Sequence record: MH719082.1
Source of the DNA: Escherichia phage vB_EcoM_IME392
Strand: one strand, 5' to 3'
DNA: 64,000 bases
Part shown: one piece after another, positions 1 to 64,000 of the stretch
Layout of the letters: every line of letters begins with the position of its first letter
How positions within the stretch are numbered: the first letter of the stretch is position 1
Notes under the pieces: generated by a model
Database searches by the model: none
What the model was told of the DNA's origin: nothing
What the model saw: the letters and a program-made list of their open reading frames with translations, nothing else
Position numbers and translations under genes: made by a program

Positions 1-8889: not shown

Positions 8890-9363
8890 ATGGGCGAGTT
8901 AGCTAAGCAAAACTTAAGTACTATTCAAAAGGGTCTTTCCTTAGTTAATTCGGAGGGCTCTGAATCCGTAAACGTTAAAGCCCTACAAGGTAAAGAAATA
9001 GGCTTACAGATTCTTCAGTTAGGTCTGGCAGAATCCGAGGCTAACCGAGTAGCAAAGCTTAACGGGATTATAGAGATCCTGGAAAAGAAAATATTCGATC
9101 CTGAGCGATTAGATAGACTTACCGAGAAGGAGCAGATCGAGAGATATCAGCTGGCCTTAGCTAGCGCATCTCAATCGGCAGCATTCGTTAAATCGACCAT
9201 CGGCTCGATTAACTGGACAGCTATCGAAGTTTCTCTCTTAAGTCTGGCATCCGCCATTGAGACAGCCAACGAAGGTCAGTCTCCTAAGGATCGTAAAGAC
9301 ATGTCTACTATTGCCAATAACTTGATTAAGCAGTTGGCAGAAGGCATTGGTCCTAAGGGGTAA
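8890..9363 (+). CDS. putative terminase small subunit (positional call)
   Basis: start at ATG 8890 with AGGAG RBS; immediately upstream of large terminase. Confidence 0.35.
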   Translation: MGELAKQNLSTIQKGLSLVNSEGSESVNVKALQGKEIGLQILQLGLAESEANRVAKLNGIIEILEKKIFDPERLDRLTEKEQIERYQLALASASQSAAFVKSTIGSINWTAIEVSLLSLASAIETANEGQSPKDRKDMSTIANNLIKQLAEGIGPKG

Positions 9364-9366
9364 GCC

Positions 9367-11193
9367 ATGGCTGATGCATTAGATGAGTTTATTGAAGCAT
9401 GTGGCTCTAGACTCGAAGCTATGCATCAGTTAGCATTGATGAGTGGCTACGAGGAGCGGGTTCCAACGATCCAAGAGTTCGTAATGGATCCATACTACCT
9501 GGGTAAGTCCTTGGTAGATGCTGATGGTGTCTGCTCGGTCTATCCTATTTGGATGGATGCTCTGGCTAAGATTTATCCTACTCCGTACACTTCACCAGCC
9601 GTAGAGATTTATCTCACTGGTGGTATCGGTCTTGGTAAGTCTACTGCTGCTAAGATTATCACTCTCTATGACTTGTGCAAATTGCTATGTCTTAGAGATC
9701 CTCGTGCACATTTTAAACTTCTGCCATCCACAGTAATTCGCTGGATGCTGATGAACGCCACTAAAGGTCTGTCCTACGATGTACTCTATGCAGAGATCAT
9801 CGAGTGGATAGAGAATAGCCCATTCTTCAAAGGTAAGATGACTGGTGGTAAGAATCCTCGTACTCTGTTCATTAAGAACGTAGACTTAGGATTCGGTTCT
9901 CGTGGTCAAGATGCTCTGGGTCAGGCTACCGTAGGTGCCATCTTCTCAGAGATAAACGACATGACCGTAGTTCACGGTCAAGCAGAAGATAACTTTGATA
10001 CCATCTATACTCGTATGAACTCTCGTTTCGGGGGTAAAGGGGTAGAGATGATTGGCCACTTGATTCTGGACTCTTCGAATAAGGGAAACCGTTCCTTTAT
10101 CGATGTTCGTCTAGAGGATAAGGCCAAGAAAGGAATTCACGACTATCTGTTATTCAGATACGCTCACTGGGAAGCTAAATGGCACCTCGGCGGGTATTCT
10201 GGGGAAATGTTCTACGTCTATGCTGGTGACCAGTATCGAGATCCGTTTATCTTCGATGAGAATACTCTCAAGATTAAAGACGGTCTGGAGCCATCTCGTA
10301 TTATCTCTGTACCTGTTGAACATAGACAGGAATTCGAGACTAACATTGTTAAGTCTCTTAGGGATCTTGCAGGTGTGTCCACATTCGGTACATGGTCGTT
10401 CATCTCGTCCTACGAGGTGCTTAACCGAGCTGCTGATCACATTAACCCTACTGAATCTAACGTGGTGGTTCTGGACTTCTTCGATAAGGAGCAGACTCTT
10501 CACCAGACTATAGATATTCCTAGACTTGCCTTCCTTAATAAGAAGGATAGGTTCATCCATATTGACTTGGGTCTTAAGAACGACTCAACTGGTATAGCCT
10601 GTTCCTATCTCGATGGTTATGTTGACCAAGAGACTTACGATCCTCTAACCAGTACGCGCATGGTTACTCGTGAACCTAAGATCGTTACTGAGTGGGCGTT
10701 AGAAATTACCTGCCAGCCTGGTCAGGAAGTTCCTATCTACAAGATTAAGAACTTCTTAATAGAAGCATCTCAGCAGGGTTACCCAATTAAAATGGTAACC
10801 ACCGATGGATACCAATCCACTAACTTACGTCAGGATTTAACTCTGGCTGGGTTCGAGACTGCTCTGCTATCTGTTGACCGGACTAAAGATCCATATAACT
10901 ACTTAAGGAACTCGATTCTCGAAGGTCGCAGCACTATTCCAGCTGTACCTAAGTTGATCAAAGAACTTAAGGAGCTAGAGGAAGGCGAAGGTAAATTCGA
11001 CCATCCACCAGATGGCTCTAAGGATATCGCGGATGCCGTATGTGGATCCCAATGGTCTGTTAAGGAGAATATCCATAAGATCGGGTCTACTGCTACGGTT
11101 GAAGATCTTCAAGTTGCACTCCACGAACTTAATAAGTCTAGGGATGCGAAGGAGATGTTTCGGAACATTATTAAGCAACGAGTGGGTGGCTAA
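9367..11193 (+). CDS. terL: terminase large subunit
   Basis: 608 aa; N-terminal P-loop GGIGLGKST; C-terminal RNaseH-like nuclease motifs IHIDLGLKNDSTGIA and DHPPDGSKDIADA; followed by portal. Confidence 0.75.
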   Translation: MADALDEFIEACGSRLEAMHQLALMSGYEERVPTIQEFVMDPYYLGKSLVDADGVCSVYPIWMDALAKIYPTPYTSPAVEIYLTGGIGLGKSTAAKIITLYDLCKLLCLRDPRAHFKLLPSTVIRWMLMNATKGLSYDVLYAEIIEWIENSPFFKGKMTGGKNPRTLFIKNVDLGFGSRGQDALGQATVGAIFSEINDMTVVHGQAEDNFDTIYTRMNSRFGGKGVEMIGHLILDSSNKGNRSFIDVRLEDKAKKGIHDYLLFRYAHWEAKWHLGGYSGEMFYVYAGDQYRDPFIFDENTLKIKDGLEPSRIISVPVEHRQEFETNIVKSLRDLAGVSTFGTWSFISSYEVLNRAADHINPTESNVVVLDFFDKEQTLHQTIDIPRLAFLNKKDRFIHIDLGLKNDSTGIACSYLDGYVDQETYDPLTSTRMVTREPKIVTEWALEITCQPGQEVPIYKIKNFLIEASQQGYPIKMVTTDGYQSTNLRQDLTLAGFETALLSVDRTKDPYNYLRNSILEGRSTIPAVPKLIKELKELEEGEGKFDHPPDGSKDIADAVCGSQWSVKENIHKIGSTATVEDLQVALHELNKSRDAKEMFRNIIKQRVGG

Positions 11194-12771
11194 ATGGCAG
11201 AAAACGAAGTGGTCTCTAAGCAAGACTTAGATGACAAACCTGGTTCTCGCCAGGAGGTCTTAGCAAAGTTGCTAGACGATACCATCACTATGAAGCATAG
11301 TGATGGATTGTTGGGCACGGTACAGGCTTACCTTACCGATCGCCTTACCAATATGGTAACCACTCGTGAAAAGTATTTCAACGAGCTGGCGAGATTTCGC
11401 TATAACTATATCACAGCTGGTATCTATGATATCATCTGCAATGACGTGCTCACCAATACGGATGATGGTGGATTCGTCATAGAGATTGAAGGTGATGAAG
11501 AACTGACTCAGGAGGCGAACGAGCTAATTAAGGCTCTGGCCATCCCGGACTTCCTCACCTCCATTTTGCCGGAGTTACTGCACTATGGATCATACCCCTT
11601 AAGACCGTCACTGGAAGATGGCGAGGGATTGATTGGGTTGGTGGATGATTTTGATCCGCGTGATGTTATCGCAGTAACTGATTCATCCGGCCTTCCTATT
11701 TTCTTCTTCGTGAATTACACGACTAAAGATGCTGGGTACATAGACTATGAGTCTCGTCAGAAGATGGAGTATCTAGGTCCTCAAGAGGTATCTTACCTCT
11801 CTCTGGATCAGAACTTCATTAAGCTGCCGATTCCCGATAAAGTCACTGCCCAGATGAAGCGTAAAATTACGGAAGAGTTGGGTGAAGACGAACCTATGGC
11901 TAAGCTCATGGGTAAGTCGATTAAAATTCGTTCGTCCTTGTCATTCTTATGGGGATCTCTGGATAAGCTCAAGAATATCTTGATGCTGGATAAGGTTAAC
12001 GTCTATAAGACGCTGGCTAACCTCCTGAGTCCGTCTGTAATCGGTGTTCCTCTCCCGAATAATAACGACATTAAGCAGATGAAGTCTATAGTCAACGACT
12101 ATGACCAAATCATTAACAGTACTAACCTGTTTGCTGCTGATATGAGTAACCTCCAGTTTAACCTGCAGGATATTGTATCAGTTAAAGTCGTTCCTATCTC
12201 TGGAGATCGGTCTGTACCTCAGATCCTGGATACTGGTAAGTCGGATAACACTATCGATCCAGAGAAGATCAGATCCGAGTTAGAGGTTCTGTTACAGTCC
12301 TATGGTATTCCTCTGGAATTATTCCTCGGAAGCCTTTCCTCTAAGGATAACCTAAGGACGAATATTCGTTATGCTAAGAAGATCAAGCGCATCGGTAAGA
12401 GCCTGTGTAAATGGCTGCAATATCTGCTGCTGTTACACTTCGGCTTTAAATACGAGAATCTGGATCTCGAGTTATCTGAAATTAAGGTAACACTGAAGTC
12501 CTCTATTAACGTAGATGCTCTTGAGAATATGGAGACTCAAGATCTTCTTATCACAAGTATTAATGGTATGACTGGGATGCTGGATTCTCTGAAGAACGAG
12601 ATCGAGAACTCCAATTATACTATTGATAACGATGCTCTGCTTAAGGTAGTCGCGGATACTCTCGCAGACATAGGCTCTCCGTTCCACGGAGTAATTAAGC
12701 TTAAGTCCGAGGTCCCTATAACCCAGCAGACTCCTCCTGCTCCCCCAGAAGATGGTGAAGAGAATGAATAA
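11194..12771 (+). CDS. portal protein (positional and size-based)
   Basis: 525 aa directly after terL; acidic C-terminus. Confidence 0.55.
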   Translation: MAENEVVSKQDLDDKPGSRQEVLAKLLDDTITMKHSDGLLGTVQAYLTDRLTNMVTTREKYFNELARFRYNYITAGIYDIICNDVLTNTDDGGFVIEIEGDEELTQEANELIKALAIPDFLTSILPELLHYGSYPLRPSLEDGEGLIGLVDDFDPRDVIAVTDSSGLPIFFFVNYTTKDAGYIDYESRQKMEYLGPQEVSYLSLDQNFIKLPIPDKVTAQMKRKITEELGEDEPMAKLMGKSIKIRSSLSFLWGSLDKLKNILMLDKVNVYKTLANLLSPSVIGVPLPNNNDIKQMKSIVNDYDQIINSTNLFAADMSNLQFNLQDIVSVKVVPISGDRSVPQILDTGKSDNTIDPEKIRSELEVLLQSYGIPLELFLGSLSSKDNLRTNIRYAKKIKRIGKSLCKWLQYLLLLHFGFKYENLDLELSEIKVTLKSSINVDALENMETQDLLITSINGMTGMLDSLKNEIENSNYTIDNDALLKVVADTLADIGSPFHGVIKLKSEVPITQQTPPAPPEDGEENE

Positions 12772-13018
12772 ATCTGAGCTGCTTATGCAAGCTGTTGATG
12801 AGTCTGCTGCTACTACGTACACGCTGACTCGCCTTGCAAAAGATAACAGCGATACCGTAAATGGTGTGCTGGATAACTTCCTCCGTGACGTGCAGATCCA
12901 CGATGCTGGCGCTACTGCATCTACCGATGACAATGGCGATCTCACAGTAACTACTCGCCTCGGCGATGGTCTGACTTATATCATGGAAAAGTACGGCTTC
13001 AGCTACACTAAGTCGTAA
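12764..13018 (+). CDS. hypothetical head-module protein
   Basis: ORF, start at internal ATG. Confidence 0.4.
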   Translation: MNKSELLMQAVDESAATTYTLTRLAKDNSDTVNGVLDNFLRDVQIHDAGATASTDDNGDLTVTTRLGDGLTYIMEKYGFSYTKS

Positions 13019-13030
13019 TAAGGAACCGCT

Positions 13031-14467
13031 ATGGAAGTCGTAGACTCAGTCAATGCTGTTGACTTAGTTGAGGTATCCGAGGCAGTCCAATTCGACGTAG
13101 TTGAAAACGCATCCGAAGTTGATGGAAAATACGTCCTAGCGAAAGCTGTAGGTCCTGCGTTCTTTCCTGGTCAAACCTCTGGTAATAAAGTTTATTACCC
13201 CGAGGCGCTCTGGGAAAAAGTGCTGGCCGATGGGGACGTTAATTCCCGGCTGCAAAACCGTACCATGTTTGGTACGATTGGTCACGACATTGAGGATATC
13301 AATGACGAGGTCATCCGTCGAGGCGAACTGTCTCATATCGTAACTAAACTTTTTGTAGATGATGCTGGTGTAGGTCGAGCTGAGTATCTGGTGGTCAATA
13401 CCCCGACTGGTCAGATTCTCAACACGCTACTCCGAGCAGGCTCTAAGCTGCGGGTGTCTACAAAGGCTAAGGGAGCGTTGTCCCATCCAGATGAGAATGG
13501 GGTCAAAACTCTCAGAAGCTACTATCTTAAAAGGATAGACTTCGTACTTACCCCAGGATTCGAGCAGGCACTGCCCGAAGTAGCAGAGTCTCTGAACAAA
13601 ATCCGTAACCAACTACCAGATCCCGTCGAGGAGAGTAAAATGGAACAGAACGAATTCATTGAGCACCTTAAGACTGAGAACGCTCAGCTGAAGGCTCAGG
13701 TTGATGAATCCAAGCAGGCCAATACGGTCCTGAAAACTCAGCTGGATGAAGCGAAGACCCAACTGGCTACCGCTACCGCCCAGCTGGCTGAAGTTAACGA
13801 GTCCCTGGCTAAATACCAGACTCTGGGTACCTTCGAGCAGGTAGACGAAGCACTGACTAAAGGTGCGGAAACTATCACCACTCTGAAAGAGTCTCTGAAC
13901 GAGGCTATCGAAGAGTCTGCTCACGACGTCCACGATCTGGAAGTCGTAGAAGAAGCTCTGGAGAAATACAAAGAGCTGGGTACTCCTGAAGAGATCTCCG
14001 AAGCTATCGCCACCCTGAATGGCTTGATCGAAGAGAAAGAGACCCAGGTCTGCGAATCTCTGGCCAAGAAATTCAAACGCAGCCCGAGCATGATTAAAAC
14101 CATGCAGACTGCGCTGGGTGGCCTGGATAAAGTCGAAGAAGCTCTGGTAGCTGAAGCTGCCGAACTGGGCATCAAAATCGACGAATCCGACGATGGCGAA
14201 GATAAAGGCGACGGTAAAGACGATAAGGGTGATGACAAATCCGACAAGAAAGATGGTGGGGATGACAAAGGCGACGATGCCGATGAATCCAAGAAAACTC
14301 CGTCTAAAGTCGAAGAGTCCCTGAATCGTGTAAATCGCCTGGGATCTCTGATGTCTACCAAACAGATCCGCACCAATCTGATTAATACCCAGAAAGTTGA
14401 CGAGTCTGCTGGTAAAACTGCCGACGCGCCTCAATCTCGTGCCGGTAAACTGATGTCTCGTCGATAA
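13031..14467 (+). CDS. putative prohead protease-scaffolding fusion protein
   Basis: 478 aa; globular N-terminal 200 aa followed by Ala/Glu/Lys/Gln-rich coiled-coil and acidic D/K-rich tract typical of scaffolds; sits between portal and capsid. Confidence 0.5.
   Translation: MEVVDSVNAVDLVEVSEAVQFDVVENASEVDGKYVLAKAVGPAFFPGQTSGNKVYYPEALWEKVLADGDVNSRLQNRTMFGTIGHDIEDINDEVIRRGELSHIVTKLFVDDAGVGRAEYLVVNTPTGQILNTLLRAGSKLRVSTKAKGALSHPDENGVKTLRSYYLKRIDFVLTPGFEQALPEVAESLNKIRNQLPDPVEESKMEQNEFIEHLKTENAQLKAQVDESKQANTVLKTQLDEAKTQLATATAQLAEVNESLAKYQTLGTFEQVDEALTKGAETITTLKESLNEAIEESAHDVHDLEVVEEALEKYKELGTPEEISEAIATLNGLIEEKETQVCESLAKKFKRSPSMIKTMQTALGGLDKVEEALVAEAAELGIKIDESDDGEDKGDGKDDKGDDKSDKKDGGDDKGDDADESKKTPSKVEESLNRVNRLGSLMSTKQIRTNLINTQKVDESAGKTADAPQSRAGKLMSRR
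13640..14467 (+). CDS. nested in-frame scaffolding protein (internal start within 13031-14467)
   Basis: in-frame ATG at 13640 preceded by GAGGAGAG; codon usage switches to highly optimised exactly here. Confidence 0.4.
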   Translation: MEQNEFIEHLKTENAQLKAQVDESKQANTVLKTQLDEAKTQLATATAQLAEVNESLAKYQTLGTFEQVDEALTKGAETITTLKESLNEAIEESAHDVHDLEVVEEALEKYKELGTPEEISEAIATLNGLIEEKETQVCESLAKKFKRSPSMIKTMQTALGGLDKVEEALVAEAAELGIKIDESDDGEDKGDGKDDKGDDKSDKKDGGDDKGDDADESKKTPSKVEESLNRVNRLGSLMSTKQIRTNLINTQKVDESAGKTADAPQSRAGKLMSRR

Positions 14468-14522
14468 CAGACTCAGTATCCGTAAGTGTAATTTGACTTT
14501 CCATGATTAAGGACTAATTTTC

Positions 14523-15950
14523 ATGACTAAGCAGAATATCGTGCTGTCTAACGTCGACGAGGCCTCCGCAGATGTAATGGCTAACGCCTACTTCGACAAA
14601 TACAGCGAGCAAATGGATGCATACGCATCTAACTCCATCCTGGCGCGTGTTAACGAAAGCCTGTCTCCGTTCGAAATGATCGCAGTCGGCCAGACTCTGG
14701 ACCAGTACCAGGGTTACCAGAAGTACGTCAACGAATCCATGAGTGGCCTGGCATCTATGGGTGCTATTCCGGCAATCGCTCTGGACGTTATTACCGCATC
14801 TGTCGGTAACTCAATCCTGCCTCTGATCTGCTCTATCCAGCCGATCCCTGAAGAGCATGGTATTGTTTACTACCGTCAGATCAAAGCATCCCAGACCTCC
14901 GGCGGTTACAACGCAGGCGACGTGATCCGTGATCCGCTGTCTCGTGATAATCCTGGCGAAGGTACCCTGGGTGCCCAGCGTCGTCAGCAGGTAATCGGCA
15001 CCGGTAACGGCACCGAAACTAACTTCGCTGCTACTCTGGAACTGTATCCTGTTCGTCCGAACATGGTCTTCGTCAACATCCCTGGTGTTGGTAATGGTCA
15101 GGACGACGGTAACGGTAAGATCCTGGGCTTCGGCTTCGATGGTACCATCAACTACAAAACTGGCGCGATCACTATCGCAGCTAAAGCAGCTGTTCCTAAC
15201 ACTGCTCAGGTTGCTGTTCGCTTCGACGTTGATGTTGATCTGCTGGATAACCTGGATAAAATCCAGGCTGGTCTGATCTCCAAAGATATCCGTGCGGAAA
15301 TCTGGACCCTGGCTGCTGATATCGGCACCTTCGCTAACTTCGCCTTCCAGAATCGCTTCGGCCGTTCTGCAGAAGACGAAGTCGCATCCGACCTGTCCAA
15401 CGAAATCACTAACGTCCTGAACGTTCGTGCTATCAAACAGATCGCTGCGATGGCTATCGGAGAAACTATCTGGGATCAGACTCCTCCGGCTGGTGTTTCC
15501 TACGCTGAGCACAAACTGACTCTGGTTGATACCTTTGCTCGTGCTGAATCCGTGTTGCACAACAACGCTGGTGTAGGCTCTGTGAACCGTATCATCTGCG
15601 GTCGCTCTGCTGCTGCGGTATTCCGTGGTATGCCTGAGTTCACCCCAGCAGGTCAGTCTGTCGGTACTTCCGTATCTCTGTACGGCTTCTACGACGGCGT
15701 GCCGGTAATTCGTGCAACTGGTGTTATCGAAGATAACGCTGCGTATCTGATCTGCAACCCGGACGGTTACTTCAACTGCCCGCTGGCATACTCTCCGTTC
15801 ATGCCGCTGATCGTTACCGATACCATCCAGAACCCGAACAACCCGTTCCGTGGTACTAAAGCTGCTGGCGTTTGGGCGGGTATGACCCAGCTGAACCCGA
15901 ACCTGGTAACCAAACTGACCTTCAAACTGGCTAACTTCTCTGGTAGCTAA
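14523..15950 (+). CDS. major capsid protein (putative)
   Basis: 475 aa; strongest codon optimisation in window; follows scaffold; strong terminator downstream. Confidence 0.6.
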   Translation: MTKQNIVLSNVDEASADVMANAYFDKYSEQMDAYASNSILARVNESLSPFEMIAVGQTLDQYQGYQKYVNESMSGLASMGAIPAIALDVITASVGNSILPLICSIQPIPEEHGIVYYRQIKASQTSGGYNAGDVIRDPLSRDNPGEGTLGAQRRQQVIGTGNGTETNFAATLELYPVRPNMVFVNIPGVGNGQDDGNGKILGFGFDGTINYKTGAITIAAKAAVPNTAQVAVRFDVDVDLLDNLDKIQAGLISKDIRAEIWTLAADIGTFANFAFQNRFGRSAEDEVASDLSNEITNVLNVRAIKQIAAMAIGETIWDQTPPAGVSYAEHKLTLVDTFARAESVLHNNAGVGSVNRIICGRSAAAVFRGMPEFTPAGQSVGTSVSLYGFYDGVPVIRATGVIEDNAAYLICNPDGYFNCPLAYSPFMPLIVTDTIQNPNNPFRGTKAAGVWAGMTQLNPNLVTKLTFKLANFSGS

Positions 15951-15976
15951 GATTTGATGCGTTAAGTTGGCATTAG

Positions 15977-16010
15977 CTACGGCCTCTTATTGAGGCCGTA
16001 GTTTTTCTTG
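15977..16010 (+). terminator. rho-independent terminator after capsid gene
   Basis: perfect 10-bp stem CTACGGCCTC/GAGGCCGTAG, loop TTATT, then TTTTTCTTGTTTT. Confidence 0.7.
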
Positions 16011-16022
16011 TTTTAATTTACT

Positions 16023-16052
16023 TTGACATATCTCGATTAGTCAAACTAAATT
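16023..16052 (+). promoter_or_regulatory. sigma70-like promoter candidate
   Basis: TTGACA (16023-16028), 18-bp spacer, TAAATT (16047-16052); palindrome ACTAAATTTAGT (16045-16056) overlaps the -10. Confidence 0.4.
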
Positions 16053-16099
16053 TAGTCAGGACGACACACTAGCACTAACCACCAACCAAAGAGGTAGAT

Positions 16100-16816
16100 A
16101 TGTATAAGGTAACTAATAAGTCCGAGTACACTGTTCAAGCTAACCTATCCGCAGACGGTCCGGTAAGCATCGCTCCTAAAGAGAGTCTGACCATTCGTAA
16201 CCCGTCTCGCGATTTCGTTAAAGAGATCGGTCGCGTATCTAACCTGCTTTCCTATACGGAAGTAAGTGGTGATGCGTCTGGTGATCAGACCGATAAAGAC
16301 GAAGTGGTCGTAGCTGAGCCAGAACATCCGAACTCGCTGGACAAAGAGCCAGGTACTGTTATTCAGGGTACTGCTCTGACCAAAGAAGAAATTAACACTG
16401 CTGCTGAGCGCTCTGATCATAAGATCAATGACAAAGTGCCCGACACTGCGGTAGTTGGCGCTAACCAGGATGCTGCTGCACCTAAAACTGGTGGCGAGTC
16501 TAACGTCGCTCCTAAAGAAGTGACTGACGCAGAATTAAATAACGCTGGCGCTGGCGCTGCTGCCGGTGGTGAAGATCAGGGTACTGGTAATGCGGAAGAT
16601 GCTTCTGCAGATAAATCCGACTCTGGCATCCGTCAGTTTACCGGTGAAGAACCTACCAAATCTGAAGATGACGGCGAAGGTGAGCAGTACACTCGCGAAG
16701 AGCTGGAATCTACTCACTGGGCTACCGTTAAGAGCATCGCGGAATCTAACGGTATTGACTACACCAACAAAGGTGAAGCGATCACCGCTATTCTGGATGC
16801 TAAAGTAACCAAGTAA
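16100..16816 (+). CDS. acidic virion-associated protein with C-terminal HeH/Rho-N-like motif (decoration protein candidate)
   Basis: 238 aa; AAGAGG RBS; highly optimised codons; C-terminal WATVKSIAESNGIDYTNKGEAITAIL. Confidence 0.45.
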   Translation: MYKVTNKSEYTVQANLSADGPVSIAPKESLTIRNPSRDFVKEIGRVSNLLSYTEVSGDASGDQTDKDEVVVAEPEHPNSLDKEPGTVIQGTALTKEEINTAAERSDHKINDKVPDTAVVGANQDAAAPKTGGESNVAPKEVTDAELNNAGAGAAAGGEDQGTGNAEDASADKSDSGIRQFTGEEPTKSEDDGEGEQYTREELESTHWATVKSIAESNGIDYTNKGEAITAILDAKVTK

Positions 16817-16849
16817 TAGCTAAAATTCAACGAGCCTACGGAGCATAGT

Positions 16850-17386
16850 ATGGATATTCGCAGTTTAGTTCTCCAGGGAACAGATACTCTCAGGAAGAAT
16901 CAATATCCTACTGGTAAAGTAGGCTCGTTCGATTTTAACTATGTTATGAGAAATAAACAGCTCATCGTTAAATCTCAGGCACGCCCTTCCAGTGGTGAAT
17001 CGTATTCGGCATATCAGTCCCAGATTGTATTCTCTGGAGTAGGTTATTCTGATGTTCCGTCTCCTGATTTCCCTCTGACGTACAATTCTCCTAACGGGAA
17101 GATTTATCTTCAGAAGCCTACCACTCGGAATACTGTCCAGATCAGATGTTCTTGTAAGGACGATTATTTCATGTGGCAGTACCCTAATAAGTCTAAGGGT
17201 GCTCTCCTGGGTAGATTTAAGCCGTATGTACGTAAAACAACGGATCGTCCTCCTAGAAACCCAGGCAACGTACCAGGAATGTGTAAACATGCTCTGGCTC
17301 TCGTGAAGAATCTGTTTTCTATGGGAGTTCTCCAGCCTGATTCTCAGGTACAAGAGTACTTATCAAGACCAACTAGGAGTATATAA
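16850..17386 (+). CDS. hypothetical structural protein
   Basis: ORF in head-tail gene series. Confidence 0.5.
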   Translation: MDIRSLVLQGTDTLRKNQYPTGKVGSFDFNYVMRNKQLIVKSQARPSSGESYSAYQSQIVFSGVGYSDVPSPDFPLTYNSPNGKIYLQKPTTRNTVQIRCSCKDDYFMWQYPNKSKGALLGRFKPYVRKTTDRPPRNPGNVPGMCKHALALVKNLFSMGVLQPDSQVQEYLSRPTRSI

Positions 17387-17673
17387 TGGTAACTGCAGCA
17401 GAAGTTCTTTCGTCTGTTGACGAAGCCACTTATACGATCAAGCGCATCAAACAGATTCGTGACGGTCGTCTGGTGATTCGTCAGAAGCGTCAGTACGCTG
17501 GTCCGGCACCTAAGCCAGGATTTAAGCGTAATCCTCAGACTGGCAACATCGAGAAGATGACAGCTACTGAGCACCGTAAGCGTTCTAAAGCTGTCCGTAA
17601 GGTACAGCGTAAGGCCACGGTTAAGCTGAAACGCGCTAAATCAATTCGTCGCAGAGAGGCTATGGGGTTATGA
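17386..17673 (+). CDS. small highly basic protein
   Basis: 95 aa, Lys/Arg-rich; AGGAG RBS. Confidence 0.5.
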   Translation: MVTAAEVLSSVDEATYTIKRIKQIRDGRLVIRQKRQYAGPAPKPGFKRNPQTGNIEKMTATEHRKRSKAVRKVQRKATVKLKRAKSIRRREAMGL

Positions 17674-18299
17674 GTCTGAGCTATGATGAACTCGTTGAAT
17701 CGTTCCTGTTAGAATCAGGGCAATTTATTCTGGATAGTCTGGATGATACTGCTCTTACGCAGGACCGAGTGGAGCTTATCATAGCTAAAGAGCTAGCCAC
17801 CTACTCCAGATATAAACCTAATCTGGTTACTGGAGCTTTGAATCTCTGGAATAACCGAAGATTTACTGGTAAGGATGAGCACGGTAATCCTGAGCCCATC
17901 CCTATCGTAATTCACCGACTATTCGTTAATGGTGGTTTTACTCGCTTGATCACCAACAATAGATTCGGTACCATCTCCCAGAACTACTGGCGCTTCGATA
18001 ACGGAGTGTTCAATATGTATATGGAAGATGGGCAGTACTTGTGTGAGTATGCAGTAGCGCACACCTATAATAAAGAAACTAAGTCAATCGACTCCTTAGA
18101 CTTAACAGCAACTACGTTCATGAGTATGGTTCATGGTAAGATGATGCAAGTCTTAGGCAGGTCCCGACGAGCCTTCCAGATCAGTGATAGTCCTATACTG
18201 ATGGATGGTGATGCACTAATAGCGGACGGCCAACAGATGTATGACCAGGCTATGGAAGATCTTAAAACCCAGAGCGATTACATGTTGGCTTCTATGTAA
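17670..18299 (+). CDS. hypothetical head-tail joining protein
   Basis: ORF, start overlaps upstream stop. Confidence 0.5.
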   Translation: MSLSYDELVESFLLESGQFILDSLDDTALTQDRVELIIAKELATYSRYKPNLVTGALNLWNNRRFTGKDEHGNPEPIPIVIHRLFVNGGFTRLITNNRFGTISQNYWRFDNGVFNMYMEDGQYLCEYAVAHTYNKETKSIDSLDLTATTFMSMVHGKMMQVLGRSRRAFQISDSPILMDGDALIADGQQMYDQAMEDLKTQSDYMLASM

Positions 18300-18308
18300 G
18301 AGGCTTTT

Positions 18309-18872
18309 ATGGAGAAGAGAACTCACCAGGATAGACTGGAGGAGGCTTCCCGCAAGTTCGCATTAGTTCAAATACCTTTAGCAGTGAAAACTGCTGGTAT
18401 ATATTGTCGGTTGTATCGTAAAGTCAACGACCTACGTGATGAGGTCTACGGCAATTACGGAGGAGTCGACGAACTAATCCCCATTACAGCGAACTCGGTG
18501 TATTCTGGCATGGATAATGCAGTTGCATCGGCATCAGGTTCGTCGCTGGACTTATCCAGCTTGGGTACTTTAGAGGACGGTGCGCTAGCTCAGAACGAAA
18601 TCGACGTCTCTTCGGGCTACGAAGTAGAAGACGAGTTCCGAGTGCTGCTTACCGCATCTCAATGGCGAATAGTAGCGGGCTATGAGGGAGGCTTCCTCGA
18701 GGATAGCGGGTATGCTTTTGCTCTTACCTCCAAGGACTTAAAGACAGGTGATGTCGTAGAGTTCGACAGGAAAGACGGAGCTCTCGCGAGATTCCGAGTA
18801 ATTAAGCCGGTATCTCTTGGTCGAAAAGTGGATATCGTTACCAGATTCCAATTATCAAACATAGGGGATTGA
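18309..18872 (+). CDS. hypothetical head-tail joining protein
   Basis: ORF with RBS. Confidence 0.5.
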   Translation: MEKRTHQDRLEEASRKFALVQIPLAVKTAGIYCRLYRKVNDLRDEVYGNYGGVDELIPITANSVYSGMDNAVASASGSSLDLSSLGTLEDGALAQNEIDVSSGYEVEDEFRVLLTASQWRIVAGYEGGFLEDSGYAFALTSKDLKTGDVVEFDRKDGALARFRVIKPVSLGRKVDIVTRFQLSNIGD

Positions 18873-18873
18873 T

Positions 18874-19539
18874 ATGGCTAGTTTGGCGATCACTCCTGCT
18901 GATGTAATTGCTGCTCTTAATAAGTGGTTAGCTACTAACTATAAGACTGTTAAGAGTATCGTGTTTGATCCTATGGCTGGTTATGAAACATCCATAGAGA
19001 ATGTCAGAGCCACGAGTATTCAATTGAATAACTATCGTGAGGCTAAATCCACGATGCCGATTCTGTCGTGGAACCGGACGCCCTTCCGCAGAGGAGATAT
19101 GGGTAAAACCATATCCCAGAAGATGAAAGGTGCCGATGGTAAATGGTACAACGTAACTGTAGCCATGATGAAGATGGACTACAGATTCGTATTCTTCGCC
19201 ACGAATATGAAAGATGTTGAGCAGTTTGAGGTTGACTGGTTAACACAGCGTGGGTTAAACGGGATTACGAATGCTACAGTGAACATGGGGCAGTCGCTAG
19301 GTGAATTTACCTTCGCCTTAAACTGGGGCATGTCTCTGGAAGATATAACCTTTAATCTGGAGACTAATTACTACAAAGCCTTAACTGGCTCTGCGGAGAT
19401 TAGTGGACCGGTTATATCAGCCACGGAACTGGGTGAGGATGACCTCAATAACCTTATCGAGGTGGTTGAGTTCCAACTCCAGTCCTGTAATGGCGGAGTA
19501 CTTCCGGATAAGTTTACAATTACAGATCTCGGAGATTAA
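18874..19539 (+). CDS. hypothetical tail completion/neck protein
   Basis: ORF with RBS AGGGGA. Confidence 0.5.
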   Translation: MASLAITPADVIAALNKWLATNYKTVKSIVFDPMAGYETSIENVRATSIQLNNYREAKSTMPILSWNRTPFRRGDMGKTISQKMKGADGKWYNVTVAMMKMDYRFVFFATNMKDVEQFEVDWLTQRGLNGITNATVNMGQSLGEFTFALNWGMSLEDITFNLETNYYKALTGSAEISGPVISATELGEDDLNNLIEVVEFQLQSCNGGVLPDKFTITDLGD

Positions 19540-19540
19540 G

Positions 19541-19732
19541 ATGTCTGAACAAAATAAAACCGACGCCCCAGTTAGCGAAAAGGTTCGCCTGTTCTCTATT
19601 GTGGATTATGACGTCGAGATCACCATTAAAGGTGGTCAAACTATCCTCGTTCCTCCGAAGGGCATCCTGAAAGATGTTCCTAAAGAGTGGCTGGAAGATG
19701 TCAAACTTCCTGCTGGCGTTAAGATGAAATAA
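19541..19732 (+). CDS. small hypothetical protein
   Basis: ATG 19541 after GGAGAT; 63 aa; optimised codons. Confidence 0.45.
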   Translation: MSEQNKTDAPVSEKVRLFSIVDYDVEITIKGGQTILVPPKGILKDVPKEWLEDVKLPAGVKMK

Positions 19733-19742
19733 GGAGATTTAA

Positions 19743-21542
19743 ATGTCTGCACCACGCGTAAGCTATGCGGAGCGCGATCTGAGTGCGTACGTTCCTGCCA
19801 CTGAGACTATTTATGCGGCTATCGTAGTTGATGCTGTTAAAGGTCCGGTAGAGAAACCGATCGTGCCTGGCAATGCTCCCAACTTCCTGAAAATCTTTAC
19901 GCCAAATGAGCAAATCGACATCGGTATGTCTACTGCGCACTTCTCTGCGCTAACCGTGTTGGAGAAATACTCCAGCGTGGTGGTAGTTCGTGCTGCTTCT
20001 GCTGATGCTCGCTATTCAGGCGCTCTGGTAAATAAAGACGGTACCGTCGTTACTGCCAGTGATATTAAAGATCCGTCTGCAGTGGATATGGACGACGAGT
20101 CCTTCCTGATCGCAGCAGCTAACCAGGGTCTTTGGGGTGATGAACTCCGCTTCCAGGTACTCGGCTATAAAGCTACTGAGACTGTCGCCGTAACTGGTGG
20201 TATTCTTAAGTCTACCCAGAAATGGGGTGCTGGTTATCCGGTTAAACTGGCTGGCTCTAACCTGCCTGCTGAAGTAAATGATTACACCACTTACTTCGCA
20301 GTACCTGCTGCTGGTGGTATTAAGCTGGCAACCAGCCGAGCTAATGCTACCGCATCTACTCCTGTTACATTGACCGTGTCCGATGCTACTGGAGTTATCG
20401 TATCTCCAGCTGTGGAGTACACCAAGATCCCTAATACCTTCAATCTGCGGGTATTTAAAGCGGACGATCTGGTTAATCCAGTGCTGGACGTAATCGGTTC
20501 TAAGATCAATGGTCTTAAGGATCAGGACAATAAGTCTCTGTACATCGAAGATGTTACTGCCGACAATATCTACGCTCAGGTGTTTAATAACCCTCTGAAC
20601 ACTGATCCGGTTACTGACATCGTTATCCCAGCAGCATTGGGTGGTGGTTCTAACGGATCTCCTGTTACCGATGGAGACTGTATTCGTGCTCTGAATAAGC
20701 TCAACAACCCTCGTGAATTCGCTATTAAAGTGATCATGAACGGTGGTCGTACTTCTCAGGCATACGGTTCAGCGATCATCGCACTGGCAGAGTCCCGTGC
20801 TGACTGCGTCGGTATTACCTCGGTTCCTCTGACTGCACAGGGTGGTGTATCTCCTGCCCAGTCTATGGTTAACTATCGTAAGCACGACACTAACTGGGAT
20901 ACCAGTTATGCTGCCATGTATGCGCCTCACGTTAAGATCTACGATCGTTACAACGACCGTAATCTGTGGGTATCTCCGGACGGCGTTGCGACGAAGGCTA
21001 TCTTCGATACCGCATCTAACTTCGAGATCTGGTACCCAGTGGGTGGTAACAAGCGTGGCGTGGTTAACGTGCTGGATACGTACGTACACCTGCTAGACTC
21101 TGACCAGGATCTTCTGTATGATGCGGGTATTAACCCTATCGTATTCGAAGAAGGAGAAGGTATCAAGATCTGGGGTCAGAAGACTCTTCAGTATGCCAGC
21201 TCTATGCTGGATCGTCTGAATGTCCGACTCCTGCTGGTTACCATCGGTCCGGCTATCCGTAAACTGCTGGCGAACTTCCTGTTCGAATTCAACGATGCGG
21301 ATACTCGTGCGCTGGCTAAAGGTATGGTCGATACCTATATGGATTCGATCATGGCTCGTCGCGGTGTTACTAAGTATGTCACTATCTGTGATGATACCAA
21401 CAACACTGCAAGCGATGTGGATAACCATATCCTGCGAGTAAGCCTGCTGGTTTGCCCGAATAACTCGACCGAATACATCCCTCTGACTATTGGTATTACC
21501 AATAACAGTGTGGACTTCGATCTGGCCGCGGAAGCACTGTAA
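19743..21542 (+). CDS. tail sheath protein (putative)
   Basis: 599 aa; AAGGAG RBS; position before tube-sized gene; optimised codons. Confidence 0.5.
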   Translation: MSAPRVSYAERDLSAYVPATETIYAAIVVDAVKGPVEKPIVPGNAPNFLKIFTPNEQIDIGMSTAHFSALTVLEKYSSVVVVRAASADARYSGALVNKDGTVVTASDIKDPSAVDMDDESFLIAAANQGLWGDELRFQVLGYKATETVAVTGGILKSTQKWGAGYPVKLAGSNLPAEVNDYTTYFAVPAAGGIKLATSRANATASTPVTLTVSDATGVIVSPAVEYTKIPNTFNLRVFKADDLVNPVLDVIGSKINGLKDQDNKSLYIEDVTADNIYAQVFNNPLNTDPVTDIVIPAALGGGSNGSPVTDGDCIRALNKLNNPREFAIKVIMNGGRTSQAYGSAIIALAESRADCVGITSVPLTAQGGVSPAQSMVNYRKHDTNWDTSYAAMYAPHVKIYDRYNDRNLWVSPDGVATKAIFDTASNFEIWYPVGGNKRGVVNVLDTYVHLLDSDQDLLYDAGINPIVFEEGEGIKIWGQKTLQYASSMLDRLNVRLLLVTIGPAIRKLLANFLFEFNDADTRALAKGMVDTYMDSIMARRGVTKYVTICDDTNNTASDVDNHILRVSLLVCPNNSTEYIPLTIGITNNSVDFDLAAEAL

Positions 21543-21552
21543 GGAGATCAGG

Positions 21553-22077
21553 ATGCCGCCTATTACTTTGGATCAAGTCCGCAATCTGGGAGACTTCGCC
21601 ACGATCGTCGACTGGGAATTACAGTTCATCACTGTACCTTCCGGCCTGAATAATCTGTCGGATGCAGTCTTCCTGCGTTGCGAATCTTCGGATATTCCGA
21701 AAAAGACTGGTACTTCCACATCTATCCAGATTCGTGGTCTGGTGCCAGTTAAACAGCCTGGGATTTACGCTCCTCCTCAGACTCTTACACTAACCTGTAA
21801 CGAAACTGTGGATAACGCAATCGCTCAGCAGATTGCTAACTGGCGTGAAATGTGCTACCAGACTGGTACTGGTGTTGCTGGTCGTACTCAGGATGTTAAG
21901 GCGAAACTGCGTCTTAAACGTCTGAATCGTCAGAAAGTCGGTATCTGGTATTATGATCTCGAAGGTGTATTCCTGGAAGATTATGATGCTGGTGGCCAGC
22001 TGGGCTCTACTTCGGCTGACGTACTGAAACCAGTCCTGACGTTGTCCTACGACGACTTCAAGGAAGGAGCTCTTTAA
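21553..22077 (+). CDS. tail tube protein (putative)
   Basis: start at ATG 21553 after AAGGAGA; 174 aa following sheath. Confidence 0.5.
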   Translation: MPPITLDQVRNLGDFATIVDWELQFITVPSGLNNLSDAVFLRCESSDIPKKTGTSTSIQIRGLVPVKQPGIYAPPQTLTLTCNETVDNAIAQQIANWREMCYQTGTGVAGRTQDVKAKLRLKRLNRQKVGIWYYDLEGVFLEDYDAGGQLGSTSADVLKPVLTLSYDDFKEGAL

Positions 22078-22091
22078 TAGAGAGGTAGACC

Positions 22092-22568
22092 GTGTTTTTG
22101 AATAATGTTCAACAAGTACGGTCTATCGAATGGGGACAAATGCACTTGTGGGATGTAAGATTCCCTGATGCTCCGTCCCCATTCTCCGACTGGTTTCCTG
22201 CTACGGATTATCAGTTGAACTCAGTAACTGGGTTAGCTATGTCTCAGCAGTTTTACATGCGAGATTTTAAGTTCCCCCAGAGTAAAGGATCTCCGGATTT
22301 AACATTCCAGGTATTGGACGATGAGAAGATGACACTCCATGAGTGGTATCAGCATTGGTTCGATGAAATATACCAGGAATCTTCCGGAGTACTTACTTTA
22401 GCTGAGTGTGTTAGACCAGTTATAGTAGCTACCTTAAATCGTCAGAGACAGAGAGTGTTGTTAGAGACATTCTATGTATTCCCAGACGGTGCGGTAAACA
22501 GAAGTGGCTCGTCCAATTCGGATCAAGTCAACTTCACAATGAACTTCATCATAGCAGGTAAGAACTAA
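22092..22568 (+). CDS. tail assembly chaperone candidate
   Basis: GTG start with AGAGGTAG RBS; position between tube and tape measure. Confidence 0.4.
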   Translation: MFLNNVQQVRSIEWGQMHLWDVRFPDAPSPFSDWFPATDYQLNSVTGLAMSQQFYMRDFKFPQSKGSPDLTFQVLDDEKMTLHEWYQHWFDEIYQESSGVLTLAECVRPVIVATLNRQRQRVLLETFYVFPDGAVNRSGSSNSDQVNFTMNFIIAGKN

Positions 22569-22574
22569 GGATCA

Positions 22575-23405
22575 ATGATGGAAACTGTATCTCGTGAAGA
22601 ATTAGCGTCCCAGAAGGCTTCCGAGGAAGTCGTTGCTGCGACTCCTGTAGTCGATCCGGCTACGTCAGACTCTACTGGTATTCTGATTACCGCGGAACAG
22701 CTTCCGTCTCGGTTCTTAGCTTACCCTGCTGGTACCACTATTTCGTATAAGCCCTACAGCTTCGGCGAAGTAGAGAGATGGTCCCACGGTAAGATGACTC
22801 TTGAGCAGAAGATCGAACTAACCTTCGCCAACATCGAAACTCGCGGTATAACTAAGGGACAGATCGTATTCGAAGATCTCCTCCTTATTATGGTACTCCG
22901 TAAGTTAACCACGTTCTCTAAGAACGAGTGGCGTCTTTCCTACACATGCCCAGGTTGCCAGGAATATATCTCCTCTAGCCGTAGCTTAAGCGAGATTATC
23001 TTCCAGGACTTAACCGAAATAGAAGAATTGCCTATTATCCTCGATCTTCCTAATGGGGATACTCTGGAATTCACCCCGTTTACGGTTGATGATATGATGG
23101 TGTGCCGTCGTATCTCTCCCGAGCGCTCTGCGGAAGTAGAGTTGCCTAAGATGGTCCGTAATAAGACCTACGAAGAAGCCAAGAAGATTATCCTCGAGAA
23201 TAAAGACTCTGATATAATTCAGGCTCTTCAGATGATCGACGAGATTCTTGACTTTGGTCGCCAGTATATTGAATGTGCTTGCCCTAAGTGTGGACATAAG
23301 GCCGAAGTAACGGTCAAGGGGGTAAGCCAACTGGCGGAACCGTTTCGTAGAGATGAAGTCTCTATTAAACATCTCATCTCTTTTGGCAAGAAGAAACATG
23401 GTTGA
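22575..23405 (+). CDS. tail assembly protein candidate
   Basis: 276 aa; AAGGA RBS; contains CxxC...CxxC. Confidence 0.4.
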   Translation: MMETVSREELASQKASEEVVAATPVVDPATSDSTGILITAEQLPSRFLAYPAGTTISYKPYSFGEVERWSHGKMTLEQKIELTFANIETRGITKGQIVFEDLLLIMVLRKLTTFSKNEWRLSYTCPGCQEYISSSRSLSEIIFQDLTEIEELPIILDLPNGDTLEFTPFTVDDMMVCRRISPERSAEVELPKMVRNKTYEEAKKIILENKDSDIIQALQMIDEILDFGRQYIECACPKCGHKAEVTVKGVSQLAEPFRRDEVSIKHLISFGKKKHG

Positions 23406-23483
23406 TCTTTACCACGTGAAAAGGATGGACTTTTCCGAGGCATTCCACCATTATCAAGAAATAGTTGCTGCGGAGAGTAAATA

Positions 23484-26342
23484 ATGGTTAGCATAGTTAG
23501 AGGCATATCTGGGATTGCTCGTACAGAAGCTACCGATCCGATTAAGGATGCCTCTGATTACGAGCATGCCAGGTCTAAATTGGAAGAAGATCTTATCGGG
23601 ATCCGTTCTACGGTTAAGATACTCTCCAGCAACGATGTAGATGTAGGTCTTAGCTCCGATGAAGTTAAGACCCTGAATACACTGATGGGTAAGTTTTACG
23701 GCAGGGCTAAGTTCTCTACCCAGGAAGCTGAGCAGCTGATCTCCTTAAGAGATAAAGTCGGCCAGGTTGCGGATATGTACGCTACTGCCGAGGATCAAAA
23801 GGCCATCGCTGCGGAATCTTTACTCGACACCTATCAGTCAATATTAAATGACTCTAGACTTACTCGTGGCGTCCGTATGACTGCTATGAGAGAACTGAGT
23901 GGGTTACTTCGGGTACTTAACGTATCCAATTCCTCACTTAGTACTATCAATATGCGGAAGAATAACCGCATCATTGAGCAAGCTAGAGCTGAGTTAGCCA
24001 ATCAGAACGTAAAGATTAAATATTCTGATACGGTAAAGGTTGCTAACTTAACGAACAGGAGTAAGGATGAGAGGGATACTCTTGACAGATTTAACATACG
24101 TCAAACTGGCCGTAATTTAAGGGATTCGTTCCTTAATACCCCATCGCAGTTTTCCGTAGGTTCTGTCCGCAAGGAAGCACTCTCATCAGGTCTAGGTGCC
24201 TTAGGTTTAGGGGACCTGGATAGTGTATTCGGTATATCTGATAAATTGGATGGTGCCATATCATCCATGTTCCGTAAAAGGAAAGATGAACCGGATACTA
24301 CTGACGAAGAATTAAAGGCCATATCTCGAGAGATTCTTAAATCAGAAAATAAACCCGATGGAGAATCTTCCACTGAGGCCTCTGCTAAAGTCGACGGTAA
24401 AGAGGCTAAGGTCGAGATTACTACTCCAGATGCTACTGTAAATCCAAAACCCAGTTTCGGACCTACTCCAGAAGAGGAGCAGAATCAGAAGCTGGACGAG
24501 ATTAACAACAGCATTCGAGAGTTAATTAATGAGACTAGGTCTGGCCAGGACGAACTGTCCCGTAAGCAGACTCAGTTAATTAATGGTCAGTCTACTTTGG
24601 TGGATATCGATGAGCAACTGGTATCGGTAACCAGAGCTAATGGAAGAGCTAACCATGAAGAAATTGATCCTTTCGCTAACGAACAGAAGCAGGGTGCTGC
24701 TGATTCTATCTTTGATGATCTTATCGGTGGTGGCGATGAGCGTGGCCGCAGAGGTAGAAGAGGTAGGGGAAGAAGAGGCAGGACTCGTCTCGGTCGTGGA
24801 CTCAGCAGGTTCGGTAGACTCGGCAGGATGGCAGGCAGAGCAGTCGACGCAGCTGCCACCGGAGGACTTGCGAGAGGTGCTGCTCGTGGAGGTGGTGCGC
24901 TTCTGAGAGCTGGCCTTAAGGGAGCTAAGTTCATCCCAGGAATCGGGTTAGCCGTAACTGCTGGTATGGGAGTTTATGATGCTGTCTCTGGATGGGATGG
25001 AGATAAGGCTAAGGAACTATTCGGTAGTGACGATAACTGGGCTAAGGCTGGCTCATCTGCAGCCTCACTATCCTCTGGGTTAACTTTAGGGTTAGCATCT
25101 CCAGAGGATGTAGTGAATGTCGCTAAGTCTGCTGTAGATACTGTACAGAAGACATACGAAGGTGCGGTTAATATTGCAAATAACCTAACGGCGTCATTCT
25201 CAGGGATGTATAAGAATGCGTCCGACTGGCTTTCCAAGTCCGTCTCCGATACATCTAAGTGGTTCTCCGATAGTTACGACTCAGTAACCAAGTCCATAAC
25301 CGGAGAAATCAGTGAATTATCTAACTTGGTTACAGAATTTATAAATGATCCTATGAAGTCTATAGGTGAAGGTATTGGTGGCCTATTTGATTGGCTATCA
25401 GACCTACCGGTAGTCGGTGACTTCTTTAAAGGACTTAAGAAAGGAGCTGTTGCGGTATCCAATGGGATTATCGGAGCAGGTGCCTCCATAGTTAATGGCG
25501 CAAGAGCTGTTGGTGGAATAATATCCAATGGTTATGACAGTGCTGTTGATGCCGGTGGTAGTATCCTACAGTCCGCTATGCAGAATGCCTCTCGATACCT
25601 CCCAAGCTCTAAGGAGCAGACGGAGCGTAAGAACAATCTGGCAGAGTATGCTAAGCAGCAGGGAATCGACGATAAAGAATTGGCTCTATTCATGGGCCAG
25701 GTTCAGCATGAATCTGGTAACTTCCGTTATAATAAAGAACTAGCCTCTGGTAAAGCGTACGAGGGTCGTAAAGACCTGGGTAACGTAAATCCTGGGGACG
25801 GGGTTCGTTATAAGGGTCGTGGCTGGATACAGCTTACTGGTAGGGCTAATTACCAGAAATATGGTAAGATGCTGGGTATAGATCTCGAAAATAATCCGGA
25901 GATGGCTGAAGATCCTGAAATCGCCAATAAGTTGGCGGTTGCATATTGGAAAGATCGTGTGCGACCACAGCTGGAGAAGAAAGGATCTACTGTTGAAGTG
26001 GCAACTAAGGCAGTCAATGGTGGGTATAATGGGTTAGCAGACCGTGCTGCATATACTGCAGAATGGATGAAGAATGGTTCTGATGCTGAGGCATCTAAGT
26101 CAGGAGCTACCCAGGTTGCTCAGAACGTACCTCTCGAGGTCCCTAAAGCTCCTACCCCTACAGACGATGTTAATAAACAACGTCAAGATCAGAATAATCA
26201 ATTGGCTGCTATGGCTGCTGGTTCCACCAGAAATCAGGATCCTGCTGCTATAACTCCTAACGTACCTTCAGTGGTTACGGATAAGAGTGACACTATTGAT
26301 GACTATGGTCTGGCGTTCTTCAACAAGATGGTGTTCTCATAA
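23484..26342 (+). CDS. tape measure protein with GH19-like lysozyme domain
   Basis: 952 aa; Arg/Gly-rich tract RGRRGRRGRGRRGRTRLGRG; GH19-like block QVQHESGNFRY...YKGRGWIQLTGRANY. Confidence 0.7.
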   Translation: MVSIVRGISGIARTEATDPIKDASDYEHARSKLEEDLIGIRSTVKILSSNDVDVGLSSDEVKTLNTLMGKFYGRAKFSTQEAEQLISLRDKVGQVADMYATAEDQKAIAAESLLDTYQSILNDSRLTRGVRMTAMRELSGLLRVLNVSNSSLSTINMRKNNRIIEQARAELANQNVKIKYSDTVKVANLTNRSKDERDTLDRFNIRQTGRNLRDSFLNTPSQFSVGSVRKEALSSGLGALGLGDLDSVFGISDKLDGAISSMFRKRKDEPDTTDEELKAISREILKSENKPDGESSTEASAKVDGKEAKVEITTPDATVNPKPSFGPTPEEEQNQKLDEINNSIRELINETRSGQDELSRKQTQLINGQSTLVDIDEQLVSVTRANGRANHEEIDPFANEQKQGAADSIFDDLIGGGDERGRRGRRGRGRRGRTRLGRGLSRFGRLGRMAGRAVDAAATGGLARGAARGGGALLRAGLKGAKFIPGIGLAVTAGMGVYDAVSGWDGDKAKELFGSDDNWAKAGSSAASLSSGLTLGLASPEDVVNVAKSAVDTVQKTYEGAVNIANNLTASFSGMYKNASDWLSKSVSDTSKWFSDSYDSVTKSITGEISELSNLVTEFINDPMKSIGEGIGGLFDWLSDLPVVGDFFKGLKKGAVAVSNGIIGAGASIVNGARAVGGIISNGYDSAVDAGGSILQSAMQNASRYLPSSKEQTERKNNLAEYAKQQGIDDKELALFMGQVQHESGNFRYNKELASGKAYEGRKDLGNVNPGDGVRYKGRGWIQLTGRANYQKYGKMLGIDLENNPEMAEDPEIANKLAVAYWKDRVRPQLEKKGSTVEVATKAVNGGYNGLADRAAYTAEWMKNGSDAEASKSGATQVAQNVPLEVPKAPTPTDDVNKQRQDQNNQLAAMAAGSTRNQDPAAITPNVPSVVTDKSDTIDDYGLAFFNKMVFS

Positions 26343-26977
26343 TGGCAGTATTAGACATCGAGAAGCTATACGCGAATCCAGATGCTAGAATTGTCTTAGT
26401 CCATCCTGGTAACAAGTCCCGTACTGTAGGTCTTATAGAGACGGATTTCGGATTCGATATTTCGTCTCTGTTTGAATCTGGTGAAAACTTGATGGCTGGT
26501 ACCTTAACGCGAGGTGCTAACGCGGTAGCTAATACCGTGGGTATGGATCAGATGGTTATACGAAATATTCGTGAAACTATCGCTCAGTGGCGAGGAAGTA
26601 CCAAACCAGTATTTCCAGTGCCTCTGACAATTATCTCATACAATCCATCCATCAGACCTTTGGACATAGTTAAAGAGTTCCTGGCTGGGGTAACATACAC
26701 TACCAAGAACGGACTTATGTTCGGAGCTCCTAATGGGTACTCTGTAACCAAGGCGACTGGTAATTTCAATCCGGATACCGCTATAACAGGTACATGGACT
26801 CTGCAGATCGGCCAGTGGTTCAGGGCAACTAGCCTTATACTCGTGAACGTGTCGACTCAGTACAGCAAGGAAATAGCTCGCTCTACTGGTCAGCCGTTAT
26901 GGGCTAAGGTGCAACTGTCCTTCACCCCAGCATATCTGCCGGATGAGGATCATGTAAGATCCTGGTTTATTAAATAG
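26342..26977 (+). CDS. hypothetical tail/baseplate protein
   Basis: ORF, translationally coupled. Confidence 0.5.
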   Translation: MAVLDIEKLYANPDARIVLVHPGNKSRTVGLIETDFGFDISSLFESGENLMAGTLTRGANAVANTVGMDQMVIRNIRETIAQWRGSTKPVFPVPLTIISYNPSIRPLDIVKEFLAGVTYTTKNGLMFGAPNGYSVTKATGNFNPDTAITGTWTLQIGQWFRATSLILVNVSTQYSKEIARSTGQPLWAKVQLSFTPAYLPDEDHVRSWFIK

Positions 26978-26984
26978 GTGACTT

Positions 26985-27362
26985 ATGTTCAAGATAGACT
27001 CAGACAAATTGGCTCAGAGGTATGATATCTCTAAATTCATGTCTAATGAGAATGGGTCTATCTTGGACTCTGTTGATTCTGAATTTATGTACAAACTGAA
27101 GAATCTTTCTCGGTATGGTACATATACAGTGATCTCAGAAGTGGGTAGACCCGACCTACTCTCAGAACGAATCTATGGTGCTGGATTGACTCAGTACTGG
27201 TGGATTCTTATGATGGTGAATGAGTTGCGGTTCCCATGGGACTTAACCATGAACTTAGTTCTGAGATATCCACTGATTGACGATCTGGAAGATATTTACT
27301 TCTCGCTGACTCCAGATGTGTCATCTGTCTCCGCTACTGCTAAAGTGGAGAGCTTATCATGA
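26985..27362 (+). CDS. hypothetical tail/baseplate protein
   Basis: ORF with RBS. Confidence 0.5.
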   Translation: MFKIDSDKLAQRYDISKFMSNENGSILDSVDSEFMYKLKNLSRYGTYTVISEVGRPDLLSERIYGAGLTQYWWILMMVNELRFPWDLTMNLVLRYPLIDDLEDIYFSLTPDVSSVSATAKVESLS

Positions 27363-28483
27363 TAGGTGTAAAAGGTCAATATGTTGCCATGTTTAAGATT
27401 GGCGACTTTAAAGACTTCATCGGCCCTAGAGATCTTATCCAGTTTAAGATCATCGAAGAGGCTGGTAACGTTATGCCTACTTATGAGCTAGTTTTCGAGT
27501 GCCGAGATGAGCAAATAGTCTCAGTACTCAAGGAAGGCAATTTCATTTATGCCAGTTTCGGTCGTAACGAAGCTAGCATGATTAACGTTAAGTTAGCCAT
27601 CCTAAAACGTCAGAAAACTAATTTCGGAGTAGGGTCTCAAATCCTCAGAGTACTGGGAGTCTTCGGAGCTGTTCCGTACAGAATAGATTCCCAGGCAGCA
27701 AGTCATACTGGTACCTCAATAGAGGTGATGAAGTCTATAGTCTCTAAGTATTTTAAGGCAGACTTCAATTGCCCAGCATCTGATAACAAGATGAACTGGC
27801 TGCAGAATAACATTAACGATCGAGATTTCGTTAACCAGTTATGGCTTCACAGTAATTTAAACTCCGATACTCCATTGGTAGGTATTACTACTGATGGTTT
27901 GTTTAGGGTCCGGTCTATCTCTACAGCAGTGGACAGGAATAATCCTAACTGGAAGTTAACTTCCCTAGAGACCAAAGATGCCGGTGCTATTTATTACGAT
28001 AAGCCACCTAACATCTATAGCGATTCAGGAGCAGTAAATGCTCTTGGTGGCTATGCCAAATCCAGGATTGTTCACAATCAGAGCGACAATCAGTCGTTCT
28101 ACTCCACTCCTCAGGGATCCCCTATCCTATCAGTATCGAGTAATCAGGAAGTCTCGGATACGGGACGGCGTCTGGGAGGAGTGTCCATCCTTAATGAGAA
28201 TGTACATTCTTCCTACCATTCGTCCTTCGATTACAACATCCGAAACCTCCTCCGATTATCCATGATGAAAGCCAAGGTCGAGATTACTGGGTATTATTTC
28301 AATATCAGAGTTCTCGATTCTGTGTTACTTAAAGAAGACTCTGATGCTCGTCGTAAGGAAGCCAATATGGATTCGTCAGGTCTTTGGCTAACCCAGAAGG
28401 TGTGCAGGATCTTCACTAACAAAGACTTATGTACCGTCCTTACGTTATGCAGAGATGGGATGAATAATTCCAGAGAGGTTTAA
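27359..28483 (+). CDS. baseplate hub candidate
   Basis: 374 aa, ATGA overlap with upstream gene. Confidence 0.4.
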   Translation: MIGVKGQYVAMFKIGDFKDFIGPRDLIQFKIIEEAGNVMPTYELVFECRDEQIVSVLKEGNFIYASFGRNEASMINVKLAILKRQKTNFGVGSQILRVLGVFGAVPYRIDSQAASHTGTSIEVMKSIVSKYFKADFNCPASDNKMNWLQNNINDRDFVNQLWLHSNLNSDTPLVGITTDGLFRVRSISTAVDRNNPNWKLTSLETKDAGAIYYDKPPNIYSDSGAVNALGGYAKSRIVHNQSDNQSFYSTPQGSPILSVSSNQEVSDTGRRLGGVSILNENVHSSYHSSFDYNIRNLLRLSMMKAKVEITGYYFNIRVLDSVLLKEDSDARRKEANMDSSGLWLTQKVCRIFTNKDLCTVLTLCRDGMNNSREV

Positions 28484-28485
28484 GT

Positions 28486-29145
28486 ATGATAAATATTATA
28501 GACCTCATGCGTAATGGTCAGGATCCTCTGAAGGCCATCCATAAGGGAGTAGTCGTTGATAATAACGACCCTGCCCAAAAATGCAGAGTAAAGGTTAGGG
28601 TTCCTGGGGTACTCGATGGTGATGGTATCCCATGGGCCATTCCTATTGCATCTGCATTCCTGGGGGATGGGGAATCTGACCGTGTGGAAATACCAGAAGT
28701 AGGTACCGAGGTATCTGTCTCGTTCCCCACAGGAGATCAGCATTTCCCATTCTACACTGGGAGATGGCACTCTAAGGAAGTCCCGGAAGAGTTTAAAGAG
28801 AATTATCCCAATAGGTACGGATTTAAGGATTCTACCGGCACTGTATTCTATATAGATAAAGTGTCTAAGGAAGTTCATTTTAAGCACTGTTCTGGATTTC
28901 AGTTCGATATTGACCAAGAGGCTAATTTTACTCTCACCACCCCAGGAGGAGGTAAGGTCGATATCGCTAAAGCTCTGGAGATAATCGCCAAAGAGCATAT
29001 CAAACTGGATACTCCTCTTGTCGATGGAACAGGAGAGATCAAGGACAAGGTTCGCAAGATGTCGGAAGATCGCGCTATCTACAACGGTCACGATCATGTT
29101 GGCGATAGTGGTGGTAGTACATCTCCGCCTAACTCTAAACAGTAG
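28486..29145 (+). CDS. baseplate spike (gpV/gp5-like) protein
   Basis: 219 aa; N-terminal KGVVVDNNDP...RVKVRVPG...IPWA pattern. Confidence 0.5.
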   Translation: MINIIDLMRNGQDPLKAIHKGVVVDNNDPAQKCRVKVRVPGVLDGDGIPWAIPIASAFLGDGESDRVEIPEVGTEVSVSFPTGDQHFPFYTGRWHSKEVPEEFKENYPNRYGFKDSTGTVFYIDKVSKEVHFKHCSGFQFDIDQEANFTLTTPGGGKVDIAKALEIIAKEHIKLDTPLVDGTGEIKDKVRKMSEDRAIYNGHDHVGDSGGSTSPPNSKQ

Positions 29146-29149
29146 GTTC

Positions 29150-29521
29150 ATGATGGTTCAGCCAATTTATCGAGATATAGACCAGACCCTTAAGCGTAAC
29201 TCGCTTAAGGATGGTGATGCAGTATTTCAGGCCATAGTTAATGTACTGAAGACTCGCAAAGGTACCAGAATGTTTAATATGGAGTTTGGTTCTAATCTCG
29301 AAGATATCATCATGGAACCATGCGACGATATCACTGGTCTGCAAGTTTATGCAGAGGTGGTCGACGCTGTTACGAGATGGGAGCCAAGAGCCCTGTTAGA
29401 CCGAGGTAAAACTAAGGTTACTCCTGATCCGGATAATCACATATTCTGGGTAGACTTATGGTTCTCTGTCAAAGGAATCGATGGTCAAGAATTTAACTAC
29501 GAGGTGGGTCTGAAACGATGA
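29150..29521 (+). CDS. baseplate wedge protein (gp25/GPW-like)
   Basis: about 123 aa; start at ATG following upstream stop; size and position. Confidence 0.55.
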   Translation: MMVQPIYRDIDQTLKRNSLKDGDAVFQAIVNVLKTRKGTRMFNMEFGSNLEDIIMEPCDDITGLQVYAEVVDAVTRWEPRALLDRGKTKVTPDPDNHIFWVDLWFSVKGIDGQEFNYEVGLKR

Positions 29522-30891
29522 ACATAATTCAAGATTCCTCTCTATCCTTCGACCAGATCAGAACGGATTTAGAGAACTATATTAAGTCTCTTCCAGATTA
29601 TGAGACTAAGTGGAAGGACTTCTACGAGGCTGGTGCTGGCGAAACAGTACTTAATACTGGTGCTGGTATCACTGCATTCTTAGCTTACGCTGCCTACATG
29701 AACCGCCGAGATTCGTTACTGGATTTCGGCAATATGACCTCGACCATCGTGTCTATTGGGTCTGCATTAGGTTACGTGTATAATCGTAAATCTGCTCCTC
29801 TTCTCCAGATTACGTTTACATCCACTGAGCAAGTTTACTGGGATAAGGAAGATCCTATCGGTAACTACATGGGTCGTTCTCTGGTTCTCACCAACTCCAC
29901 CCAAATAGAAGTTGGCGTGAACACCATTGTGGTTGCTATAGGTGATTGGGTCTCTCAGGAGATAACCATCACTGATGCTAAGGATTTTAAAGGTATCAAC
30001 GTACCTATTCAGCCTGATAATAATCTGGTTAACCTGTATATCGATGGAGAGAAGATCTCCTACACCACAGCTGCGGAAGATATGGATTCGGACAATGTCC
30101 TAATTCGTTCTTACTTCTCGGGAATATTCATTATCTTCGGGAACGGGTCACTGGGCAGGAAGGCTGCTGTTAACCAGGTACTTAAGATAGAGTACGTTGC
30201 TCCCGCTGATAAACTAGATGGGTTAACTCTGGATCCTACCAAGATTCAGTTATACGTTGAAAATACGAGTAACTCATCTGAAGTTAAATACCCTGGGTCA
30301 GACCCTGATAGTCCTGAGAAGATCGTTGCTATTGCTCCTGGTTATTATTCAGCCAAGAGACGTCTGGTTACTCTGGACGATTACGCTTCGATAGGTGCTT
30401 CTTATCAGGGTGTGGTAAGTGCTAACGCTGCTCTTCCGACTACTTCTTGCTGCTCGGTTAACGTCTCGTACCTACGAGCCGATGAATTAACCATGAATGA
30501 TGCTATGAAGGCAGATTTCGAGAAGTATATGCTGCAGTACGCCATGCTGGGTTCTAACATAAATGTTATAGACCCTATCAGGATCATGGTCGATGTTAAG
30601 ATGCGAGTGGTTATTGACTCCGGAGCTGATACGGATGCCATTACCAAGAAGATTCGTGAAACCATAAATAAAAAGTGCATGACTAACGGTGCATTCTTTA
30701 CGGTTAACGATATGACTCTGCCAGAGTCTCTTCGCGTTAGACGTATCTACATTAAGCAGCCTATTCTTGACCGACAGGCTAAGTACAATGAGTACTATAA
30801 GCTCCGCAAACTGGAGATCAGTTATACGGAAGATCGGACTCTGGTAGATTCCGGAGGCACAGATAAGAATGCGGGGTATGAGTATGGCTAA
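29518..30891 (+). CDS. baseplate J-like protein
   Basis: 457 aa directly after gp25-like gene, ATGA overlap. Confidence 0.5.
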   Translation: MNIIQDSSLSFDQIRTDLENYIKSLPDYETKWKDFYEAGAGETVLNTGAGITAFLAYAAYMNRRDSLLDFGNMTSTIVSIGSALGYVYNRKSAPLLQITFTSTEQVYWDKEDPIGNYMGRSLVLTNSTQIEVGVNTIVVAIGDWVSQEITITDAKDFKGINVPIQPDNNLVNLYIDGEKISYTTAAEDMDSDNVLIRSYFSGIFIIFGNGSLGRKAAVNQVLKIEYVAPADKLDGLTLDPTKIQLYVENTSNSSEVKYPGSDPDSPEKIVAIAPGYYSAKRRLVTLDDYASIGASYQGVVSANAALPTTSCCSVNVSYLRADELTMNDAMKADFEKYMLQYAMLGSNINVIDPIRIMVDVKMRVVIDSGADTDAITKKIRETINKKCMTNGAFFTVNDMTLPESLRVRRIYIKQPILDRQAKYNEYYKLRKLEISYTEDRTLVDSGGTDKNAGYEYG

Positions 30892-32362
30892 GTTCAACAC
30901 TCTAGATTACTTCTCTCCTAACCTTAGAGGGAACGAGTTATATAAGTTCTTCTCGCAGGTGCTGGATCATGGTCTAGAGACTGTTGTCTTTCCGGAGATG
31001 GATAAAAATACGGCGATTTATGATCCTAGTAAACCGTCTTATGATCCGATTTATATCCTGGAGCTACTGGGTCAACCAGACTTAGCAGATCTCATAACTA
31101 CCGAGGTAGACCAGAACTCAGTATCTGTACTCCTCCCAAGTATCCTTGATAACAAGGGTATGAAGGATGGGGTTGATCTTATCTTTAAGCTGATAAATGT
31201 AGAGATAGAAGAGATATTGTATCAGAAGACTCCGGAAGGCTGCTCACTGGCAACCATCCTGCTTCCTAAGAACGTGATCTTGTCTACTCGGCAGATTAAG
31301 CTAATTGATCGTCTGTCGCGTAAGGTATTTCCGATATGCGTAAGACTTACCGGTATCGCTAACTGTCTTCCAGATGGCGTTGAATCTCTCGGAAGCGCCT
31401 CCTTGGACACCAGTTGGTTGCTAGACACATCAATCCTGGATGGTTCAGTAGGTATACGAGTCCCAGATATTTCGGATACTCTATGGCTGCGATTCTGTCT
31501 CGATATTATGTCGGAGATGGAAGTACCTCTTGAAGTGTTGATTGATCGCTTCTCGGATCGTCTGATGAACTCTTATCTGACTGTATTCGATAGGAGAACT
31601 ATCAAGCTAGATAATGGTCTTATTCTGGATATGGGTACATACTTAGATCTCCAGAATACCGACACTGCTCACAGCAGACTCTATAGCTCATTGGCTAAGT
31701 TTAATGTAGATTTAAGCGCCGATTCCAGAACTACTGAGATTGAGTCCTTACTGGACTTATCAGACTTGGTAGCTGGGTTGGAGTTTAAGTCCTCTATGCT
31801 GCGTGAGATCTTCCTGTTCTTGGATATCGACCTCTCAGAGTTCGGATTCCAGAATTACATGGATAGGAAGATAGAGCACTTATCCAAGGGGATAGAGCAA
31901 GTAAATTATGGATATGAGGGTGGTAATTACGCTGATGGTTACGATTTAACTAACTATCAGGGTTTCGAATACGAGAACTTATACGTAATCCAATCTCATC
32001 GTGATGGCCAAACTCAGCGTAGCGGGACGGCTTATTACGGATTGCCGGAAATAGACTGGCTACACTTCGAAGGTATGGACTTCATTAATGGGTCTTACCT
32101 GCTGGATGGTACTCGTTATCTTCACCAGGAGTTCATTAAAAAGATCAAAGTGTACGATTGGTATACTCATTGGTCTAGCTACCGAGAAGCTATGTTCCTA
32201 ACCACTCATAAGACCGAAAGACTCTTAGAGAAACGGGATGGGACTATTCTCCATGACGGAACTTATAATCGCGGTGAGAAAGTAACTCGTTACGGATTCG
32301 AACCTCTGTACAACGACGTTATTAGTCACGATGATACTTACTATCGCGATGCCAATCTATAG
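30869..32362 (+). CDS. baseplate/tail-fibre-associated protein
   Basis: 497 aa; alternative starts at 30878/30884. Confidence 0.45.
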   Translation: MRGMSMAKFNTLDYFSPNLRGNELYKFFSQVLDHGLETVVFPEMDKNTAIYDPSKPSYDPIYILELLGQPDLADLITTEVDQNSVSVLLPSILDNKGMKDGVDLIFKLINVEIEEILYQKTPEGCSLATILLPKNVILSTRQIKLIDRLSRKVFPICVRLTGIANCLPDGVESLGSASLDTSWLLDTSILDGSVGIRVPDISDTLWLRFCLDIMSEMEVPLEVLIDRFSDRLMNSYLTVFDRRTIKLDNGLILDMGTYLDLQNTDTAHSRLYSSLAKFNVDLSADSRTTEIESLLDLSDLVAGLEFKSSMLREIFLFLDIDLSEFGFQNYMDRKIEHLSKGIEQVNYGYEGGNYADGYDLTNYQGFEYENLYVIQSHRDGQTQRSGTAYYGLPEIDWLHFEGMDFINGSYLLDGTRYLHQEFIKKIKVYDWYTHWSSYREAMFLTTHKTERLLEKRDGTILHDGTYNRGEKVTRYGFEPLYNDVISHDDTYYRDANL

Positions 32363-32370
32363 GTGATTAG

Positions 32371-33138
32371 ATGAGCAATTATACTGGGGCATTTAACTTT
32401 CATGCTCAGGTGTACCAATTTGAAGAAAGTGATGTGGTTAAAGGTGGCCCGGACGGCATTGATAACGTGCCTCTTACCCAGCTGTCAGATCGTACGTTTT
32501 ATCTTAAGGCTCTTGCTGACTTTACATTCCTTAAGCTATTCAATCTTAATCCTCTCGGCTCGTTCAAACAAGGATTCCAGATTAACGTGGCTGGGTATGC
32601 GGTCTTCGACGAGGCCTCCGGTAAGTGGTTTAAGTGGACAGGATCTCTACCTAAAGTAGTGGTTAAGTCTTCTAAGCCAGAAACTACTGGAGGTATCTAT
32701 GATCCAACCACCAATCCGAGCGGTAAGTGGGTGGCTATTGACTTCAGTGTTCTAGACCTTGGCGCTGGGGTTAAGATCCCTACAGCAGCTGCTCCTGGTA
32801 ATCTGTATAGCGGTAAGTACAATCCAGCCTTCGTTAAGATTGAGAATGTCTCCAATCTAGACATAGCAGAAGCCATATATACCAGACTAGGGAATGTGGT
32901 TACTGTTAATGGCAAGATCACTGCTTCTGCTACCGATGCCGGAGAAGTAATGAAAATAGGAATTGGCTTACCTATTAACGCTACCTTCTCAGATGACTCA
33001 AGCCTCTCAGGAGTTGGCGTTGGTATAGTAGCTGGTCAGATTTATGCCGATGTGGACAGTAGTGTGGCTGTTCTTGAGATTAATCAGGGTAGTACAGACG
33101 AGCTGTCTCTGAGATACACGTTCTCTTACACTATATAA
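32371..33138 (+). CDS. receptor-binding-protein anchor-domain protein
   Basis: N-terminus paralogous to 33151 gene; GKWFKWTGSLPKVV...TGG motif. Confidence 0.5.
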   Translation: MSNYTGAFNFHAQVYQFEESDVVKGGPDGIDNVPLTQLSDRTFYLKALADFTFLKLFNLNPLGSFKQGFQINVAGYAVFDEASGKWFKWTGSLPKVVVKSSKPETTGGIYDPTTNPSGKWVAIDFSVLDLGAGVKIPTAAAPGNLYSGKYNPAFVKIENVSNLDIAEAIYTRLGNVVTVNGKITASATDAGEVMKIGIGLPINATFSDDSSLSGVGVGIVAGQIYADVDSSVAVLEINQGSTDELSLRYTFSYTI

Positions 33139-33150
33139 TAGGATATCGAA

Positions 33151-34068
33151 ATGGGTACTTATCAGGGTAAAAATCAGTACGTAGAGGACATCTATACCTT
33201 CGAACGTACTGACAAAGTGTCGGGTGGTGATGACGGTATTGATAACGTACCCATTAAGAATCTTACCGACAGAACTACATATCTCCGTAGTCTAGCATTG
33301 AATTCATTCCTGGATATCTATGGGATTAACCCAGTAGGTACTTTCGGGATAGGATTTGATCTCCAGGACTCTGGGGATGGTGTGTATGACGAGGTGTCTG
33401 GCAAGTGGTATTACTGGCTAGGCTCCTTCCCCAAATCTGTTGCCGAGAATTCTTCTCCGGAAGATACTGGTGGTATCTTCGACCCAGAAAGTAATCCAGA
33501 TGGATTATGGACTGAGGTAATTCCGGTAAACCAGCGTCAGGTAGATATGGCTGCTCGGGCATTCCGAGTTAAGACCGAAGAAGTCCAGTTCATGAAAGTA
33601 GGTCGTCCTCTCGACGGCTTTCGTGTATTGTATGACTTAGCTTCCCAGGAAGCTTATCGTTTACCTATGGATATCCCTGAAGGATCAACTATTGTTAGCT
33701 TAACAGACGGAGGGTGGCTAGAGCATAGCAATGGCAGGGTAAACTTATCTGCTTACGCCGTCGAATTAGAAGAGTATAAGTACTTTACCGGAGGCGACTT
33801 CAGTACCGGCTTTACTCTACGTCAGAACCACTGCATAGTTATGCATGATGGTGTTCTGTATCGCTGGGATGGCGATTTTCCGAAGACCGTAAATGCTAAC
33901 AGTACTCCAGAATCAGACGGTATTGGTGATGGTAAATGGGTTCCTGTTAAGACTGGTGCCCTGTATCGCTATGCTACTGTTGCCCAGTTAGATAGTGTTG
34001 AGAATGCTCTAACTACTCGCATAAACGAAGTAGAGAGCGCCGCTTTTGTTAACGCATTACTGTTCTAA
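33151..34068 (+). CDS. receptor-binding-protein anchor-domain protein (two motif copies)
   Basis: GKWYYWLGSFPKSV and VLYRWDGDFPKTV repeats. Confidence 0.5.
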   Translation: MGTYQGKNQYVEDIYTFERTDKVSGGDDGIDNVPIKNLTDRTTYLRSLALNSFLDIYGINPVGTFGIGFDLQDSGDGVYDEVSGKWYYWLGSFPKSVAENSSPEDTGGIFDPESNPDGLWTEVIPVNQRQVDMAARAFRVKTEEVQFMKVGRPLDGFRVLYDLASQEAYRLPMDIPEGSTIVSLTDGGWLEHSNGRVNLSAYAVELEEYKYFTGGDFSTGFTLRQNHCIVMHDGVLYRWDGDFPKTVNANSTPESDGIGDGKWVPVKTGALYRYATVAQLDSVENALTTRINEVESAAFVNALLF

Positions 34069-34077
34069 GGAATACCC

Positions 34078-34419
34078 ATGGCAGCTAAATTTAAACGAGC
34101 TAGCGCTACGCTAACTAAATCTGAATCTACCATTTATACTACTCCGGCTACTGGTGCTATAATCGTTGGAATCCTGGCAGCCCATAATGGTGTTACAGAT
34201 GCTGCAGCTCAGTTTCAGCTTAAGATTAAACCTGCATCTGGAAATGATGTATACCTGCTAGGTAAAGACACTAATCTTCCTCAGAAGTCGGCATTGAATA
34301 TCGATTCTGCTAAGGTAATTCTCATGGATGGTGATCAGGTAGTAGCTTCAGCATCTGCTGTAGATACTTCTAATAACTCGAACATGGTAGACCTGACTCT
34401 TTCCATTGTGGAGAACTAA
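34078..34419 (+). CDS. hypothetical tail protein
   Basis: 113 aa ORF with AAGGA RBS. Confidence 0.45.
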   Translation: MAAKFKRASATLTKSESTIYTTPATGAIIVGILAAHNGVTDAAAQFQLKIKPASGNDVYLLGKDTNLPQKSALNIDSAKVILMDGDQVVASASAVDTSNNSNMVDLTLSIVEN

Positions 34420-34420
34420 T

Positions 34421-35767
34421 ATGGGTGGTTATATTGGTTTCAATCCATCTGATGGTGCTGGTGAACTTCGTAATGAATTGACTCCTAAGATCAAGAACAA
34501 CCAGGATAACATCATCGAGTTGTGGGCGAATGACTTAGCCGATTGTGGTTACAATCTGGCAGCTACTTTCGAGTTCGGTGGTATCTTATCTAACCGATTC
34601 GATCTGGTAGTATCTCTTGATCGTCAGCGTGCATATTCATGGAAGGGTAACTTTCCAGTAGATATTGCAAACGCACCTATCACCCATTCTAATTGGGTAC
34701 CTTGGTCGATCGACCAAATGGGTGCTGGTAACTTATTGGAAGTTAAGTGGGTATCCTCTCGTAAGTTATTAGGGTCACCATTATGGGGTGGATTCGTAGC
34801 AGCTGATGGTGGTATCTTCTCACGTATCTTGTATCCTGATACTTGGGCAGCAGTCAATGCTGGACTAGTACAAGTATGTCCTGAAGCTGACTGGGTAGCT
34901 GATCCTACTAAGCGCCACTGCTATACTACTGGTGATGGTACTACTACCTTCCGAGTACCTGACTTAAATGGTGCGTACCGTCATCCTAGTGACTCCTCTA
35001 AGAACTCCATTCCAGGATTATTCTTACGTGGTGATAATGGTAGTGACTACGGATACGTCCAGCGTAATGCTGCACCTAATATTACTGGTATTATACAAGG
35101 TCGTACTTCTGGTACTTATGGTCGACTATTCAGTCAATCTACTATTAATAGTGGAGCATTACAAACTAGTGATGAGAATGGTGGTGAATTCGCTACTGGT
35201 ACAGTAACTGCATCGACTCCATCTGATCGTATGAGTAAGTTACTATTTGATGCATCAAAATCACTTACACCAGGTGCTGAGGCTTACGGTCGTGCTGAAC
35301 CTAATGGTGCACCTGCTGATGAAGTCCGACCTAACAGTGCAGTAGGTTGTTACGCTATCCGTCTACAAGGTCGAGTTGTGAATCCCGGTACGGTGGATCT
35401 GTTATCATTAGTTGATACAGTTGCAGGTATGACTATAGGTAATACACCTAGCAGTAATCAGATTCCTAACATGAAGCATTGGACTCGTGGAGGGTCAGGT
35501 CGTGCATGGTGGAGGAAAGAACCTGATGGATTCATTAGACAGGGAGGATTCTTTACTGCTAATGTTAGACCTGGTTCAGGTACTAAAGTGTACGTTGATG
35601 TAACATGGGCTATACCATTCCCTAATGAATGTAACTCAGTAACCGTAGGTGATGCTGGATTCGGTGATGGTAATATGTGGGGCGCCACTAATATCACCAG
35701 GACTGGAGCTCGTTTATGGTGTAGCGCAGTAGGCGAGGGTGGTTACTACTTGGCTGAGGGCTACTAA
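34421..35767 (+). CDS. tail fibre protein
   Basis: start ATG 34421; shares TTFRVPDLNG...RGDNG...NGAPNITG block with 36207 gene. Confidence 0.55.
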   Translation: MGGYIGFNPSDGAGELRNELTPKIKNNQDNIIELWANDLADCGYNLAATFEFGGILSNRFDLVVSLDRQRAYSWKGNFPVDIANAPITHSNWVPWSIDQMGAGNLLEVKWVSSRKLLGSPLWGGFVAADGGIFSRILYPDTWAAVNAGLVQVCPEADWVADPTKRHCYTTGDGTTTFRVPDLNGAYRHPSDSSKNSIPGLFLRGDNGSDYGYVQRNAAPNITGIIQGRTSGTYGRLFSQSTINSGALQTSDENGGEFATGTVTASTPSDRMSKLLFDASKSLTPGAEAYGRAEPNGAPADEVRPNSAVGCYAIRLQGRVVNPGTVDLLSLVDTVAGMTIGNTPSSNQIPNMKHWTRGGSGRAWWRKEPDGFIRQGGFFTANVRPGSGTKVYVDVTWAIPFPNECNSVTVGDAGFGDGNMWGATNITRTGARLWCSAVGEGGYYLAEGY

Positions 35768-36195
35768 TGGCTAATTATCTATATAGCAATTCTCGTAAAT
35801 CGTTCTATCCAGTATCGTTAATAGAAAATTATCAAAATAGCATAAACGGATTACCTGAAGATTTAGTAGAAGTCAGTGATTCTGACTTTAATGAATTTTC
35901 TCAGAGTCGTACTAATGAGTGCTGTAATTTAACTGAATCAGGATTCGAGTGGATTCCTAAAGGTCCTGAACCAGTATCAGTCGAAGATGCTCATCGTATC
36001 AAGAGTATCTTGATAAATAGTGCTAATAAGACTATTAGTACCTGGCAGACTAAGTTGATGCTTAATAGACTATCTGACGAAGATAAAGTCAAACTGAATG
36101 CTTGGTTGGACTACATCGATGAGCTGGAAGCTATCAATCCTGACTCAGTAGAAGATACATCAGCTATCCCGTGGCCTACTGCTCCTGAAGCATAA
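35767..36195 (+). CDS. tail fibre assembly chaperone (Tfa-like)
   Basis: 142 aa; C-terminal LNAWLDYIDELEAINPD...IPWPTAP. Confidence 0.55.
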   Translation: MANYLYSNSRKSFYPVSLIENYQNSINGLPEDLVEVSDSDFNEFSQSRTNECCNLTESGFEWIPKGPEPVSVEDAHRIKSILINSANKTISTWQTKLMLNRLSDEDKVKLNAWLDYIDELEAINPDSVEDTSAIPWPTAPEA

Positions 36196-36206
36196 AGAGG
36201 TATAAA

Positions 36207-37658
36207 ATGTCAAATGGATATATTGGTACCTACCCTAAATTCGCTATTTATTCTCCTGAGAAATTGGCGAAAGGTACCACCACTAAGACTCTGCAGTATG
36301 CTCCAGGATCAGCTTATGCAATTCTGGTAGTAGTAGGCGGGGCGATTCAGGAACCTAACGTAGCCTATACTGTAGCAGGTAATGTCATTACTTTCACGGA
36401 GACGCTCCCGTACGATGGATGGGTTCAGTACCGTGGACTTGAAGGTAAGGATGCTACTGACTTTATCGCAGCTGCAGGTGATCCAGTACTATCAGCACGT
36501 TGGGCATTCTCACGTGATCATATCTGGGATGGATTCGTTCCACTAGATGGTCAGGAATTATCTCGTGCTATGTACCCGTCAGCATGGGAGGCTATCAATG
36601 CTGGATTAGTACCAGTCGAGGATGATGCTGCATGGTTGGCTGATCCCAAGAAACGTGCATCGTTTACTAAGGGTGATGGTACTTCAACATTCCGAGTACC
36701 TGACCTTAATGGTAAGTTGGGTGATTCTATAAAGGGACTGCACATCCGTGGAGATAATGGTGATTCAGCTCGTACCGGTAAAGTACTCCAGAATGGCGCT
36801 CCGAATATTACAGGATACACTAATTTATTAGGGTATAACACATGGGCAAATAATGCCGGAGCGGCCAACGGTGCATTAAACTTAAGCCAGGGTTTAGCAT
36901 TCTCCAACGGTACCGATTTAGTTGTAAACTCTTCTTACAGAGAATTAAGAGCTAATTTAGATGCATCTAAATCTAATGCATCTTATGGTCGTGACGGCAC
37001 TGATGAAGTGCGTCCTAATGCAGCTATTGGATGCTGGGTAGTCAAGTTATTCGCAGGTATCGCTAATGCTGGTGTAGCTGATCTGCAGCAAGTGCTAGTC
37101 ACGTTAGCTGGTAAGATGGATAAGACCAAGTACGAATTCGGTGTACCAATGATTGGCGTACCATTCTACTGGCCATCGGATAAGATGCCTGATGAAGTAT
37201 ATCCTGAGCTGAAAGGTATGCACTTCATCCAAGCTCGTGGTGATAACTTCGATGCTGAACTGTATCCTAAGTTAGCTACTGTTTATCCTAATAATAAGTT
37301 ACCAGATTTACGTGGTGAATTCATCCGTGGTTGGGATGACGGACGTGAAGTGGATACTGGACGAGCTCTGCTATCGCGTCAATCACATTCAATTATTGAA
37401 CACTCACACTATATGGAGTTGTGGACAGGTGACGTACTTCATTCTGGGGATGCTAGAGATGGGGTAAATGCAGGAGTACTGGCTACCTATGGTGATGGTG
37501 GGTCAATTAAATCTGACGAATCAGGTAATCATGTACCCTCCTTAGTACGAGCTATTAATACTCGTAATATTAATCGTTACAACGTAAATAGCGAAAATAT
37601 AAGCACAGAAAACCGTCCACGTAACGTAGCATATAACATCATTGTAAGGGCATTATAA
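36207..37658 (+). CDS. tail fibre protein with phage tail-collar domain
   Basis: VPFYWPSDKMPDEVY...LPDLRGEFIRGWDDGR. Confidence 0.6.
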   Translation: MSNGYIGTYPKFAIYSPEKLAKGTTTKTLQYAPGSAYAILVVVGGAIQEPNVAYTVAGNVITFTETLPYDGWVQYRGLEGKDATDFIAAAGDPVLSARWAFSRDHIWDGFVPLDGQELSRAMYPSAWEAINAGLVPVEDDAAWLADPKKRASFTKGDGTSTFRVPDLNGKLGDSIKGLHIRGDNGDSARTGKVLQNGAPNITGYTNLLGYNTWANNAGAANGALNLSQGLAFSNGTDLVVNSSYRELRANLDASKSNASYGRDGTDEVRPNAAIGCWVVKLFAGIANAGVADLQQVLVTLAGKMDKTKYEFGVPMIGVPFYWPSDKMPDEVYPELKGMHFIQARGDNFDAELYPKLATVYPNNKLPDLRGEFIRGWDDGREVDTGRALLSRQSHSIIEHSHYMELWTGDVLHSGDARDGVNAGVLATYGDGGSIKSDESGNHVPSLVRAINTRNINRYNVNSENISTENRPRNVAYNIIVRAL

Positions 37659-38266
37659 TGAGCATTGAATTTAACGATCAAGGTTTTGCCACCACTTCTG
37701 GTAAAGTGATGGTTTATAACTACAATGAAGATACTCGTGAATTCACATTTAATCGTGAAGAGTTTATCTACGTAGGTGTATCGGTACCAGCTCACTCCAC
37801 AATCGTTCCAGTGCCTGCAGAACGTGAAGGATATGCTCGAGTGTATCATGAAGATACCAAGAAGTGGGAATATGTAGAAGATCACCGTGGAGTAGAAGTT
37901 TACTCAAAAGCTGATCAAACTAAAGTAACTATCCAGGAACTCGGACCTATCGACGATATCTACACTACGATTGCTCCTACTTCAATCCATGATAATTGGG
38001 ATGAAGATACTGGTGCATGGGTACTAGATGAAGTTGCTGAGCACGAAGCTAAGGTGGTTGCGGCTGATGCCAAGAAAGTAACATTGATTGAGGATGCTAA
38101 TGCTTATATCAATAGTAAGCAGTGGCCATCCAAACTGGCAATGGGCCGACTGAGCGATGCTGATAAAGTCAAGTTCAATTTGTGGCTAGATTATCAGGAG
38201 GAAGTAGAAGCTATTGAAACTACTGATCCTGATACTATCGTATGGCCAGAAGCACCTGCTAAGTAA
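37658..38266 (+). CDS. tail fibre assembly chaperone (Tfa-like)
   Basis: C-terminal FNLWLDYQEEVEAIETTDPDTIVWPEAP, paralog of 35767 gene. Confidence 0.55.
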   Translation: MSIEFNDQGFATTSGKVMVYNYNEDTREFTFNREEFIYVGVSVPAHSTIVPVPAEREGYARVYHEDTKKWEYVEDHRGVEVYSKADQTKVTIQELGPIDDIYTTIAPTSIHDNWDEDTGAWVLDEVAEHEAKVVAADAKKVTLIEDANAYINSKQWPSKLAMGRLSDADKVKFNLWLDYQEEVEAIETTDPDTIVWPEAPAK

Positions 38267-38341
38267 TATTTATTAAGGGGTAGTTATGTCAATTAATTAC
38301 ATGACTCCAGATAGTATCGTGATTGTAAGTGAGGTGTCAAT

Positions 38342-38965
38342 ATGAGCCTCACCCGTCTTAAGTATTTAATGAACGAAGGTACAGATGCTGAAGTTGAAGC
38401 GTATCTACGCCAGCTGGGTATCGGTAATGGAGCTCCATTAATAGGAGTACCGTTCCCGTGGGTTCATCCTACCAAGATGCCTGATGAGATATTTACTTCA
38501 ATGAAGGGTATGCGATTTCTGAAGATGAATGGTCAGACATTCGATCCAGAAACATACCCAGAACTGGCTAAGCTATGGACAACTAATCAGTTACAAGATC
38601 TACGTGCACAATTTATCCGTGGATGGGATGACGGTCGAGGCATGGATGCAGGACGAACGATCAATACTGGTCAGTCAGATTCTGCCCCAGAAATATCTGG
38701 TTGGTTCAGGACTGTTAATACTGAGAATGCATCAATCTGGGAAAGCATAACATCAGGATTTGGTTCTGGAGCTCTCTACGGTACTAATACTAAAGGTCAG
38801 TATTATAGATTAGCGGGACTTCCAATGGATATTAACGCTACCTATAAGTATCCTACAGTAATTAACTTCTTGGCATCACGATCATCTTCAGTATATGGAC
38901 GAAACGGCACCAATGAAATTGTACCTAAAAACGTAGCATTTCTGTACATCGTTCGAGCTAAATAA
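38342..38965 (+). CDS. short tail-collar-domain fibre protein
   Basis: VPFPWVHPTKMPDEI...LQDLRAQFIRGWDDGRG. Confidence 0.55.
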   Translation: MSLTRLKYLMNEGTDAEVEAYLRQLGIGNGAPLIGVPFPWVHPTKMPDEIFTSMKGMRFLKMNGQTFDPETYPELAKLWTTNQLQDLRAQFIRGWDDGRGMDAGRTINTGQSDSAPEISGWFRTVNTENASIWESITSGFGSGALYGTNTKGQYYRLAGLPMDINATYKYPTVINFLASRSSSVYGRNGTNEIVPKNVAFLYIVRAK

Positions 38966-39044
38966 ATAAATAGCTACAATAGCAGGTGCAACTTGTACAT
39001 GGGTTATGATAAACGAAGTGTTGACAATATCATAGGGTGATTAA

Positions 39045-42032
39045 ATGTCTTATAATCCAATTGTAGAAGGGTCAACTTGGCCCGAGACTATTCGCCGCTT
39101 AGAAAAGACGGATAGGGCAGAAGGCGGTCAACTAGTTACTAATTCTAAGGATGAACCAGTATCCGGACATATTAATCATCCAATAACCCAATTAGCTACT
39201 AGAACCTCCATTTTAAAAAAGTCTAATTTATCGATAATTAATAATACTAAAGAACAGTGGAAGTTATTACTCGGTGACTTAGGACTAACTCTTGTTGGCA
39301 CTTTTGAAGAAGGTGCTACAGTAAACAGTAAAAAGGATGCTGTCTGGCATATTGATGGTGGCCAGTGCTACGTGTGGGGTGGCGTGCTCCCTAAGACTGT
39401 ATATGCTAACTCCTCACCGCTAACTACTGGTGGTGTCTCTTCTGATGCTTGGGTTAGTATTGGTGATACCGCACTGCGAGGGCAAATATCAGACCCGGAT
39501 GGTGCAACAAAATACCCCGAATTGCAGATTGCTCGATGGCGTGACATTTTCGACCCTCGTGGTTGGGGAGCTAAAGGTGATGGATTAGTCGATGATACTG
39601 TGGCTCTTAATAATCTGTTAAGCGCTGCTCCAGTAGGTCAGAAAATTAATGGTAACGGCAGAACCTATAAAGTATCCGCACTTCCAGATATTAGCAGATT
39701 CGTTAACACTCGTTTCGTTTATGAGCGTATTCCTGGCCAGCCGCTTTATTATGTATCTGACGAGTTTGTTCAGGGTGAGTTAATTAAAATAACCGATACC
39801 CCTTATTACAATGCTTGGCCTCAGGATAAAGCGTTCGTTTACGACGATGTTATTTACTGTCCGTTCATGGCTAGCGATCGGCACGGGGTTAGCAGGCTTC
39901 ATGTATCCTGGGTTCGCTCAGGTGATGACGGACAGACCTGGACGACCCCGGAGTGGCTAACTGACCTACACCCTAATTACCCAACAGTTAACTACCACTG
40001 TATGAGTATGGGGGTGATGCGTAATCGTCTCTTTGCGATGATTGAGACCCGTACTTTAGCAGCTAACGCATTAGTGACCTGTGAGTTGTGGGATCGCCCC
40101 ATGTCCCGTAACTACCATCTGACAGGTGGTATAACAAAAGCTGCCAACCAGCCTGTGGCTGTAATTACCATCCCTGAACACGGTCTTTTTGCTGGGGATT
40201 TTGTTAACTTCTCGAACTCTGGGGTGACTGGCGTTTCTGGGAATATGACTGTAACTTCAGTTATTGACCGCAACACGTTTACAGTTACCACGCCAAATCA
40301 ACAAGCATTCGACCAAAATAACTCTACCAGCCGCTGGCATATGGGGACATCGTTCCATCAGTCACCATGGCGTAAAACCAGCCTTGGATTGATCCCTATG
40401 GTTACCGAGGTTCACAGTTTTACCGCCATCAATAACGATTCATTCATGATGGGGTACCATCAGGGTGATGTTGCTCCGCGTGAAGTAGGTATGTTGTATT
40501 TCCCTGATGCATTTAACAATCCTGGGCATTATATAAAACGACGTATCCCTGCTGAATATGAGCCGGATGCGGCAGAACCCTGTGTTAAATATTTTGACGG
40601 TGTTCTTTATGTTGTAACCCGTGGAACTCGGTCGGACCGTCTGGGTAGTTCGCTTCATCGTAGTAATGATTTGGGTATAACCTGGCAATCATTGAGGTTC
40701 CCGAATAATGTCCACCACTCCACCCTGCCATTCGCTAAGGTAGGAAACGAACTGATTCTTTTCGGCACTGAACGCGCCGACAACGAGTGGGAAGCAAACG
40801 CACCCGACCAGCGATATTTTAGTTCTTACCCACGAACGTTTTACACGCGAGTGAACCTCGACACCTGGAACCTGGATAATACTCAGTGGGTGAATATCAC
40901 TGACCAGATTTATCAGGGTGGTATTGTTAACTCTGGCGTCGGTGTCGGATCGGTCGTCGTGAAAGATAGTTATATCTATTACATGTTCGGTGGGGAAGAC
41001 CATCTGAACCCATGGACATATGGAGATAACTTAGAGAAAGACCCATTCAAATCAGACGGTCATCCCTCAGATTTGTATTGTTACAAAATGCAGATCGGTC
41101 CAGACAATCGTGTTTCTCGTGATTTCAGGTACGGTGCTGTACCTGACAGAGCGGTTCCAGTGTTTTTTGATACGAATGGAGTTCGCACTGTTCCTGCTCC
41201 AATGGAATTTACAGGGGATTTGGGTTTAGGTCATGTGACCATTAGAGCCAGCACCAGTAGTAACATTCGCTCTGAAGTTTTAATGGAAGGTGAGTATGGG
41301 TTTATCGGGAAATCTGTACCGACTAATAACCCTGCAGGTCAGCGCATCATATTTTGCGGAGGCGACGGTACCAGTTCTTCTACTGGTGCACAGATTACGC
41401 TTTACGGTGCGAGTAACACAGCTTCTCGCAGGATAGTTTACAACGGAGATGAGCATCTGTTTCGGAGTGCTGATGTTAAGCCTTATAACGATAACGTCAT
41501 TGCGCTTGGTGGGCCTAGCAACCGTTTCACCACTGCATACCTCGGAAGCAACCCTATTGTTACTTCTAACGGAGAGAAGAAAACAGAGCCGGTAGTTTTT
41601 GATGATGCTTTTTTAGATGCTTGGGGCGATGTTCATTACATCATGTATCAGTGGTTGGATTCTGTACACCTGAAAGGAAATGACGCTAGAATCCATTTTG
41701 GCGTAATTGCTCAGCAGATCCGCGATGTATTCATTGCTCACGGTCTGATGGATGAGAACAGCACGGATTGCCGCTATGCTGTTCTGTGTTACGACAAATA
41801 TCCTCGCATGACAGACATGGTGTTCTCTCACTATGAAATAGTTGAACACACTGACGAGGAGGGTAATGTCACTACCACGGAAGAACCTGTATACACCGAG
41901 GTGGTTATTCACGAAGAGGGTGAGGAGTGGGGTGTGAGGCCTGATGGAATTTTCTTTGCTGAGGCAGCATTCCAGAGAAGAAGACTGGAAAGAATCGAAG
42001 CCAGACTTTCCGATCTTGAAAAGAAGCAGTAA
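39045..42032 (+). CDS. tailspike: sialidase-like beta-propeller with C-terminal S74 intramolecular chaperone domain
   Basis: 995 aa; Asp-boxes SGDDGQTW and SNDLGITW; C-terminal ARIHFGVIAQQIRDV...FAEAAFQRRRLERIEARLSDLE; N-terminal anchor motif. Confidence 0.65.
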   Translation: MSYNPIVEGSTWPETIRRLEKTDRAEGGQLVTNSKDEPVSGHINHPITQLATRTSILKKSNLSIINNTKEQWKLLLGDLGLTLVGTFEEGATVNSKKDAVWHIDGGQCYVWGGVLPKTVYANSSPLTTGGVSSDAWVSIGDTALRGQISDPDGATKYPELQIARWRDIFDPRGWGAKGDGLVDDTVALNNLLSAAPVGQKINGNGRTYKVSALPDISRFVNTRFVYERIPGQPLYYVSDEFVQGELIKITDTPYYNAWPQDKAFVYDDVIYCPFMASDRHGVSRLHVSWVRSGDDGQTWTTPEWLTDLHPNYPTVNYHCMSMGVMRNRLFAMIETRTLAANALVTCELWDRPMSRNYHLTGGITKAANQPVAVITIPEHGLFAGDFVNFSNSGVTGVSGNMTVTSVIDRNTFTVTTPNQQAFDQNNSTSRWHMGTSFHQSPWRKTSLGLIPMVTEVHSFTAINNDSFMMGYHQGDVAPREVGMLYFPDAFNNPGHYIKRRIPAEYEPDAAEPCVKYFDGVLYVVTRGTRSDRLGSSLHRSNDLGITWQSLRFPNNVHHSTLPFAKVGNELILFGTERADNEWEANAPDQRYFSSYPRTFYTRVNLDTWNLDNTQWVNITDQIYQGGIVNSGVGVGSVVVKDSYIYYMFGGEDHLNPWTYGDNLEKDPFKSDGHPSDLYCYKMQIGPDNRVSRDFRYGAVPDRAVPVFFDTNGVRTVPAPMEFTGDLGLGHVTIRASTSSNIRSEVLMEGEYGFIGKSVPTNNPAGQRIIFCGGDGTSSSTGAQITLYGASNTASRRIVYNGDEHLFRSADVKPYNDNVIALGGPSNRFTTAYLGSNPIVTSNGEKKTEPVVFDDAFLDAWGDVHYIMYQWLDSVHLKGNDARIHFGVIAQQIRDVFIAHGLMDENSTDCRYAVLCYDKYPRMTDMVFSHYEIVEHTDEEGNVTTTEEPVYTEVVIHEEGEEWGVRPDGIFFAEAAFQRRRLERIEARLSDLEKKQ

Positions 42033-42155
42033 ATAAAGACTTTTACCGTAGGTAGGAGAAGGTAGAGGCTTCAATTTAAGATTTAACTTAAACTAATCAC
42101 CACTCTAAAGTTACTAAGTGTTTGTACATCATGTAATATTTTATGGAGATCACCA

Positions 42156-44777
42156 ATGGGCGGTCGTTCTAAGTTATTTAGCGAACTGGGCGGAGCTCCT
42201 CTTAATACTTATCAGCATGATAACCAGACTCTCGATATTCGCGAGTTAGAAAATCAGCAGAAAGTATTAGACGAGACTCTTGCCGAAACAATAGGCAACG
42301 TTAACGAGTTGCAACAGACTGCTGGTCAGTCTATGTATATCCTCGGTAACTATGCCTCCGGAATGGTGATCGAGAACGACCGCCAGTACGTCAGATATGA
42401 TAATCTGCTGTACTATTGGACTGGTCCTGTACCGTTCACTACCACCGGCAACTTCTACGAAGAATCCTACTGGACTGGTGGGGTACAGAGCGGTATCGAG
42501 TGGAGTTACGAGGTACAGGAAGATGGGGAATTCGAGTTTAATATTCCTTACTCCTTTACCAACGTACGTCTATTCGTAGGTGGTGTCCGCCTTACTCGCG
42601 TAGAAGATTACACTATCGATGTGATTAATCGCAAGATCACTCTGACTAAGGTTAAGCTGTCGAAGGGTGTCCTGGTGACTGCCGAGCTGAACTCTCGTGA
42701 TGCTCTTAGCGTTACCCAGGATCGCATCGATAGCCTTACCAGAGAGATCTCAGAGAAAGTAGGTTTCGTTAATTACAAACTTACTGATCTGTCTGAAGGT
42801 CAGAGCCTGACTCTCACTACCAGAGTCCAGACTGTAAGCTTCTCAGTAAATGGGGAGTATTATAAATGGGATGGCGTTCTTCCTAAAGTTGTTAATTATG
42901 GAGATCCGGAGCCATCTCAATCTGAACAGGGGACTGGTAAGTGGATTCCTGTAGGTTCTGGTGCTCTTAAGTCAGAGCTCATGACTGCTGGCGAAACTAC
43001 TGGTGCTGCTATTGTCTATCTGAGATATGGTGGCACGGTGGCTGATGGTATTCGATACATCACCCCAGAAATGGCTCGAGCTAAAGGCGACGGTACTACG
43101 GACGATACAGCAGCTCTTCGCTCTGCTGTTACCCTGGCTAAGACTTATGGTCTTAAGCTTATGGGTATGGGTACTTACAAGATCTCTAACCAATCGGTGG
43201 ATATTTCCGGGGTAGTGATCGAGAACCTAACCATAGTTGGTACCGGTGCTAGTTCACAGCTGCTGGTTAATGGCGATACGGACATAACTAAGCTGAACCT
43301 TAGCAAATGCGGTATTCGTCACATCAACGGTATCTTTAAACTCGACCAGTTCGAAATTAATGACTGTTCTGCGACTGCTGCTCTGCTGTGTCAGCAATTA
43401 GCAGCTAATAGCCAACTGTTCGTCACTAATGGTATTATGCGTCGCTGTAACTATGGTTACCTCCGTCAGGGTAGTCCTGCATCTTCCAAGCCGCTCACTG
43501 CGACTCTGCTACAGAACTTACAGTTCTTCGACATGAAGAGCGACCCTATTGAGATTAACTTGGCAGTAGCAGATACCAATACCCGAATCGACAACATCAC
43601 TGTTGATAATGTCGACGCGACCAGCACTGGTAACGCTAACTGGGGTATTGCAATCGGTCTGGCTGGTACTGGTAACTACTCTCTGACTGCTCCGGACTCC
43701 GAGTATATGTCAGACGTGGTGATCAGTAATGTTAAGGTTAAGGGTGCTAAGCAGTGTATCCATATGGAGAAATGCCGAAACATCACTATACGAGACATCG
43801 AGATTTACCCAGATGTTAATAAGTCTACTGGCGTAGGTCTGGATACTGGCGGCCTTATTGCCTACGGATGCAAAGATATCGATGTGGATGGTGTGATCGG
43901 CTCCCCAGTTAACGGTACTGAGGAGATGATTCGATTCTTGTGGGGTACTGTAAACAGTGCTTACACCTTCGCTCATCGTAACATCCGTATTCGTAACGTA
44001 AATATCACTGGTACTGTTCATGTTGAGGTATGTACTACCGATACTCTGAACTCTACTGTCGAGATGAAGAATATCAAAGCTACCACTATATCTCTTCAGG
44101 GTATGGCATCCGAGTATCGTCTCTCGGACTGGTCAGCTGAGAAAATCATTCTCGACTTCCGCTACACGTCTGGTGATGCTCGAGATAACTACCGCCGTAA
44201 CAAGTGGATGGTTGCCAACATCTCCAACATGAAATGCCTTGATCCTAATACTGGTGCGGCTAACGTTACTGTCCAGAACATCACGGTGGATACTCTGGAA
44301 GTCTCGGATTGTAACTTCTCTATCCCGAAGACTACCACTGCTACTCACTACCGTGGTACTCCAGCATGGCGTCAGAACGGCGTGATTTATCATACCAAGA
44401 CTGGTACTCCTTACGGCATGGCTCTTCTTGCTGGTGACACTATTGTTGCCAGCGATGGAACTATGTTCACGGTGACCGCTCCTGGAGCTCTGTTCTATAC
44501 CAACGAAACTGTTGCGGCTGCCACTGCTGGGTCTAATTCTATCCGTTCTAAGGCTAACCTTAACTGGACTGGTCAGTATTATAAGACCGCTGGATGTAAG
44601 GTTAAAATAGCAGGAGGTGGTGGTGCTGATGGTGCTGATTATATCGGTACTATCATCCGTAGTGGTTATGTTAATGGCGGTAATTATTACTTTGATGTGT
44701 ACCCAGCACTTCAGTCTAACGTTCCTGATGGCGCAGTATTAACTTCTGTAGATACGCCAGCCTTTAAGACAGTTTAA
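42156..44777 (+). CDS. tailspike with right-handed beta-helix (depolymerase-like) domain
   Basis: 873 aa; two anchor motif copies; central repetitive N/G/T/V-rich region typical of parallel beta-helix. Confidence 0.6.
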   Translation: MGGRSKLFSELGGAPLNTYQHDNQTLDIRELENQQKVLDETLAETIGNVNELQQTAGQSMYILGNYASGMVIENDRQYVRYDNLLYYWTGPVPFTTTGNFYEESYWTGGVQSGIEWSYEVQEDGEFEFNIPYSFTNVRLFVGGVRLTRVEDYTIDVINRKITLTKVKLSKGVLVTAELNSRDALSVTQDRIDSLTREISEKVGFVNYKLTDLSEGQSLTLTTRVQTVSFSVNGEYYKWDGVLPKVVNYGDPEPSQSEQGTGKWIPVGSGALKSELMTAGETTGAAIVYLRYGGTVADGIRYITPEMARAKGDGTTDDTAALRSAVTLAKTYGLKLMGMGTYKISNQSVDISGVVIENLTIVGTGASSQLLVNGDTDITKLNLSKCGIRHINGIFKLDQFEINDCSATAALLCQQLAANSQLFVTNGIMRRCNYGYLRQGSPASSKPLTATLLQNLQFFDMKSDPIEINLAVADTNTRIDNITVDNVDATSTGNANWGIAIGLAGTGNYSLTAPDSEYMSDVVISNVKVKGAKQCIHMEKCRNITIRDIEIYPDVNKSTGVGLDTGGLIAYGCKDIDVDGVIGSPVNGTEEMIRFLWGTVNSAYTFAHRNIRIRNVNITGTVHVEVCTTDTLNSTVEMKNIKATTISLQGMASEYRLSDWSAEKIILDFRYTSGDARDNYRRNKWMVANISNMKCLDPNTGAANVTVQNITVDTLEVSDCNFSIPKTTTATHYRGTPAWRQNGVIYHTKTGTPYGMALLAGDTIVASDGTMFTVTAPGALFYTNETVAAATAGSNSIRSKANLNWTGQYYKTAGCKVKIAGGGGADGADYIGTIIRSGYVNGGNYYFDVYPALQSNVPDGAVLTSVDTPAFKTV

Positions 44778-44801
44778 TAGATTAAACTGAGGAGATTCTT
44801 G

Positions 44802-46253
44802 ATGTCCACCCAATTGCCAGATAGTCTGCAGTTAAGCAGCCTTAAGTACAAAGGTGACTATGCGGCTGGTATCTATCTAAACGGTAACCACTGCATTCTC
44901 AGATTTGTGCGTACTGATGGTAAGAAGGTGTTGGTTAAGTGGGTGGGGGACATCCCCCACACCACCGACGGTGAAACTCCGTATGCCGATGCCGAACAAA
45001 CTACTCTTAAAGCTGGATACGAGATCTTCGCCCAGACGAATGCAGTAGACTTCATTATTTCAATGCTTGGATCTTCTACCTCCTGGCGCTACATTGGCCA
45101 GGTAAACTCTGTGGAAGATCTGAAAACTATCACTCCTAAAGATGGCGATAGAGTGATGGTTAAAGGGTACTTCGGAGAGGGTACTCCTGGTGGTGGCGAG
45201 TTCAGAGTTAAAACGGAAAGCGACTCCATAGCCTCTGATAGTAAGGATGTGGTAAACGGTTGGGTAAGGGTTCGTCGTAGTAGAGAGTTCAGAGCTACCG
45301 AATTTGGTGCTGTTCCTGATAAATTCACTGACTCTACTGGTCAGGTTCAGGATATGCTTACCACTATCACCACTGGTCTGGCTATTATCGACCCAGGTGT
45401 AAAATACACTCTGGCCAGCTTAACTATTAAGCCTGGCGTCCAGATTCTGGATATGTCTGGATGGGATGGTAATTCATGGACGGCTGCAGTGAGATTCATC
45501 AGTAACTCTACTGATGGTTTAATTATCTCGTCTGCATCCAACGCTAACCTTAACCTTAACAGTAATAACGGGTTAGCCAGAGCTAAGGTATCTTACAGCG
45601 TAAGCGGAACTAAGATCTGGGAATCGGGTATGAGCGATGACTCTAACCGTGACTGGCATGTTCTTCGCGGAGCTGAATCTCGTTATCGTGTGGTAGCCTC
45701 TTCCCAGACTCACGCATGGAACCGAGATACCATAGTTGAAGGTGTCGATTACCACTTCGGTAAGAGAGCATCAGAGGATCATATTCTTCGATACGATGCA
45801 GTGAATACTGGCTATGATATCATTCATACCTACTATCACGGACCTACTCTTACTTCTAAGGTAACCCATAAAGGCGATGGATCAGTAGTCCTGACCCAGA
45901 ATGGTAAGGATACCATCAAGATAGTAGATGGTGTAATGACTGGTGCTCTTAAGAAGATCATCACGTCTACAGCTAATGTAACTCTTACCGCAGCTGATAC
46001 CGGTGCTATCTGCACTACCGATGGTGCCACTTCTGCTGTTACCGTTACCCTGCCAGTCGCTGTTCCTGGTATGACCTATGATGTTCTTGTAGGTGCCAAC
46101 TACAGCGTATCAGTAAAAACTGGTGGTACAGATCTCTTCCGTAATGGGAAAGCCACTATTTCCAACTCGGATAAGGGATCCTGGTTACGCTTAGTTTGTG
46201 CTATCTCTGGTTACTGGGAGATGGATACTGTTCAGGGTACCTGGGCAAGTTAA
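44802..46253 (+). CDS. tailspike/tail fibre protein
   Basis: ATG 44802 after GAGGAG; 483 aa in RBP gene series. Confidence 0.5.
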   Translation: MSTQLPDSLQLSSLKYKGDYAAGIYLNGNHCILRFVRTDGKKVLVKWVGDIPHTTDGETPYADAEQTTLKAGYEIFAQTNAVDFIISMLGSSTSWRYIGQVNSVEDLKTITPKDGDRVMVKGYFGEGTPGGGEFRVKTESDSIASDSKDVVNGWVRVRRSREFRATEFGAVPDKFTDSTGQVQDMLTTITTGLAIIDPGVKYTLASLTIKPGVQILDMSGWDGNSWTAAVRFISNSTDGLIISSASNANLNLNSNNGLARAKVSYSVSGTKIWESGMSDDSNRDWHVLRGAESRYRVVASSQTHAWNRDTIVEGVDYHFGKRASEDHILRYDAVNTGYDIIHTYYHGPTLTSKVTHKGDGSVVLTQNGKDTIKIVDGVMTGALKKIITSTANVTLTAADTGAICTTDGATSAVTVTLPVAVPGMTYDVLVGANYSVSVKTGGTDLFRNGKATISNSDKGSWLRLVCAISGYWEMDTVQGTWAS

Positions 46254-46269
46254 TTAAACGGAGACTACT

Positions 46270-47091
46270 ATGTCCTTTATGGTATTGGCCGAAAGTGGCC
46301 ACATCGCTTTAGCTAAAACAGTGCATGATGCGACTCTGCACTTTGCATGGGGTACCATCCCTGATGCTGTAGCTGCTCCAGAAACCCTGTCTGCCTCCGC
46401 GGTAGATGGGGGTACTCTAAATCCGGCCACGTATACCTATGTGGTTACTGCAGCTAACAAATTCGGTGAAACTACTGCCTCCATGGCAGCCACTGCTACT
46501 ATCGTTGCTTCGGCTTCTCAGCAGTCTATTCAGTTAAACTGGGGTGCATCTGCGAATGCTGAGAAATACATCATCTATCGCCAGGGTGCCAACTCCTATG
46601 ATAAAATTGGTGAGTCTACTTCCAATAGCTTTACTGACAATGGTAGCACTACTCCAGATAGCAAGGTTAATCCTCCTACGACGAACACTACATTCCCGTC
46701 TGCATGGACTAAACCTGCACCTAATCCGGACCCGACGCTGCCTGATCTGTATGCTGAAGTCGGACGTCGTAAGATCCTCACCAAGGAATATGTGAAACCG
46801 GATCCTAACGGTACCATCGAAACGTCAGAAGGGAAGTGGTCTATCTCCGATAAGCCAACTAAGCATCTGTATCTGCATGTTCAGTTTAACTATACTGATG
46901 CTGCGGATGACATGATCTATCAGTTCGCTATCTTCATCGGAACTGTACCCACGAGTGGTAATGAGAATTCTCTTTACCTAACCCCAGACATGATTAAGGA
47001 CAAGGGAGAGATGCTCGGGATCGAGAACCACACCCTAATTATTCGTGAGTCCACTACCCGCGAAGGTCATTCTGTCATCCTCACGTTCTAA
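46270..47091 (+). CDS. FN3-like domain tail protein
   Basis: 273 aa; fibronectin-III-like segment LNWGASANAEKYIIYRQ. Confidence 0.4.
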   Translation: MSFMVLAESGHIALAKTVHDATLHFAWGTIPDAVAAPETLSASAVDGGTLNPATYTYVVTAANKFGETTASMAATATIVASASQQSIQLNWGASANAEKYIIYRQGANSYDKIGESTSNSFTDNGSTTPDSKVNPPTTNTTFPSAWTKPAPNPDPTLPDLYAEVGRRKILTKEYVKPDPNGTIETSEGKWSISDKPTKHLYLHVQFNYTDAADDMIYQFAIFIGTVPTSGNENSLYLTPDMIKDKGEMLGIENHTLIIRESTTREGHSVILTF

Positions 47092-47102
47092 TGGAGTAAT
47101 AA

Positions 47103-50100
47103 ATGGCAACTTTACCGTCTGATTACTTTAACAGATTTGCGGCTAAGAAGAACTACGCCAAGCATCTGTTTATCGCGGACAGGCCGCTCCAGAGCTCGGA
47201 GCTAAACGAAATTCAGGATCAGCAGCTCAATAACGTCTCTACACTGTCCGGCTTCTTGGTCGGTGATGGTGCCATTACTGATGGGGCGGATATTTCCGCT
47301 CTTGGAGACGGTGTAATCTCTATAACCGAAGGTACGCTAATCTATGCCGGTATGGCTATGAATGTACCTGCTGTTACGGATGCATCGTTTCCTACTGCTG
47401 GTGAGGCTGTTTTAGGTGTATCTATCTCTGATAAGGTAATCACCTATCTCGAAGATCCTGAGCTCCTCATGCAGTATCAGAACTCTCCGAGCTATGGTTC
47501 AGCTGGTGCTGACCGTCTCCAGAAGGTAACTACTTGGCTGTTGGCCGATGATGTTCCAGAAGGAGATACCTTCTTCCCAGTATTCTATTTCAAGAATGGC
47601 GTACTGGTTAAGACCACCAAGTCTCGTAATGATCTCGACCAGTTCTCTGGTCTTCTTGGTCGCTACGATTCTGATACTCACGGTAACTATGTTCTGGACG
47701 GATTAACTCTGTCCTATGCAGGCATCGATGGCTCTACCCAGCAGATTATGTTGAACATGTCTGCGGGCAAGGCTCGTGTACTCGGAAACGAAGCACTGTT
47801 CGCCTATGAAAGTACCGTGCGTCTGGACCCTATCAACGATACTGGTAACGTAGCTTCAGAGCCATACGTGTTTACAGCAGGTACTTACACCTATCAACTG
47901 CGCTACTCTGTAATTGATCAGGTAACTGCTGTATCCGGTACTAAGCAGGTAACTCGTACGGTGACTCATGGTTCCGCAACGGGTTCGTCTGACTTACTTC
48001 CGGATACTCCTGTTCTGCAGATTATTTCTGTACAGCAGGGTGGTACTGTCTACGTTAAAGGTAGTGACTATGTACAGAACGGGGACTCTGTAGACTGGTC
48101 ACCTACTGGTAACGAACCATCTCCTGGTTCTACTTACCAGGTTACGTATCAGTACATTGATCAGTTCATCCCGACCTGGAACGATACCTCCATCACTATT
48201 TCCACCAGTGATGCTCTGGTATCTGGGTCTACGTTCTACGTAACCTACTCTTACTTCCTGTCTCGCTATGACCGTGTATCTATCGATGCCTCTGGTGCGG
48301 TTCAGATCACTAAGGGTATTCCGGCAATCTTGGCAAACGCTCAGTTACCAGGTACTTCAGCTACGTTGCTGTCTATCGCAACTGTTCGTCTGACTAAGGG
48401 TCAAGATCCGGTCATTAACAATGACCGCATCGAAGTGGTTACTTATAATGAGCTAAAAGATCTGATGTCTCTGGTAAGCGACATGCAGTACAACATCGCC
48501 CAGCTTTCGCTCCGTGATGAAACTCGCTCTACCGATCCGACTACGACTAAGAAAGGTGTAGTAGTTGACTCCCTGCTTAACGGTAACATGCGTGATGCTG
48601 GATTAACCAACAACGCCATTATCGATGATGGTCAGCTGTTCATCGGAGCATCTTTCTCACGACAGTCCAGTCTGGCTCCTGATGGTATTATGTTATCATT
48701 CACTGATACCGTAATTCAGTCTCAGGAATTCCGTACTAAGGACACCCGCATCAACCCGTATGCTGGGTCTGGTCAGGTACCTCAGGCGATGATCTCTGTT
48801 TCACCAGCTAAGATCGATACTCGTAGCTTCTGGTCGTACTTCCATGGTGGCTTTCTGCCGGTAGATACTACGATCACGATTAAGCTATCTGGGTATGCTG
48901 CCAACGAACAGATTGATCTTACTTTCCGTAACCTGCCAGTGGTTACCTTGACTGCGGATGATAACGGTGCTGTACAGTATGCTCATATGCTGTCTGGTGG
49001 TTTGGTTAACGGTACGTATCAGTATGTTGCTACTGGTAAGACCACTAAGGCTATTACTCGCGGTACCGTAACCATCTACAACTCTGGTAAAGTCGACTAC
49101 GGTCAGAACTGGACTGGTGGTGCTGTTCCGTGGGGTTACGATCCAGTGGCTCAGACCTTCACTATCCAGGCTACTCGTGATATTAACGCAGTATCTATCT
49201 ATCTGACTGAGCTGCCTACTAACACACTCCAGATTAAACTGGTCCCTACTTTGGTAGGTATCCCTAACTCCACTCAGCTTTATGGCTTCGGTGAAGTTCC
49301 GGCTAATAAGTGTGTACTGGGGTGGAACAAGATCAATCTTCGTTATCCAGTAACAGTGACTGGTGGTACTGAGTATGCCATCATAGTTGCTACGGCTAAC
49401 TATCAGGGTAAGGTAGCCACAGCTAAGATAAACGGATATGATCCCGATAAGCAGCAGTATGTAGTGAATCAGCCAGCTCAGGGTGTTCTTCTGACTTCTG
49501 CGAACGAATCTACCTGGTCTCCAGTTCAGGATGAAGACTTAGTGTATCGTCTCCATGCTGCTGACTATAGTTCTACTCGCACTGTTAACTTGGGTTCTGT
49601 AACGGTGGCTAGCAATACCAACAGTCTTTCGCTTACTGCTGATATTGAGACTCCGGCAAATACCTCCGTGAGATTCTATCTCACTAACGGTACTGATAAC
49701 ATTAACCTCAACGTTAACTCTGAAACGTATACTGAGAACTTCTCTGGTACTTTCAGTCTGATGGCTGAGTTTAATACCGGTGATCCTACTGTATCTCCGA
49801 AGGTCTTCGGTGGCGTCATCTTCCGTTCTGGTACTACTGATACCCCTGGGGTATATACCCAGCGTCAGTTCAGTATTCCTAACGGTAACATTACTCCGGT
49901 AACTCTTAACGTCATCTTGGATCAGTATGTACCATCTGGTGCTAGCGTAACCGTTCAGTACCAGAAGGATAGCGAATGGGTAGCCTTGTCAGGGAGTACC
50001 GGAACCGCTCTGGGAGATGGGTGGTACACTGTACCTTACAAACTGTCAGGAGTAAATGTGGCTAATACCCGCATCCGTATCACCCTGTCTCTATCCAACC

Positions 50101-50147
50101 CAGTTAACCGTCCGTTCGTTAAGAACGTTCGAGCATACTTTAGTTAA
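47103..50147 (+). CDS. large tail fibre/spike protein
   Basis: 1014 aa, last large ORF of RBP locus. Confidence 0.5.
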   Translation: MATLPSDYFNRFAAKKNYAKHLFIADRPLQSSELNEIQDQQLNNVSTLSGFLVGDGAITDGADISALGDGVISITEGTLIYAGMAMNVPAVTDASFPTAGEAVLGVSISDKVITYLEDPELLMQYQNSPSYGSAGADRLQKVTTWLLADDVPEGDTFFPVFYFKNGVLVKTTKSRNDLDQFSGLLGRYDSDTHGNYVLDGLTLSYAGIDGSTQQIMLNMSAGKARVLGNEALFAYESTVRLDPINDTGNVASEPYVFTAGTYTYQLRYSVIDQVTAVSGTKQVTRTVTHGSATGSSDLLPDTPVLQIISVQQGGTVYVKGSDYVQNGDSVDWSPTGNEPSPGSTYQVTYQYIDQFIPTWNDTSITISTSDALVSGSTFYVTYSYFLSRYDRVSIDASGAVQITKGIPAILANAQLPGTSATLLSIATVRLTKGQDPVINNDRIEVVTYNELKDLMSLVSDMQYNIAQLSLRDETRSTDPTTTKKGVVVDSLLNGNMRDAGLTNNAIIDDGQLFIGASFSRQSSLAPDGIMLSFTDTVIQSQEFRTKDTRINPYAGSGQVPQAMISVSPAKIDTRSFWSYFHGGFLPVDTTITIKLSGYAANEQIDLTFRNLPVVTLTADDNGAVQYAHMLSGGLVNGTYQYVATGKTTKAITRGTVTIYNSGKVDYGQNWTGGAVPWGYDPVAQTFTIQATRDINAVSIYLTELPTNTLQIKLVPTLVGIPNSTQLYGFGEVPANKCVLGWNKINLRYPVTVTGGTEYAIIVATANYQGKVATAKINGYDPDKQQYVVNQPAQGVLLTSANESTWSPVQDEDLVYRLHAADYSSTRTVNLGSVTVASNTNSLSLTADIETPANTSVRFYLTNGTDNINLNVNSETYTENFSGTFSLMAEFNTGDPTVSPKVFGGVIFRSGTTDTPGVYTQRQFSIPNGNITPVTLNVILDQYVPSGASVTVQYQKDSEWVALSGSTGTALGDGWYTVPYKLSGVNVANTRIRITLSLSNPVNRPFVKNVRAYFS

Positions 50148-50156
50148 GGAGTAAAC

Positions 50157-50333
50157 ATGTCTAGCAACGAACCATGGTTCAAGACTGGATTCGAAACAGA
50201 AATACCGGCAGTAGCGCCGGTAAACTCAATCTTCCAGTCCTTACAAGGTAAAAGATGGAGATTCGACGGCCAGGGATGGGTCGAAATAGAGTCACTACAG
50301 GTGGCTCTCCAGAGAAAACAGGCTCAGAAGTGA
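50157..50333 (+). CDS. small hypothetical protein (absent from ORF track)
   Basis: ATG at 50157 after TAAGGAGTAAAC; 58 aa MSSNEPWFKTGFETEIP... Confidence 0.35.
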   Translation: MSSNEPWFKTGFETEIPAVAPVNSIFQSLQGKRWRFDGQGWVEIESLQVALQRKQAQK

Positions 50334-50357
50334 GCCTTAACTAGGTAGGGGTATAAT

Positions 50358-51005
50358 ATGAGCGTTACACTTGACCAGCTGAAGAAGTTCCTCCCGACAA
50401 CTTCAACGGAAGTGCTGGAAAAGCTGCTACCCGCCATTAATACTACTATCGAGCGTTACGGTATCAATACCAATCGTCGTCTGCGCTATTTTATGGCGCA
50501 GACTGCCTTTGAAACTCGGGACTACACTAAGTTTGTGGAGTCCCTGTATTATACCTCTGCGTCTCGTCTGGTAGCTGTGTGGCCGAGTAGATTTACTCTT
50601 CGCGGTGAACCTGGTAAGCTTAATGCTAATGCTTACATACGCGACCCTGAGAAGTTAGCCAATCAGGTGTATGCTAATCGCATGGGTAACGGAACTCCAG
50701 CTAGCGGAGACGGGTATAAGTACATTGGCCGTGGAGCTATGCATCTAACTGGCAAAGCTAACTATCGAGAGGCCTCTTTGAGTATCTTTGGCGATGACCG
50801 TTTGGTAGAAGATCCAGAGTTAGTAGAGACGGATTTCGAAACGATCATGCTTACTGCAGGGTGGTTCTGGGATAAAAATAAATTAAATCAATTAGCAGAT
50901 CAGGACGCATTCACCAAAGTAACCCAGAAGATAAATGGGTCTGCTGCGACCGTACCTGACCGACTGCCTGTACTACGCAGAGCAAATCAGACTTTAACTC
51001 TTTAA
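50358..51005 (+). CDS. endolysin, GH19-like lysozyme/chitinase family
   Basis: 215 aa; YFMAQTAFETRDY and YKYIGRGAMHLTGKANY. Confidence 0.7.
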   Translation: MSVTLDQLKKFLPTTSTEVLEKLLPAINTTIERYGINTNRRLRYFMAQTAFETRDYTKFVESLYYTSASRLVAVWPSRFTLRGEPGKLNANAYIRDPEKLANQVYANRMGNGTPASGDGYKYIGRGAMHLTGKANYREASLSIFGDDRLVEDPELVETDFETIMLTAGWFWDKNKLNQLADQDAFTKVTQKINGSAATVPDRLPVLRRANQTLTL

Positions 51006-51019
51006 TATGGTGATCAATA

Positions 51020-51436
51020 ATGGACAATATCCTGGATGTGATCGATGGCACCAAGATTGATGAATATATCGCTCTTGCACTAGCCATCGTCGGCTTCGCA
51101 TCAGTCCTGGTGCAGGCTCTGGAGAAGATCGCTAAGATCACTCCTAATACTAAAGACGACGAATACATTGGGGTAATTAAGAAATACCTCGGTTATGCAT
51201 CGTCCATCTTAAACTTCGTCGCTCTGAACTTGCCTAAATCAACTGCCAGGGTAGATAAGAAATCCGCCGCTCAGGATGAGCAGAAAGTGCAGACCATGGA
51301 TAAAGCTAAGCAGGTTCTTTCCGACGTAGTCCAAACTCAGGATGATCCGCACCTAGTGAGTAAGGCCACCCAGGCTATTGATGCCCTTGATTACGGTAAG
51401 TCTCTGATCAAAAATCCAGAGGGTAAAAAGGAGTAA
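51020..51436 (+). CDS. holin candidate (single N-terminal TMD)
   Basis: hydrophobic IALALAIVGFASVLVQAL; next to endolysin. Confidence 0.4.
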   Translation: MDNILDVIDGTKIDEYIALALAIVGFASVLVQALEKIAKITPNTKDDEYIGVIKKYLGYASSILNFVALNLPKSTARVDKKSAAQDEQKVQTMDKAKQVLSDVVQTQDDPHLVSKATQAIDALDYGKSLIKNPEGKKE

Positions 51437-51439
51437 GGT

Positions 51440-51670
51440 ATGAAAGCTCTTACTCTTATTCTTCAGCTTATTACCCTACTCGTATCTGCTATGCAGACTC
51501 GTTCTCGGGAGAAGAAAGATGAAGAAATTAAAAATGACCCTACTGGCGCTTGGGAGTCTAAGTTTGGTAAGCTGCAACAGCCTACCGGTACAGATGCAGA
51601 CACCGAAGATAAGGTGCGACCGTCCACCGATAGCAGCGATAGCGGAAAAAGACGGGATCAGGATTCCTAA
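51440..51670 (+). CDS. i-spanin candidate (Rz-like)
   Basis: AAGGAG RBS; N-terminal TMD LTLILQLITLLVSAM; o-spanin ORF overlaps in another frame. Confidence 0.4.
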   Translation: MKALTLILQLITLLVSAMQTRSREKKDEEIKNDPTGAWESKFGKLQQPTGTDADTEDKVRPSTDSSDSGKRRDQDS

Positions 51671-51728
51671 CGCTGAATTAGCTAAATTGGTATCTTATAT
51701 AGATTGCCTAGAGAGCAATCAGAAGTGA
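51519..51728 (+). CDS. o-spanin candidate (Rz1-like lipoprotein)
   Basis: signal peptide plus lipobox MKKLKMTLLALGSLSLVSC; overlaps and extends past i-spanin. Confidence 0.5.
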   Translation: MKKLKMTLLALGSLSLVSCNSLPVQMQTPKIRCDRPPIAAIAEKDGIRIPNAELAKLVSYIDCLESNQK

Positions 51729-51738
51729 GGAATCTTGT

Positions 51739-52071
51739 ATGCGCGAGAGGGAAGAGTCTGAGTTCGGTGGACACCAACTCGATAGGCTAGCGAGACTTGA
51801 ATCTAACCAGAAGTTTCAGGGAGTAATACTTGATCAACTTATGGAGTCTTCTCGTAAGCAGACGGAGATATTAGCGGATATCCGTGAGCTAGTCGTTGCA
51901 CAGAATTTCATGTCTAAGAAGATTTCTGACCTTGAAGATGAGCAGGATGATCTAAGGAAGGAGATTAAGGAAGTAAATGACAAGATTAAATTCTGGAGTG
52001 GCGCGTTAGCAATTATTAGTGTACTGGTAGGATTGTTTAACGACGCCATCATCGGCATCTTTAAGCACTAA
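51739..52071 (+). CDS. coiled-coil protein with C-terminal TMD (holin/antiholin or lysis regulator candidate)
   Basis: 110 aa; GAGGAA RBS; C-terminal ALAIISVLVGLF. Confidence 0.4.
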   Translation: MREREESEFGGHQLDRLARLESNQKFQGVILDQLMESSRKQTEILADIRELVVAQNFMSKKISDLEDEQDDLRKEIKEVNDKIKFWSGALAIISVLVGLFNDAIIGIFKH

Positions 52072-52077
52072 ATAAAT

Positions 52078-52112
52078 GGGACTCACTCTATCACGAGTGA
52101 GTCCCATTTTTG
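52078..52112. terminator. bidirectional rho-independent terminator at the convergence point
   Basis: perfect 11-bp stem GGGACTCACTC/GAGTGAGTCCC, loop TATCAC, T-run ATTTTTGT on + and A-run upstream. Confidence 0.7.
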
Positions 52113-52123
52113 TGTAGATTAAT

Positions 52124-52366
52124 TTAGTTATGACGATTCCACATCTCAACCATAAGTCCCAGCTCACGGTCGGCAACTGCTTCATCTTCCATATCCAAAT
52201 CAGTAACCACTTCATGGTCGTCCCATTTACAGTTAGGACACTCCAGATGTAAGTGGTTATTCTCGTCAAGACGTAGAGTTGGGTGCTCTTTACAGTTATA
52301 GCATGCCTTCACTATCCCTGCCTTACACACTCCCTCCAGTTTGATGTTTAATTTCATCAAGTCCAT
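52124..52366 (-). CDS. zinc-ribbon protein
   Basis: 80 aa; CxxC(x20)CxxC. Confidence 0.5.
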   Translation of the reverse strand: MDLMKLNIKLEGVCKAGIVKACYNCKEHPTLRLDENNHLHLECPNCKWDDHEVVTDLDMEDEAVADRELGLMVEMWNRHN

Positions 52367-52920
52367 CAGATACTCCGTACAAATAATTCCCGGAATGGTT
52401 TAATTACCCTCTCTACTTCAGCATCCATCTTAGTTTCGGACTTACCAGATAAGATGTTGAAAAGAGATACACGAACGGCCTCCCGAACCGACTCTTGAGT
52501 CATATCGGCCTTACCTTCATACGCTGCATAAAGAGTCTGACAGTTGCTAAGCAAAAATACCAGCTCCACTGCCTGATGAACGAGTTCTTGGTACTGCTGG
52601 TCTCGTTCGATAGCCTCGTTCATCTTAGGAGTGTGTGGATTATCGCAGATTTCCCAGGTCTTTACGATATCCGGATTAGCGAATACGTCAGACGACTTAA
52701 TACCTATCGACACCTTAAGCAGACGATGCATAATACCGTTATTGGTAATAGTCAGGTCATGCATAGCTTGACGAAGAGCCTGCTCGAATTCAAAGCTAGA
52801 CTCACGGACTATTACATCGTAGCTCTCAGTCTGACCGATGGGACGGACAGTTAGGACGAGTACTGCTGTGCCTCCCAACATACCGATTAGGTTGTCTATA
52901 TCCATATTACTCAAAGTCAT
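52366..52920 (-). CDS. hypothetical protein
   Basis: 184-aa ORF, coupled to neighbours. Confidence 0.5.
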   Translation of the reverse strand: MTLSNMDIDNLIGMLGGTAVLVLTVRPIGQTESYDVIVRESSFEFEQALRQAMHDLTITNNGIMHRLLKVSIGIKSSDVFANPDIVKTWEICDNPHTPKMNEAIERDQQYQELVHQAVELVFLLSNCQTLYAAYEGKADMTQESVREAVRVSLFNILSGKSETKMDAEVERVIKPFRELFVRSI

Positions 52921-53279
52921 TTCTTTACCTTCTTATAGAACTTGTGGTCGCCTATTCTGGCTGTCATTCTATAGCCCTTCCAGTTAGGCCTAACCTTTAC
53001 ATTATGAAAGTGAGTAGCCCCGAATGTAGGATCTTCACTGTATTTAACTCTTGCCGCAATATGAATAGCAGATGCCTTAGATTTAGGATCTTTCATATTC
53101 TGGTAAGAGATGTGACGGTACCACGGAAAGGTATTCCTGTTTTTAACTACCTTACATGGGCTTATACCGTATTTCTTCGCTCGGTTGAGTACCACGTGGG
53201 CTACAGCTAACTGCCCACGTTCCGACTCTCCCCTGGCCTCATAGTAGACGACCATAGCTACGCAATCGGCAGAAGTCAT
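52917..53279 (-). CDS. SleB-like cell-wall hydrolase (Hydrolase_2 family)
   Basis: 120 aa; YYEARGESERGQLAVAHVVLNR...FGATHFH...IGDHKFY. Confidence 0.65.
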   Translation of the reverse strand: MTSADCVAMVVYYEARGESERGQLAVAHVVLNRAKKYGISPCKVVKNRNTFPWYRHISYQNMKDPKSKASAIHIAARVKYSEDPTFGATHFHNVKVRPNWKGYRMTARIGDHKFYKKVKK

Positions 53280-53310
53280 AGTTCATTCCAAATTAATCAT
53301 CCGTGACGGA

Positions 53311-53688
53311 TTACAGAGATTTCTCTGTGGTGGACTCTTCCAGTAGTCCACCCAGAGCTGCGAATACCATGTTCACCGAGTCGTCAATCTCTTTGATTAA
53401 CGATTGGAGATTATTGGTATCTGCGACCATGCCTCTGACCTGGTCGCTAATATCAGCCGCACCCAACTTAGTACCTTCACCAGCCAGACTGTCGATTAAA
53501 CGAACTTTGGCCTTATTTAACTGGTCGATTTTATCCTGGATAGCAGCCTTACGCTGATTACATGCCAGAATTATGATTTGTTTTAAATCAACCTGGCTAG
53601 CATAGCTCTCGCGGAAGTGCTTTACCAGATTAGCTTCGTCGATTACCGGCAGAGCCTCTGGATGAGGTCCGTTGAATGCGTTGTACAT
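53311..53688 (-). CDS. hypothetical protein
   Basis: 125-aa ORF. Confidence 0.5.
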   Translation of the reverse strand: MYNAFNGPHPEALPVIDEANLVKHFRESYASQVDLKQIIILACNQRKAAIQDKIDQLNKAKVRLIDSLAGEGTKLGAADISDQVRGMVADTNNLQSLIKEIDDSVNMVFAALGGLLEESTTEKSL

Positions 53689-53700
53689 AATTTCTCCTAA

Positions 53701-54324
53701 TTAGAAACGATCGCGACCTACGATTGGCGCGACTGGTTTAAAGTCAGTCTGGTCGTAACCTTTGTAAAGGTCGTAGCCACCACCAGCTATCTCAGTAAAG
53801 TAGATTTGCCCGATTCTCATATTAGAACGTAGGCGTATAGTATTAGGGCTTAAATTCACGATCTCCAAAGTGAACGCTCCTTTAAAGCCGTAGTCTCCAT
53901 AGCCTGCGCTAACGTGTGATAGGATACCTAAACGTGCCATAGTACTGCGACCGTCGTAATGCTGACAGAATGCTACACCACGGTCTACCGCGCTGTTACG
54001 GTAACGTGGGTCGTAATGCGCGAACCACTTCTCAGGCAACATAGCAGTACAGTCGATACGTTCTGATGCAGAACCTAATATGAACTCCCTAGGTTTAAGG
54101 TCGTAGTATAGCGCCTCTACTTCACGATACTCCGGAAGAGTACATGGTTTATAGGGATCTACTACATGGCCATCAGGCATCTTTTGAGGAACCAGGAAGA
54201 ACGGAGCTAAGCGTACATCTACACTATTCTGTCCGATTCGTGGTTCCTGATTGTCCAGATAACTGTGATAGGTCCATAATCCCTGAGTAATTGCCTGCTC
54301 AATATAAGATTTACCAAGGATCAT
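53701..54324 (-). CDS. dCTP deaminase-like protein (dUTPase superfamily)
   Basis: 207 aa; SVDVRL and DGRSTMARLGI match Dcd blocks. Confidence 0.65.
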   Translation of the reverse strand: MILGKSYIEQAITQGLWTYHSYLDNQEPRIGQNSVDVRLAPFFLVPQKMPDGHVVDPYKPCTLPEYREVEALYYDLKPREFILGSASERIDCTAMLPEKWFAHYDPRYRNSAVDRGVAFCQHYDGRSTMARLGILSHVSAGYGDYGFKGAFTLEIVNLSPNTIRLRSNMRIGQIYFTEIAGGGYDLYKGYDQTDFKPVAPIVGRDRF

Positions 54325-54509
54325 TACGGATGCTCCAGCATGTTCTTAACAGATTCTTCATCTGTAGCTTCTACGGCAGCATTATGATTCTTGAATGCTC
54401 CCCAGATATCATCAGATACGATCATAGTCTTAGGAGCTAAGTGCTCCGAACGAATAACCGTAATCTGGTTACGGTTAAGGTCCTTAGTTAGTTGCTCAAT
54501 ATCCATCAT
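54324..54509 (-). CDS. small hypothetical protein
   Basis: start at internal ATG 54509 after GAGGAA. Confidence 0.4.
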   Translation of the reverse strand: MMDIEQLTKDLNRNQITVIRSEHLAPKTMIVSDDIWGAFKNHNAAVEATDEESVKNMLEHP

Positions 54510-54527
54510 ATTCCTCGGTTCTATGGT

Positions 54528-54560
54528 AGAATAACATTGACCTCTCCTCAAAGAGGTCAA
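54528..54560 (-). terminator. hairpin terminator candidate downstream of dUTPase
   Basis: 9-bp stem TTGACCTCT/AGAGGTCAA, 6-nt loop, weak T-tract. Confidence 0.35.
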
Positions 54561-54591
54561 TAGTAATTACCGTAGTCTAACTACCCTGGGA

Positions 54592-55062
54592 TTACTTAAT
54601 CCCGGAATGCCCAAACCCACCGTCGCCACGTTCAGAAACATCAGAGAATTTATCCACGAGCTGAAACTCTGGCTGGATAACGGGAAGGAACACCATTTGT
54701 GCGATGCGGTCGCCGTGGTTAATAACGAAAGATTCGTTACTACGGTTCCACACAGACACCATCAGTTCGCCCTGATAGCCGGAGTCGATAAGACCAACCA
54801 GGTTACCCAGTACGATGCCATTTTTATGGCCGAGGCCGCTGCGGGGAAGAATCACAGAAGCGATGTTCGGATCTCCGATGTTGATCGCCAGACCGGTAGG
54901 GACCAGGATAGTTTCACCAGGATTTACAGCGATTTTATCGATTTCATCAGTCTTAATCATCGCACGAAGATCAAGACCAGCATCACCAGCTTTAGCGTAT
55001 TTCGGTAACTCCAGAGAGTCGTCCCAGTTAATAGTTTTCTTTACTTGAACTACAGTCATCAT
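54592..55062 (-). CDS. dut: dUTP diphosphatase (dUTPase)
   Basis: 156 aa; near-identical blocks to bacterial Dut: [57 protein letters not shown]. Confidence 0.9.
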
Positions 55063-55439
55063 GATGCCCTTTTGTACTGTTTAATGAATGCTGCGCAGAT
55101 GCTGGTGAAGAGGTGATCTTTGACTCGATGCTCTTCCGGCAACCGTGAATATGGAACCATACACGGGTGCGTCTTAGCTGCGAGATCTTTGATTTCTCCA
55201 TACTTCCAGCCCTGCTCCTTTTTAGTTTTAACCCAGAATTCATGGGACTCTTCTGGGCTTACACGGTTATTGTGCAAGCAGTTATACGCTCCATCAATAG
55301 CCGACTGTTTTATTTCATCGGATGTTGCTTCCCAGCTTAATTGGGTGAAGTCTCCGATAGAGTGACAGTATGCACGATTAGCTTCGTGACATACCTTAGC
55401 CACCATCAATACGATTTCTTCTCGGGTCATATGAGACAT
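55059..55439 (-). CDS. hypothetical protein
   Basis: 126-aa ORF overlapping dut start. Confidence 0.5.
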
Positions 55440-55663
55440 TATTTACCCTTGTGACGTTGCTTATTAATCTTACGGCCTTTAGCCTTCTTAGCCGCACGCT
55501 TTAATGCGGATGCTGTGGTAGTCTTCGGGCAGCTTACCTTAGCATAGACATGACGGAATCCGTCACGGCCTTTAACTGACACTGCTGGGGTGGACCACAT
55601 ACGACTTAACCCAGCCAGAGCCATACCGATACCGCCTAACAGACCAATACGACGTGATTGCAT
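55439..55663 (-). CDS. small basic membrane-associated protein
   Basis: 74 aa; AAGGAA RBS; motif copy 18 bp upstream. Confidence 0.45.
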   Translation of the reverse strand: MQSRRIGLLGGIGMALAGLSRMWSTPAVSVKGRDGFRHVYAKVSCPKTTTASALKRAAKKAKGRKINKQRHKGK

Positions 55664-55680
55664 AGAGATTTCCTTTCCAA

Positions 55681-55715
55681 CGGTTTAACAGCCTTTGGAG
55701 GCTACGAAAGAGCGG
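55681..55715 (-). promoter_or_regulatory. conserved leftward promoter-like motif, copy 9
   Basis: CGGTTTAACAGCCTTTGGAGGCTACGAAAGAGCGG. Confidence 0.45.
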
Positions 55716-56025
55716 AATCTTCGTCAGGTAATGAATTAACGAAGTCAGCTATAACTTGAGCATGACATGGTAAAGGCAAGCAGGAGCACCCTAAAGTCTT
55801 ACCCTTAAGAGTCCGTAAGTAAGAGATGCTTATGTGGCCATCTTTTACTTGCTGATGGAACCATAGTTTATATTTCGCGATGGCTAATGTTCGGGAACCT
55901 ACGTTAATAGCGTTAGGTAAATCTTTATGGCTCCACTTATTCCCGAATATAGTACCTCTCCCAACATATAGATCATAATTAGGATTGGTACGTATATTAA
56001 CCACCCTACAAAGTTTACTCTCCAT
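55702..56025 (-). CDS. DUF4326-like protein
   Basis: 107 aa; VVNIR...YDLYVGRG...GNKWSH...LKGKTLGCSCLPLPCHA pattern. Confidence 0.45.
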   Translation of the reverse strand: MESKLCRVVNIRTNPNYDLYVGRGTIFGNKWSHKDLPNAINVGSRTLAIAKYKLWFHQQVKDGHISISYLRTLKGKTLGCSCLPLPCHAQVIADFVNSLPDEDSALS

Positions 56026-56728
56026 CTTCTACAGAATTACCCTGCAGAGCAATCATGGTATTCACCTCATGCTCCAGATCTTGTAGATCTTTTACTCGGT
56101 TAATAGTTCGAACCCAGGTCTTAGCTTCCAGCATCGCATCGAACAGTGCATGGTGATCAGACATAGACTCATGCTGGCTACGCAGTTCTTCTTTAATCAT
56201 GCGACGATCATCGAATGAGATCAGCTGCAGACTAGCCAGAGTACGGTAATCACGATTCATCCAGTGCAGGAACGGAGACTTACGACCTTTAGCCTTAAAG
56301 TACCAGTCCAGGAATCCTTGGTCGAACTCTGGTGCGTTACCGATGAAGTTCAACATCTGGCAACCAGGATCCTGTAGTACCTTAGCTACGTACTCTTCGA
56401 TGATATCCAGAGCTTCGTCAACAGATACCGGATTAGCATATGCAGCATCACGGACGGGTTTCGGGAGAGTGTTGAGCCACTCTACTACATTAGGGTCCGA
56501 CTTCATACCCAACGCCAGTGACTCTTCGCGATCGATAGTGAAGTAGACATGGGAGTAATGCTCTGGACCTATAGTTACCATGCCTACCGACAGAACTACA
56601 CCAGGCTCTTTGAAATCGAGATACTCAGTCTCGATGTCGATTGCGCAGTGATAGGAGTCGTGATATGACAGGAATCGGTTAAACAGTTTATTCGGAGCCA
56701 GATGGTGTGGCATCATCTTAGTAGACAT
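56015..56728 (-). CDS. DEDDh-type 3'-5' exonuclease
   Basis: 237 aa; Exo I AIDIETEY, Exo III HHALFDAMLEA; AAGGA RBS. Confidence 0.6.
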   Translation of the reverse strand: MSTKMMPHHLAPNKLFNRFLSYHDSYHCAIDIETEYLDFKEPGVVLSVGMVTIGPEHYSHVYFTIDREESLALGMKSDPNVVEWLNTLPKPVRDAAYANPVSVDEALDIIEEYVAKVLQDPGCQMLNFIGNAPEFDQGFLDWYFKAKGRKSPFLHWMNRDYRTLASLQLISFDDRRMIKEELRSQHESMSDHHALFDAMLEAKTWVRTINRVKDLQDLEHEVNTMIALQGNSVEDGE

Positions 56729-56755
56729 CGGTTATCCTTATCAGTTGAGGTGCGA

Positions 56756-56790
56756 CACTTTAACAGCCTTTCGAGGGTAAGAAACGGCGG
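56756..56790 (-). promoter_or_regulatory. conserved leftward promoter-like motif, copy 10
   Basis: CACTTTAACAGCCTTTCGAGGGTAAGAAACGGCGG; 27 bp upstream of start at 56728. Confidence 0.45.
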
Positions 56791-56792
56791 AA

Positions 56793-57146
56793 TTAATCTT
56801 TATTCACAGTATACCCTAGACTGGTTAATAATGTATCTACTTCAACGGCATCATATACTGGAGATGCCTTACCTACTGTGATATGATCTGTGTAATGAAT
56901 TTTAGGAGTAGTTACTTTACGCTCTCTACCCGAGAGGAATTTTACTGCATCCTCAACATTACTATTATGATCACCAGTCCAGCCATCATCAATAGCCATC
57001 TGAATAATACGGTGATGAATAGCTCGGTTTTCGGCATTCTCTACTCTAGCCTTACTCAGATTAGCCTTAGTAGTGTCTAATTCCTGTCGTACTGAGTTAT
57101 ATCGCTCTTCCCAGCGTCCGTCATGAATTTCAGTATCTTCAGCCAT
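56793..57146 (-). CDS. hypothetical protein
   Basis: 117-aa ORF with RBS. Confidence 0.5.
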   Translation of the reverse strand: MAEDTEIHDGRWEERYNSVRQELDTTKANLSKARVENAENRAIHHRIIQMAIDDGWTGDHNSNVEDAVKFLSGRERKVTTPKIHYTDHITVGKASPVYDAVEVDTLLTSLGYTVNKD

Positions 57147-57378
57147 TACGTGCCTTCTTAAGATGCCATTGTGCTACCCACCAGAATGTAGTTCCTGGTG
57201 CAGAGTAGTTATTGAATAACCCACCATTACTAAGCAGACTCTTAGCTGCTCGACGATGACCACGACGCTTCTTGCGAGGATCGAGTTTAACTGCTTGAGC
57301 TACTTGCTCATAGGTATCATAACCCACGATCTGCATGCTCCCAACCGCATTAGTTACTGCTTGGATAGGTTGTTCCAT
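57139..57378 (-). CDS. hypothetical protein
   Basis: start at internal ATG 57378 after GGGAG. Confidence 0.45.
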   Translation of the reverse strand: MEQPIQAVTNAVGSMQIVGYDTYEQVAQAVKLDPRKKRRGHRRAAKSLLSNGGLFNNYSAPGTTFWWVAQWHLKKARNG

Positions 57379-57394
57379 AATTACTCCCAACGTT

Positions 57395-57424
57395 AAATAA
57401 AAATAGCGCTCCCTAAAGAGCGCT
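57395..57424 (-). terminator. rho-independent terminator (leftward)
   Basis: stem AGCGCTC/GAGCGCT, loop CCTAAA, followed on - strand by ATTTTTATTT. Confidence 0.5.
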
Positions 57425-57432
57425 AAGATAGG

Positions 57433-57606
57433 TTAGTCTTCTTCGCCCCACTCATCATCGTAGGCCTGCTTAGGAGTCTTACCTTCATCGTAATCATCCC
57501 GCCAGGCTTCCGCATCAGCAGCGCTACCGCCACGAGACTGAGCGTATTGGTGCAGCAGTTTATGCCACTCCGCAAACGATCCTGTCTCCTTAGTCATTTG
57601 TTCCAT
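57433..57606 (-). CDS. small acidic protein (absent from ORF track)
   Basis: ATG 57606 after GGGAGGAG; 57 aa MEQMTKETGSFAEWHKLL...DDEWGEED. Confidence 0.4.
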   Translation of the reverse strand: MEQMTKETGSFAEWHKLLHQYAQSRGGSAADAEAWRDDYDEGKTPKQAYDDEWGEED

Positions 57607-57624
57607 AACTAACTCCTCCCGAAG

Positions 57625-58092
57625 TTACATTAATAATCGTCCGAGCATGTTAATACCAGTAAGGACGGACTTGTACTCCTCACGGGTCATACCCCAGAAA
57701 GAGTCTCCGTGGGTATTTCCTTCGACCAGCTCCTTAGGCCAAGTATCGGTCAATTTTTGAGCTAGCTCCCCACCTTTCGCGAATTTAATCCGGAGTAGGT
57801 GTTCCATTACGTCTACTCGCTGTTCCTTCCACGATTCAGTAATGGGTAGCTTACGTCCATATCTCTTGGCCTCACCAGGAGTATGAAGTCTAGCTATGAT
57901 AAGACGATGGGCTAGCGATGGAGACTTAGATGCTTGATAGGCATGCTCCACACTAGGGTAAGTAAGGGAGGGAAGAGTCTCGTTCCCGTAAGGATTCTTA
58001 TCCTCAATATGAACAGGATAAAAGTTAGATAGGAATCGGTACTCTCCGCTAAACTCCAGAATAGAGTTCTTGTCGGTCCAGATCCGCATCAT
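57625..58092 (-). CDS. NADAR-domain (YbiA-like) protein
   Basis: 155 aa; FLSNFYP, SVEHAYQASK, VMEHLLRIKF, LVEGNTHGDSFWGM. Confidence 0.7.
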   Translation of the reverse strand: MMRIWTDKNSILEFSGEYRFLSNFYPVHIEDKNPYGNETLPSLTYPSVEHAYQASKSPSLAHRLIIARLHTPGEAKRYGRKLPITESWKEQRVDVMEHLLRIKFAKGGELAQKLTDTWPKELVEGNTHGDSFWGMTREEYKSVLTGINMLGRLLM

Positions 58093-58658
58093 CCCTCCAT
58101 AAATGCACGTTCAATGCGGCACACATCACATAGGTCTTTACCCAGCTGACGAGTACCATGCTTCTCGCAATATCCAGTACGGGATTCACGAGTTAATTCA
58201 CGTAAGATACGCTTGGCCTCTAGATCAGCACATCCCTTATCCAGCTCAGCACTAAACTGTTCGGCACTCATAATCCCTAACGACATCTCCGCCAGCTGTT
58301 CCCTATTTAACTGGCTATTTCCGTCACCAGTTAGGAACCAGTCCTTAACCCACCAGTAGCGATAATGATGCTTGGGATGACGATTATGTATTTCCATGCA
58401 GTCGTCCAGAGTTAGGAACTTAACCTGCTTATCTTTCCAGATGAATGGTTTATCGAACGGTATGTCGTCACGATTATCGTAGCATGCCCACTGAGGAACT
58501 GGACAGCCATCGCCATCTATCATCTGGTAGTGGAACTCTACTTGCATCTGTAGCATCTCTACTCGGGAATAGAATCGTTCGTGGTAGAAGACTACTACGC
58601 TCTTACCATGCTCCGGTACAAAGTCTTCAAGACTCTGCATACTGAAATTAATTGGCAT
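58089..58658 (-). CDS. hypothetical Cys-rich protein
   Basis: ORF; start chosen at internal ATG 58658 (GGTGAG RBS). Confidence 0.45.
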   Translation of the reverse strand: MPINFSMQSLEDFVPEHGKSVVVFYHERFYSRVEMLQMQVEFHYQMIDGDGCPVPQWACYDNRDDIPFDKPFIWKDKQVKFLTLDDCMEIHNRHPKHHYRYWWVKDWFLTGDGNSQLNREQLAEMSLGIMSAEQFSAELDKGCADLEAKRILRELTRESRTGYCEKHGTRQLGKDLCDVCRIERAFMEG

Positions 58659-58902
58659 GTTTCTCACCAAGATCGCGGAGGTAGTGGAACCCTTTCGTGC
58701 ACGCTATCTCGGCCAGTTTAGTTATGATAACTGCCACGATCACGAAAGGGATTAACGGCCAAAATACCGTAGCCAATGCTGTGTAGCCACCATGCTTAAT
58801 ACGGAATCTGCCAGTCACATAGGCTGCAATCGGATAAACGATGATCCCACCGATGACATAAGCAATCATCAGTCCCACGATCATATTATCAGTAAAGTAC
58901 AT
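58648..58902 (-). CDS. small membrane protein (2 TMD)
   Basis: 84 aa, two hydrophobic segments. Confidence 0.5.
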   Translation of the reverse strand: MYFTDNMIVGLMIAYVIGGIIVYPIAAYVTGRFRIKHGGYTALATVFWPLIPFVIVAVIITKLAEIACTKGFHYLRDLGEKHAN

Positions 58903-58911
58903 AATTATTCC

Positions 58912-64000: not shown

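Follow-up and report, generated by a model that had tools for sequence, protein, structure and literature searches.

The open reading frame at 13031–14467 (+ strand) lies within a 64,000 nt stretch of DNA from Escherichia phage vB_EcoM_IME392 (MH719082.1), hereafter called the window. It is continuous and encodes a protein of 478 aa (52.3 kDa) that matches PHROG 207, head maturation protease (E = 1e-15). An in-frame ATG at 13640 would give a second, shorter product of 275 aa (30.0 kDa, pI 4.6) that shares the stop codon at 14465–14467. In Escherichia phage EP_H11 (96% identical), the corresponding ORF is labelled only as 'hypothetical protein', and the related records inspected (EP_H11, RP13, Ab1-TPeters and RHph_TM61) carry either this label or a single 'head maturation protease'. 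Each shows one CDS, and the nested gene is annotated in none of them. The sequence evidence described below suggests that the ORF is very probably a two-product head-assembly gene, specifying a protease-scaffold fusion and an abundant scaffold protein made from the internal start.

Protein domains and neighbouring genes

The N-terminal domain (13031–13591, + strand; aa 1–187; codon adaptation index (CAI) 0.27) is, by profile and predicted fold, a prohead protease of the T4 gp21 type (Peptidase S77). The predicted catalytic residues are His85 (codon 13283–13285) and Ser143 (codon 13457–13459). Their motifs, GTIGH85 and VS143(T/S), are invariant across 22 sequences and align with the regions of T4 gp21 that hold its catalytic His85 and Ser140. 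On its own, the window protein scores 16.5 bits against Pfam S77 (E = 0.006; the Pfam cut-off is 27 bits), and 21 of the 22 aligned homologues match this family, the best at 4e-13. A PDB search with the single sequence gave nothing but low-complexity noise, and T4 gp21 came within reach only by means of the homologue profile, which matches its structure (PDB 5JBL) along 157 positions (E = 3.3e-6). The AlphaFold model has block-mean pLDDT values of 81–94 for aa 20–172, and its top Foldseek matches are chains A–C of 5JBL (E = 4e-8, TM(target) 0.73), with nothing else in the PDB below E = 0.1 and no herpesvirus protease at E ≤ 0.001.

The protease domain is followed by a poorly conserved linker (13592–13639, + strand; aa 188–203), where a short predicted helix (aa 182–194) gives way to a low-confidence stretch (aa 195–204). 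Values of pLDDT are below 50 for aa 175–182 and 195–204, and the first long helix of the model starts at residue 204, the methionine encoded at 13640. Two candidate self-cleavage sites are found here, VAE↓S just before the linker (aa 184–187) and VEE↓S within it (aa 199–202). Motifs of the form [LIVA]xES occur 11 times in the ORF, compared to 1.0 expected (0 of 5000 shuffles reached 11), and nine of them are in the part encoded downstream of 13640.

This C-terminal part (13640–14467, + strand) is predicted to be helical, and includes a disordered segment rich in Asp, Lys and Gly (14165–14305, + strand; aa 379–425; pLDDT below 50) that contains a weak 12-nt tandem array at 14195–14223. Close to its end is a conserved motif, SRAGKLM (14435–14455, + strand), represented in relatives, including the separate scaffold proteins of Vibrio phages, as SR..LM/RLM. 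Judging from its position and by analogy, this tail probably binds the capsid protein. No match to T4 gp22 or to any scaffold family was found for the C-terminal part in Pfam or PHROGs, and sub-threshold matches to Sec8_N, PspA and other coiled-coil look-alikes in these databases were treated as compositional. The protein is nevertheless scaffold-like in its position between the protease domain and the capsid gene, its predicted long helices, its homology to stand-alone coil proteins of Vibrio phages and its conserved tail, and by analogy with known systems it may form the scaffold of the procapsid.

Downstream is the gene for a gp23-like major capsid protein (14523–15950, + strand; Pfam Gp23, E = 5.5e-6), which is the probable client of the scaffold. 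Near its N-terminus it carries a candidate propeptide cleavage site, VNE↓S (aa 43–46). The first same-strand terminator-like site downstream of the protease-scaffold gene is a hairpin at 15975–16003 (+ strand), past the 3′ end of the capsid gene, so that the two genes are probably co-transcribed.

Start signals and codon usage at 13640

A Shine-Dalgarno (SD) sequence, GAGGAG (13628–13633, + strand), is encoded by two glutamate codons and is located six nt before the ATG at 13640–13642 (+ strand), confirming the strong SD reported in the original prediction; the translated product likewise begins with MEQNEFIEHLK, as had been stated. The duplex energy of this SD with the anti-SD is −8.9 kcal/mol (the median for gene starts is −6.2), placing it among the strongest 0.7% of in-frame sites of the ORF and second among 316 internal ATGs in the window. 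Local mRNA structure at 13640 is within the weakest 0.9% of the ORF (MFE −4.4, compared to an ORF mean of −12.2). Only 13640, among the 316 internal in-frame ATGs of the window, combines a strong SD with weak structure, and its signals are better than those of the median true gene start. Both the SD and the ATG are identical in EP_H11, and the longest substitution-free run (13556–13672) spans the start, a comparison with little power at 96% identity. Taken together, the sequence features point to a functional ribosome-binding site at 13640.

Codon usage changes abruptly at this ATG. Using E. coli weights, the CAI is 0.274 for 13031–13639, equal to the genome average, and 0.585 for 13640–14464, at the level of the highest-scoring genes of the window. 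Typical window genes have values of about 0.2–0.35, while the major capsid gene reaches 0.705 and the ORF at 16100–16816 reaches 0.57; high values are also found in the non-adjacent genes 19743–21542 and 21553–22077. The weights were those of Sharp and Li, and a reference-free score based on the phage's own capsid-gene versus portal-gene codon usage agrees with them (−0.27 for the N-terminal part and +0.20 for the C-terminal part, p = 3e-7). A change-point scan that was blind to the ATG placed the break at 13637/13640, and the observed statistic was matched in 0 of 2000 permutations. The change-point F was 42.0, and at most 11.9 in the other window ORFs of sufficient length. The GC contents of the two halves are nearly equal (N-terminal, 0.484; C-terminal, 0.503).

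The codon adaptation profile along the ORF, proposed originally as a check, thus shows a step that falls on the ATG, and the codons upstream are ordinary, as had been claimed. The description of the downstream codons as optimised also holds, apart from the emphasis on CCG. Leucine is encoded by CTG at 24 of its 26 positions after 13640 (7 of 19 before), and TTA, CTA, TCA, AGA, AGG, ATA and CCC do not occur after it, but proline is specified by only two CCG and two CCT codons. The other highest-scoring genes (the capsid gene and 16100–16816) presumably encode abundant virion proteins. As unequal ribosome traffic predicts unequal codon optimisation inside one reading frame, the step supports the presence of two products, although this argument is indirect.

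The same analysis was applied to two validated nested scaffolds. The CAI rises from 0.285 to 0.402 in lambda C/Nu3 (F = 7.7) and from 0.363 to 0.398 in Mu I/Z (F = 4.3), in both cases in the same direction as in the window phage, but the change points are misplaced by about 150 nt. Because these validated steps are weak and misplaced, a sharp codon step is not calibrated as a predictor or general detector of nested genes.

On the opposite strand, an ORF of 273 aa (13613–14434, − strand) is a codon-aligned shadow of the sense strand and not a gene. Antisense stops correspond only to sense TTA, CTA and TCA codons, none of which occurs on the sense strand after 13615, so the antisense frame stays open. 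In EP_H11 it is interrupted by a single Val-to-Leu (TTA) change, and it is missing from all five distant relatives checked. The original view of this ORF as a by-product is therefore retained, with codon bias and not repetitive DNA as its cause. Tandem Repeats Finder detected only two weak, short 12-nt arrays, so that the description of the region as repetitive is only weakly true of the DNA; at the protein level, units resembling (K)Y..LG(T)PEE(I).EA(L/I) do recur.

Related viruses and alternative explanations

The phage and IMG/VR loci yielded 30 or more relatives, and these homologues are not phylogenetically independent. In 22 diverse full-length fused homologues (25–37% identity) the column of Met204 is invariant, whereas the surrounding linker is unconserved. 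An SD-like sequence precedes this methionine in nearly all of them, and in 22 of 30 ORFs the SD of the first methionine after the protease domain is within the top 5% of its ORF, several being a perfect AAGGAGG. The amino acids encoded by this conserved SD differ among relatives (EE, KD, EA, SE, KED or KEV). Local mRNA structure at the equivalent start is only average in Ab1 and L009.

A shift towards the codon usage of the capsid gene after the equivalent methionine was detected in 21 of 22 testable loci. In Ralstonia phage RP13 (p = 2e-11) the change point is 5 codons from the methionine and in Acinetobacter phage Ab1-TPeters (p = 2e-6) it is 3 codons away; phages of uncultured hosts also show a step at this boundary, each towards the usage of its own capsid gene.

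In Vibrio phages 150E35-1, 1.031.O and Va2, the protease and scaffold are encoded by separate, adjacent genes, and a stop codon, an SD and an ATG lie at the junction. Their protease domain is homologous to that of the window phage (45% identity), their separate 'coil containing protein' genes are homologous to its scaffold part, and both the gene order and the protease/scaffold codon contrast are the same. The gene break falls at the end of the protease domain of the window protein, the Vibrio protease ORF stopping at an aligned ..AES. They differ in having a stop codon and a spacer of 21–38 nt dividing the two genes, and in that the protease domain ends an ORF of about 475 aa, the extra N-terminal region of which (about 300 aa) is missing in the window phage. 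These split genes, together with the SD, the weak mRNA structure, the codon step and the invariant methionine, are sequence-level support for the internal start as first proposed; from them we infer the production of two proteins and their ratio.

Other explanations for these features are less satisfactory. In phage P2, gpO is known only as a full-length fusion, and if the same held here then scaffold and protease would be equimolar, GAGGAG would simply follow from two Glu codons, and the codon step would arise from something else, such as a globular domain and a coiled coil having different requirements for folding. Consistent with this, the ORF is continuous, every database record inspected has a single CDS, GAG-GAG arises readily in Glu-rich sequence, and the validated lambda Nu3 and Mu Z have weak codon steps. 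It is improbable, however, given that the N-terminal part is average and not poor in its codon usage while the C-terminal part is optimised to the level of the capsid gene, that the methionine never varies and the SD persists despite differing encoded amino acids, that the local minimum of mRNA structure is exactly at 13640, and that the Vibrio relatives have separate genes with the same codon contrast.

A recombination joint, by which a scaffold-plus-capsid block (13640–16816) was acquired from a donor phage with closer adaptation to E. coli, would fit the mosaicism of phage genomes and the contiguity of the high-CAI stretch, which comprises the scaffold part, the capsid gene and 16100–16816. 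Against this, homologues are collinear over both halves, an equivalent step marks this boundary in phages that infect Ralstonia, Acinetobacter or uncultured hosts, high CAI is also seen in the non-adjacent genes 19743–21542 and 21553–22077, GC content barely changes, and the joint would need to coincide with an invariant methionine; an origin of this kind is extremely unlikely. It is also very unlikely that the short product is translated from its own shorter transcript, from a promoter inside the protease-coding part, rather than by ribosomes entering the long mRNA internally. This is the solution used by herpesvirus UL26.5, and a late promoter of unfamiliar type could be missed, but there was no sigma-70-like promoter between 13131 and 13640 (the overall count of such promoters being no higher than in shuffled sequence), the T4-late motif TATAAATA was not found within the searched part of the window (8000–52000), and the regions upstream of late genes had no obvious motif in common. 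A nested transcript would in any case change only the source of the mRNA: translation would begin at the same SD and ATG, and the nested gene would remain genuine.

Proposed assembly pathway and known systems

With an internal start as the favoured explanation, head assembly could proceed as follows. Initiation at 13031 would produce the 52-kDa fusion, consisting of a gp21-type serine protease (aa 1 to about 187), a flexible linker and the helical scaffold, while initiation at the strong, unstructured SD/ATG (13628–13642) would yield only the scaffold (30 kDa), and far more of it. Free scaffold and the gp23-like capsid protein would build the procapsid core, and the fusion, by co-assembling through its identical scaffold part, would bring a minority of protease into it. 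After assembly, the protease would cut after Glu at [LIVA]-x-E↓S sites. Cuts at the linker would allow its self-release, and the nine in the scaffold would generate fragments able to exit; the N-terminal propeptide of the capsid protein would probably be cut as well.

The ORF is a clear, previously unannotated example of a known layout, and the mechanism is not new; none of the results on the nested scaffold gene (13640–14467) overturns current understanding. They add the T4 gp21 protease family to those in which a protease-scaffold fusion is combined with a nested scaffold, and its fused-gene and split-gene relatives are open to side-by-side comparison. Because the records show one CDS, the corresponding proteomes lack a product of 30 kDa, probably one of the most abundant made during infection. 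The codon step, within one codon of the start, is an unusually clean case of translational selection revealing differences in ribosome traffic within one ORF.

A much broader interpretation can be formulated, in which the nested layout is the conserved state of a whole widespread lineage, the 'RP13-like' phages (for which hypermodified thymidine has been reported) and many uncultured relatives. The window phage would then provide the first bacterial gp21/assemblin-fold protease with an in-frame nested scaffold, mirroring UL26/UL26.5 with a homologous protease, and the fused and nested layout, and not the separate genes 21 and 22 of T4, would be old and perhaps ancestral for the head-maturation module of tailed phages and herpesviruses. 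As a separate point, codon change points inside ORFs could be used to detect nested genes in virulent phages generally, with no need of annotation. Taken as a whole, this is rather unlikely.

The comparison with lambda C/Nu3 made in the original prediction is apt for the layout but not for the type of protease. As in the window phage, the Nu3 scaffold is made from an in-frame internal start in C and shares its C-terminus, the annotated position is between the portal and capsid genes, and codon usage shifts in the same direction. Lambda C, however, is an S49/ClpP-type peptidase with a fold unrelated to the S77 protease, and its codon step is far smaller (F = 7.7 versus 42) and lacks a sharp position. 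In Mu I/Z, with which the Mu-like Pseudomonas phages are grouped, the scaffold likewise has an in-frame start within the protease gene, preceded at a distance of about 8 nt by an SD (annotation of NC_000929), and an internal scaffold start has been discussed as a conserved feature of Mu (PMC4378225). Mu differs in being temperate, in having almost no codon contrast (0.363 versus 0.398), and in that its protease showed no sequence similarity to the window protein in any search.

Herpesvirus UL26/UL26.5 is similar in that a serine protease forms the N-terminal part of a fusion with the scaffold, the C-terminal scaffold also being produced on its own, in frame and in abundance. Its protease releases itself and also trims the scaffold protein, as proposed here for the window phage, and homology between the T4 gp21 family and herpesvirus assemblin has been reported (PMC9026906). 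The short herpesvirus product comes from its own nested transcript, whereas SD-led internal initiation is most likely in the window phage. T4 genes 21 and 22 share with it the S77 protease family, as judged from profile and predicted fold, and the order of portal, protease, scaffold and gp23-like capsid genes. Cleavage after Glu, a scaffold cut into many fragments and the need for an excess of scaffold are further likenesses, the sites in the window phage being candidates: T4 gp21 cuts after L/I-X-E and fragments gp22, and the T4 prohead contains 72 gp21 and 576 gp22 (PMC9026906). The internal start of T4 gene 21 (Met45, gp21s) is inside the protease and is a distinct phenomenon. Genes 21 and 22 of T4 are separate, whereas in the window phage their counterparts are fused in frame, with the second start kept.

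The probable internal start at 13640 and the codon-usage step

The ORF at 13031-14467 (plus strand, 478 aa) carries an in-frame ATG at 13640-13642 (Met204), and the strong Shine-Dalgarno (SD) sequence that the original prediction placed upstream of it is indeed present: GAGGAG (13628-13633), 6 nt 5′ of the ATG. Its duplex energy of -8.9 kcal/mol is in the top 0.7% of the in-frame positions of the ORF, and is stronger than both the value at the ORF's own first start (-6.2) and the median over 73 window gene starts (-6.2). Predicted structure along the ORF is at its weakest in the 60 nt around 13640 (MFE -4.4, compared to a mean of -12.2), and only 0.9% of ORF positions are as weakly structured. 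Among the 316 internal in-frame ATGs of 73 window ORFs, 13640 ranks second in SD strength and fourth in lack of structure, and is the only one to combine an SD energy of -7 or lower with an MFE of -7 or higher. The computational evidence makes it very likely that 13640 starts a separate, nested scaffold protein within the protease gene.

The codon adaptation index (CAI; Sharp-Li E. coli codon weights) along the ORF, a check put forward with the original prediction, rises at this ATG from 0.274 (13031-13639) to 0.585 (13640-14464). The upstream codons are ordinary, as had been claimed, since their CAI is typical of the genome and not unusually low (portal and terminase genes, about 0.29-0.31). 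The downstream part reaches values like those of the few other high-CAI genes of the window, which probably encode abundant virion proteins, such as the capsid gene (0.705). Besides the capsid gene and the scaffold part, CAI is clearly raised only in 16100-16816 (0.57), 19743-21542 (0.47) and 21553-22077 (0.42), which by position may encode a decoration/head protein, the tail sheath and the tail tube. The gene 3′ of the capsid gene in Acinetobacter phage Ab1-TPeters is annotated as 'structural protein with Ig domain'.

A change-point scan of per-codon log weights, blind to the position of the ATG, gave 13637 as the best break and 13640 as the second best, and the observed variance reduction was reached by none of 2000 permutations. 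The same scan gave F = 42.0 in this ORF and at most 11.9 in all other sufficiently long ORFs of the window, confirming the abrupt switch to optimised codons that had been described. Beyond 13640, 24 of the 26 Leu codons are CTG, and TTA, CTA, TCA, AGA, AGG, ATA and CCC do not occur. A score independent of codon tables, comparing the codon usage of the phage's own capsid and portal genes, was -0.27 for the N-terminal part and +0.20 for the C-terminal part (p = 3e-7).

An antisense ORF (13613-14434) had been regarded as a by-product of a repetitive region. It lies in the codon-aligned antisense frame, in which only a sense TTA, CTA or TCA codon can produce a stop; each of the gene's five antisense stops falls on such a codon, the last being a CTA at 13613. 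In Escherichia phage EP_H11 the antisense ORF is broken by a single Val-to-Leu (TTA) change, and it is absent from all five distant relatives checked. It is a shadow of codon optimisation and not a gene: the by-product interpretation stands, but with codon bias, and not DNA repeats, as the cause.

Protease and probable scaffold parts and their relatives

The full-length sequence has a match in PHROG 207 (head maturation protease, E = 1e-15), and the single window protein gives a weak match to Pfam Peptidase_S77. When 22 N-terminal domains were aligned, 21 of them matched S77, and the profile built from them matched the T4 gp21 crystal structure 5JBL (E = 3e-6). His85 (in GTIGH) and Ser143 are invariant across the 22 sequences. 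In an AlphaFold model based on a 22-sequence alignment, residues ~20-172 form a confident alpha/beta domain, and T4 gp21 was the sole significant Foldseek match in the PDB (E = 4e-8, target TM 0.73). As judged from these profiles and the predicted fold, the N-terminal protease is a member of the T4 gp21 (S77) family. After this domain, residues 175-182 and 195-204 are of low confidence and flank a short predicted helix (182-194).

The first long helix of the model starts exactly at residue 204, followed by more helices up to residue 378, a disordered Asp/Lys/Gly-rich segment (379-425) and two C-terminal helices. Searches of Pfam and PHROGs with the C-terminal part gave no match. The designation 'scaffold' is based on the position between protease and capsid genes, helicity, a conserved C-terminal tail (SR..LM) and homology to stand-alone 'coil containing protein' genes at the same position in Vibrio phages.

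A tblastn search and an IMG/VR scan identified ORFs of the fused architecture (450-560 aa) in three isolated phages (Ralstonia RP13, Acinetobacter Ab1-TPeters and Rhizobium RHph_TM61) and 34 metagenomic loci. When 22 diverse full-length sequences (25-37% identity) were aligned with MAFFT, Met204 proved invariant, as did only one other residue of the C-terminal half; the flanking linker has no consensus. The first Met past the end of the protease domain was chosen in each of 30 ORFs, with the DNA unseen; the SD energy before it ranks among the best 5% of the respective ORF in 22 of them and among the best 20% in 29. Several relatives carry a perfect AAGGAGG, and the SD is encoded by differing amino acids among lineages. 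With the capsid gene and the upstream gene of each locus serving as its references, codon usage is more capsid-like after the conserved Met than before it in 21/22 testable loci, most clearly in RP13 (p = 2e-11), Ab1-TPeters (p = 2e-6), the relative L011 (p = 7e-7) and two others, L033 and L027. The change point is 5 codons from the Met in RP13 and 3 in Ab1-TPeters, and is ≤6 and 0 codons away in L033 and L027.

Vibrio phages 150E35-1, 1.031.O and Va2 encode the protease domain and the coiled-coil protein in separate, adjacent genes. The first of these closes with a stop codon, and 21-38 nt of spacer, containing an SD (TAGGAGAA or AAGAGGAA), lead to the ATG of the second. In alignment, the Vibrio protease ORF stops at the position of ..PEVAES187 in the window protein, where the first candidate cleavage site lies, 16 residues ahead of Met204. 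These genes show the same codon contrast as the fused halves (e.g., -0.20 vs +0.10), and the codon usage of the fused ORF therefore resembles that of two separately expressed genes. In these split-gene Vibrio phages (L004 1553-2983, L005 1595-3013 and L007 1607-3061), the protease domain makes up the C-terminal third of a ~475 aa ORF, being fused on its N-terminal side to ~300 aa that are Lys/Arg-rich, then strongly acidic, and have no equivalent in the window protein.

Genomic setting and candidate cleavage sites

Judging by position, the 608 aa ORF at 9367-11193 is the probable large terminase and the 525 aa ORF at 11194-12771 the probable portal. A small 88 aa ORF (12752-13018) overlaps the portal 3′ end by 20 nt and directly precedes the protease gene; it has no match in Pfam or PHROG, and EP_H11, RP13 and Ab1-TPeters also have a small ORF in this position. 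Downstream are a gp23-like major capsid gene (14523-15950; Pfam Gp23, E = 5.5e-6) and a terminator-like hairpin (15975-16003). Genes for tRNA-Met(CAT) (5645-5720) and tRNA-Arg(TCT) (6190-6265) lie on the minus strand in an ORF-poor stretch (4680-7062). The codon read by the latter tRNA, AGA, is rare in E. coli.

The DNA of 13031-14467 is 96% identical to that of EP_H11 (111 kb), all genes of which are annotated 'hypothetical protein'. Compared to the EP_H11 ORF (L001 8001-9437), the protease part shows 14 synonymous and 0 non-synonymous codon changes and the scaffold part 33 and 10, so the scaffold protein evolves faster, despite its stronger codon optimisation. EP_H11 has been assigned to the 'RP13-like' phages with hypermodified thymidine (PMC12686479), and is grouped with RP13, YerA41 and Carin-5 by this modification and a UDG-fused family-A DNA polymerase (PMC12686479; bioRxiv 10.1101/2025.03.26.645540).

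The fusion would be made in small amounts and the 30 kDa scaffold in excess; the T4 prohead contains 72 gp21 to 576 gp22 (PMC9026906). The fusion could join the core via its scaffold part, and the protease would then cleave after Glu. The ORF contains 11 copies of the motif [LIVA]-x-E-S (1.0 expected; reached by 0/5000 shuffles), nine of these in the scaffold part, and candidate sites at the protease-scaffold junction are VAE|S (184-187) and VEE|S (199-202). The capsid protein has VNES near its N-terminus (residues 43-46 and 69-72), and the motif is also repeated in the RP13, Ab1 and Rhizobium phage homologues. Counts of [LIV]xE may be inflated by coiled-coil heptads, but the invariant Ser after Glu is harder to explain in this way. 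These motifs agree with the published specificity of T4 gp21, which cuts at L/I-X-E and fragments gp22 (PMC9026906), and [LIVA]-x-E-S looks like a Ser-extended form of that sequence, a candidate cleavage signature of this protease lineage.

Alternative explanations and comparison with known systems

Production of the full-length protein only, although in agreement with the continuous ORF and existing annotations, is improbable, as it leaves the invariant Met, conserved SD, structure minimum and codon step unexplained. A short product translated from a nested transcript, as in herpesviruses, is somewhat less probable again; no promoter-like signal was found in searches for sigma-70-like sites (13131-13640) and T4-late motifs (8000-52000), and such a transcript would leave 13640 as the start of a separate protein. 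Least credible is that the codon step marks a recombination joint, because it recurs in phages of hosts with differing codon preferences, which a single horizontal-transfer joint cannot account for.

A nested scaffold start at 13640 gives the ORF the same layout as lambda C/Nu3, the arrangement originally proposed, as well as Mu I/Z and herpesvirus UL26/UL26.5. Among Mu-like phages, the I/Z layout is recognised as conserved (PMC4378225). In lambda, CAI changes from 0.285 (C only) to 0.402 (Nu3; F = 7.7), and in Mu from 0.363 (I only) to 0.398 (Z; F = 4.3); both shifts are weak but in the same direction as here, which validates the direction of the codon argument. A sharp codon step is not a calibrated detector of nested genes, and the window phage is an unusually clear case. 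For the gp21 (S77) protease family, no nested scaffold was described in the literature searched, which was incomplete. The value for annotation extends to the whole family of fused protease-scaffold ORFs. T4, the model member of this protease family, has one gene for the protease (gene 21) and another for the scaffold (gene 22), whereas here a gp21-family protease is fused to its probable scaffold, and the ORF very probably represents an unannotated, further case of the known nested protease/scaffold layout.

Follow-up and report, generated by a model that had tools for sequence, protein, structure and literature searches.

Host-preferred codon usage in the abundant-protein genes of Escherichia phage vB_EcoM_IME392

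The genes of Escherichia phage vB_EcoM_IME392 that encode abundant proteins show a bias toward E. coli-preferred codons that is real and unusually strong, and that belongs to a well-known kind of adaptation. In the window considered here (the whole stretch of 64,000 nucleotides analyzed, from record MH719082.1), the capsid, scaffold, post-capsid, sheath and tube genes have rare codons swapped for those of E. coli's highly expressed genes. That structural genes of phages favour the codons preferred by the host is a general phenomenon (Lucks, Nelson, Kudla and Plotkin 2008, PMC2266997), of which the present case is, overall, a strong new example. With a probability of roughly 85%, we attribute the pattern to translational selection acting on those late genes that the phage expresses most, with an internal scaffold start, a hairpin and strong sheath and tube Shine-Dalgarno sequences tuning stoichiometry; the link to expression is drawn from gene identity.

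Codon adaptation index (CAI) weights were taken from 35 ribosomal-protein, EF-Tu and EF-G genes of MG1655 (E. coli K-12; 5,945 codons). Each gene was given a z score relative to resampled synonymous codons drawn from the window pool, and in a second control the GC3 sequence was also held fixed during resampling. On this scale, the reference genes themselves average 0.68, the median of 36 ordinary E. coli genes is 0.39 and the window pool stands at 0.37. The first-pass annotation had named five genes as host-optimized in full:

14523-15950, plus strand: major capsid protein gene (Gp23-like), the most codon-optimized gene of the window
16100-16816, plus strand: post-capsid gene, 238 aa; CAI 0.634, z 6.8
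19541-19732, plus strand: moderately optimized small gene (63 aa), immediately before the sheath gene; CAI 0.539, z 2.7-3.2
19743-21542, plus strand: tail sheath gene (phrog_23, Pfam Phage_sheath_1); CAI 0.545, z 8.8
21553-22077, plus strand: tail tube gene (phrog_4542); CAI 0.499, z 4.1

The per-gene CAI check that it had proposed was run and agrees, with a clear gap between the named genes and the rest of the module. The terminase, tape measure and baseplate genes, said to be free of optimization, indeed lie at 0.28-0.37 (large terminase 0.371, tape measure 0.299, baseplate genes 0.28-0.34), a range that also holds the portal gene (0.357). The capsid gene, assigned by a Pfam Gp23 match of 26.5 bits (cut-off 24.4), reaches a CAI of 0.757 (z 17, Nc 32) and thus exceeds the mean of the reference genes; 30 of its 31 Leu codons are CTG and all 18 Arg codons are CGT or CGC. 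The 63-aa gene is marginal when taken alone, because it has just 62 codons; its CAI in the relatives L009 and L010 is 0.546 and 0.547. Preferred codons in the capsid, nested scaffold (described below), post-capsid, sheath and tube genes, and weakly in the 63-aa gene, include CTG, CGT, GGT, ATC, AAA, GAA and CAG. The share of AAA rises from 0.39 to 0.63 and that of GAA from 0.52 to 0.67; as both codons end in A, yet are the high-expression choice of E. coli, a simple GC effect is excluded.

It should also be considered whether the high-CAI genes came from another phage of different base composition, such that the bias would record history rather than translational selection. GC content is higher across 13-16 kb (0.49-0.52 versus about 0.45) and tail-fibre modules have clearly been exchanged, with no match to the close relative EP_H11 at 30.9-46 kb of the window. 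Such a mosaic origin is nonetheless very improbable. Enriched and unenriched genes are interleaved in one syntenic module common to Acinetobacter and Ralstonia phages, one boundary is intragenic and falls exactly at an internal start codon, and the A-ending shifts run against it. The bias moreover persists under GC3 control, with z values of 10.3 for the capsid gene, 6.4 for the nested scaffold, 6.3 for the sheath gene and 6.0 for the post-capsid gene. Finally, the same genes in each relative are biased to different, host-appropriate-looking codons: in the Acinetobacter and Ralstonia relatives they are again the most biased, with CAA/CTT in Ab1-TPeters and AAG in RP13.

Returning to translational selection, relatives at a dS of 0.5-2 have similar CAI values (capsid 0.71-0.76, sheath 0.51-0.55, tube 0.50), and the comparisons support the view that codon optimization, in the direction of E. 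coli's highly expressed genes, follows expected protein abundance and has been retained among relatives. High-CAI genes do not clearly diverge less at synonymous sites, with a rho of 0.02 against EP_H11 and CAI-divergence correlations of -0.38 and -0.34 against L009 and L010 (p about 0.2). Scored with the same weights, T7 gives 0.614 for gene 10A, 0.525 for the scaffold gene and 0.33-0.38 for tail and internal proteins, while lambda gives 0.513 for E and 0.48 for D. The pattern in T7 gene 10 and lambda E/D is the same, but the contrast is larger here (0.757 versus a background of 0.37), and single genes, even part of a gene, are resolved within one operon-like module. During late infection, ribosomes and abundant host tRNAs may limit virion output, and faster, cheaper translation of proteins present at hundreds of copies per particle could give a larger burst or a shorter cycle. 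Strong Shine-Dalgarno sequences, which rank 3rd (sheath) and 4th (tube) among 79 gene starts, may be a further stoichiometry device; that of the capsid gene is only average (44th of 79).

Further genes are enriched as well:

42156-44777, plus strand: tailspike-like gene (phrog_6117); CAI 0.458, z 5.0, GC3-controlled z 4.8
47103-50147, plus strand: tail/fibre-module gene (Pfam DUF4815); CAI 0.479, z 7.0
54592-55062, minus strand: dUTPase gene; CAI 0.505, z 4.2
56015-56728, minus strand: exonuclease gene; CAI 0.471, z 3.4

These two tailspike-like genes, the dUTPase and the exonuclease are enriched though not obviously high-copy, and this counts against the explanation by selection on heavily expressed genes. 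The earlier claim that optimization is confined to high-copy virion genes was thus overstated, and its exclusion of fibre genes holds for the endosialidase tailspike (39045-42032, CAI 0.342) but not for the two genes at 42156-44777 and 47103-50147. In EP_H11, a few small non-structural genes likewise have a CAI of 0.57-0.64. For the post-capsid gene, the label "high-copy" is circular, as codon usage is its sole ground. The product of this gene has no family match in Pfam or PHROG, and only 6 homologues were found. In an AlphaFold2 model, it consists of a small beta domain, an acidic disordered linker of ~135 aa and, at the C-terminus, a domain of three helices (HeH/Rho_N-like); in the corresponding slot, relatives show weak conservation of the N-terminal 'KVTN' domain, with C-terminal parts that vary.

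The sharpest boundary of the bias lies within a single gene, upstream of the capsid gene:

13031-14467, plus strand: prohead protease-scaffold fusion gene, 478 aa (phrog_207, head maturation protease)
13628-13633, plus strand: GAGGAG Shine-Dalgarno sequence for an internal start at 13640; anti-SD duplex -8.9 kcal/mol
13640-14467, plus strand: putative nested scaffold gene without annotation in public records, sharing the reading frame of the protease gene; its predicted product (275 aa) is acidic and rich in helices

The fusion gene has a CAI of 0.483 as a whole, with an ordinary 5' part and an optimized 3' part. A change-point at codon 203 separates a CAI of 0.32 on the left from 0.66 on the right, a step reached in 0 of 1000 permutations, and the first-pass annotation was thus right that the C-terminal part of the scaffold is optimized. 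The step coincides exactly with a conserved in-frame ATG (13640) and its GAGGAG ribosome-binding site, whose duplex energy ranks 3rd among 385 internal in-frame ATGs and 7th among the 79 gene starts, and whose sequence is unchanged in L009, L010 and L011. The stretch from 13640 onwards has a CAI of 0.656. Ab1-TPeters, RP13 and 7 of 11 metagenomic relatives likewise have both the internal Met and the step in codon usage. From these sequence features, we infer that the step marks an unannotated nested scaffold gene, from which a separate protein would be made; with its strong Shine-Dalgarno sequence, the internal start may yield scaffold in excess of the full-length protease-scaffold fusion. T4 has one gene for its protease (gp21) and another for its scaffold (gp22). 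A known parallel is the nested protease/scaffold pair C/Nu3 of lambda, as described where PMC8508860 cites Shaw and Murialdo (1980) (record NC_001416). As in lambda, an in-frame start inside the protease gene would allow the C-terminal part to be made on its own, as a scaffold protein of higher abundance, and the gene order is portal, protease/scaffold, capsid. Unlike in lambda, the capsid protein is Gp23-like, and no sequence relation to lambda C is detectable. Lambda C/Nu3, used as a positive control, shows a CAI step in the same direction (0.34 to 0.45) that is not significant; the step in the window, where the scaffold product is a predicted one, is far sharper.

The gap between the capsid and post-capsid genes contains three overlapping or adjacent elements:

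15975-16013, plus strand: intrinsic-terminator-like hairpin, with a 12-bp stem and 5-nt loop (15975-16003) followed by the T-run TTTTTCTTGTTTT to 16013
16015-16052, no strand assigned: inverted repeat AATTTACTTTGAC-N12-GTCAAACTAAATT with 13-nt arms, which contain TTGACA and TAAATT
16045-16056, no strand assigned: 12-bp palindrome ACTAAATTTAGT

The terminator reported between the two genes is as described. The hairpin has a folding energy of -22 kcal/mol (z -7.4), and among five sequences, 3 of its 12 pairs are changed on both sides and none is broken. At the same position, the distant relatives Ab1-TPeters, RP13, L013, L014, L016 and L017 carry unrelated strong hairpins, such that both compensatory changes and positional conservation back the structure. 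As a terminator, the hairpin would separate the protease/scaffold-capsid unit from what follows, and it may end or stabilize the transcript of the capsid gene, in the manner of T-phi behind T7 gene 10 (NC_001604). There, too, a strong hairpin terminator comes immediately 3' of the gene for the major capsid protein and precedes lower-copy virion genes. T7, however, relies on an RNA polymerase of one subunit and on phi promoters that are annotated. In the phage described here, moreover, strong codon optimization extends to the gene that follows the hairpin.

Tentatively, the hairpin might instead be an RNA 3'-end stabilizer or processing site, with the downstream genes expressed by read-through or from processed transcripts and the second hairpin (16015-16052) being part of the same RNA element. 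A strong hairpin is found here in every relative with sequence available, several of them lacking a clear U-tract and having the next gene close behind, and the G.U changes in the second hairpin fit plus-strand pairing. The T-run of the window lineage is, however, canonical (10 T in 13 nt), and the second hairpin, backed by just five sequences, is weak in the window (-6.5 kcal/mol, z -1.75). We still prefer a terminator, past which the genes may be reached by read-through or from a promoter in 16004-16099.

A promoter had been proposed in this interval, and its sequence is present: TTGACA (16023-16028) and TAAATT (16047-16052), with an 18-nt spacer, match at 10 of 12 positions. The corresponding model, in which transcription of the capsid gene ends at the hairpin and is strongly re-initiated for the post-capsid and tail genes by a sigma-70 promoter of host type (start site near 16059), is unlikely. 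In its favour, no promoter-like sequence on the plus strand of 8.5-28 kb matches better, no intergenic gap in the head module is larger than the one in which it lies, and the region hardly differs among EP_H11, L011 and the window; the leader that would result lacks structure, is rich in C and A and has a good Shine-Dalgarno sequence. Overall, however, such matches are no more frequent in the region than expected by chance (26 found, 28.9 expected), and the spacer is suboptimal. As the hexamers are the two arms of the inverted repeat, the reverse strand yields an identical match. The repeat occurs once in the window, where a single mismatch interrupts it, and is perfect in EP_H11; across relatives it is kept by one compensatory change (GC to CG) and, on the plus strand, two G.U changes, whereas TTGACA drifts to TTGACG or TTGGCT and TAAATT to TAATTT. 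In the distant relatives Ab1-TPeters, L013, L014 and L017, only 58-79 nt, hairpin included, separate the capsid stop codon from the start of the following gene, which leaves no room for such a promoter. EP_H11, moreover, encodes split beta'-like RNA-polymerase subunits of its own, and late promoters therefore need not be of the sigma-70 type; in phages with such polymerases, they are short and non-sigma-70 (PMC7598289). Of the separately boosted transcription once suggested, what stands is a hairpin that sets the capsid unit apart, the sigma-70 promoter being a consensus match only. The palindrome, though present in the window, is not conserved, as it is broken in every relative examined (EP_H11 and L011, with a 1-nt deletion in L009 and L010), and it probably results from the sequence of the repeat's right arm.

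Two tRNA genes identified with ARAGORN relate to the codons avoided by the optimized genes:

5645-5720, minus strand: phage tRNA with anticodon CAU, similar in type to ileX, the E. coli tRNA-Ile that reads AUA
6190-6265, minus strand: phage tRNA-Arg(UCU), which reads AGA

The first is 88% identical to E. coli genes annotated as tRNA-Ile. The bulk of the genome has an AT-leaning codon usage, and the two tRNAs match exactly AGA and ATA. The top genes contain neither codon (ATA 0 of 107, AGA 0 of 61), versus 194 of 1080 Ile codons (~18%) and 167 of 825 Arg codons (~20%) in the rest. Bailly-Bechet, Vergassola and Rocha, in Genome Research in 2007, reportedly found that phage tRNAs compensate for codons rare in the host. 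Similarly, both tRNAs here read codons that E. coli seldom uses and the bulk genes of the phage use often, but the top-expressed genes fully avoid both codons, and the tRNAs would therefore serve genes of low or medium expression.

Profile searches against Pfam and PHROGs assigned the main structural genes of the window, which are listed below with two further genes considered for their codon usage.

Virion-module genes considered in the analysis
9367-11193, large terminase (profile search)
13031-14467, + strand, head-maturation protease/scaffold fusion (phrog_207)
14523-15950, + strand, Gp23-like major capsid protein (Pfam Gp23, exceeding the cut-off)
16100-16816, + strand, post-capsid gene (238 aa)
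19541-19732, + strand, small gene (63 aa)
19743-21542, + strand, tail sheath (Pfam and PHROGs)
21553-22077, + strand, tail tube (PHROGs)
23484-26342, tape measure with a lysozyme-like domain (profile searches)
39-50 kb, several tailspike-like genes (profile searches)

The tape-measure-sized protein (952 aa) has its glycoside hydrolase 19 / endolysin-like domain at the C-terminal end, in residues 720-920. The sole match of the region in the phage collection was Escherichia phage EP_H11 (OP688485, 111 kb), with 96.5% DNA identity, and almost all of the genes of that phage are annotated as hypothetical. More distant relatives are Acinetobacter phage Ab1-TPeters and Ralstonia phage RP13, with capsid-protein identities of 63% and 55%, respectively. 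The lineage is one of poorly studied myoviruses of about 110 kb that infect Escherichia, Acinetobacter and Ralstonia and encode RNA-polymerase subunits; Hu et al. 2021 (Arch Virol 166:2505; cited in PMC12210895) described phage IME392, one protein of which is 100% identical to the product of the post-capsid gene (16100-16816). For a group in which almost all records read "hypothetical protein", the assignment of the capsid, sheath, tube and protease/scaffold genes is a gain in annotation.

Codon adaptation indices (CAI) were computed with weights taken from 35 E. coli MG1655 genes for ribosomal proteins, EF-Tu and EF-G, under which the optimal codons (CTG, CGT, GGT, ATC, AAA and GAA) were as expected. 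On this scale, the reference genes have a mean of 0.68, the median for 36 ordinary E. coli genes is 0.39, and the 79 ORFs of the window, when pooled, reach 0.37. For each gene, two z-scores were calculated, one with codons resampled from the window pool and one with third-position GC (GC3) held fixed as well.

Codon adaptation of enriched genes (CAI; z; z with GC3 fixed, where given)
14523-15950, capsid: 0.757; 17; 10.3
16100-16816, post-capsid gene: 0.634; 6.8; 6.0
19743-21542, sheath: 0.545; 8.8; 6.3
19541-19732, small gene: 0.539; 2.7; 3.2
21553-22077, tube: 0.499; 4.1; 3.1
47103-50147, DUF4815 gene: 0.479; 7.0
42156-44777, tailspike-like gene: 0.458; 5.0
54592-55062, - strand, dUTPase gene: 0.505; 4.2
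56015-56728, - strand, exonuclease gene: 0.471; 3.4

The first-pass annotation had proposed that host-optimised codons are confined to the abundant virion genes and are lacking from the terminase, tape measure, baseplate and fibre genes. Calculated gene by gene against highly expressed E. coli genes, the optimisation of the abundant virion genes holds far beyond chance, with CAI raised for the given amino-acid sequence relative to the rest of the genome. Its lack is equally evident by CAI in the large terminase (0.371), tape measure (0.299) and baseplate genes (0.28-0.34), and also in the portal gene (0.357). The word "confined" cannot be kept, as the last four genes of the table, which were outside the proposed list, are also enriched; for the fibre genes the claim was thus partly wrong, failing for 42156-44777 and 47103-50147. 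The 19541-19732 gene does not reach significance by itself because it is so short, but in two relatives it still has a CAI of 0.55. For the rest of the genome, beyond the window, EP_H11 served as a proxy; there, no large gene came near the CAI of the capsid gene, and four small genes reached 0.52-0.64. An unlisted ORF of 58 aa with a GGAG ribosome-binding site was also found at 50157-50333, where it fills an apparent 210-nt gap between the DUF4815 gene and the next gene.

Third-position GC fails to explain the bias, as seen from the randomisation that preserves GC3. The A-ending codons of Lys and Glu rise too (AAA, 0.39 to 0.63; GAA, 0.52 to 0.67), and, because the shifts track the high-expression preference of E. 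coli even for such codons, the bias is not a compositional drift to GC. Two rare codons are avoided altogether by the most optimised genes: AGA occurs in 0 of 61 cases, as compared to 167 of 825 elsewhere, and ATA in 0 of 107, as compared to 194 of 1080.

The CAI profile is preserved among relatives that have diverged by 0.5-2 substitutions per synonymous site. In the Acinetobacter and Ralstonia relatives, the most biased genes are the same and the preferred codons are different, so that the bias is maintained over evolutionary time and, judging by the differing codon preferences of the phages themselves, appears host-specific. The expected drop in the synonymous rate of biased genes was not clearly seen against EP_H11 or against L009 and L010, two relatives of intermediate divergence. 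The correlation of per-gene dS with CAI was flat against EP_H11 (rho 0.02) and negative but not significant against L009 (rho -0.38) and L010 (rho -0.34), with p ~0.2, and this test was therefore dropped as evidence.

The most likely explanation is translational selection on the late proteins that are made most abundantly, where abundance is taken from gene identity, namely from the Pfam and PHROGs assignments of capsid, sheath, tube and protease/scaffold. Lucks et al. 2008 (PMC2266997) documented selection of this kind in a range of coliphages, and with the same weights the effect is visible in T7 (gene 10A, CAI 0.614) and in lambda (E, 0.513) as it is here. A mosaic origin of the enriched genes could also be considered, yet it is unlikely, as enriched and unenriched genes are interleaved within a conserved module and one boundary of the bias falls at a start codon within a gene. 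The codon bias here is a strong new case of a familiar phenomenon; it offers an unusually clean and extreme example of an established rule and leaves the rule itself unchanged. For phage engineering, the capsid leader, the codon set and the downstream hairpin are candidate high-expression parts.

The intragenic boundary lies in the protease/scaffold fusion gene, for which optimisation of the C-terminal part had been claimed and is borne out. Change-point analysis of 13031-14467 placed the switch at codon 203, where the CAI goes from 0.32 on the left to 0.66 on the right (0 of 1000 permutations were as good), and this change-point points independently to a more highly expressed 3' part. Codon 204, at 13640, is an in-frame ATG preceded by GAGGAG at the domain boundary, and the strength of this site ranks third among the 385 internal in-frame ATGs of the window and seventh when placed among its 79 starts. 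The ATG and GAGGAG are identical in three relatives of intermediate divergence (L009, L010 and L011), each with the same CAI step. At the same domain boundary, Ab1-TPeters (codon 218) and RP13 (codon 203) have an internal Met with an AGGA-type site, and under the weights of each phage's own capsid gene the change-points fall at codons 217 and 198, respectively. Among 11 metagenomic relatives with capsid identities of 51-62%, nine have full-length protease/scaffold genes, and in seven of these nine (hence seven of the 11) the step is significant and goes the same way; each of the seven has an internal ATG at about codon 202-227.

We conclude that the 3' part is a predicted nested scaffold gene, 13640-14467 (275 aa), that would be translated more than the full-length fusion to give, as we infer, a separate product. 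From the sequences compared, this predicted gene appears to be conserved across the lineage. The arrangement is of the lambda C/Nu3 type (Shaw and Murialdo 1980, as cited in PMC8508860), with the separate product being a predicted one in our case. As a positive control, lambda C/Nu3 gave, with the same weights, a step from 0.34 to 0.45, in the same direction and not significant. The predicted nested gene is the most useful by-product of the analysis, and a codon-usage change-point within a gene, which can locate an internal translation start, is usable on other phage protease-scaffold fusions. A small gene between the portal and protease genes (12752-13018, 84-88 aa) also has a raised CAI of 0.49-0.52, and in relatives its CAI is 0.46-0.55 with low dS. 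This is the position at which T4 encodes its small prohead-core proteins gp67 and gp68.

The post-capsid gene at 16100-16816 had been counted among the high-copy virion genes. Its codon optimisation stands, and the high-copy label derives solely from this codon usage, by which the product is probably abundant. No family match was found for the product in Pfam or PHROGs; its six homologues are all close, and no significant similarity was seen to the gene at the same position in Ab1-TPeters. AlphaFold2 predicts a small beta domain and a C-terminal domain of three helices, joined by an acidic disordered linker of some 135 residues; the model is confident for the two terminal domains only, and a BFVD fold search gave just weak Rho_N/SAP-like matches. 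Genes in the same slot in relatives share a weakly similar "KVTN" N-terminus and differ in their C-terminal parts, that of Ab1-TPeters being annotated as Ig-like. The modelled layout would suit a decoration protein, without being proof of one. In RP13 (L006, 10588-11331) and in the metagenomic relative L016 (4550-5173), an HNH homing-endonuclease gene directly follows the capsid-gene hairpin and occupies or precedes the post-capsid slot.

A terminator had been proposed between the capsid and post-capsid genes. In the intergenic region 15951-16099, a hairpin begins 25 nt past the capsid stop codon, with a 12-bp stem at 15975-16003 (7 G-C pairs), a 5-nt loop and the T-run TTTTTCTTGTTTT, so that a G+C-rich stem-loop and U-tract of the intrinsic-terminator type lie on the coding strand. 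The structure is real, as indicated by its folding energy (-22 kcal/mol, z -7.4) and by compensatory changes that reveal selection on the hairpin: in five sequences, three of the 12 pairs change on both sides, none is broken and 98% of cells are paired. Termination itself is predicted. No other terminator-like site on the + strand between 8.5 and 48 kb comes near it in strength, and T-phi after gene 10 of T7 is its classical parallel. Strong hairpins of unrelated sequence directly follow the capsid stop codon in Ab1-TPeters, RP13 and four metagenomic relatives, and in several distant relatives a clear U-tract is missing. The hairpins of RP13 (L006, 10450-10500) and L016 (~4410-4465) have a similar lower stem (GAAGTAC ... 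GGATTACTTT) and unrelated upper stems, which hints that a particular sequence element, and not just any hairpin, may be recognised. Elsewhere in the window, a perfect 11-bp hairpin, GGGACTCACTC-N6-GAGTGAGTCCC followed by ATTTTTGTG, was read directly from the sequence at 52078-52113 and is absent from the list of the pattern scanner. Its position is the junction between the + strand late module and convergent minus-strand genes, and it is probably an end-of-module terminator.

The same intergenic region had been credited with a TTGACA-N18-TAAATT promoter and a 12-bp palindrome. The hexamers are present, matching 10 of 12 consensus positions with a spacer within the 16-18 nt range, and the promoter reading is unsupported. 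Sigma-70-like matches in the region are no commoner than in shuffled sequence, and each of the two hexamers belongs to one arm of a 13-nt inverted repeat, AATTTACTTTGAC-N12-GTCAAACTAAATT, which is perfect in EP_H11 and whose pairing is kept across relatives through one compensatory change and two G.U changes. The sigma-70 hexamers are not conserved in the relatives: the -35 drifts to TTGACG in L009 and TTGGCT in L010, and a 1-nt deletion turns the -10 into TAATTT. The gap from the capsid stop codon to the next gene is only 58-79 nt in several distant relatives and, because it includes the hairpin, leaves no room for a promoter. The palindrome is likewise not conserved in relatives, and the inverted-repeat arm does not recur elsewhere in the window.

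Several other candidates were set aside. A search of + strand intergenic regions for a shared late-promoter motif gave CTAAA[GT][AT]TA, upstream of three late genes (8804, 16046 and 42105), and CAGGACG, at 8787 and 16057; both were dropped as too short and picked post hoc. A long-range pairing of 16026-16033 with the start codon of the post-capsid gene was rejected since it is not conserved in L009 or L010.

EP_H11 encodes RNA polymerase Rpb1 (beta') domains 3-5 at 26582-28096 and domains 1-2 at 29676-31244. By its predicted domains, this pair is a multisubunit RNA polymerase of the split kind known from jumbo phages, and the genome that carries it has only 111 kb; no beta-like partners of the two EP_H11 proteins were identified. 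Because such subunits are encoded, the dependence of the late genes on host sigma-70 is uncertain. In phages with these polymerases, the late promoters are short, differ from the sigma-70 type and are unpredictable from sequence (PMC7598289).

A motif of about 35 nt, CCGCTCTTT-N9-CGAAAGGCTGTTAAA, occurs in twelve copies, all on the minus strand (chance expectation for the 15-mer, 1.5):

Minus-strand copies: 2864, 3850, 5315, 6842, 7025, 7083, 7688, 8712, 55684, 56759, 59478, 60875

The copies lie upstream of minus-strand (early or middle) genes, with none in the + strand structural module, and the motif looks like a putative phage-specific promoter class.

Two tRNA genes were found on the minus strand, as follows.

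5645-5720, - strand, Ile-type tRNA with anticodon CAU
6190-6265, - strand, tRNA-Arg with anticodon UCU, reading AGA

The Ile-type tRNA would read AUA, judging by its 88% identity to the E. coli tRNA-Ile of the CAU type. AGA and AUA, the codons of the two phage tRNAs, are the same rare pair that is used in the bulk genes and avoided in the most optimised ones. Taken together, the observations might reflect a two-tier translation economy combined with a conserved RNA element downstream of the capsid gene, across the lineage, a joint reading to which we would give roughly one chance in five. Under such an economy, only host-abundant codons would be used for the handful of top-copy proteins, which would therefore not depend on the phage tRNAs, while the remaining genes would be throttled by their dependence on tRNA-Arg(UCU) and tRNA-Ile(CAU). 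The conserved double hairpin would then act as a specific signal to the phage polymerase, for processing or attenuation, rather than as a generic terminator with a sigma-70 promoter, and the codon step would mark a conserved, unannotated nested scaffold gene lineage-wide. Both tRNA genes and four copies of the minus-strand motif are located in an ORF-poor stretch of 2.4 kb (4681-7061), which may encode further small RNAs; an Rfam search returned the two tRNAs only.

The distal baseplate and tailspike module at 30869-46253 has no close DNA match in EP_H11, and its flanks are 92-97% identical. It contains a complete K1-type endosialidase tailspike at 39045-42032 and the tailspike at 42156-44777, which matches the PHROG family "colanic acid degradation". 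Such a pattern suggests that the module could be a swapped multi-tailspike host-range cassette.

What the first reader, a model, noticed from the sequence alone, without database searches (positions are those of the whole stretch)
23484..51005. Two GH19-like lysozyme domains: one inside the tape measure protein, one as the endolysin
The tape measure protein carries a GH19-like block about 700-800 aa in, as well as an Arg/Gly-rich low-complexity tract. The stand-alone endolysin (50358-51005) has the same family signature but is clearly diverged. This indicates a virion-associated lysin for entry plus a separate enzyme for exit.
Basis: partly seen in the sequence, partly recalled or inferred. 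Interest (0 to 1): 0.45.

Follow-up and report, generated by a model that had tools for sequence, protein, structure and literature searches.

The report
Tail tape-measure lysin plus separate endolysin
This E. coli phage (vB_EcoM_IME392) carries two diverged copies of one cell-wall-cutting enzyme type (GH19): one is built into the long protein that fills the tail, probably to breach the wall on entry, and one is a free enzyme in a standard lysis cassette for exit, a known strategy seen here with an enzyme type not yet studied in that role.

Summary
ORF 23484-26342 (952 aa) and ORF 50358-51005 (215 aa) both pass Pfam's GH19 threshold. Both keep the endolysin-type catalytic triad: E743/E752/T785 and E52/E61/T131, matching SPN1S E49/E58/T130.

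The two domains are only 25-33% identical and are not recent paralogues. The tail-borne copy lacks the roughly 38-aa peptidoglycan-binding insertion that the free endolysin keeps.

The 952-aa protein sits where a tape measure sits: sheath, tube, two small ORFs, this ORF, then baseplate hub, spike and wedge. It is the only candidate in the module. It does not itself hit any tape-measure model. However, 76 distant relatives of its GH19-free N-terminal 700 aa include proteins that hit tape-measure PHROGs. At the same relative position these relatives carry GH19, VgrG3-like lysozyme, VanY, SLT, glucosaminidase, amidase, GH24 or NlpC/P60 domains. Many end in the same C-terminal motif.

The free enzyme is followed by holin-like and spanin-like ORFs.

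Verdict: a virion-associated lysin embedded in a tape measure, plus a canonical endolysin. It is a new member of a known kind. Function is inferred, not shown.

The parts
23484..26342 (+). 952-aa tape-measure-like protein carrying the GH19 domain (virion-associated lysin candidate)
   Evidence: ORF. 100% identical to the IME392 'putative glycoside hydrolase'. It lies between sheath/tube and the baseplate genes. Relatives of aa 1-700 hit tape-measure PHROGs.
23484..24734 (+). N-terminal part (aa 1-417), predicted almost wholly alpha-helical; presumed length-determining rod
   Evidence: DSSP of the AF2 model, which is low-confidence at pLDDT 38, so indicative only. Conserved in 4-5 homologues.
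24735..24839 (+). Arg/Gly-rich tract (aa 418-452)
   Evidence: 15 R and 10 G in 35 aa. Arg positions are invariant in homologues. An equivalent tract precedes the hydrophobic core in Vibrio phage Va2 and in many distant relatives.
24801..25163 (+). Conserved core (aa 440-560), including the Gly/Ala-rich hydrophobic segment aa 473-505 (KFIPGIG...GWD)
   Evidence: Most of the 76 remote hits align to this region. phrog_26249 hits it at 1.8e-11. It shows 27% identity to Va2 outside the GH19 domain, E=8e-12. Hydropathy.
25440..25538 (+). Second Gly/Ala-rich hydrophobic segment (aa 653-685)
   Evidence: Kyte-Doolittle maximum of 1.44.
25611..26075 (+). GH19 catalytic domain (aa 710-864), short form without the peptidoglycan-binding insertion. 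Catalytic codons: E743 at 25710-25712, E752 at 25737-25739, T785 at 25836-25838.
   Evidence: Pfam. PDB phmmer. AF2 pLDDT above 94. Foldseek top hit 9ms7, TM 0.78, rmsd 2.4 A. Residue mapping.
26280..26339 (+). Extreme C-terminal motif DKSDTIDDYGLAFFNKMVFS (aa 933-952); presumed hub or tube-tip anchor
   Evidence: Invariant in 5 homologues. The pattern [DN]D[YFILV][GSN][LI] occurs in the last 25 aa of 17 of 50 long remote relatives that were found using only the N-terminal profile. It occurs in 0 of 120 stand-alone GH19 proteins.
50358..51005 (+). 215-aa stand-alone GH19 endolysin. Catalytic codons: E52 at 50511-50513, E61 at 50538-50540, T131 at 50748-50750. Peptidoglycan-binding-type insertion at aa 62-107 (nt 50541-50678).
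   Evidence: No transmembrane segment or signal peptide. 49-54% identical to the endolysins of BcepSaruman, phiRSL1 and Motura.
51020..51436 (+). Holin candidate (138 aa, strong transmembrane segment at aa 13-37)
   Evidence: Hydropathy. It hits only an unknown-function PHROG, 9685. Assigned by position next to the endolysin.
51440..51670 (+). i-spanin candidate (76 aa, N-terminal transmembrane segment)
   Evidence: No family hit.
51519..51728 (+). o-spanin candidate (69 aa, lipoprotein signal with lipobox LVSC), overlapping the previous ORF in another frame
   Evidence: Sequence. Weak hit to phrog_3198 'Rz-like spanin', E=1.7e-3.
19743..23405 (+). Upstream context: tail sheath (19743-21542), tail tube (about 21553-22077), a 158-aa ORF and a 276-aa ORF
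   Evidence: phrog_23 sheath at 2.2e-62. phrog_4542 tube at 2.5e-5, and phrog_150 hub at 3.8e-6. PF12322 T4_baseplate at 5e-5, which is below its cut-off.
26342..30891 (+). Downstream context: a 211-aa ORF, a 125-aa ORF, a 374-aa hub-like ORF, a gpV/VgrG-type spike (28486-29145), a gp25/gpW-like ORF (29018-29521) and a gp6/gpJ-like wedge ORF (29518-30891)
   Evidence: PF04717 Phage_base_V at 3e-12. phrog_430, phrog_261, phrog_43 and phrog_219. The 374-aa ORF is homologous to its positional counterpart in Va2 (3e-19) and Motura (8e-10).

Best explanation
IME392 is a contractile-tailed phage that uses one enzyme fold twice.

(1) The 952-aa protein is the tail tape measure. It has these parts:
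- a long helical N-terminal rod;
- a basic Arg/Gly tract;
- two Gly/Ala-rich hydrophobic segments;
- a compact GH19 muramidase domain (aa 710-864);
- a flexible linker ending in a conserved C-terminal anchor motif.

Inferred steps for entry:
- The protein lies in the tube lumen with its C-terminal end at the baseplate hub.
- After sheath contraction and loss of the spike, it leaves the tube C-terminus first.
- The GH19 domain cuts a local hole in the peptidoglycan.
- The hydrophobic segments then insert into the inner membrane to help form the DNA conduit. This is as reported for T5 Pb2 and, in a recent preprint, for T4 gp29.
- The tail itself delivers the enzyme to the wall, so this copy has no wall-binding insertion.

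(2) The 215-aa GH19 protein is the cytoplasmic endolysin. It keeps the SPN1S-type peptidoglycan-binding insertion. A holin releases it at the end of infection, and a spanin pair finishes lysis.

What is shown: the domain identities, the catalytic residues, the gene order, and the modular family.

What is inferred: presence in the virion, orientation in the tube, muralytic activity, timing, and the role of the Arg/Gly tract (either a positive-inside membrane anchor or a DNA contact).
For: GH19 identity and active site:
- Pfam hits above threshold. PDB endolysin matches at 2e-21 and 2.8e-31.
- The published endolysin triad is E49/E58/T130. A motif search reproduced it in SPN1S itself and mapped it to E743/E752/T785 and E52/E61/T131.
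- In a 36-sequence alignment, E743 and T785 are invariant and E752 is at least 90% conserved.
- The AF2 model has pLDDT above 94 for the domain. Foldseek returns only GH19 structures, and the best is a phage endolysin.

Tape-measure identity:
- The gene order is sheath, tube, 158 aa, 276 aa, this ORF, 211 aa, 125 aa, 374-aa hub-like, gpV spike, gpW-like, gpJ-like.
- No other long helical ORF lies in the module.
- A profile of aa 1-700, without GH19, finds 76 proteins, mostly 600-1300 aa.
- 4 to 7 of the 61 relatives scanned hit each of seven 'tail length tape measure' PHROGs. One has Pfam Tape_meas_lam_C.

Lysin slot:
- The same relatives carry VgrG3-like_C (10), GH19 (10), VanY (4), SLT (2), glucosaminidase, Amidase_2, Phage_lysozyme, NlpC/P60 and Phage_lysozyme2.
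- In the nine relatives checked, the domain lies at about aa 610-860.
- Metagenomic contig L007 has the identical gene order with a VgrG3-like domain in place of GH19.
- Vibrio phage Va2 and Achromobacter phage Motura share the synteny and carry GH19 there.

Different origins of the two copies:
- The tail-borne domain is 55-61% identical to small stand-alone GH19 proteins, and 44-52% to the tail-protein domains of Va2, PhiEaH1, S-B68 and Motura.
- It is only 25-33% identical to its own phage's endolysin.
- The endolysin is 49-54% identical to jumbo-phage endolysins.
- The spacing from the second Glu to the GRG motif is 26 residues in the tail copy, 63 in the endolysin and 65 in SPN1S. This matches the peptidoglycan-binding module at SPN1S positions 59-106.
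- It also matches the general rule that virion lysins lack wall-binding domains.

Lysis cassette.

Mechanistic precedent: a T4 preprint reports gp29 being exposed after hub release and forming a channel. The titles of the T5 Pb2 and TM4 papers appear in reference lists.
Against: - The IME392 protein itself hits no tape-measure Pfam or PHROG model. The link is transitive, and tape measures are compositionally biased, which can inflate profile scores.
- The full-length AF2 model is unreliable (pLDDT 38).
- No tail-length measurement or virion proteome could be read, because the IME392 paper is not held.
- Three folded GH19 domains would be a tight fit inside a tube lumen. The domain may therefore sit in the hub cavity or be partly unfolded. 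This is untested.
- The holin and i-spanin assignments rest on hydropathy and position only.
- The T4 gp29 C-terminus does not share the anchor motif.
Confidence: 0.75

Rival explanations
1. The 952-aa protein is a tail-lumen or hub-associated lysin carrier, functionally like phiKZ gp181 or the lysozyme part of T4 gp5. It is not the protein that sets tail length. Length would be set by something else or by another mechanism.
For: There is no direct hit to any tape-measure family. The 2222-aa PhiEaH1 protein with the related GH19 domain is from a jumbo phage. In Motura the GH19 part is a separate 498-aa protein that follows a 543-aa protein ending in a similar C-terminal motif. So the scaffold and the lysin can be uncoupled.
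Against: No other candidate tape measure exists between tube and baseplate, or elsewhere in the structural module. The position is the canonical one. Relatives hit seven tape-measure PHROGs and Tape_meas_lam_C. The spike protein (219 aa, PF04717) is separate and carries no lysozyme.
Confidence: 0.15
2. The GH19 block in the large protein is not a working peptidoglycan hydrolase. It could be a structural plug, a glycan-binding module, or a chitinase-type enzyme acting on another polymer.
For: No enzymology exists. GH19 includes chitinases and catalytically dead lectin-like members. In Va2 the second acidic position is not a Glu at the same spacing.
Against: The full endolysin-type triad is present with the Glu-x8-Glu spacing. 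Chitinases have E69/E87, a wider spacing. These residues are invariant or nearly so across 36 sequences. The nearest solved relatives are phage endolysins. In homologous scaffolds the same slot holds eight other kinds of known peptidoglycan hydrolase. That pattern only makes sense if cutting the wall is the selected function.
Confidence: 0.06
3. The two GH19 genes are redundant paralogues from a duplication within this phage. Either could serve in lysis, and the tail location is incidental.
For: The family and the catalytic motif are the same. The pairwise BLASTP is significant.
Against: Identity is only 25-33%. Each copy is far closer to proteins of other phages: 55-61% for the tail copy and 49-54% for the endolysin. 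They differ by the roughly 38-aa insertion. In a rough neighbour-joining tree the tail-borne domains of several phages group together and the endolysin groups with SPN1S. Motura has the same two-gene arrangement with both counterparts, so the split is old.
Confidence: 0.03

Closest known systems
Mycobacteriophage TM4 tape measure protein with an embedded peptidoglycan-hydrolase motif (Piuri & Hatfull 2006; cited), and the transglycosylase domains in mycobacteriophage tape measures (PMC3314691)
   Same: A muralytic module is embedded in the tape measure, separate from the phage's endolysin. The presumed role is local wall digestion at entry. Related domains are shared between tape measures and endolysins.
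   Different: TM4 is a siphovirus of a mycolata host, and its motifs are of the Rpf/transglycosylase and peptidase types. Here the phage is a myovirus of E. coli with a complete GH19 domain near the C-terminus. No infection phenotype has been tested.
Phage T5 Pb2 (Boulanger et al. 2008; title), which acts as a tape measure and has fusogenic and muralytic activities
   Same: A Gram-negative host. One protein combines a length ruler, hydrophobic membrane-active segments and a C-terminal muralytic part.
   Different: T5 has a non-contractile tail, and its muralytic part is not GH19. No sequence similarity to Pb2 was seen here.
T4 gp5 tail lysozyme and T4 gp29 tape measure
   Same: A contractile tail delivers a lysozyme to the periplasm. 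A preprint reports that gp29 is exposed after hub release and forms the inner-membrane channel.
   Different: T4 puts the lysozyme (GH24) on the spike protein gp5 and keeps gp29 free of enzyme. IME392's spike (PF04717, 219 aa) has no lysozyme, and the enzyme sits on the tape-measure-like protein. The gp29 C-terminus lacks the IME392 motif.
GH19 phage endolysins, e.g. SPN1S (PDB 4ok7), PWe2 (9ms7), P. aeruginosa GH19 endolysin (9eoi) and KTN6 gp46 (8p8e)
   Same: The fold, the Glu/Glu/Thr triad, and for the 215-aa protein the size, the insertion and the lysis-cassette context.
   Different: The tail-borne copy is fused into a 952-aa structural protein and lacks the insertion.
T6SS lysozyme effectors: the VgrG3 C-terminal domain (PF21277) and TseP (PDB 8xcl)
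   Same: A contractile injection machine carries a lysozyme-like domain into the target periplasm. The PF21277 domain occupies the same slot in relatives of the IME392 protein. TseP is a structural match to the GH19 model.
   Different: In T6SS the enzyme is fused to the spike or loaded as cargo in order to kill. Here it is on a tape-measure-like protein and serves infection.
Tape-measure-borne lytic transglycosylases of Gram-positive phages (enterococcal survey PMC10194240)
   Same: A lysin located inside the tape measure.
   Different: The fold differs (SLT versus GH19), as do the host envelope and the tail type.

Membership tests
Glycoside hydrolase family 19, endolysin subfamily | Match to the family HMM above the curated threshold | tested here: met
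   PF00182 scores 37.5 and 33.8 bits against a cut-off of 25.5.
Glycoside hydrolase family 19, endolysin subfamily | Catalytic acid and base Glu pair with endolysin spacing, plus a water-coordinating Ser/Thr (SPN1S E49, E58, T130) | tested here: met
   The definition comes from PMC8547705. The residues are E743/E752/T785 in the large protein and E52/E61/T131 in the endolysin. Conservation is shown.
Glycoside hydrolase family 19, endolysin subfamily | Bilobal alpha-helical GH19 fold | tested here: met
   For the tail-borne domain, AF2 pLDDT is above 94 and the Foldseek top hit is 9ms7 (TM 0.78), with all 47 significant hits being GH19. The 215-aa protein was not modelled; it has sequence matches only.
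Glycoside hydrolase family 19, endolysin subfamily | Hydrolysis of peptidoglycan glycan strands | not testable with these tools
   This needs an enzyme assay.
Tail tape measure protein | Gene lies between the tail tube/chaperone genes and the baseplate hub genes | tested here: met
   The same order occurs in Va2, Motura and contig L007.
Tail tape measure protein | Sequence homology to recognised tape-measure families | tested here: inconclusive
   There is no direct hit. Remote relatives of aa 1-700 hit PHROGs 167, 1272, 58, 1535, 4200, 4070 and 305, and Pfam Tape_meas_lam_C. Compositional bias could contribute to these scores.
Tail tape measure protein | Long, mostly alpha-helical extended protein with hydrophobic segments | tested here: inconclusive
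   DSSP shows helix nearly throughout aa 1-700, but the model's pLDDT is 38. Hydrophobic Gly/Ala segments lie at aa 473-505 and 653-685.
Tail tape measure protein | Protein length determines tail length | not testable with these tools
   No micrograph data could be read. At 1.5 A per residue, 797-952 helical residues would give about 120-143 nm.
Virion-associated peptidoglycan hydrolase | Muralytic domain fused to a virion structural protein, with no cell-wall-binding domain | tested here: met
   Fusion shown. The peptidoglycan-binding insertion is absent, with a spacing of 26 versus 63-65 residues. The general rule is given.
Virion-associated peptidoglycan hydrolase | Physically present in the virion and active from outside the cell | not testable with these tools
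   This needs virion mass spectrometry and a zymogram.
Canonical holin-endolysin-spanin lysis cassette | Soluble endolysin without a signal peptide or transmembrane segment, next to a small membrane protein | tested here: met
   The endolysin has no hydrophobic segment. The next ORF has a strong transmembrane segment.
Canonical holin-endolysin-spanin lysis cassette | An i-spanin with an N-terminal transmembrane segment and an overlapping o-spanin lipoprotein | tested here: inconclusive
   The architecture and the lipobox LVSC are present. The only family support is weak: phrog_3198 at E=1.7e-3. The i-spanin candidate is short at 76 aa.

The most novel reading that the evidence does not exclude
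The IME392 protein belongs to a broad, so far unnamed family of myovirus tape-measure scaffolds. The family has a fixed plan: a helical rod, an Arg/Gly tract, a hydrophobic core (KxIPxxG...GWD...SGLTxGL), a 'lysin slot', a linker, and a C-terminal [I/V]DD[Y/F]G[L/I]xxxN anchor.

At least nine different peptidoglycan-hydrolase folds have been exchanged in the slot: GH19, VgrG3-like, VanY/M15, SLT, glucosaminidase, Amidase_2, GH24, NlpC/P60 and tail lysozyme 2. One of these, the VgrG3-type domain, is shared with T6SS.

Tail-borne GH19 domains would then form their own short lineage without the binding module, adapted to delivery through the tube.
Probability: 0.45. Interest if true: 0.45.

Novelty: new member of a known kind. 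Interest (0 to 1): 0.33.

Why it matters
It gives a clean natural comparison within one phage. The same enzyme fold is tuned for two jobs: it is delivered by the tail without a wall-binding insertion, and it diffuses freely with one. That is useful for engineering lysins against Gram-negative bacteria.

It also corrects poor annotation. The database names are 'putative glycoside hydrolase', 'membrane-bound lytic murein transglycosylase D precursor', 'tail fiber protein' and 'hypothetical'.

It points to a scaffold family with an exchangeable lysin slot, including a domain shared with T6SS spikes. This bears on how contractile tails cross the periplasm when the spike carries no lysozyme.

The principle of a lysin inside a tape measure is already established, so this is an extension rather than a surprise.

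Tried and rejected
- Full-length AF2 model of the 952-aa protein from 5 sequences: pLDDT 38. It was not used for fold search.
- The search for related loci with the N-terminal alignment in IMG/VR: no relatives.
- Megablast and tblastn of the whole protein against the phage collection: only EP_H11 matches outside the GH19 block.
- Word-indexed homology search with aa 1-700: only 4 close homologues. The exhaustive profile search was needed to reach further (after three refusals for a full queue).
- Small 5-sequence MAFFT alignment: it misplaced the second catalytic Glu. This was resolved by motif mapping validated on SPN1S numbering and by a 36-sequence alignment.
- The weak PF12322 hit of ORF 22575-23405 was compared with the gp26-like protein of cyanophage S-B68: no BLASTP similarity. 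The T4-hub link is left as weak.
- T4 gp29 C-terminus compared by eye with the IME392 C-terminal motif: not shared.
- The IME392 genome paper (Hu et al. 2021) is not held, so tail length and any proteomics could not be checked.
- Literature searches for a GH19 or chitinase domain in a tape measure found no paper describing one.
- Intragenomic duplication was considered and rejected.

Full report
**Source and observation**

The window is from Escherichia phage vB_EcoM_IME392 (116,460 bp). The product of ORF 23484-26342 is 100% identical to the NCBI protein 'putative glycoside hydrolase' of that phage. The only DNA-level relative in the phage collection is EP_H11. It is 91.9% identical over the large ORF and 97.1% over the small one. 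There the large ORF is annotated 'membrane-bound lytic murein transglycosylase D precursor'.

Both pass Pfam's gathering score for Glyco_hydro_19:
- 952-aa ORF: aa 730-827, 37.5 bits.
- 215-aa ORF: aa 117-183, 33.8 bits.
- The cut-off is 25.5 bits.

PHROG 181 'endolysin' matches at 2.4e-39 and 8.4e-60. Solved phage GH19 endolysins match at 2e-21 (9ms7) and 2.8e-31 (9eoi).

The Arg/Gly tract is real. It spans aa 418-452 with 15 Arg and 10 Gly in 35 residues.

The GH19 Engineering Database paper defines the conserved catalytic residues of the endolysin subfamily as E49, E58 and T130 in SPN1S numbering. For chitinases they are E69, E87 and S120.

I fetched the SPN1S endolysin. A motif search returned exactly E49/E58/T130 in SPN1S. 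It returned E743/E752/T785 in the large protein and E52/E61/T131 in the small one (codons checked).

A 5-sequence MAFFT alignment misplaced the second Glu. In a 36-sequence alignment, E743 and T785 are invariant and E752 is at least 90% conserved. HMMER alignments to 9ms7 and 9hnv show the same pairing.

An AF2 model of aa 700-952, built with that alignment, has pLDDT above 94 for aa 710-864. Foldseek against the PDB returns only GH19 structures at E<=1e-3. The best is the PWe2 endolysin, with TM 0.78 and rmsd 2.4 A. The refutation test is therefore not met: both domains look catalytically competent.

**The two copies are not recent paralogues**

- They share 33% identity over 106 aa and 25% over 162 aligned columns.
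- The tail-borne domain is 55-61% identical to small stand-alone GH19 proteins of 100-300 aa. All of its 120 best hits in the large protein database are in that size range.
- It is 44-52% identical to GH19 domains inside large tail-region proteins of Vibrio phage Va2, Erwinia phage PhiEaH1, cyanophage S-B68 and Achromobacter phage Motura.
- The free endolysin is 49-54% identical to the endolysins of BcepSaruman, phiRSL1 and Motura.
- In a rough neighbour-joining tree without support values, the IME392, Va2 and PhiEaH1 tail-borne domains cluster together. The IME392 endolysin groups with SPN1S.
- The spacing from the second Glu to the GRG motif is 26 residues in the tail copy, 63 in the endolysin and 65 in SPN1S.

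The last point means the endolysin keeps an insertion equivalent to the SPN1S peptidoglycan-binding module at positions 59-106, while the tail copy lacks it. That fits the general rule that virion-associated lysins do without wall-binding domains, because the virion positions them at the wall.

**Is the large protein a tape measure?**

The gene order on the + strand is:
- terminase, then a head maturation protease-like ORF and the other head genes;
- tail sheath (19743-21542; phrog_23, 2.2e-62);
- tube;
- a 158-aa ORF;
- a 276-aa ORF (weak hub-like hits);
- the 952-aa ORF;
- 211-aa, 125-aa and 374-aa ORFs;
- a gpV/VgrG-type spike (PF04717, 3e-12);
- a gp25/gpW-like ORF and a gp6/gpJ-like ORF.

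This is the canonical tape-measure position in a contractile-tail module. No other long helical ORF is in the module.

The protein itself hits no tape-measure model. The full-length AF2 model is unreliable (pLDDT 38), although it is helical almost throughout aa 1-700.

An exhaustive profile search with aa 1-700, without GH19, found 76 proteins at E<=1e-3 and 17 at E<=1e-10. Most are 600-1300 aa long. Of the 61 scanned:
- 35 hit phrog_26249.
- 4 to 7 hit each of seven 'tail length tape measure protein' PHROGs.
- One hits Pfam Tape_meas_lam_C.

So the tape-measure assignment rests on position, uniqueness in the module and transitive homology. I rate it likely, not proven.

**A lysin slot**

The same 61 relatives carry these domains:
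- T6SS_VgrG3-like_C: 10
- GH19: 10
- VanY: 4
- SLT: 2
- Glucosaminidase, Amidase_2, Phage_lysozyme, NlpC/P60 and Phage_lysozyme2: 1 each

In the nine relatives checked, the muralytic domain sits at about aa 610-860 whatever its fold. This corresponds to aa 710-864 in IME392.

Contig L007 shows the same gene order as IME392: S77 protease, Gp23-type capsid protein, sheath (603 aa), tube (175 aa), 159 aa, 269 aa, a 1288-aa protein, 216 aa, 111 aa. Its 1288-aa protein has a VgrG3-like domain where IME392 has GH19.

Va2 has the same order with a 1064-aa GH19 protein. Outside the GH19 domain it shares 27% identity with IME392 (E=8e-12), and it has its own Arg/Gly tract. The 374-aa hub-like neighbour is homologous in Va2 (3e-19) and Motura (8e-10).

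The extreme C-terminus (DKSDTIDDYGLAFFNKMVFS) was not part of the search profile. It nevertheless recurs as [DN]D[YFILV][GSN][LI] in the last 25 residues of 17 of 50 long relatives. It occurs in none of 120 stand-alone GH19 proteins. This is independent evidence that these are full-length orthologous scaffolds with an exchangeable enzymatic module.

**The exit enzyme**

The 215-aa protein has no hydrophobic segment. It is followed by:
- a 138-aa ORF with a strong transmembrane segment (holin candidate);
- a 76-aa ORF with an N-terminal transmembrane segment (i-spanin candidate);
- an overlapping 69-aa ORF with a lipoprotein signal and lipobox LVSC, which hits phrog_3198 'Rz-like spanin' weakly at E=1.7e-3.

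This is a standard Gram-negative lysis cassette by architecture. Its family-level support is thin.

**Mechanism (inferred)**

The tape measure lies in the tube with its C-terminal anchor at the hub. After contraction and spike release it exits C-terminus first. The GH19 domain opens the peptidoglycan locally. The Gly/Ala-rich hydrophobic segments (aa 473-505 and 653-685) then engage the inner membrane. The Arg/Gly tract acts either as a positive-inside determinant or as a DNA contact.

Precedents are the T5 Pb2 and TM4 tape measures (titles) and a 2026 preprint reporting that T4 gp29 is exposed after hub release and forms the channel. T4 places its lysozyme on the spike gp5. IME392's spike lacks one, and the enzyme is on the tape-measure-like protein instead. 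How a folded GH19 trimer fits in the tube or hub is unresolved.

**Novelty and score**

Lysins embedded in tape measures are well known. I found no paper describing a GH19 domain in a tape measure. The database records are either vaguely named or misannotated.

I classify this as a new member of a known kind, with interest 0.33. The family-wide lysin slot with a conserved C-terminal anchor, including a domain shared with T6SS spikes, is the most novel reading. It deserves a proper census.

Noticed in passing
window 31636-46236: IME392 and EP_H11 are colinear at 90-95% identity on both sides, but this 14.6-kb block is replaced in EP_H11 by about 9 kb of mostly unrelated sequence. The block holds tail fibre and tailspike genes, so the receptor-binding module has been swapped between two otherwise near-identical phages.
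   Followed up: partly
window 39045-42032 and 42156-44777: Two large tailspike-type genes lie side by side. One hits phrog_1171 'tail spike' at 7e-290. The other hits phrog_6117 'colanic acid degradation' at 3e-176. This suggests two depolymerase specificities.
   Followed up: no
window 26280-26339 (aa 933-952 of the large protein); P0126, P0129, P0131, P0141, P0146, P0160 and others: An extreme C-terminal motif, roughly [I/V]DD[Y/F]G[L/I]xxxN followed by hydrophobic residues, is shared by tape-measure-like proteins that carry different lysin domains. It occurs in 17 of 50 long relatives and in 0 of 120 stand-alone GH19 controls. It is probably the hub or tube-tip anchor.
   Followed up: partly
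L007 10001-13867 (Logan ERR3179704 contig): A syntenic relative has a T6SS VgrG3-like C-terminal lysozyme domain (PF21277, 3e-63) at the position where IME392 has GH19. The same effector domain is thus used by phage tape-measure-like proteins and by T6SS spikes.
   Followed up: partly
L006 6159-8678 (Synechococcus phage S-B68): This T4-like cyanophage encodes an 839-aa protein just after a gp26-like gene. It has Gly-rich hydrophobic stretches, a GH19 domain (E632/E641/T674) and, by eye only, a VanY/M15-like motif. It is annotated 'membrane-bound lytic murein transglycosylase D precursor', which looks like a misannotation. The record has a second GH19 match elsewhere.
   Followed up: no
L005 6506-9633 (Achromobacter phage Motura gp141 and gp140) and Motura 188079-188714: In Motura the scaffold appears split. 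A 543-aa protein ends in DFLGMYNFGMFT. It is followed by a 498-aa protein with a basic stretch, hydrophobic segments and GH19. Motura also has a separate GH19 endolysin 49.5% identical to IME392's. The two-GH19 arrangement therefore recurs in a 221-kb phage.
   Followed up: partly
window 5645-5720 and 6190-6265, minus strand: tRNA-Met (CAT) and tRNA-Arg (TCT) genes lie in a stretch with few ORFs.
   Followed up: no
window 22575-23405: The 276-aa ORF just upstream of the large protein has sub-threshold hits to T4_baseplate (PF12322, 5e-5) and phrog_150 'baseplate hub'. It also has several very weak zinc-ribbon-type hits around aa 229-247. It may be a hub assembly factor or chaperone with a Cys cluster.
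   Followed up: partly
whole phage (literature): A 2025 paper lists IME392 among phages whose DNA polymerase resembles that of YerA41. That is the group examined for thymidine hypermodification (PMC12686479). The window's right-hand part (52-64 kb) carries genes on the minus strand that were not examined here.
   Followed up: no
window 47103-50147: A 1014-aa ORF lies between the tailspikes and the endolysin. It hits only unknown-function PHROGs (phrog_877 at 1e-165, and phrog_5986). It is a conserved large virion-module protein of unknown role.
   Followed up: no

Follow-up and report, generated by a model that had tools for sequence, protein, structure and literature searches.

The adsorption apparatus of phage phi92 is reportedly multivalent and, from the work of Schwarzer et al. 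in 2012, is said to include gp143 (endosialidase), gp150 (colanidase), gp141, gp142, and gp151. Phi92 is a contractile-tailed coliphage, in which endosialidase and colanidase spikes are paired with further fibres and spikes on one baseplate (PMC5380687). Docking roles have been described for the D1, D2, and XD domains, with TSP4 as a head-less precedent (PMC11414711; PMC10253068), and D1 serves as the XD3 plug in CBA120 (PMC11414711). Carrying spikes and fibres on N-terminal docking modules that are used repeatedly is a design seen before, in phages phi92, CBA120, and RaK2.

The locus described here was found in a window of 64,000 nucleotides (the whole stretch of DNA that was analysed) from a roughly 111-kb, myovirus-like phage. 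It resembles phi92 in combining genes for an endosialidase and a colanidase, both predicted, with those for other fibres and spikes. A further parallel is RaK2/phiK64-1 (Klebsiella jumbo phage), whose tail-fibre network also includes many depolymerases, assembled there via D1, D2, and XD-like N-terminal domains. The virion backbone, in contrast, is unrelated to that of phi92, judged by the relatives of the wedge protein: these were EP_H11, an Acinetobacter phage, and Rhizobium, Vibrio, and Pseudomonas phages, and the search gave no phi92-like phages and no Ackermannviridae matches. One GenBank relative, lacking annotation, was obtained from the public collections, and relatives of the lineage searched for in IMG/VR were absent.

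With good confidence, region 31637–46235 can be read as a host-range cassette open to exchange, in a contractile-tailed phage of E. coli that belongs to the rare EP_H11 lineage; conserved slots, a fibre cassette, and head exchange at the D2 edge are together the best explanation of the whole. The cassette is bounded by the wedge protein g30869 and the BW3TFN connector g46270, and has four conserved attachment slots, A–D. Slot A holds two paralogues (the short knob fibre g32371 and the head-less g33151), slot B a predicted K1F-type endosialidase that ends in a self-cleaving S74 chaperone, slot C a predicted phi92-type colanidase, and slot D a small depolymerase-like spike. Slots A and B are separated by a cassette of two tail fibres, one chaperone each, and an orphan fibre tip. 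The g33151 gene, a ~110-aa gene, and the fibre cassettes co-occur in five type II loci and are missing from four type I loci, the loci behind this co-occurrence being close relatives and therefore not independent observations. The features were as follows:

30869..32362, + strand, probable third baseplate-wedge-like protein, 497 aa (gene order after gp25-like and gp6/J-like wedge genes)
32371..33138, + strand, A1 short knob fibre, 255 aa (PF18668; fold of D2 and knob)
33151..34068, + strand, A2 putative head-less adaptor, 305 aa (PF18668 twice, E 5.7e-29; TSP3 alignment)
34078..34419, + strand, small 113-aa protein (position kept in type II loci)
34421..35767, + strand, tail fibre 1, 448 aa (PF21882, E 1.2e-6; tail-fibre PHROGs)
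35767..36195, + strand, fibre 1 assembly chaperone (PF02413 Caudo_TAP, E 8.2e-19)
36207..37658, + strand, tail fibre 2, 483 aa (PF07484 Collar, E 2e-10; phrog_523, phrog_6921)
37658..38266, + strand, fibre 2 assembly chaperone (PF02413 Caudo_TAP, E 8.9e-17)
38342..38965, + strand, orphan fibre-tip ORF, 207 aa (C-terminal parts of phrog_3100 and phrog_523)
39045..42032, + strand, predicted K1F-type endosialidase tailspike, 995 aa (Pfam, PDB, K1F gp17 alignment)
42156..44777, + strand, predicted colanidase tailspike, 873 aa (phrog_6117; PDB 6E0V)
44799..46253, + strand, small depolymerase-like spike, 484 aa (phrog_4250; PDB 24QI; weak D2-like N-terminus)
46270..47091, + strand, BW3TFN connector, T4 gp8 / A511 gp105 type (PF25691, E 8.6e-26)
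47103..50147, + strand, large conserved DUF4815 virion protein, 1014 aa (PF16075, E 7e-131)

All ORFs named in an earlier, sequence-only reading were present on the + strand with the same coordinates. Its count of at least ten fibre/spike-type proteins was too high: eight were counted (32371, 33151, 34406, 36207, 38342, 39045, 42156, and 44799), and the remaining products were the Caudo_TAP chaperones 35767 and 37658, the 113-aa protein 34078, and the baseplate-periphery proteins 46270 (BW3TFN) and 47103 (DUF4815).

The position of g30869 in the gene order suggests a wedge role. Its first 200 aa were ~95–100% identical to EP_H11 and the rest ~35%; it was 98% identical to the type II relative L002, and its C-terminal part (from ~31637) lies within the cassette. 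On the other side, g46270 matched PF25691 with 91.4 bits (cut-off 27), a family with a role as baseplate connector (PMC10811340); the protein connects fibres to the baseplate rather than binding receptors itself, and was 67% identical (aa) to EP_H11, with divergence peaking at aa 41–120. The g47103 product was 97% aa identical to EP_H11, matched the solved homologue 9EUF "DUF4815 domain-containing protein / ORF65" (E 1.6e-45), and was invariant across phages with different receptor-binding sets. The products of g46270 and, probably, of g47103 are conserved baseplate-periphery proteins rather than variable receptor binders.

A motif had previously been noticed at least six times, in 32371, 33151 (twice), 39045, and 42156 (twice), and taken as a shared attachment module. 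In six-frame ORFs of ≥60 aa, its core, [WYFLC][YFHKV]xWxGx[LFVI]P, gave seven matches, all on the + strand within 32371–46253 (expected by chance: mean 0.013, maximum 1 in 300 shuffles); the original strict pattern gave only three (g32371 aa 84, g33151 aa 84, g42156 aa 233). The motif is Pfam PF18668 (Tail_spike_N), the head domain D2 of CBA120, G7C, and RaK2-type tailspikes. With the gathering cut-off at 25 bits, g32371 (38.2 bits, one copy), g33151 (100.5 bits, two copies), and g39045 (56.8 bits, one copy) scored above it, and g42156 aa 217–267 slightly under it (23.3 bits). These five strong copies were accompanied by three weak ones, all below the Pfam cut-off: g42156 aa 62–112 (own-HMM i-E 0.0065, hhalign probability 46%), which is the sixth copy of the earlier count, g34406 aa 48–89 (hhalign 93.7%, Pfam E 0.012), and g44799 aa 16–56 (hhalign 79.8%). 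In a three-dimensional comparison that included the D2 of g32371, the fold matched the D2 of TSP1 and TSP3.

A D2 module is shared under swapped heads, but it is a head/neck domain and not the baseplate anchor. The actual anchors are slot-specific N-termini: ~55 aa common to 32371, 33151, and 39045 (consensus ExTD..GG..N.P..L..RT.YL) and another 200 aa in 42156. The anchor + D2 module was 49% identical between g32371 and g33151, and ~30% identical to g39045. These similarities, and the presence in type I phages of a single slot-A protein with this anchor, would fit competition of the three proteins for the same baseplate sites, with virions carrying varying mixtures as a form of population bet-hedging. 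In type I phages, however, slots A and B are both already present and their anchors are related, which points to a separate site for each, and competition is considered improbable.

By homology, g39045 is a K1F-type endosialidase (GH58). It consists of the anchor (aa 1–55), D2 (aa 85–141; 39297–39467), the catalytic propeller, barrel, and stalk (aa 176–840; 39570–41564), and the S74 self-cleaving chaperone (aa 841–995; 41565–42029). The Pfam domains End_beta_propel (PF12217, E 2e-205), End_tail_spike, End_beta_barrel, End_N_terminal, Peptidase_S74, and Tail_spike_N were found, with PF12195 at E 4e-40, PF12219 at E 8e-78, and PF12218 at E 1e-35; the architecture is that of GH58, a six-bladed beta-propeller with an inserted beta-barrel and a triple-beta-helix stalk. 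PDB 3GVL and 1V0E were aligned end to end (E = 0), and aa identity to K1F gp17 was 82.7% for the catalytic region and 93.5% for the chaperone. In an explicit alignment, H280, R479, E511, R526, and R577 correspond to K1F H350, R549, E581, R596, and R647, and all five catalytic/substrate-binding residues (PMC12632334) are conserved. Both Asp-boxes (SxDxGxTW) of the sialidase-like propeller proposed earlier were present, SGDDGQTW at aa 292 and SNDLGITW at aa 540. The S74-type autocleaving chaperone, also proposed earlier, was recovered with PF13884 (E 1e-8) and 3GW6 (aa 720–994, E 2e-175). The K1F dyad, S911 and K916, has its counterparts here in S841 and K846, and the K1F numbering agrees with this alignment; the two residues are five positions apart, at the cleavage site, as a conserved S74 Ser-Lys dyad. 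The dyad concept has been described (PMC3742443).

The enzyme matched the phi92 endosialidase structure 4HIZ (E 8e-231), but lies nearer to K1F endoNF, with a phmmer score of 1340 bits as against 772 bits for the phi92 enzyme. It shares all functional residues with K1F gp17 (endoNF), in which a D2-like segment likewise lies directly upstream of the enzyme. The N-terminus, however, had ~29% identity over aa 1–132, K1F has a T7-type adaptor, and K1F is a 40-kb podovirus, unlike the roughly 111-kb phage here. The g39045 endosialidase would cut the alpha-2,8-polysialic acid (K1) capsule.

The beta-helix depolymerase-like spike previously noticed at 42156–44777 appears, by homology, to be a phi92 gp150-type colanidase. 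After a coiled-coil N-terminus, g42156 has the weak D2-like segment (aa 62–112; 42339–42491), a candidate XD-like region (aa 114–185; 42495–42710), D2 (aa 217–267; 42804–42956), and a beta-helix body (aa 278–866; 42987–44753). It matched phrog_6117 "colanic acid degradation" (E 3e-176), and the whole beta-helix body matched PDB 6E0V, the phi92 gp150 structure (E 3.8e-69). WcaM-like NCBIfam matches were far under cut-offs; the L002 counterpart, 98% identical, has a precomputed PF27800 WcaM assignment. The colanidase would cut colanic acid. In slot D, g44799 was 38% identical over its full length to an EP_H11 gene of 472 aa in the same position, and matched phrog_4250 "EPS depolymerase" (E 8e-11) and PDB 24QI "tailspike depolymerase" (E 3e-5).

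The interchangeability of heads, suggested earlier, was seen directly when g39045 was compared with L002 and L003, which share its aa 1–141 at the DNA level (39027–39467) and have different heads of 795 and 678 aa. The crossover is placed at the end of D2 (39442–39467), because K1F-like head DNA begins at 39442–39446 while the DNA shared with L002 and L003 ends at 39467. Recombination has swapped the heads, with joints at or close to the C-terminal border of D2 (the "...AWVSIGD..." strand). Against EP_H11, the DNA match stops at 31636 and resumes at 46236; against L002, the breakpoints are 34101, 39027–39467, and 42093. The junction sites lie inside the wedge protein, ~34 nt before the start of the BW3TFN connector gene, and where D2 ends, and across EP_H11, L002, L003, L006, L007, and L008 the slots were kept and the heads replaced.

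In slot A, g32371 comprises the anchor (aa 1–55), a D2-like segment (aa 56–126; 32536–32748), and a receptor-binding knob (aa 145–255; 32803–33135), whose fold is that of a viral attachment knob. Its paralogue g33151 has the anchor (aa 1–55), a D2-like segment (aa 56–126; 33316–33528), D1 (aa 133–205; 33547–33765), D2 (aa 206–272; 33766–33966), and a short coiled-coil tail (aa 273–305). Residues 126–272 align to CBA120 TSP3 aa 16–159 (E 1.6e-28); TSP1, TSP4, and G7C gp63.1 could be aligned as well. The D1 (TD1) plug domain, which aligns to D1 of TSP3, TSP1, and TSP2, was found in g33151 only, and none was detected in the enzymatic spikes of the locus. The counterpart in four other contigs is a conserved 316-aa protein. 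The neighbouring 34078 product was 31–33% identical to a 109-aa gene in the same position in L002 and L003, its sole family match being the N-terminus of phrog_1276 (no assigned function).

For fibre 1, the ATG at 34421 was preferred as the start (GGAG 7 nt upstream) over the TTG at 34406 given in the ORF list. It has the weak D2-like segment (aa 48–89) and a Gp53-like C-terminal tip, and matched PDB 8HQZ "L-shaped tail fiber assembly" (E 8e-30). Fibre 2, 40% identical to fibre 1 over aa 94–302, has a collar domain and a mosaic tip, and separate parts of the protein match different phages. Each Caudo_TAP chaperone gene sits directly downstream of a fibre gene. The orphan g38342 matched just the collar and tip, the C-terminal part of fibres, is without an attachment region, and was 35% identical to g36207 aa 312–482. 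The short ORFs 33151 and 38342 could be functionless truncated spike and fibre genes left by past cassette swaps: g33151 stops 33 aa past D2, where related tailspikes go on into the beta-helix, and g38342 is a fibre C-terminus only, with its counterpart absent from L002 and L003. Such an origin is very improbable, however, with g33151 intact in all five type II loci (window included) and its dN/dS at 0.06–0.09, a range it shares with the wedge protein and the colanidase, and with g38342 preceded by its own GAGGTG ribosome-binding site 5 nt before the ATG. Purifying selection was seen on both short slot-A proteins.

The earlier proposal of a branched apparatus targeting several capsule or O-antigen types combines two parts: a multi-target adsorption apparatus is well supported, and physical branching is plausible. 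Each spike or fibre product would be a trimer held by its N-terminus at the baseplate periphery, and the knob fibre and long fibres would bind further surface receptors, so that a single virion could attack several surface types. In an unbranched arrangement, proposed for phi92, each would plug directly into the baseplate periphery by its own N-terminus, D2 would act only as a trimeric neck and as a handy linker for recombination, and g33151 would be one more short baseplate appendage. In its favour, the common ~55-aa anchor hints at a single type of baseplate site, the receptor-binding set and the C-terminal half of g30869 vary together, XD searches of the locus gave no significant domain, and the phi92 receptor-binding proteins have been described as each protruding from the baseplate (PMC11414711). 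The canonical D1-D2 pair in g33151 speaks against it, D1 being the XD3 plug in CBA120, as do the long fibres, which need another attachment point because they are without the shared anchor. A weak match of g42156 aa 114–171 to RaK2 gp533 aa 158–213 (tblastn E 7e-3), a region called XD2-like by its authors, points the same way. The unbranched arrangement is quite possible, though short of probable. For the candidate XD region, EP75 TSP2 was matched at phmmer E 9e-4 in a four-sequence database, hhalign probabilities were 7–38%, and a single-sequence AlphaFold2 model had a pLDDT of 35; a T4 gp10-like XD socket domain in the locus is weakly indicated.

We tentatively propose that g33151, found only in loci also having fibre and chaperone cassettes, is the docking adaptor through which type II phages would mount the extra fibre set. 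In a more far-reaching reading, it would be a free-standing hub, a small trimer of interaction modules only (baseplate anchor, D2, D1, D2, coiled-coil cap). With the 113-aa protein and the altered C-terminal half of g30869, it would turn a four-spike type I baseplate (as in EP_H11) into one with seven or eight receptor binders, among them exchangeable fibres that depend on chaperones; this wider idea is on balance rather unlikely. If true, g33151 would be a portable "expansion adaptor" for host range, unlike the spike-embedded XD platforms of CBA120 and RaK2. The use of CBA120-type D1 and D2 modules and a head-less adaptor sets the locus apart from phi92. In contrast to the CBA120/Ackermannviridae TSP1–4 complex, it is without a clear XD1–3 array and without a TSP4-type anchor, an N-terminal domain for which a search of the locus gave no match. 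Compared with CBA120 and G7C gp63.1–gp66, the D2-only module comes after another kind of anchor, 55 aa long, spikes and chaperone-dependent fibres occur side by side in the set, and the putative adaptor is a separate small gene, not a spike N-terminus. RaK2 differs in its genome of roughly 346 kb, its long fibres made from nine proteins, and its single organiser gp528 with five XD domains, to which nothing comparable was detectable in this locus.

The locus reveals no new principle. It offers unusually clean natural examples of break and rejoin sites of receptor-binding cassettes, and anyone engineering phages against K1 and mucoid E. coli can use the junctions and the small, putative head-less adaptor as practical guides. 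A known toolkit, consisting of D2/D1 docking modules, a K1F-type endosialidase, and a phi92-type colanidase, both enzymes by homology, has moved into an otherwise unrelated, barely sampled coliphage lineage.

The motif G-x-[WY]-[YF]-x-W-x-G-x-[LFV]-P-K-x-V...P...GG...W, which the sequence-only reading had claimed in at least six copies as a shared attachment module, was real in its core form, whereas the strict expression matched just three times. The core [WYFLC][YFHKV]xWxGx[LFVI]P was found seven times in six-frame translation (0.013 expected from shuffles), in every case in + strand genes within 32371–46253. All ORFs named in that reading were present.

Genes of the locus (+ strand, named by start coordinate)
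g30869: third wedge-like protein
g32371: short knob fibre
g33151: head-less docking protein, 305 aa
g34078: 113-aa protein
g34406/g34421 and g36207: long fibres
g35767 and g37658: Caudo_TAP chaperones
38342–38965 (g38342): 207-aa ORF preceded by a GAGGTG ribosome-binding site of its own
g39045: endosialidase spike
g42156: predicted colanidase spike
g44799: small slot-D spike, depolymerase-like
g46270: BW3TFN connector (PF25691)
g47103: DUF4815 protein with a solved homologue, 9EUF

The motif belongs to the curated Pfam family PF18668 (Tail_spike_N). The copies in g32371, g33151 (two) and g39045 exceeded the gathering cut-off of this family, and the one in g42156 (aa 217–267) fell slightly short of it (23.3 against 25 bits). 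In phage EP75, the model covers aa 90–155 of tailspike TSP3 and aa 416–481 of TSP4, regions that correspond to the Ackermannviridae tailspike head domain D2 (= TD2; domain names as in PMC10253068 and PMC11414711). Three weak partial D2 copies were located in g42156 (aa 62–112, the sixth copy of the earlier claim), g34406 (aa 48–89) and g44799 (aa 16–56), and searching N-terminal fragments against Pfam at E up to 5 added only the weak PF18668 match in g34406. No long repeats were detected in the DNA of the locus; the D2 copies therefore did not arise by recent duplication and are either old paralogues or were acquired separately.

The proposal that g39045 combines a sialidase-like propeller with an S74 chaperone was borne out: all four endosialidase Pfam domains, Peptidase_S74 and both Asp-boxes were found, and the protein was aligned end to end with the K1F endoNF structures. 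Identity to K1F gp17 was 82.7% over aa 176–840 and 93.5% in the C-terminal chaperone. In the alignment, the functionally critical K1F residues H350, R549, E581, R596 and R647 (PMC12632334) correspond to H280, R479, E511, R526 and R577, and K1F Ser911 and Lys916 to S841 and K846; the sialidase catalytic residues and the S74 Ser-Lys dyad (PMC3742443), on which the earlier assignment was to stand or fall, are thus both present. The protein described earlier as a beta-helix depolymerase-like spike, g42156, matched phrog_6117 (E 3e-176; annotated 'colanic acid degradation') and, over aa 278–866, PDB 6E0V (E 3.8e-69), by which it is predicted to be a colanidase of the phi92 gp150 type. A homologue search with its N-terminus was empty, yet it also missed the 98% identical gene of the related locus L002.

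The window was compared with Escherichia phage EP_H11 and eight loci from Logan assemblies. Four N-terminal slots (attachment positions in the cassette) were conserved, and the C-termini were replaceable.

Occupants of the four slots
Slot A: g32371; g33151; EP_H11, 780 aa; P0004–P0006, 630–761 aa, beta-helices
Slot B: g39045; EP_H11, 560 aa; L002, 795 aa; L003, 678 aa; L006, 775 aa; L008, 700 aa
Slot C: g42156; EP_H11, 824 aa; L006, 937 aa; about 48% identity over aa 1–204
Slot D: g44799; 472-aa genes of EP_H11 and L006; overall identity 38%

An anchor of about 55 aa (ExTD..GG..N.P..L..RT.YL), followed by D2, was common to slots A and B. DNA homology to EP_H11 stops at 31636, within g30869 (aa 1–200 about 95–100% identical, the remainder about 35%), and returns at 46236, shortly upstream of the BW3TFN gene. 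The replaced cassette, 31637–46235, therefore extends from about aa 256 of g30869 to about 34 nt before the BW3TFN gene, and with these edges the docking surface on the baseplate side appears to have been exchanged together with the receptor binders. Homology to L002 was observed up to 34101, again at 39027–39467, and again from 42093; the middle segment encodes aa 1–141 of g39045 and ends exactly at the end of D2. K1F-like DNA starts at 39442–39446, and the 'SDAWVSIGD' segment is also found in K1F gp17. Since the L002 match runs to 39467 and the K1F-like sequence starts at 39442, the two donors overlap by 26 nt encoding 'SDAWVSIGD', the last D2 strand. These sharp breakpoints against EP_H11, L002 and K1F are direct evidence for heads swapped on a common module, as had been suggested. 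K1F gp17 itself carries a D2-like segment (…GSTPETSGGIGLGAWVSVGDAALR…; aa ~185–215) immediately 5' of the endosialidase, so the same junction connects very different virion types.

Two architectures were distinguished.

Locus types
Type I (EP_H11, L006, L007, L008): spikes only; four in the complete loci EP_H11 and L006
Type II (window, L002–L005): g32371, g33151, a gene of about 110 aa, and an altered C-terminal half of g30869

A chaperone-dependent fibre cassette was also present in the window, L002 and L003, the Type II loci extending beyond the ~110-aa gene, and it was entirely different in the window and in L002/L003. Megablast of the cassette (34078–38965) against complete E. coli genomes gave no match, which argues against recent import from a prophage. 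Promoter and terminator sites in the locus were no commoner than in shuffled sequence. Fibre 1 is listed from TTG 34406; ATG 34421 is the likelier start, because it sits 1 nt past the upstream gene's stop with GGAG 7 nt upstream. From there the protein begins MGGYIG, resembling the other fibres (MSNGYIG, MGYIG). The matches of the g38342 product were confined to the collar and tip at the C-terminal end of tail fibres (g36207 aa 312–482, 35%), and L002 and L003 have no counterpart of the gene. It may encode an orphan or alternative tip for a fibre, or be a remnant.

The head-less g33151 consists of the anchor and D2 (49% identical to g32371 over aa 1–123), a D1-D2 pair (D1, plug domain; E 1.6e-28 to CBA120 TSP3 aa 16–159) and a 33-aa helical tail. 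The tail (aa 273–305; 33967–34065) differs from those of P0001/P0002 by one 11-residue unit (ALTTHINTVNT / ALTTRINEVES), giving 305 aa here and 316 aa in relatives. Both g33151 (dN/dS 0.06–0.09) and g32371 (0.075–0.13) are under purifying selection; the wedge protein and the colanidase gave 0.05 and 0.066. That g33151 is mere debris is unlikely, given this selection and the intact gene in four further assemblies. A head-less reading of g32371 was ruled out by its receptor-binding knob. The co-occurrence of g33151, the ~110-aa gene and fibre cassettes lends modest support, from closely related loci, to g33151 as the adaptor on which the additional fibres are mounted.

CBA120 has XD3 sockets into which D1 plugs (XD, T4 gp10-like socket domain), and a head-less TSP4 occurs in Limestonevirus (PMC11414711); RaK2 spikes bear D2, D1 and XD2-like domains (PMC10253068). 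In this locus, D1 was found in g33151 only. For a socket there is only a hint, in g42156 aa 114–185: a weak tblastn match to RaK2 gp533 aa 158–213 (E 7e-3). Candidate XD segments gave hhalign probabilities of 7–38% and weak phmmer matches against the XD regions of EP75 TSP2 and TSP4, and AlphaFold2 without an alignment returned an unusable model of g42156 aa 1–300 (pLDDT 35). A physically branched apparatus is therefore no more than plausible, and a phi92-like layout, in which every protein sits on the baseplate, is a serious rival. BW3TFN proteins, dimers like T4 gp8 and A511 gp105, join receptor-binding proteins to the baseplate (PMC10811340). The DUF4815 protein g47103 is 97% identical to that of EP_H11 although the receptor-binding sets differ; it, g46270, g35767 and g37658 are not counted as receptor binders.

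The structural-gene module of this tailed phage is the + strand block 8833–51436. Upstream of the locus it encodes a gpV-like spike (PF04717) and gp25-like (PF04965) and gp6/J-like wedge proteins, which mark the tail as contractile. Positions 8000–31500 are 95.5% identical in DNA to EP_H11 (OP688485, 111 kb; nearly all genes labelled hypothetical), the sole phage-collection record matching this region. Next after EP_H11, the best relatives of the wedge protein belong to an Acinetobacter phage (43%) and to phages of Rhizobium, Vibrio and Pseudomonas. Scanning g30869 against IMG/VR gave no relative, and word-indexed searches gave two clusters each for g33151 and g30869; public data thus contain very few examples of the backbone (a single phage in GenBank, a few Logan assemblies, none in IMG/VR). 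Literature on EP_H11 and 9EUF contained nothing useful for tail proteins; EP_H11 is cited in a preprint about A-family DNA polymerases of phages that are fused to uracil-DNA glycosylase, which hints at an unusual DNA metabolism in the lineage. Two proteins have a lysozyme-type domain of the GH19 family (chitinase class I): a 952-aa tail-module protein (23484–26342), for which the domain is on record in the near-identical gene of L002 and which EP_H11 labels 'murein transglycosylase D precursor', and the 215-aa endolysin (50358–51005). A 61-aa frame (50148–50330, stop to stop) separates the DUF4815 and endolysin genes; EP_H11 has, by position only, a 58-aa gene there. tRNA-Met (CAT) and tRNA-Arg (TCT) were identified on the - strand (5645–5720 and 6190–6265), both by ARAGORN and Rfam.

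Overall, the original observation was confirmed, and its interpretation was supported on the main points. A design of this kind had been described before, in phi92, CBA120/G7C and RaK2, and phi92, with an endosialidase, a colanidase and further fibres (PMC5380687), has a pairing like that of g39045 and g42156. What is new is the lineage, the combination of parts, the pairing of a small knob fibre with a head-less putative adaptor, and exchange junctions that could be mapped cleanly.

Follow-up and report, generated by a model that had tools for sequence, protein, structure and literature searches.

A laterally shared, probably old cassette of collar-head fibres and Tfa chaperones in Escherichia phage vB_EcoM_IME392

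Tandem fibre genes with differing receptor specificities are known from phage DT57C, where LtfA and LtfB form branched lateral tail fibres (PMC4728585; PMC10713586). These two fibres are 1076 and 788 aa long, with a predicted C-terminal autocleavable chaperone domain (pfam13884, Peptidase_S74 type), and a natural LtfA(1-663)-LtfB(288-767) fusion has been described (PMC4728585). In the tail-fibre loci of E. coli prophages of the Mu, P1, and e14 types, alternative tip and chaperone sets (Sc/Sv-U and Sv'-U') are switched by the invertases Gin, Cin, or Pin (PMC12529663). According to the model of Tfa action as outlined in PMC9608196, which cites work on phage Mu, the variable N-domain binds the fibre and the conserved C-domain trimerises. 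Phage T4 uses gp57A and gp38, not a Caudo_TAP Tfa (PMC9608196).

In vB_EcoM_IME392, the region from 34078 to approximately 38965 on the + strand is likely to be the core of a self-contained receptor-binding cassette (positions refer to the window, i.e., the whole 64-kb stretch of DNA analysed). Its genes follow the order p113, fibre 1, Tfa1, fibre 2, Tfa2, and short collar gene, all on the + strand, and the two fibre genes and the short gene lie exactly where an earlier note, made from the letters of this DNA, had placed them. The features are as follows.

34078..34419, + strand: p113, 113 aa, left end of the cassette
34421..35767, + strand: fibre 1, 448 aa
Fibre 1 aa 1-104: conserved N-terminal anchor
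34733-35428: fibre 1 type-A collar-head module, aa 105-336
35084..35320, + strand: hypervariable head insert of the fibre 1 type-A module, approximately aa 222-300, where conservation drops in the orthologue alignment
35519-35764: fibre 1 C-terminal Gp53-like_C tip, aa 367-448
35767..36195, + strand: Tfa1, 142 aa, with a variable N-domain (aa 1-78) and a conserved C-domain (aa 79-142, positions 36001-36192)
36207..37658, + strand: fibre 2, 483 aa
Fibre 2 aa 1-93: N-terminal anchor
36486-37112: fibre 2 type-A module M1, aa 94-302, followed by a conserved linker
36714..36992, + strand: hypervariable head of M1, approximately aa 170-262
37140-37655: fibre 2 type-B module M2, aa 312-483
37368..37610, + strand: hypervariable head of M2, approximately aa 388-468, with an HxH motif
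37658..38266, + strand: Tfa2, 202 aa, with an N-domain of approximately 135 aa and a conserved C-domain (aa 140-202, positions 38075-38263)
38267..38341, + strand: conserved intergenic spacer before the short gene
38342..38965, + strand: short collar gene, 207 aa

The left boundary is sharp, with nucleotide identity of 92-94% to the related phages L002 and L004 beginning at 34077. The first gene, p113, is 88-97% identical across every cassette copy; a homologue search found no relative outside the cassette, and there was no match in Pfam or PDB. The protein is possibly an adaptor; its AF2 model, built from 5 sequences, is unusable (pLDDT 37.5). Megablast of 34000-39100 against the phage collection gave no match, and a promoter and terminator scan reported sites no more frequently than in shuffled sequences. 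The genes neighbouring the cassette encode an endosialidase and colanic-acid tailspikes.

All three fibre proteins are probably built from one widespread block, a collar scaffold carrying a hypervariable head. According to BLASTP, fibre 1 aa 105-336 and fibre 2 aa 94-302 are 40% identical over 234 aa (E 5e-41), and fibre 2 aa 312-483 matches the short protein at 35% identity over 187 aa (E 2e-32). A second match links fibre 2 aa 175-280 to aa 87-205 of the short protein (E 4e-7); since fibre 2 thus matches the short protein in two places, it contains two collar-head modules. Fibre 1 and the short protein have no significant BLASTP match to each other. Fibre 1 comprises one module and a Gp53-like tip, fibre 2 two modules in series, and the short protein one. 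The Collar profile PF07484 (cut-off 24 bits) is reached by M2 with 40.9 bits and by M1, when scanned alone, with 24.3 bits. The fibre 1 module and the short protein stay below it (17.4 and 17.8 bits, respectively), despite their clear BLASTP homology to the fibre 2 modules. As for the alignments of type-A and type-B modules, hhalign relates them in the C-terminal strand region only, at a probability of 91.5% and with a shallow type-B alignment.

Fibre 1 also matches PHROG tail fibre families, its aa 367-448 score 29.4 bits with Gp53-like_C (PF21882, cut-off 24.9), and its ATG start is backed by orthologues that begin with MGGYIGF. For fibre 2, the 'putative collar fiber protein' of IME392 is an exact match (100% identity). 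The long blocks that had been read from the two fibre genes are real, the 234-aa similarity lying far beyond chance, and the short gene indeed repeats the collar domain, as its match to the second module of fibre 2 indicates. Among the motif strings named earlier, RGDNG stands as written; the other two are common to both proteins as TFRVPDLNG and APNITG, with TTFRVPDLNG and NAAPNITG in fibre 1 and STFRVPDLNG and NGAPNITG in fibre 2.

A Tfa-like chaperone with a conserved C-terminus does follow each fibre: both downstream proteins contain Caudo_TAP (PF02413, cut-off 22.1; 68.5 bits for Tfa1 and 61.9 bits for Tfa2), and their start codons overlap or abut the stop codons of the upstream fibre genes. 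Tfa1 and Tfa2 have in common the C-terminal 64 aa only, a part conserved throughout the family (50% identity, E 3e-15, BLASTP). Tfa1 belongs to phrog_188 and matches the P2-, Mu-, and HK225-type Tfa and prophage U' over its full length. Tfa2 belongs to phrog_105, its orthologues carry Caudo_TAP_N and Caudo_TAP, and its full length can be aligned (37%, E 3e-38) to the Tfa encoded after prophage fibre P0008, which is M2-like. Thus, each of them aligns over its whole length with a different class of prophage Tfa.

The Tfa1 N-domain occurs as two alleles, which track two alleles of the fibre 1 C-domain, one in IME392 and L003 and the other in L002 and L004; this co-variation covers two allele classes in four genomes. 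Tfa2 is 90-92% identical across all cassette copies, alongside the conserved scaffold and C-terminal strand of fibre 2. Each Tfa would be the cognate chaperone of the tip encoded directly upstream, with its variable N-domain gripping that tip and its conserved C-domain initiating trimer formation at the C-terminus. The short protein, with the same conserved strand at its end, is probably another client of Tfa2.

In the orthologue alignment, anchors, collars, linker, and last strand are conserved at approximately 100%, and four segments are hypervariable. It is in these heads, where host range would be set through receptor binding, that divergence is concentrated, which agrees with the earlier note in so far as it had linked divergence to host range. 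Nucleotide matches to relatives break at the same places: at 35090-35302 in the fibre 1 head (L002-L004), at 36716-37027 in the M1 head (L004), and at 37343/37368-37606 in the M2 head. The heads assort independently among the cassette genomes. The fibre 1 head of IME392 finds its best match not in orthologous heads, but in the M1 head of L003 fibre 2 (47% over 73 aa, E 1e-16). Two IME392 heads match E. coli prophage tail-fibre tips: the M2 head is 56-60% identical to such tips, versus 17-25% to orthologous heads and short-protein heads, and the head of the short protein has its relatives among prophage 'variable tail fiber' tips.

Judging from this mosaic pattern, recombination would swap heads between copies of the cassette, from one fibre to the other, and to and from the tail-fibre tips of temperate coliphages, and the nearly invariant collar and linker sequences would act as crossover points. 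Retroelement-driven generation of diversity was considered as well and is unlikely, because heads differ by wholesale replacement with insertions and deletions.

The cassette block is present at 84-94% nucleotide identity in at least two other phages (L002 and L004, from 34077 onwards). Comparison with related phages, as the earlier note had suggested, showed that the same gene order recurs in L002, L003, and L004, and that L008 has the right-hand end of the cassette with two short genes; the cassette is borne by at least seven contigs. Baseplate proteins of IME392 and L004, the one cassette-bearing relative checked directly, are only 23-27% identical. The backbone of IME392 is 93-95% identical to that of EP_H11, its nearest backbone relative, except at 31637-46235, and none of the cassette proteins has a homologue in EP_H11. 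Since the gene order is already established in L002-L004, including a phage with a very different baseplate, the arrangement appears to be old. The reading that best fits these observations, and which we hold with reasonable confidence, is an old, multivalent cassette that is laterally mobile between phages and has swappable receptor-binding tips. It would move between phages as a block and, alongside the endosialidase and colanic-acid tailspikes encoded next to it, would equip the virion with several independent surface specificities at once.

As for the origin of the type-A module in both fibres, it may be a very old duplication, or the module may have been drawn twice from a common pool. 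In the first version, a type-A fibre gene was duplicated in the ancestor of the cassette, and anchors as well as tip and Tfa units were later swapped in laterally. This account is possible, if on balance unlikely. Outside the orthologues, the type-A modules are mutual best per-domain matches (fibre 2 M1 matches the fibre 1 module with 171 and 134 bits, the best outsider reaching 124), both fibres have a similar neck and the unusual insertion LVxVxxxAxWxADPxKR, and the tandem fibre genes of DT57C also carry a type-A module in common. The insertion is, however, not confined to the two fibres, LtfA being one outside homologue that has it too, and outside proteins are as close in scaffold distance (0.73-0.81) as the two fibres are to each other (0.77). 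Moreover, in neighbour-joining trees of 70 type-A modules (200 bootstraps, saturated distances) fibre 1 orthologues form a clade in 200 of 200 replicates and fibre 2 orthologues in 196-200, but modules of both fibres unite in only 3-4 of 200. Alignment and phylogeny, which the earlier note had proposed for the proteins, thus bear out homology of the fibres and lend no support to their exclusive sisterhood, although trees on such saturated distances are still compatible with an ancient duplication in the cassette lineage. Proteins with two or three tandem module copies are common, therefore the module may come from a common pool.

How the fibres would sit on the virion allows further readings. 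A branched fibre, as proposed for DT57C, seems doubtful. Here a single fibre would be anchored at the baseplate and would carry the other fibre, the short protein, or both, and the genes would encode one composite organelle instead of separate fibres. Such an architecture would fit the occurrence of the cassette on two strongly dissimilar baseplates, a sign of few external contacts, and a short protein that has no anchor; furthermore, within the part of DT57C LtfA on which LtfB is proposed to dock (aa 223-471) lies a collar-only copy of the module (aa 325-415). On the other hand, no cassette N-terminus matched LtfB in sequence comparison, and fibre 1 and fibre 2 begin with N-termini that are each conserved at approximately 100% and are unlike one another.

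Less probable still is a portable plug-in adhesin organelle with its own adaptor (p113 and/or one of the fibres) that works on unrelated baseplates. Such an organelle would display up to five independently exchangeable collar-head binders together, with free short proteins docking non-covalently as interchangeable tips folded by a shared Tfa2. Its invariant collars would be built-in crossover sites for combinatorial head exchange, and a virulent phage would thereby express together what temperate phages alternate by DNA inversion. Whichever arrangement holds, near-identical fibres on baseplates only 23-27% identical pose a testable question of how fibres dock on a foreign baseplate.

The short protein starts with a 29-aa neck, continues with a type-B collar and an A-like (APEISG) head, and ends in the conserved last strand. 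No anchor domain can be recognised in it, nor does it have its own Tfa; one or two genes of this type are present in relatives. An AF2 monomer from a 14-sequence alignment is unusable (pLDDT 40). The spacer upstream is conserved at 91-100% across four genomes, relatives having a 30-32-nt insertion with a G8-G10 tract, and its RNA fold is no better than that of shuffled sequence. A 19-codon ORF at 38286-38345 is not regarded as a gene, since its frame is interrupted by the insertion that relatives carry.

That the short genes are unexpressed spare tips, i.e., silent donors for fibre 2 and relics of an invertible Sv/Sv' system, is very unlikely. In favour of this reading, 88-100% of the protein's length shows homology to prophage fibre tips, among them the 168-183-aa 'variable tail fiber' segments from invertible regions of prophages, and collar DNA of fibre 2 M2 and the short genes is 77-82% identical. 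Against this stand the GAGGTG ahead of its ATG, the 29 N-terminal residues kept in all copies, the conserved spacer upstream, and the placement of every gene on the same strand. In addition, a gix/pix-like search found no match to TTGGTTTGGGAGAAGG at up to 3 mismatches, and prophage Pin gave only a chance match against the 64-kb window (tblastn, E 5.2). As these searches revealed neither an invertase nor a crossover site, the idea that the locus is a relic of an invertible G/P-segment was rejected.

Finally, the recent tandem duplication of a fibre and Tfa pair with subsequent divergence to a wider host range, proposed by the earlier note from the 234-aa block in both fibres and the Caudo_TAP gene after each of them, and in line with M1 being the top non-orthologous match of the fibre 1 module, is highly improbable, because nucleotide similarity of the fibre genes is limited to a sole 119-nt stretch at 74%, codon-aligned type-A modules are only 55% identical in nucleotides, joint monophyly is all but absent from the bootstraps, the arrangement already exists with the distant baseplate, and the tips (Gp53-like_C in fibre 1, collar-head in fibre 2) and Tfa N-domains are non-homologous and of different families. 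The lesson is that common motifs in adjacent fibre genes need not imply recent duplication. For the mobile, multivalent cassette that we prefer, its copies offer a natural map of head swap sites that spare the scaffold, which is useful for re-targeting therapy phages.

Among the described systems, the tandem fibre genes of DT57C and DT571/2 (LtfA/LtfB) both contain a type-A module that is 35-43% identical to those of fibre 1 and fibre 2, and the junction of the natural LtfA-LtfB fusion lies inside it. PDB 8HQZ was considered as a structure of this module owing to a sequence match and set aside, the paper modelling the LtfA N-terminus only. In contrast to the cassette, no separate Tfa genes are mentioned for DT57C, and its fibres attach via LtfC to a siphovirus tail tip; N-terminal anchors of the DT57C fibres and cassette proteins have no similarity. 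A Pfam scan found Peptidase_S74 only in the neighbouring endosialidase, with no match in fibre 1, fibre 2, or the short protein.

Regarding invertible loci, a prophage Sv-U pair resembles M2 and Tfa2 (tip 59% identical, Tfa 37% identical over its full length), and the inverted Sv'-U' pair of the same prophage resembles the fibre 1 tip and Tfa1 more distantly. The short protein matches their 'variable tail fiber' segments. Unlike in those loci, both IME392 pairs are on one strand, can be made together, and follow different upstream shafts. The T4 gp37 tip collar (PF07484; PDB 2XGF) aligns with M2 (EHSHYMELW versus EHSHYIEAW in gp37), whereas cassette modules are much shorter than the collar domains of gp12 and gp37, have one HxH motif or none, and in fibre 2 stand two in series per chain. 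Caudo_TAP proteins (lambda Tfa, Mu Tfa, PDB 5YVQ) have the same variable-N/conserved-C build directly downstream of a fibre, and Tfa1 and Tfa2 show no notable difference from them, being ordinary members of two subfamilies. Since modular tail fibres served by Tfa chaperones belong to textbook knowledge, the finding comes as no surprise, and the cassette is ordinary for phage host-range genes.

The six cassette genes all lie on one strand; they and the neighbouring genes are located as follows.

34078-34419, plus strand, p113, a 113-aa ORF
34421-35767, plus strand, fibre 1
35767-36195, plus strand, Tfa1
36207-37658, plus strand, fibre 2
37658-38266, plus strand, Tfa2
38342-38965, plus strand, short gene, 207 aa
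32371-34068, two short Tail_spike_N proteins
39045-42032, K1-type endosialidase (depolymerase of the K1 capsule, equipped with a Peptidase_S74 chaperone domain)
42156-44777, colanic-acid-degrading tailspike, 873 aa (phrog_6117 match, E 3e-176)

According to Pfam, both Tfa1 and Tfa2 have Caudo_TAP, fibre 2 has Collar, and fibre 1 ends in 82 aa of Gp53-like_C. The short protein matches fibre 2 at aa 312-483 (35% identity over 187 aa, E 2e-32) and, more weakly, at aa 175-280 (E 4e-7); two collar-head modules, M1 and M2, thus follow one another in fibre 2. M1 is of type A, as is the fibre 1 module, and M2 is of type B, as is the short protein. Taken alone, M1 reaches a Collar score of 24.3 bits, at the cut-off, and the fibre 1 module 17.4 bits, below it. 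Fibre 2 matches the IME392 'putative collar fiber protein' (116,460-bp contig) at 100% identity, and the short protein is the 'putative tail fibers protein' of the same annotation (phage described by Hu et al. 2021, cited in PMC9720304).

An earlier note had attributed this arrangement to a recent tandem duplication of fibre and Tfa modules. The similarities it named are confirmed: fibre 1 aa 105-336 and fibre 2 aa 94-302 share 40% identity over 234 aa (E 5e-41), the two chaperones share a conserved C-terminus (50% identity, last 64 aa only, E 3e-15), and the short gene does repeat the collar domain. The interpretation, however, is only partly supported. Within the window, the fibre genes have one common 119-nt stretch at 74% and no repeats longer than 40 nt, and their codon-aligned modules have 55% nucleotide identity. 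Neighbour-joining trees of 70 modules group the orthologues of fibre 1 (n = 4) and those of fibre 2 (n = 4) in 200 and 196-200 of 200 bootstraps, respectively, but fibre 1 with fibre 2 in only 3-4. The scaffold-only distance between them (0.77) falls within the range to outside proteins (0.73-0.81), and the type-B collar of M2 is 54-63% identical to collars of short proteins and 54-66% to those of prophage fibres. Recent duplication of the two fibre genes is therefore excluded on sequence grounds. As for an ancient duplication, it may lie behind their likeness. A scan of the fibre 1 module against all 1.84 billion representative proteins (E up to 0.001) gave 946 relatives, many with two or three module copies, and the best non-orthologous match by per-domain score is fibre 2 M1 (171 bits for the copy in contig L003, 134 for that of IME392, and 124 for the best outsider).

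The order p113-fibre 1-Tfa1-fibre 2-Tfa2, followed by one or two short collar genes, is shared with three other contigs of ~112-113 kb (L002, L003, and L004), and a fourth, L008, has the right-hand end of the cassette. L003 has the IME392 backbone, and L002 and L004 have another gene set upstream, which encodes, among others, a PAAR protein and proteins of 662, 559, and 364 aa. Compared directly, baseplate proteins of L004 and their IME392 counterparts have only 23-27% identity, in contrast to 84-94% for cassette DNA between IME392 and L002 or L004. Nucleotide identity sets in precisely at 34077, where p113 begins, and extends as far as the opening codons of the short gene. From this contrast we infer that the block moved as a unit between distant phage lineages. 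The two-fibre order, already present in L002, L003, and L004, predates these transfers, which also speaks against recent duplication. As for p113, the exact left border of the block, it occurs only inside the cassette, with 88-97% identity among copies; no Pfam, PDB, or remote homologue was found, and its AF2 model was unusable.

EP_H11, whose genome is the nearest in the phage collection (backbone identity 93-95%), has no homologue of p113, fibre 1, fibre 2, Tfa1, Tfa2, or the short protein; its identity ends at 31636 and restarts at 46236. The whole 14.6-kb receptor-binding region (31637-46235) thus differs, and EP_H11 has about 9 kb there with 780-, 560-, and 824-aa spike-like proteins, which have only N-terminal anchors in common with IME392 proteins. 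The adjacent paralogues at 32371-33138 and 33151-34068 (255 and 305 aa; 49% identical in their first 123 aa, E 8e-43) have Tail_spike_N domains with no enzymatic body and look like adaptor-only forms of the N-terminus of the 780-aa spike. The N-terminal 200 aa of the 873-aa tailspike are 48% identical to the 824-aa protein. The endosialidase gene has 87-90% nucleotide identity to tailspike genes of unrelated 73-155-kb coliphages (UE-S5a, YX22), which marks it as a lateral transfer separate from the cassette. Elsewhere in the window, tRNA-Met (CAT) and tRNA-Arg (TCT) lie on the minus strand at 5645-5720 and 6190-6265.

The alignment of fibre 2 (six orthologues) and fibre 1 (four) is near-invariant at the N-terminal anchors, in both collars, along the linker between modules, and in the final strand (RPRNVAYNIIVRAL). 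Both the alignment and nucleotide breaks reveal four segments in which the entire sequence is exchanged, indels included.

Fibre 1 head, about aa 222-300
Fibre 1 tip, about aa 358-448
M1 head, about aa 170-262
M2 head, about aa 388-468

Among cassette copies, the heads are combined independently of one another: L003 has the M2 head of L004 and the fibre 1 tip of IME392, and IME392 and L002 have a common M1 head. The best match of the IME392 fibre 1 head is the M1 head of L003 fibre 2 (47% over 73 aa, E 1e-16; L003 10001-11461 compared with window 34421-35767). The fibre 1 heads of the orthologues are less similar (33%), which suggests that the two paralogous fibre genes have exchanged heads. 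In the short protein, a type-B collar is joined to a type-A-like head (APEISG; 34% to aa 670-785 of LtfA, a lateral tail fibre of T5-like phages). The mosaic is consistent with recombination at conserved parts of the scaffold. A fusion that arose naturally in DT571/2, joining LtfA 1-663 to LtfB 288-767 (PMC4728585), is a precedent; its junction lies inside the shared module (LtfA 603-794 and LtfB 267-454).

Tfa acts on the fibre C-terminal tip, its variable N-domain binding and its conserved C-domain driving trimerisation (PMC9608196, summarising phage Mu work). The tips of fibre 1 and fibre 2 are unrelated (Gp53-like_C vs collar-head), and Tfa1 and Tfa2 belong to PHROG families 188 and 105, respectively, with only the C-domain in common. 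The Tfa1 N-domain has two alleles that track the two fibre 1 tip alleles (IME392 and L003 vs L002 and L004); Tfa2 is 90-92% identical among copies, and the fibre 2 scaffold and last strand are likewise conserved. Over its full length, Tfa2 matches (37% over 201 aa, E 3e-38) a Tfa encoded downstream of an E. coli prophage fibre of 289 aa, the tip of which is 59% identical to M2, gapless. Full-length matches of Tfa1 (31-35%) are Tfa of temperate phages annotated Escherichia, Klebsiella, and Enterobacteria; a further match is the Tfa on the inverted strand of this type of prophage (27%, E 1e-11). The inverted Sv' segment beside that gene matches the fibre 1 tips of IME392 (35% over 72 aa, E 6e-8) and L004 (35% over 62 aa, E 2e-8). 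The two pairs thus resemble the tip-chaperone sets that alternate in invertible loci of the Mu, P1, and e14 type. At one E. coli prophage locus (L006 5983-8805), an M2-like tip and a Tfa2-like gene lie on one strand, and a Gp53-like tip segment and a Tfa1-like gene on the other, beside a Pin-type invertase, so that both cassette classes are inversion alternatives there. No invertase was found in the 64-kb window, nor an inversion crossover site at the cassette.

The short protein begins with a conserved 29-aa neck (MSLTRLKYLMNEGTD...LGIG), which aligns with a segment just before the tip of prophage fibres (...DIKSDGT...NLGLGEG) that coincides with the Pin-type inversion crossover site (PMC12529663). 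Among its homologues are numerous 'variable tail fiber' ORFs of 168-183 aa that lie in prophage invertible segments. The GAGGTG-ATG start, conserved N-terminus, and highly conserved upstream spacer are arguments for its expression. It lacks a dedicated Tfa and ends in a strand common with fibre 2, so Tfa2 probably serves it. The spacer (window 38267-38341; L002 12022-12127, L003 12070-12176, L004 12079-12183) is 91-100% conserved, above flanking coding DNA. A 30-32-nt insertion (ACTCCCTCCACCCATTCAT-G8/9/10-TCT) is present in the L002, L003, and L004 spacers and absent from IME392; its G-tract varies in length between genomes and could be phase-variable or a homopolymer assembly error.

In the proposed mechanism, two or three trimeric fibres would attach to the virion, each folded from its C-terminus by the cognate Tfa and displaying one or two collar-heads as putative receptor binders. 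With the capsule- and colanic-acid-degrading spikes, they would form a multivalent virion, the host range of which would evolve through head/tip exchange at invariant scaffolds, presumably by recombination, and through whole-cassette transfer.

In comparison with the closest known systems, the cassette fibres have the type-A module in common with branched LtfA/LtfB of DT57C, which, however, use intramolecular chaperones. The Mu, P1, and e14 invertible tail-fibre loci have both tip-chaperone classes, but switch by inversion, whereas the cassette pairs stand in tandem. Collar domains are also found in T4 gp12 and gp37, and the cassette Tfa proteins are ordinary Caudo_TAP chaperones. The cassette is well delimited, and nothing in it lies outside known phage biology.
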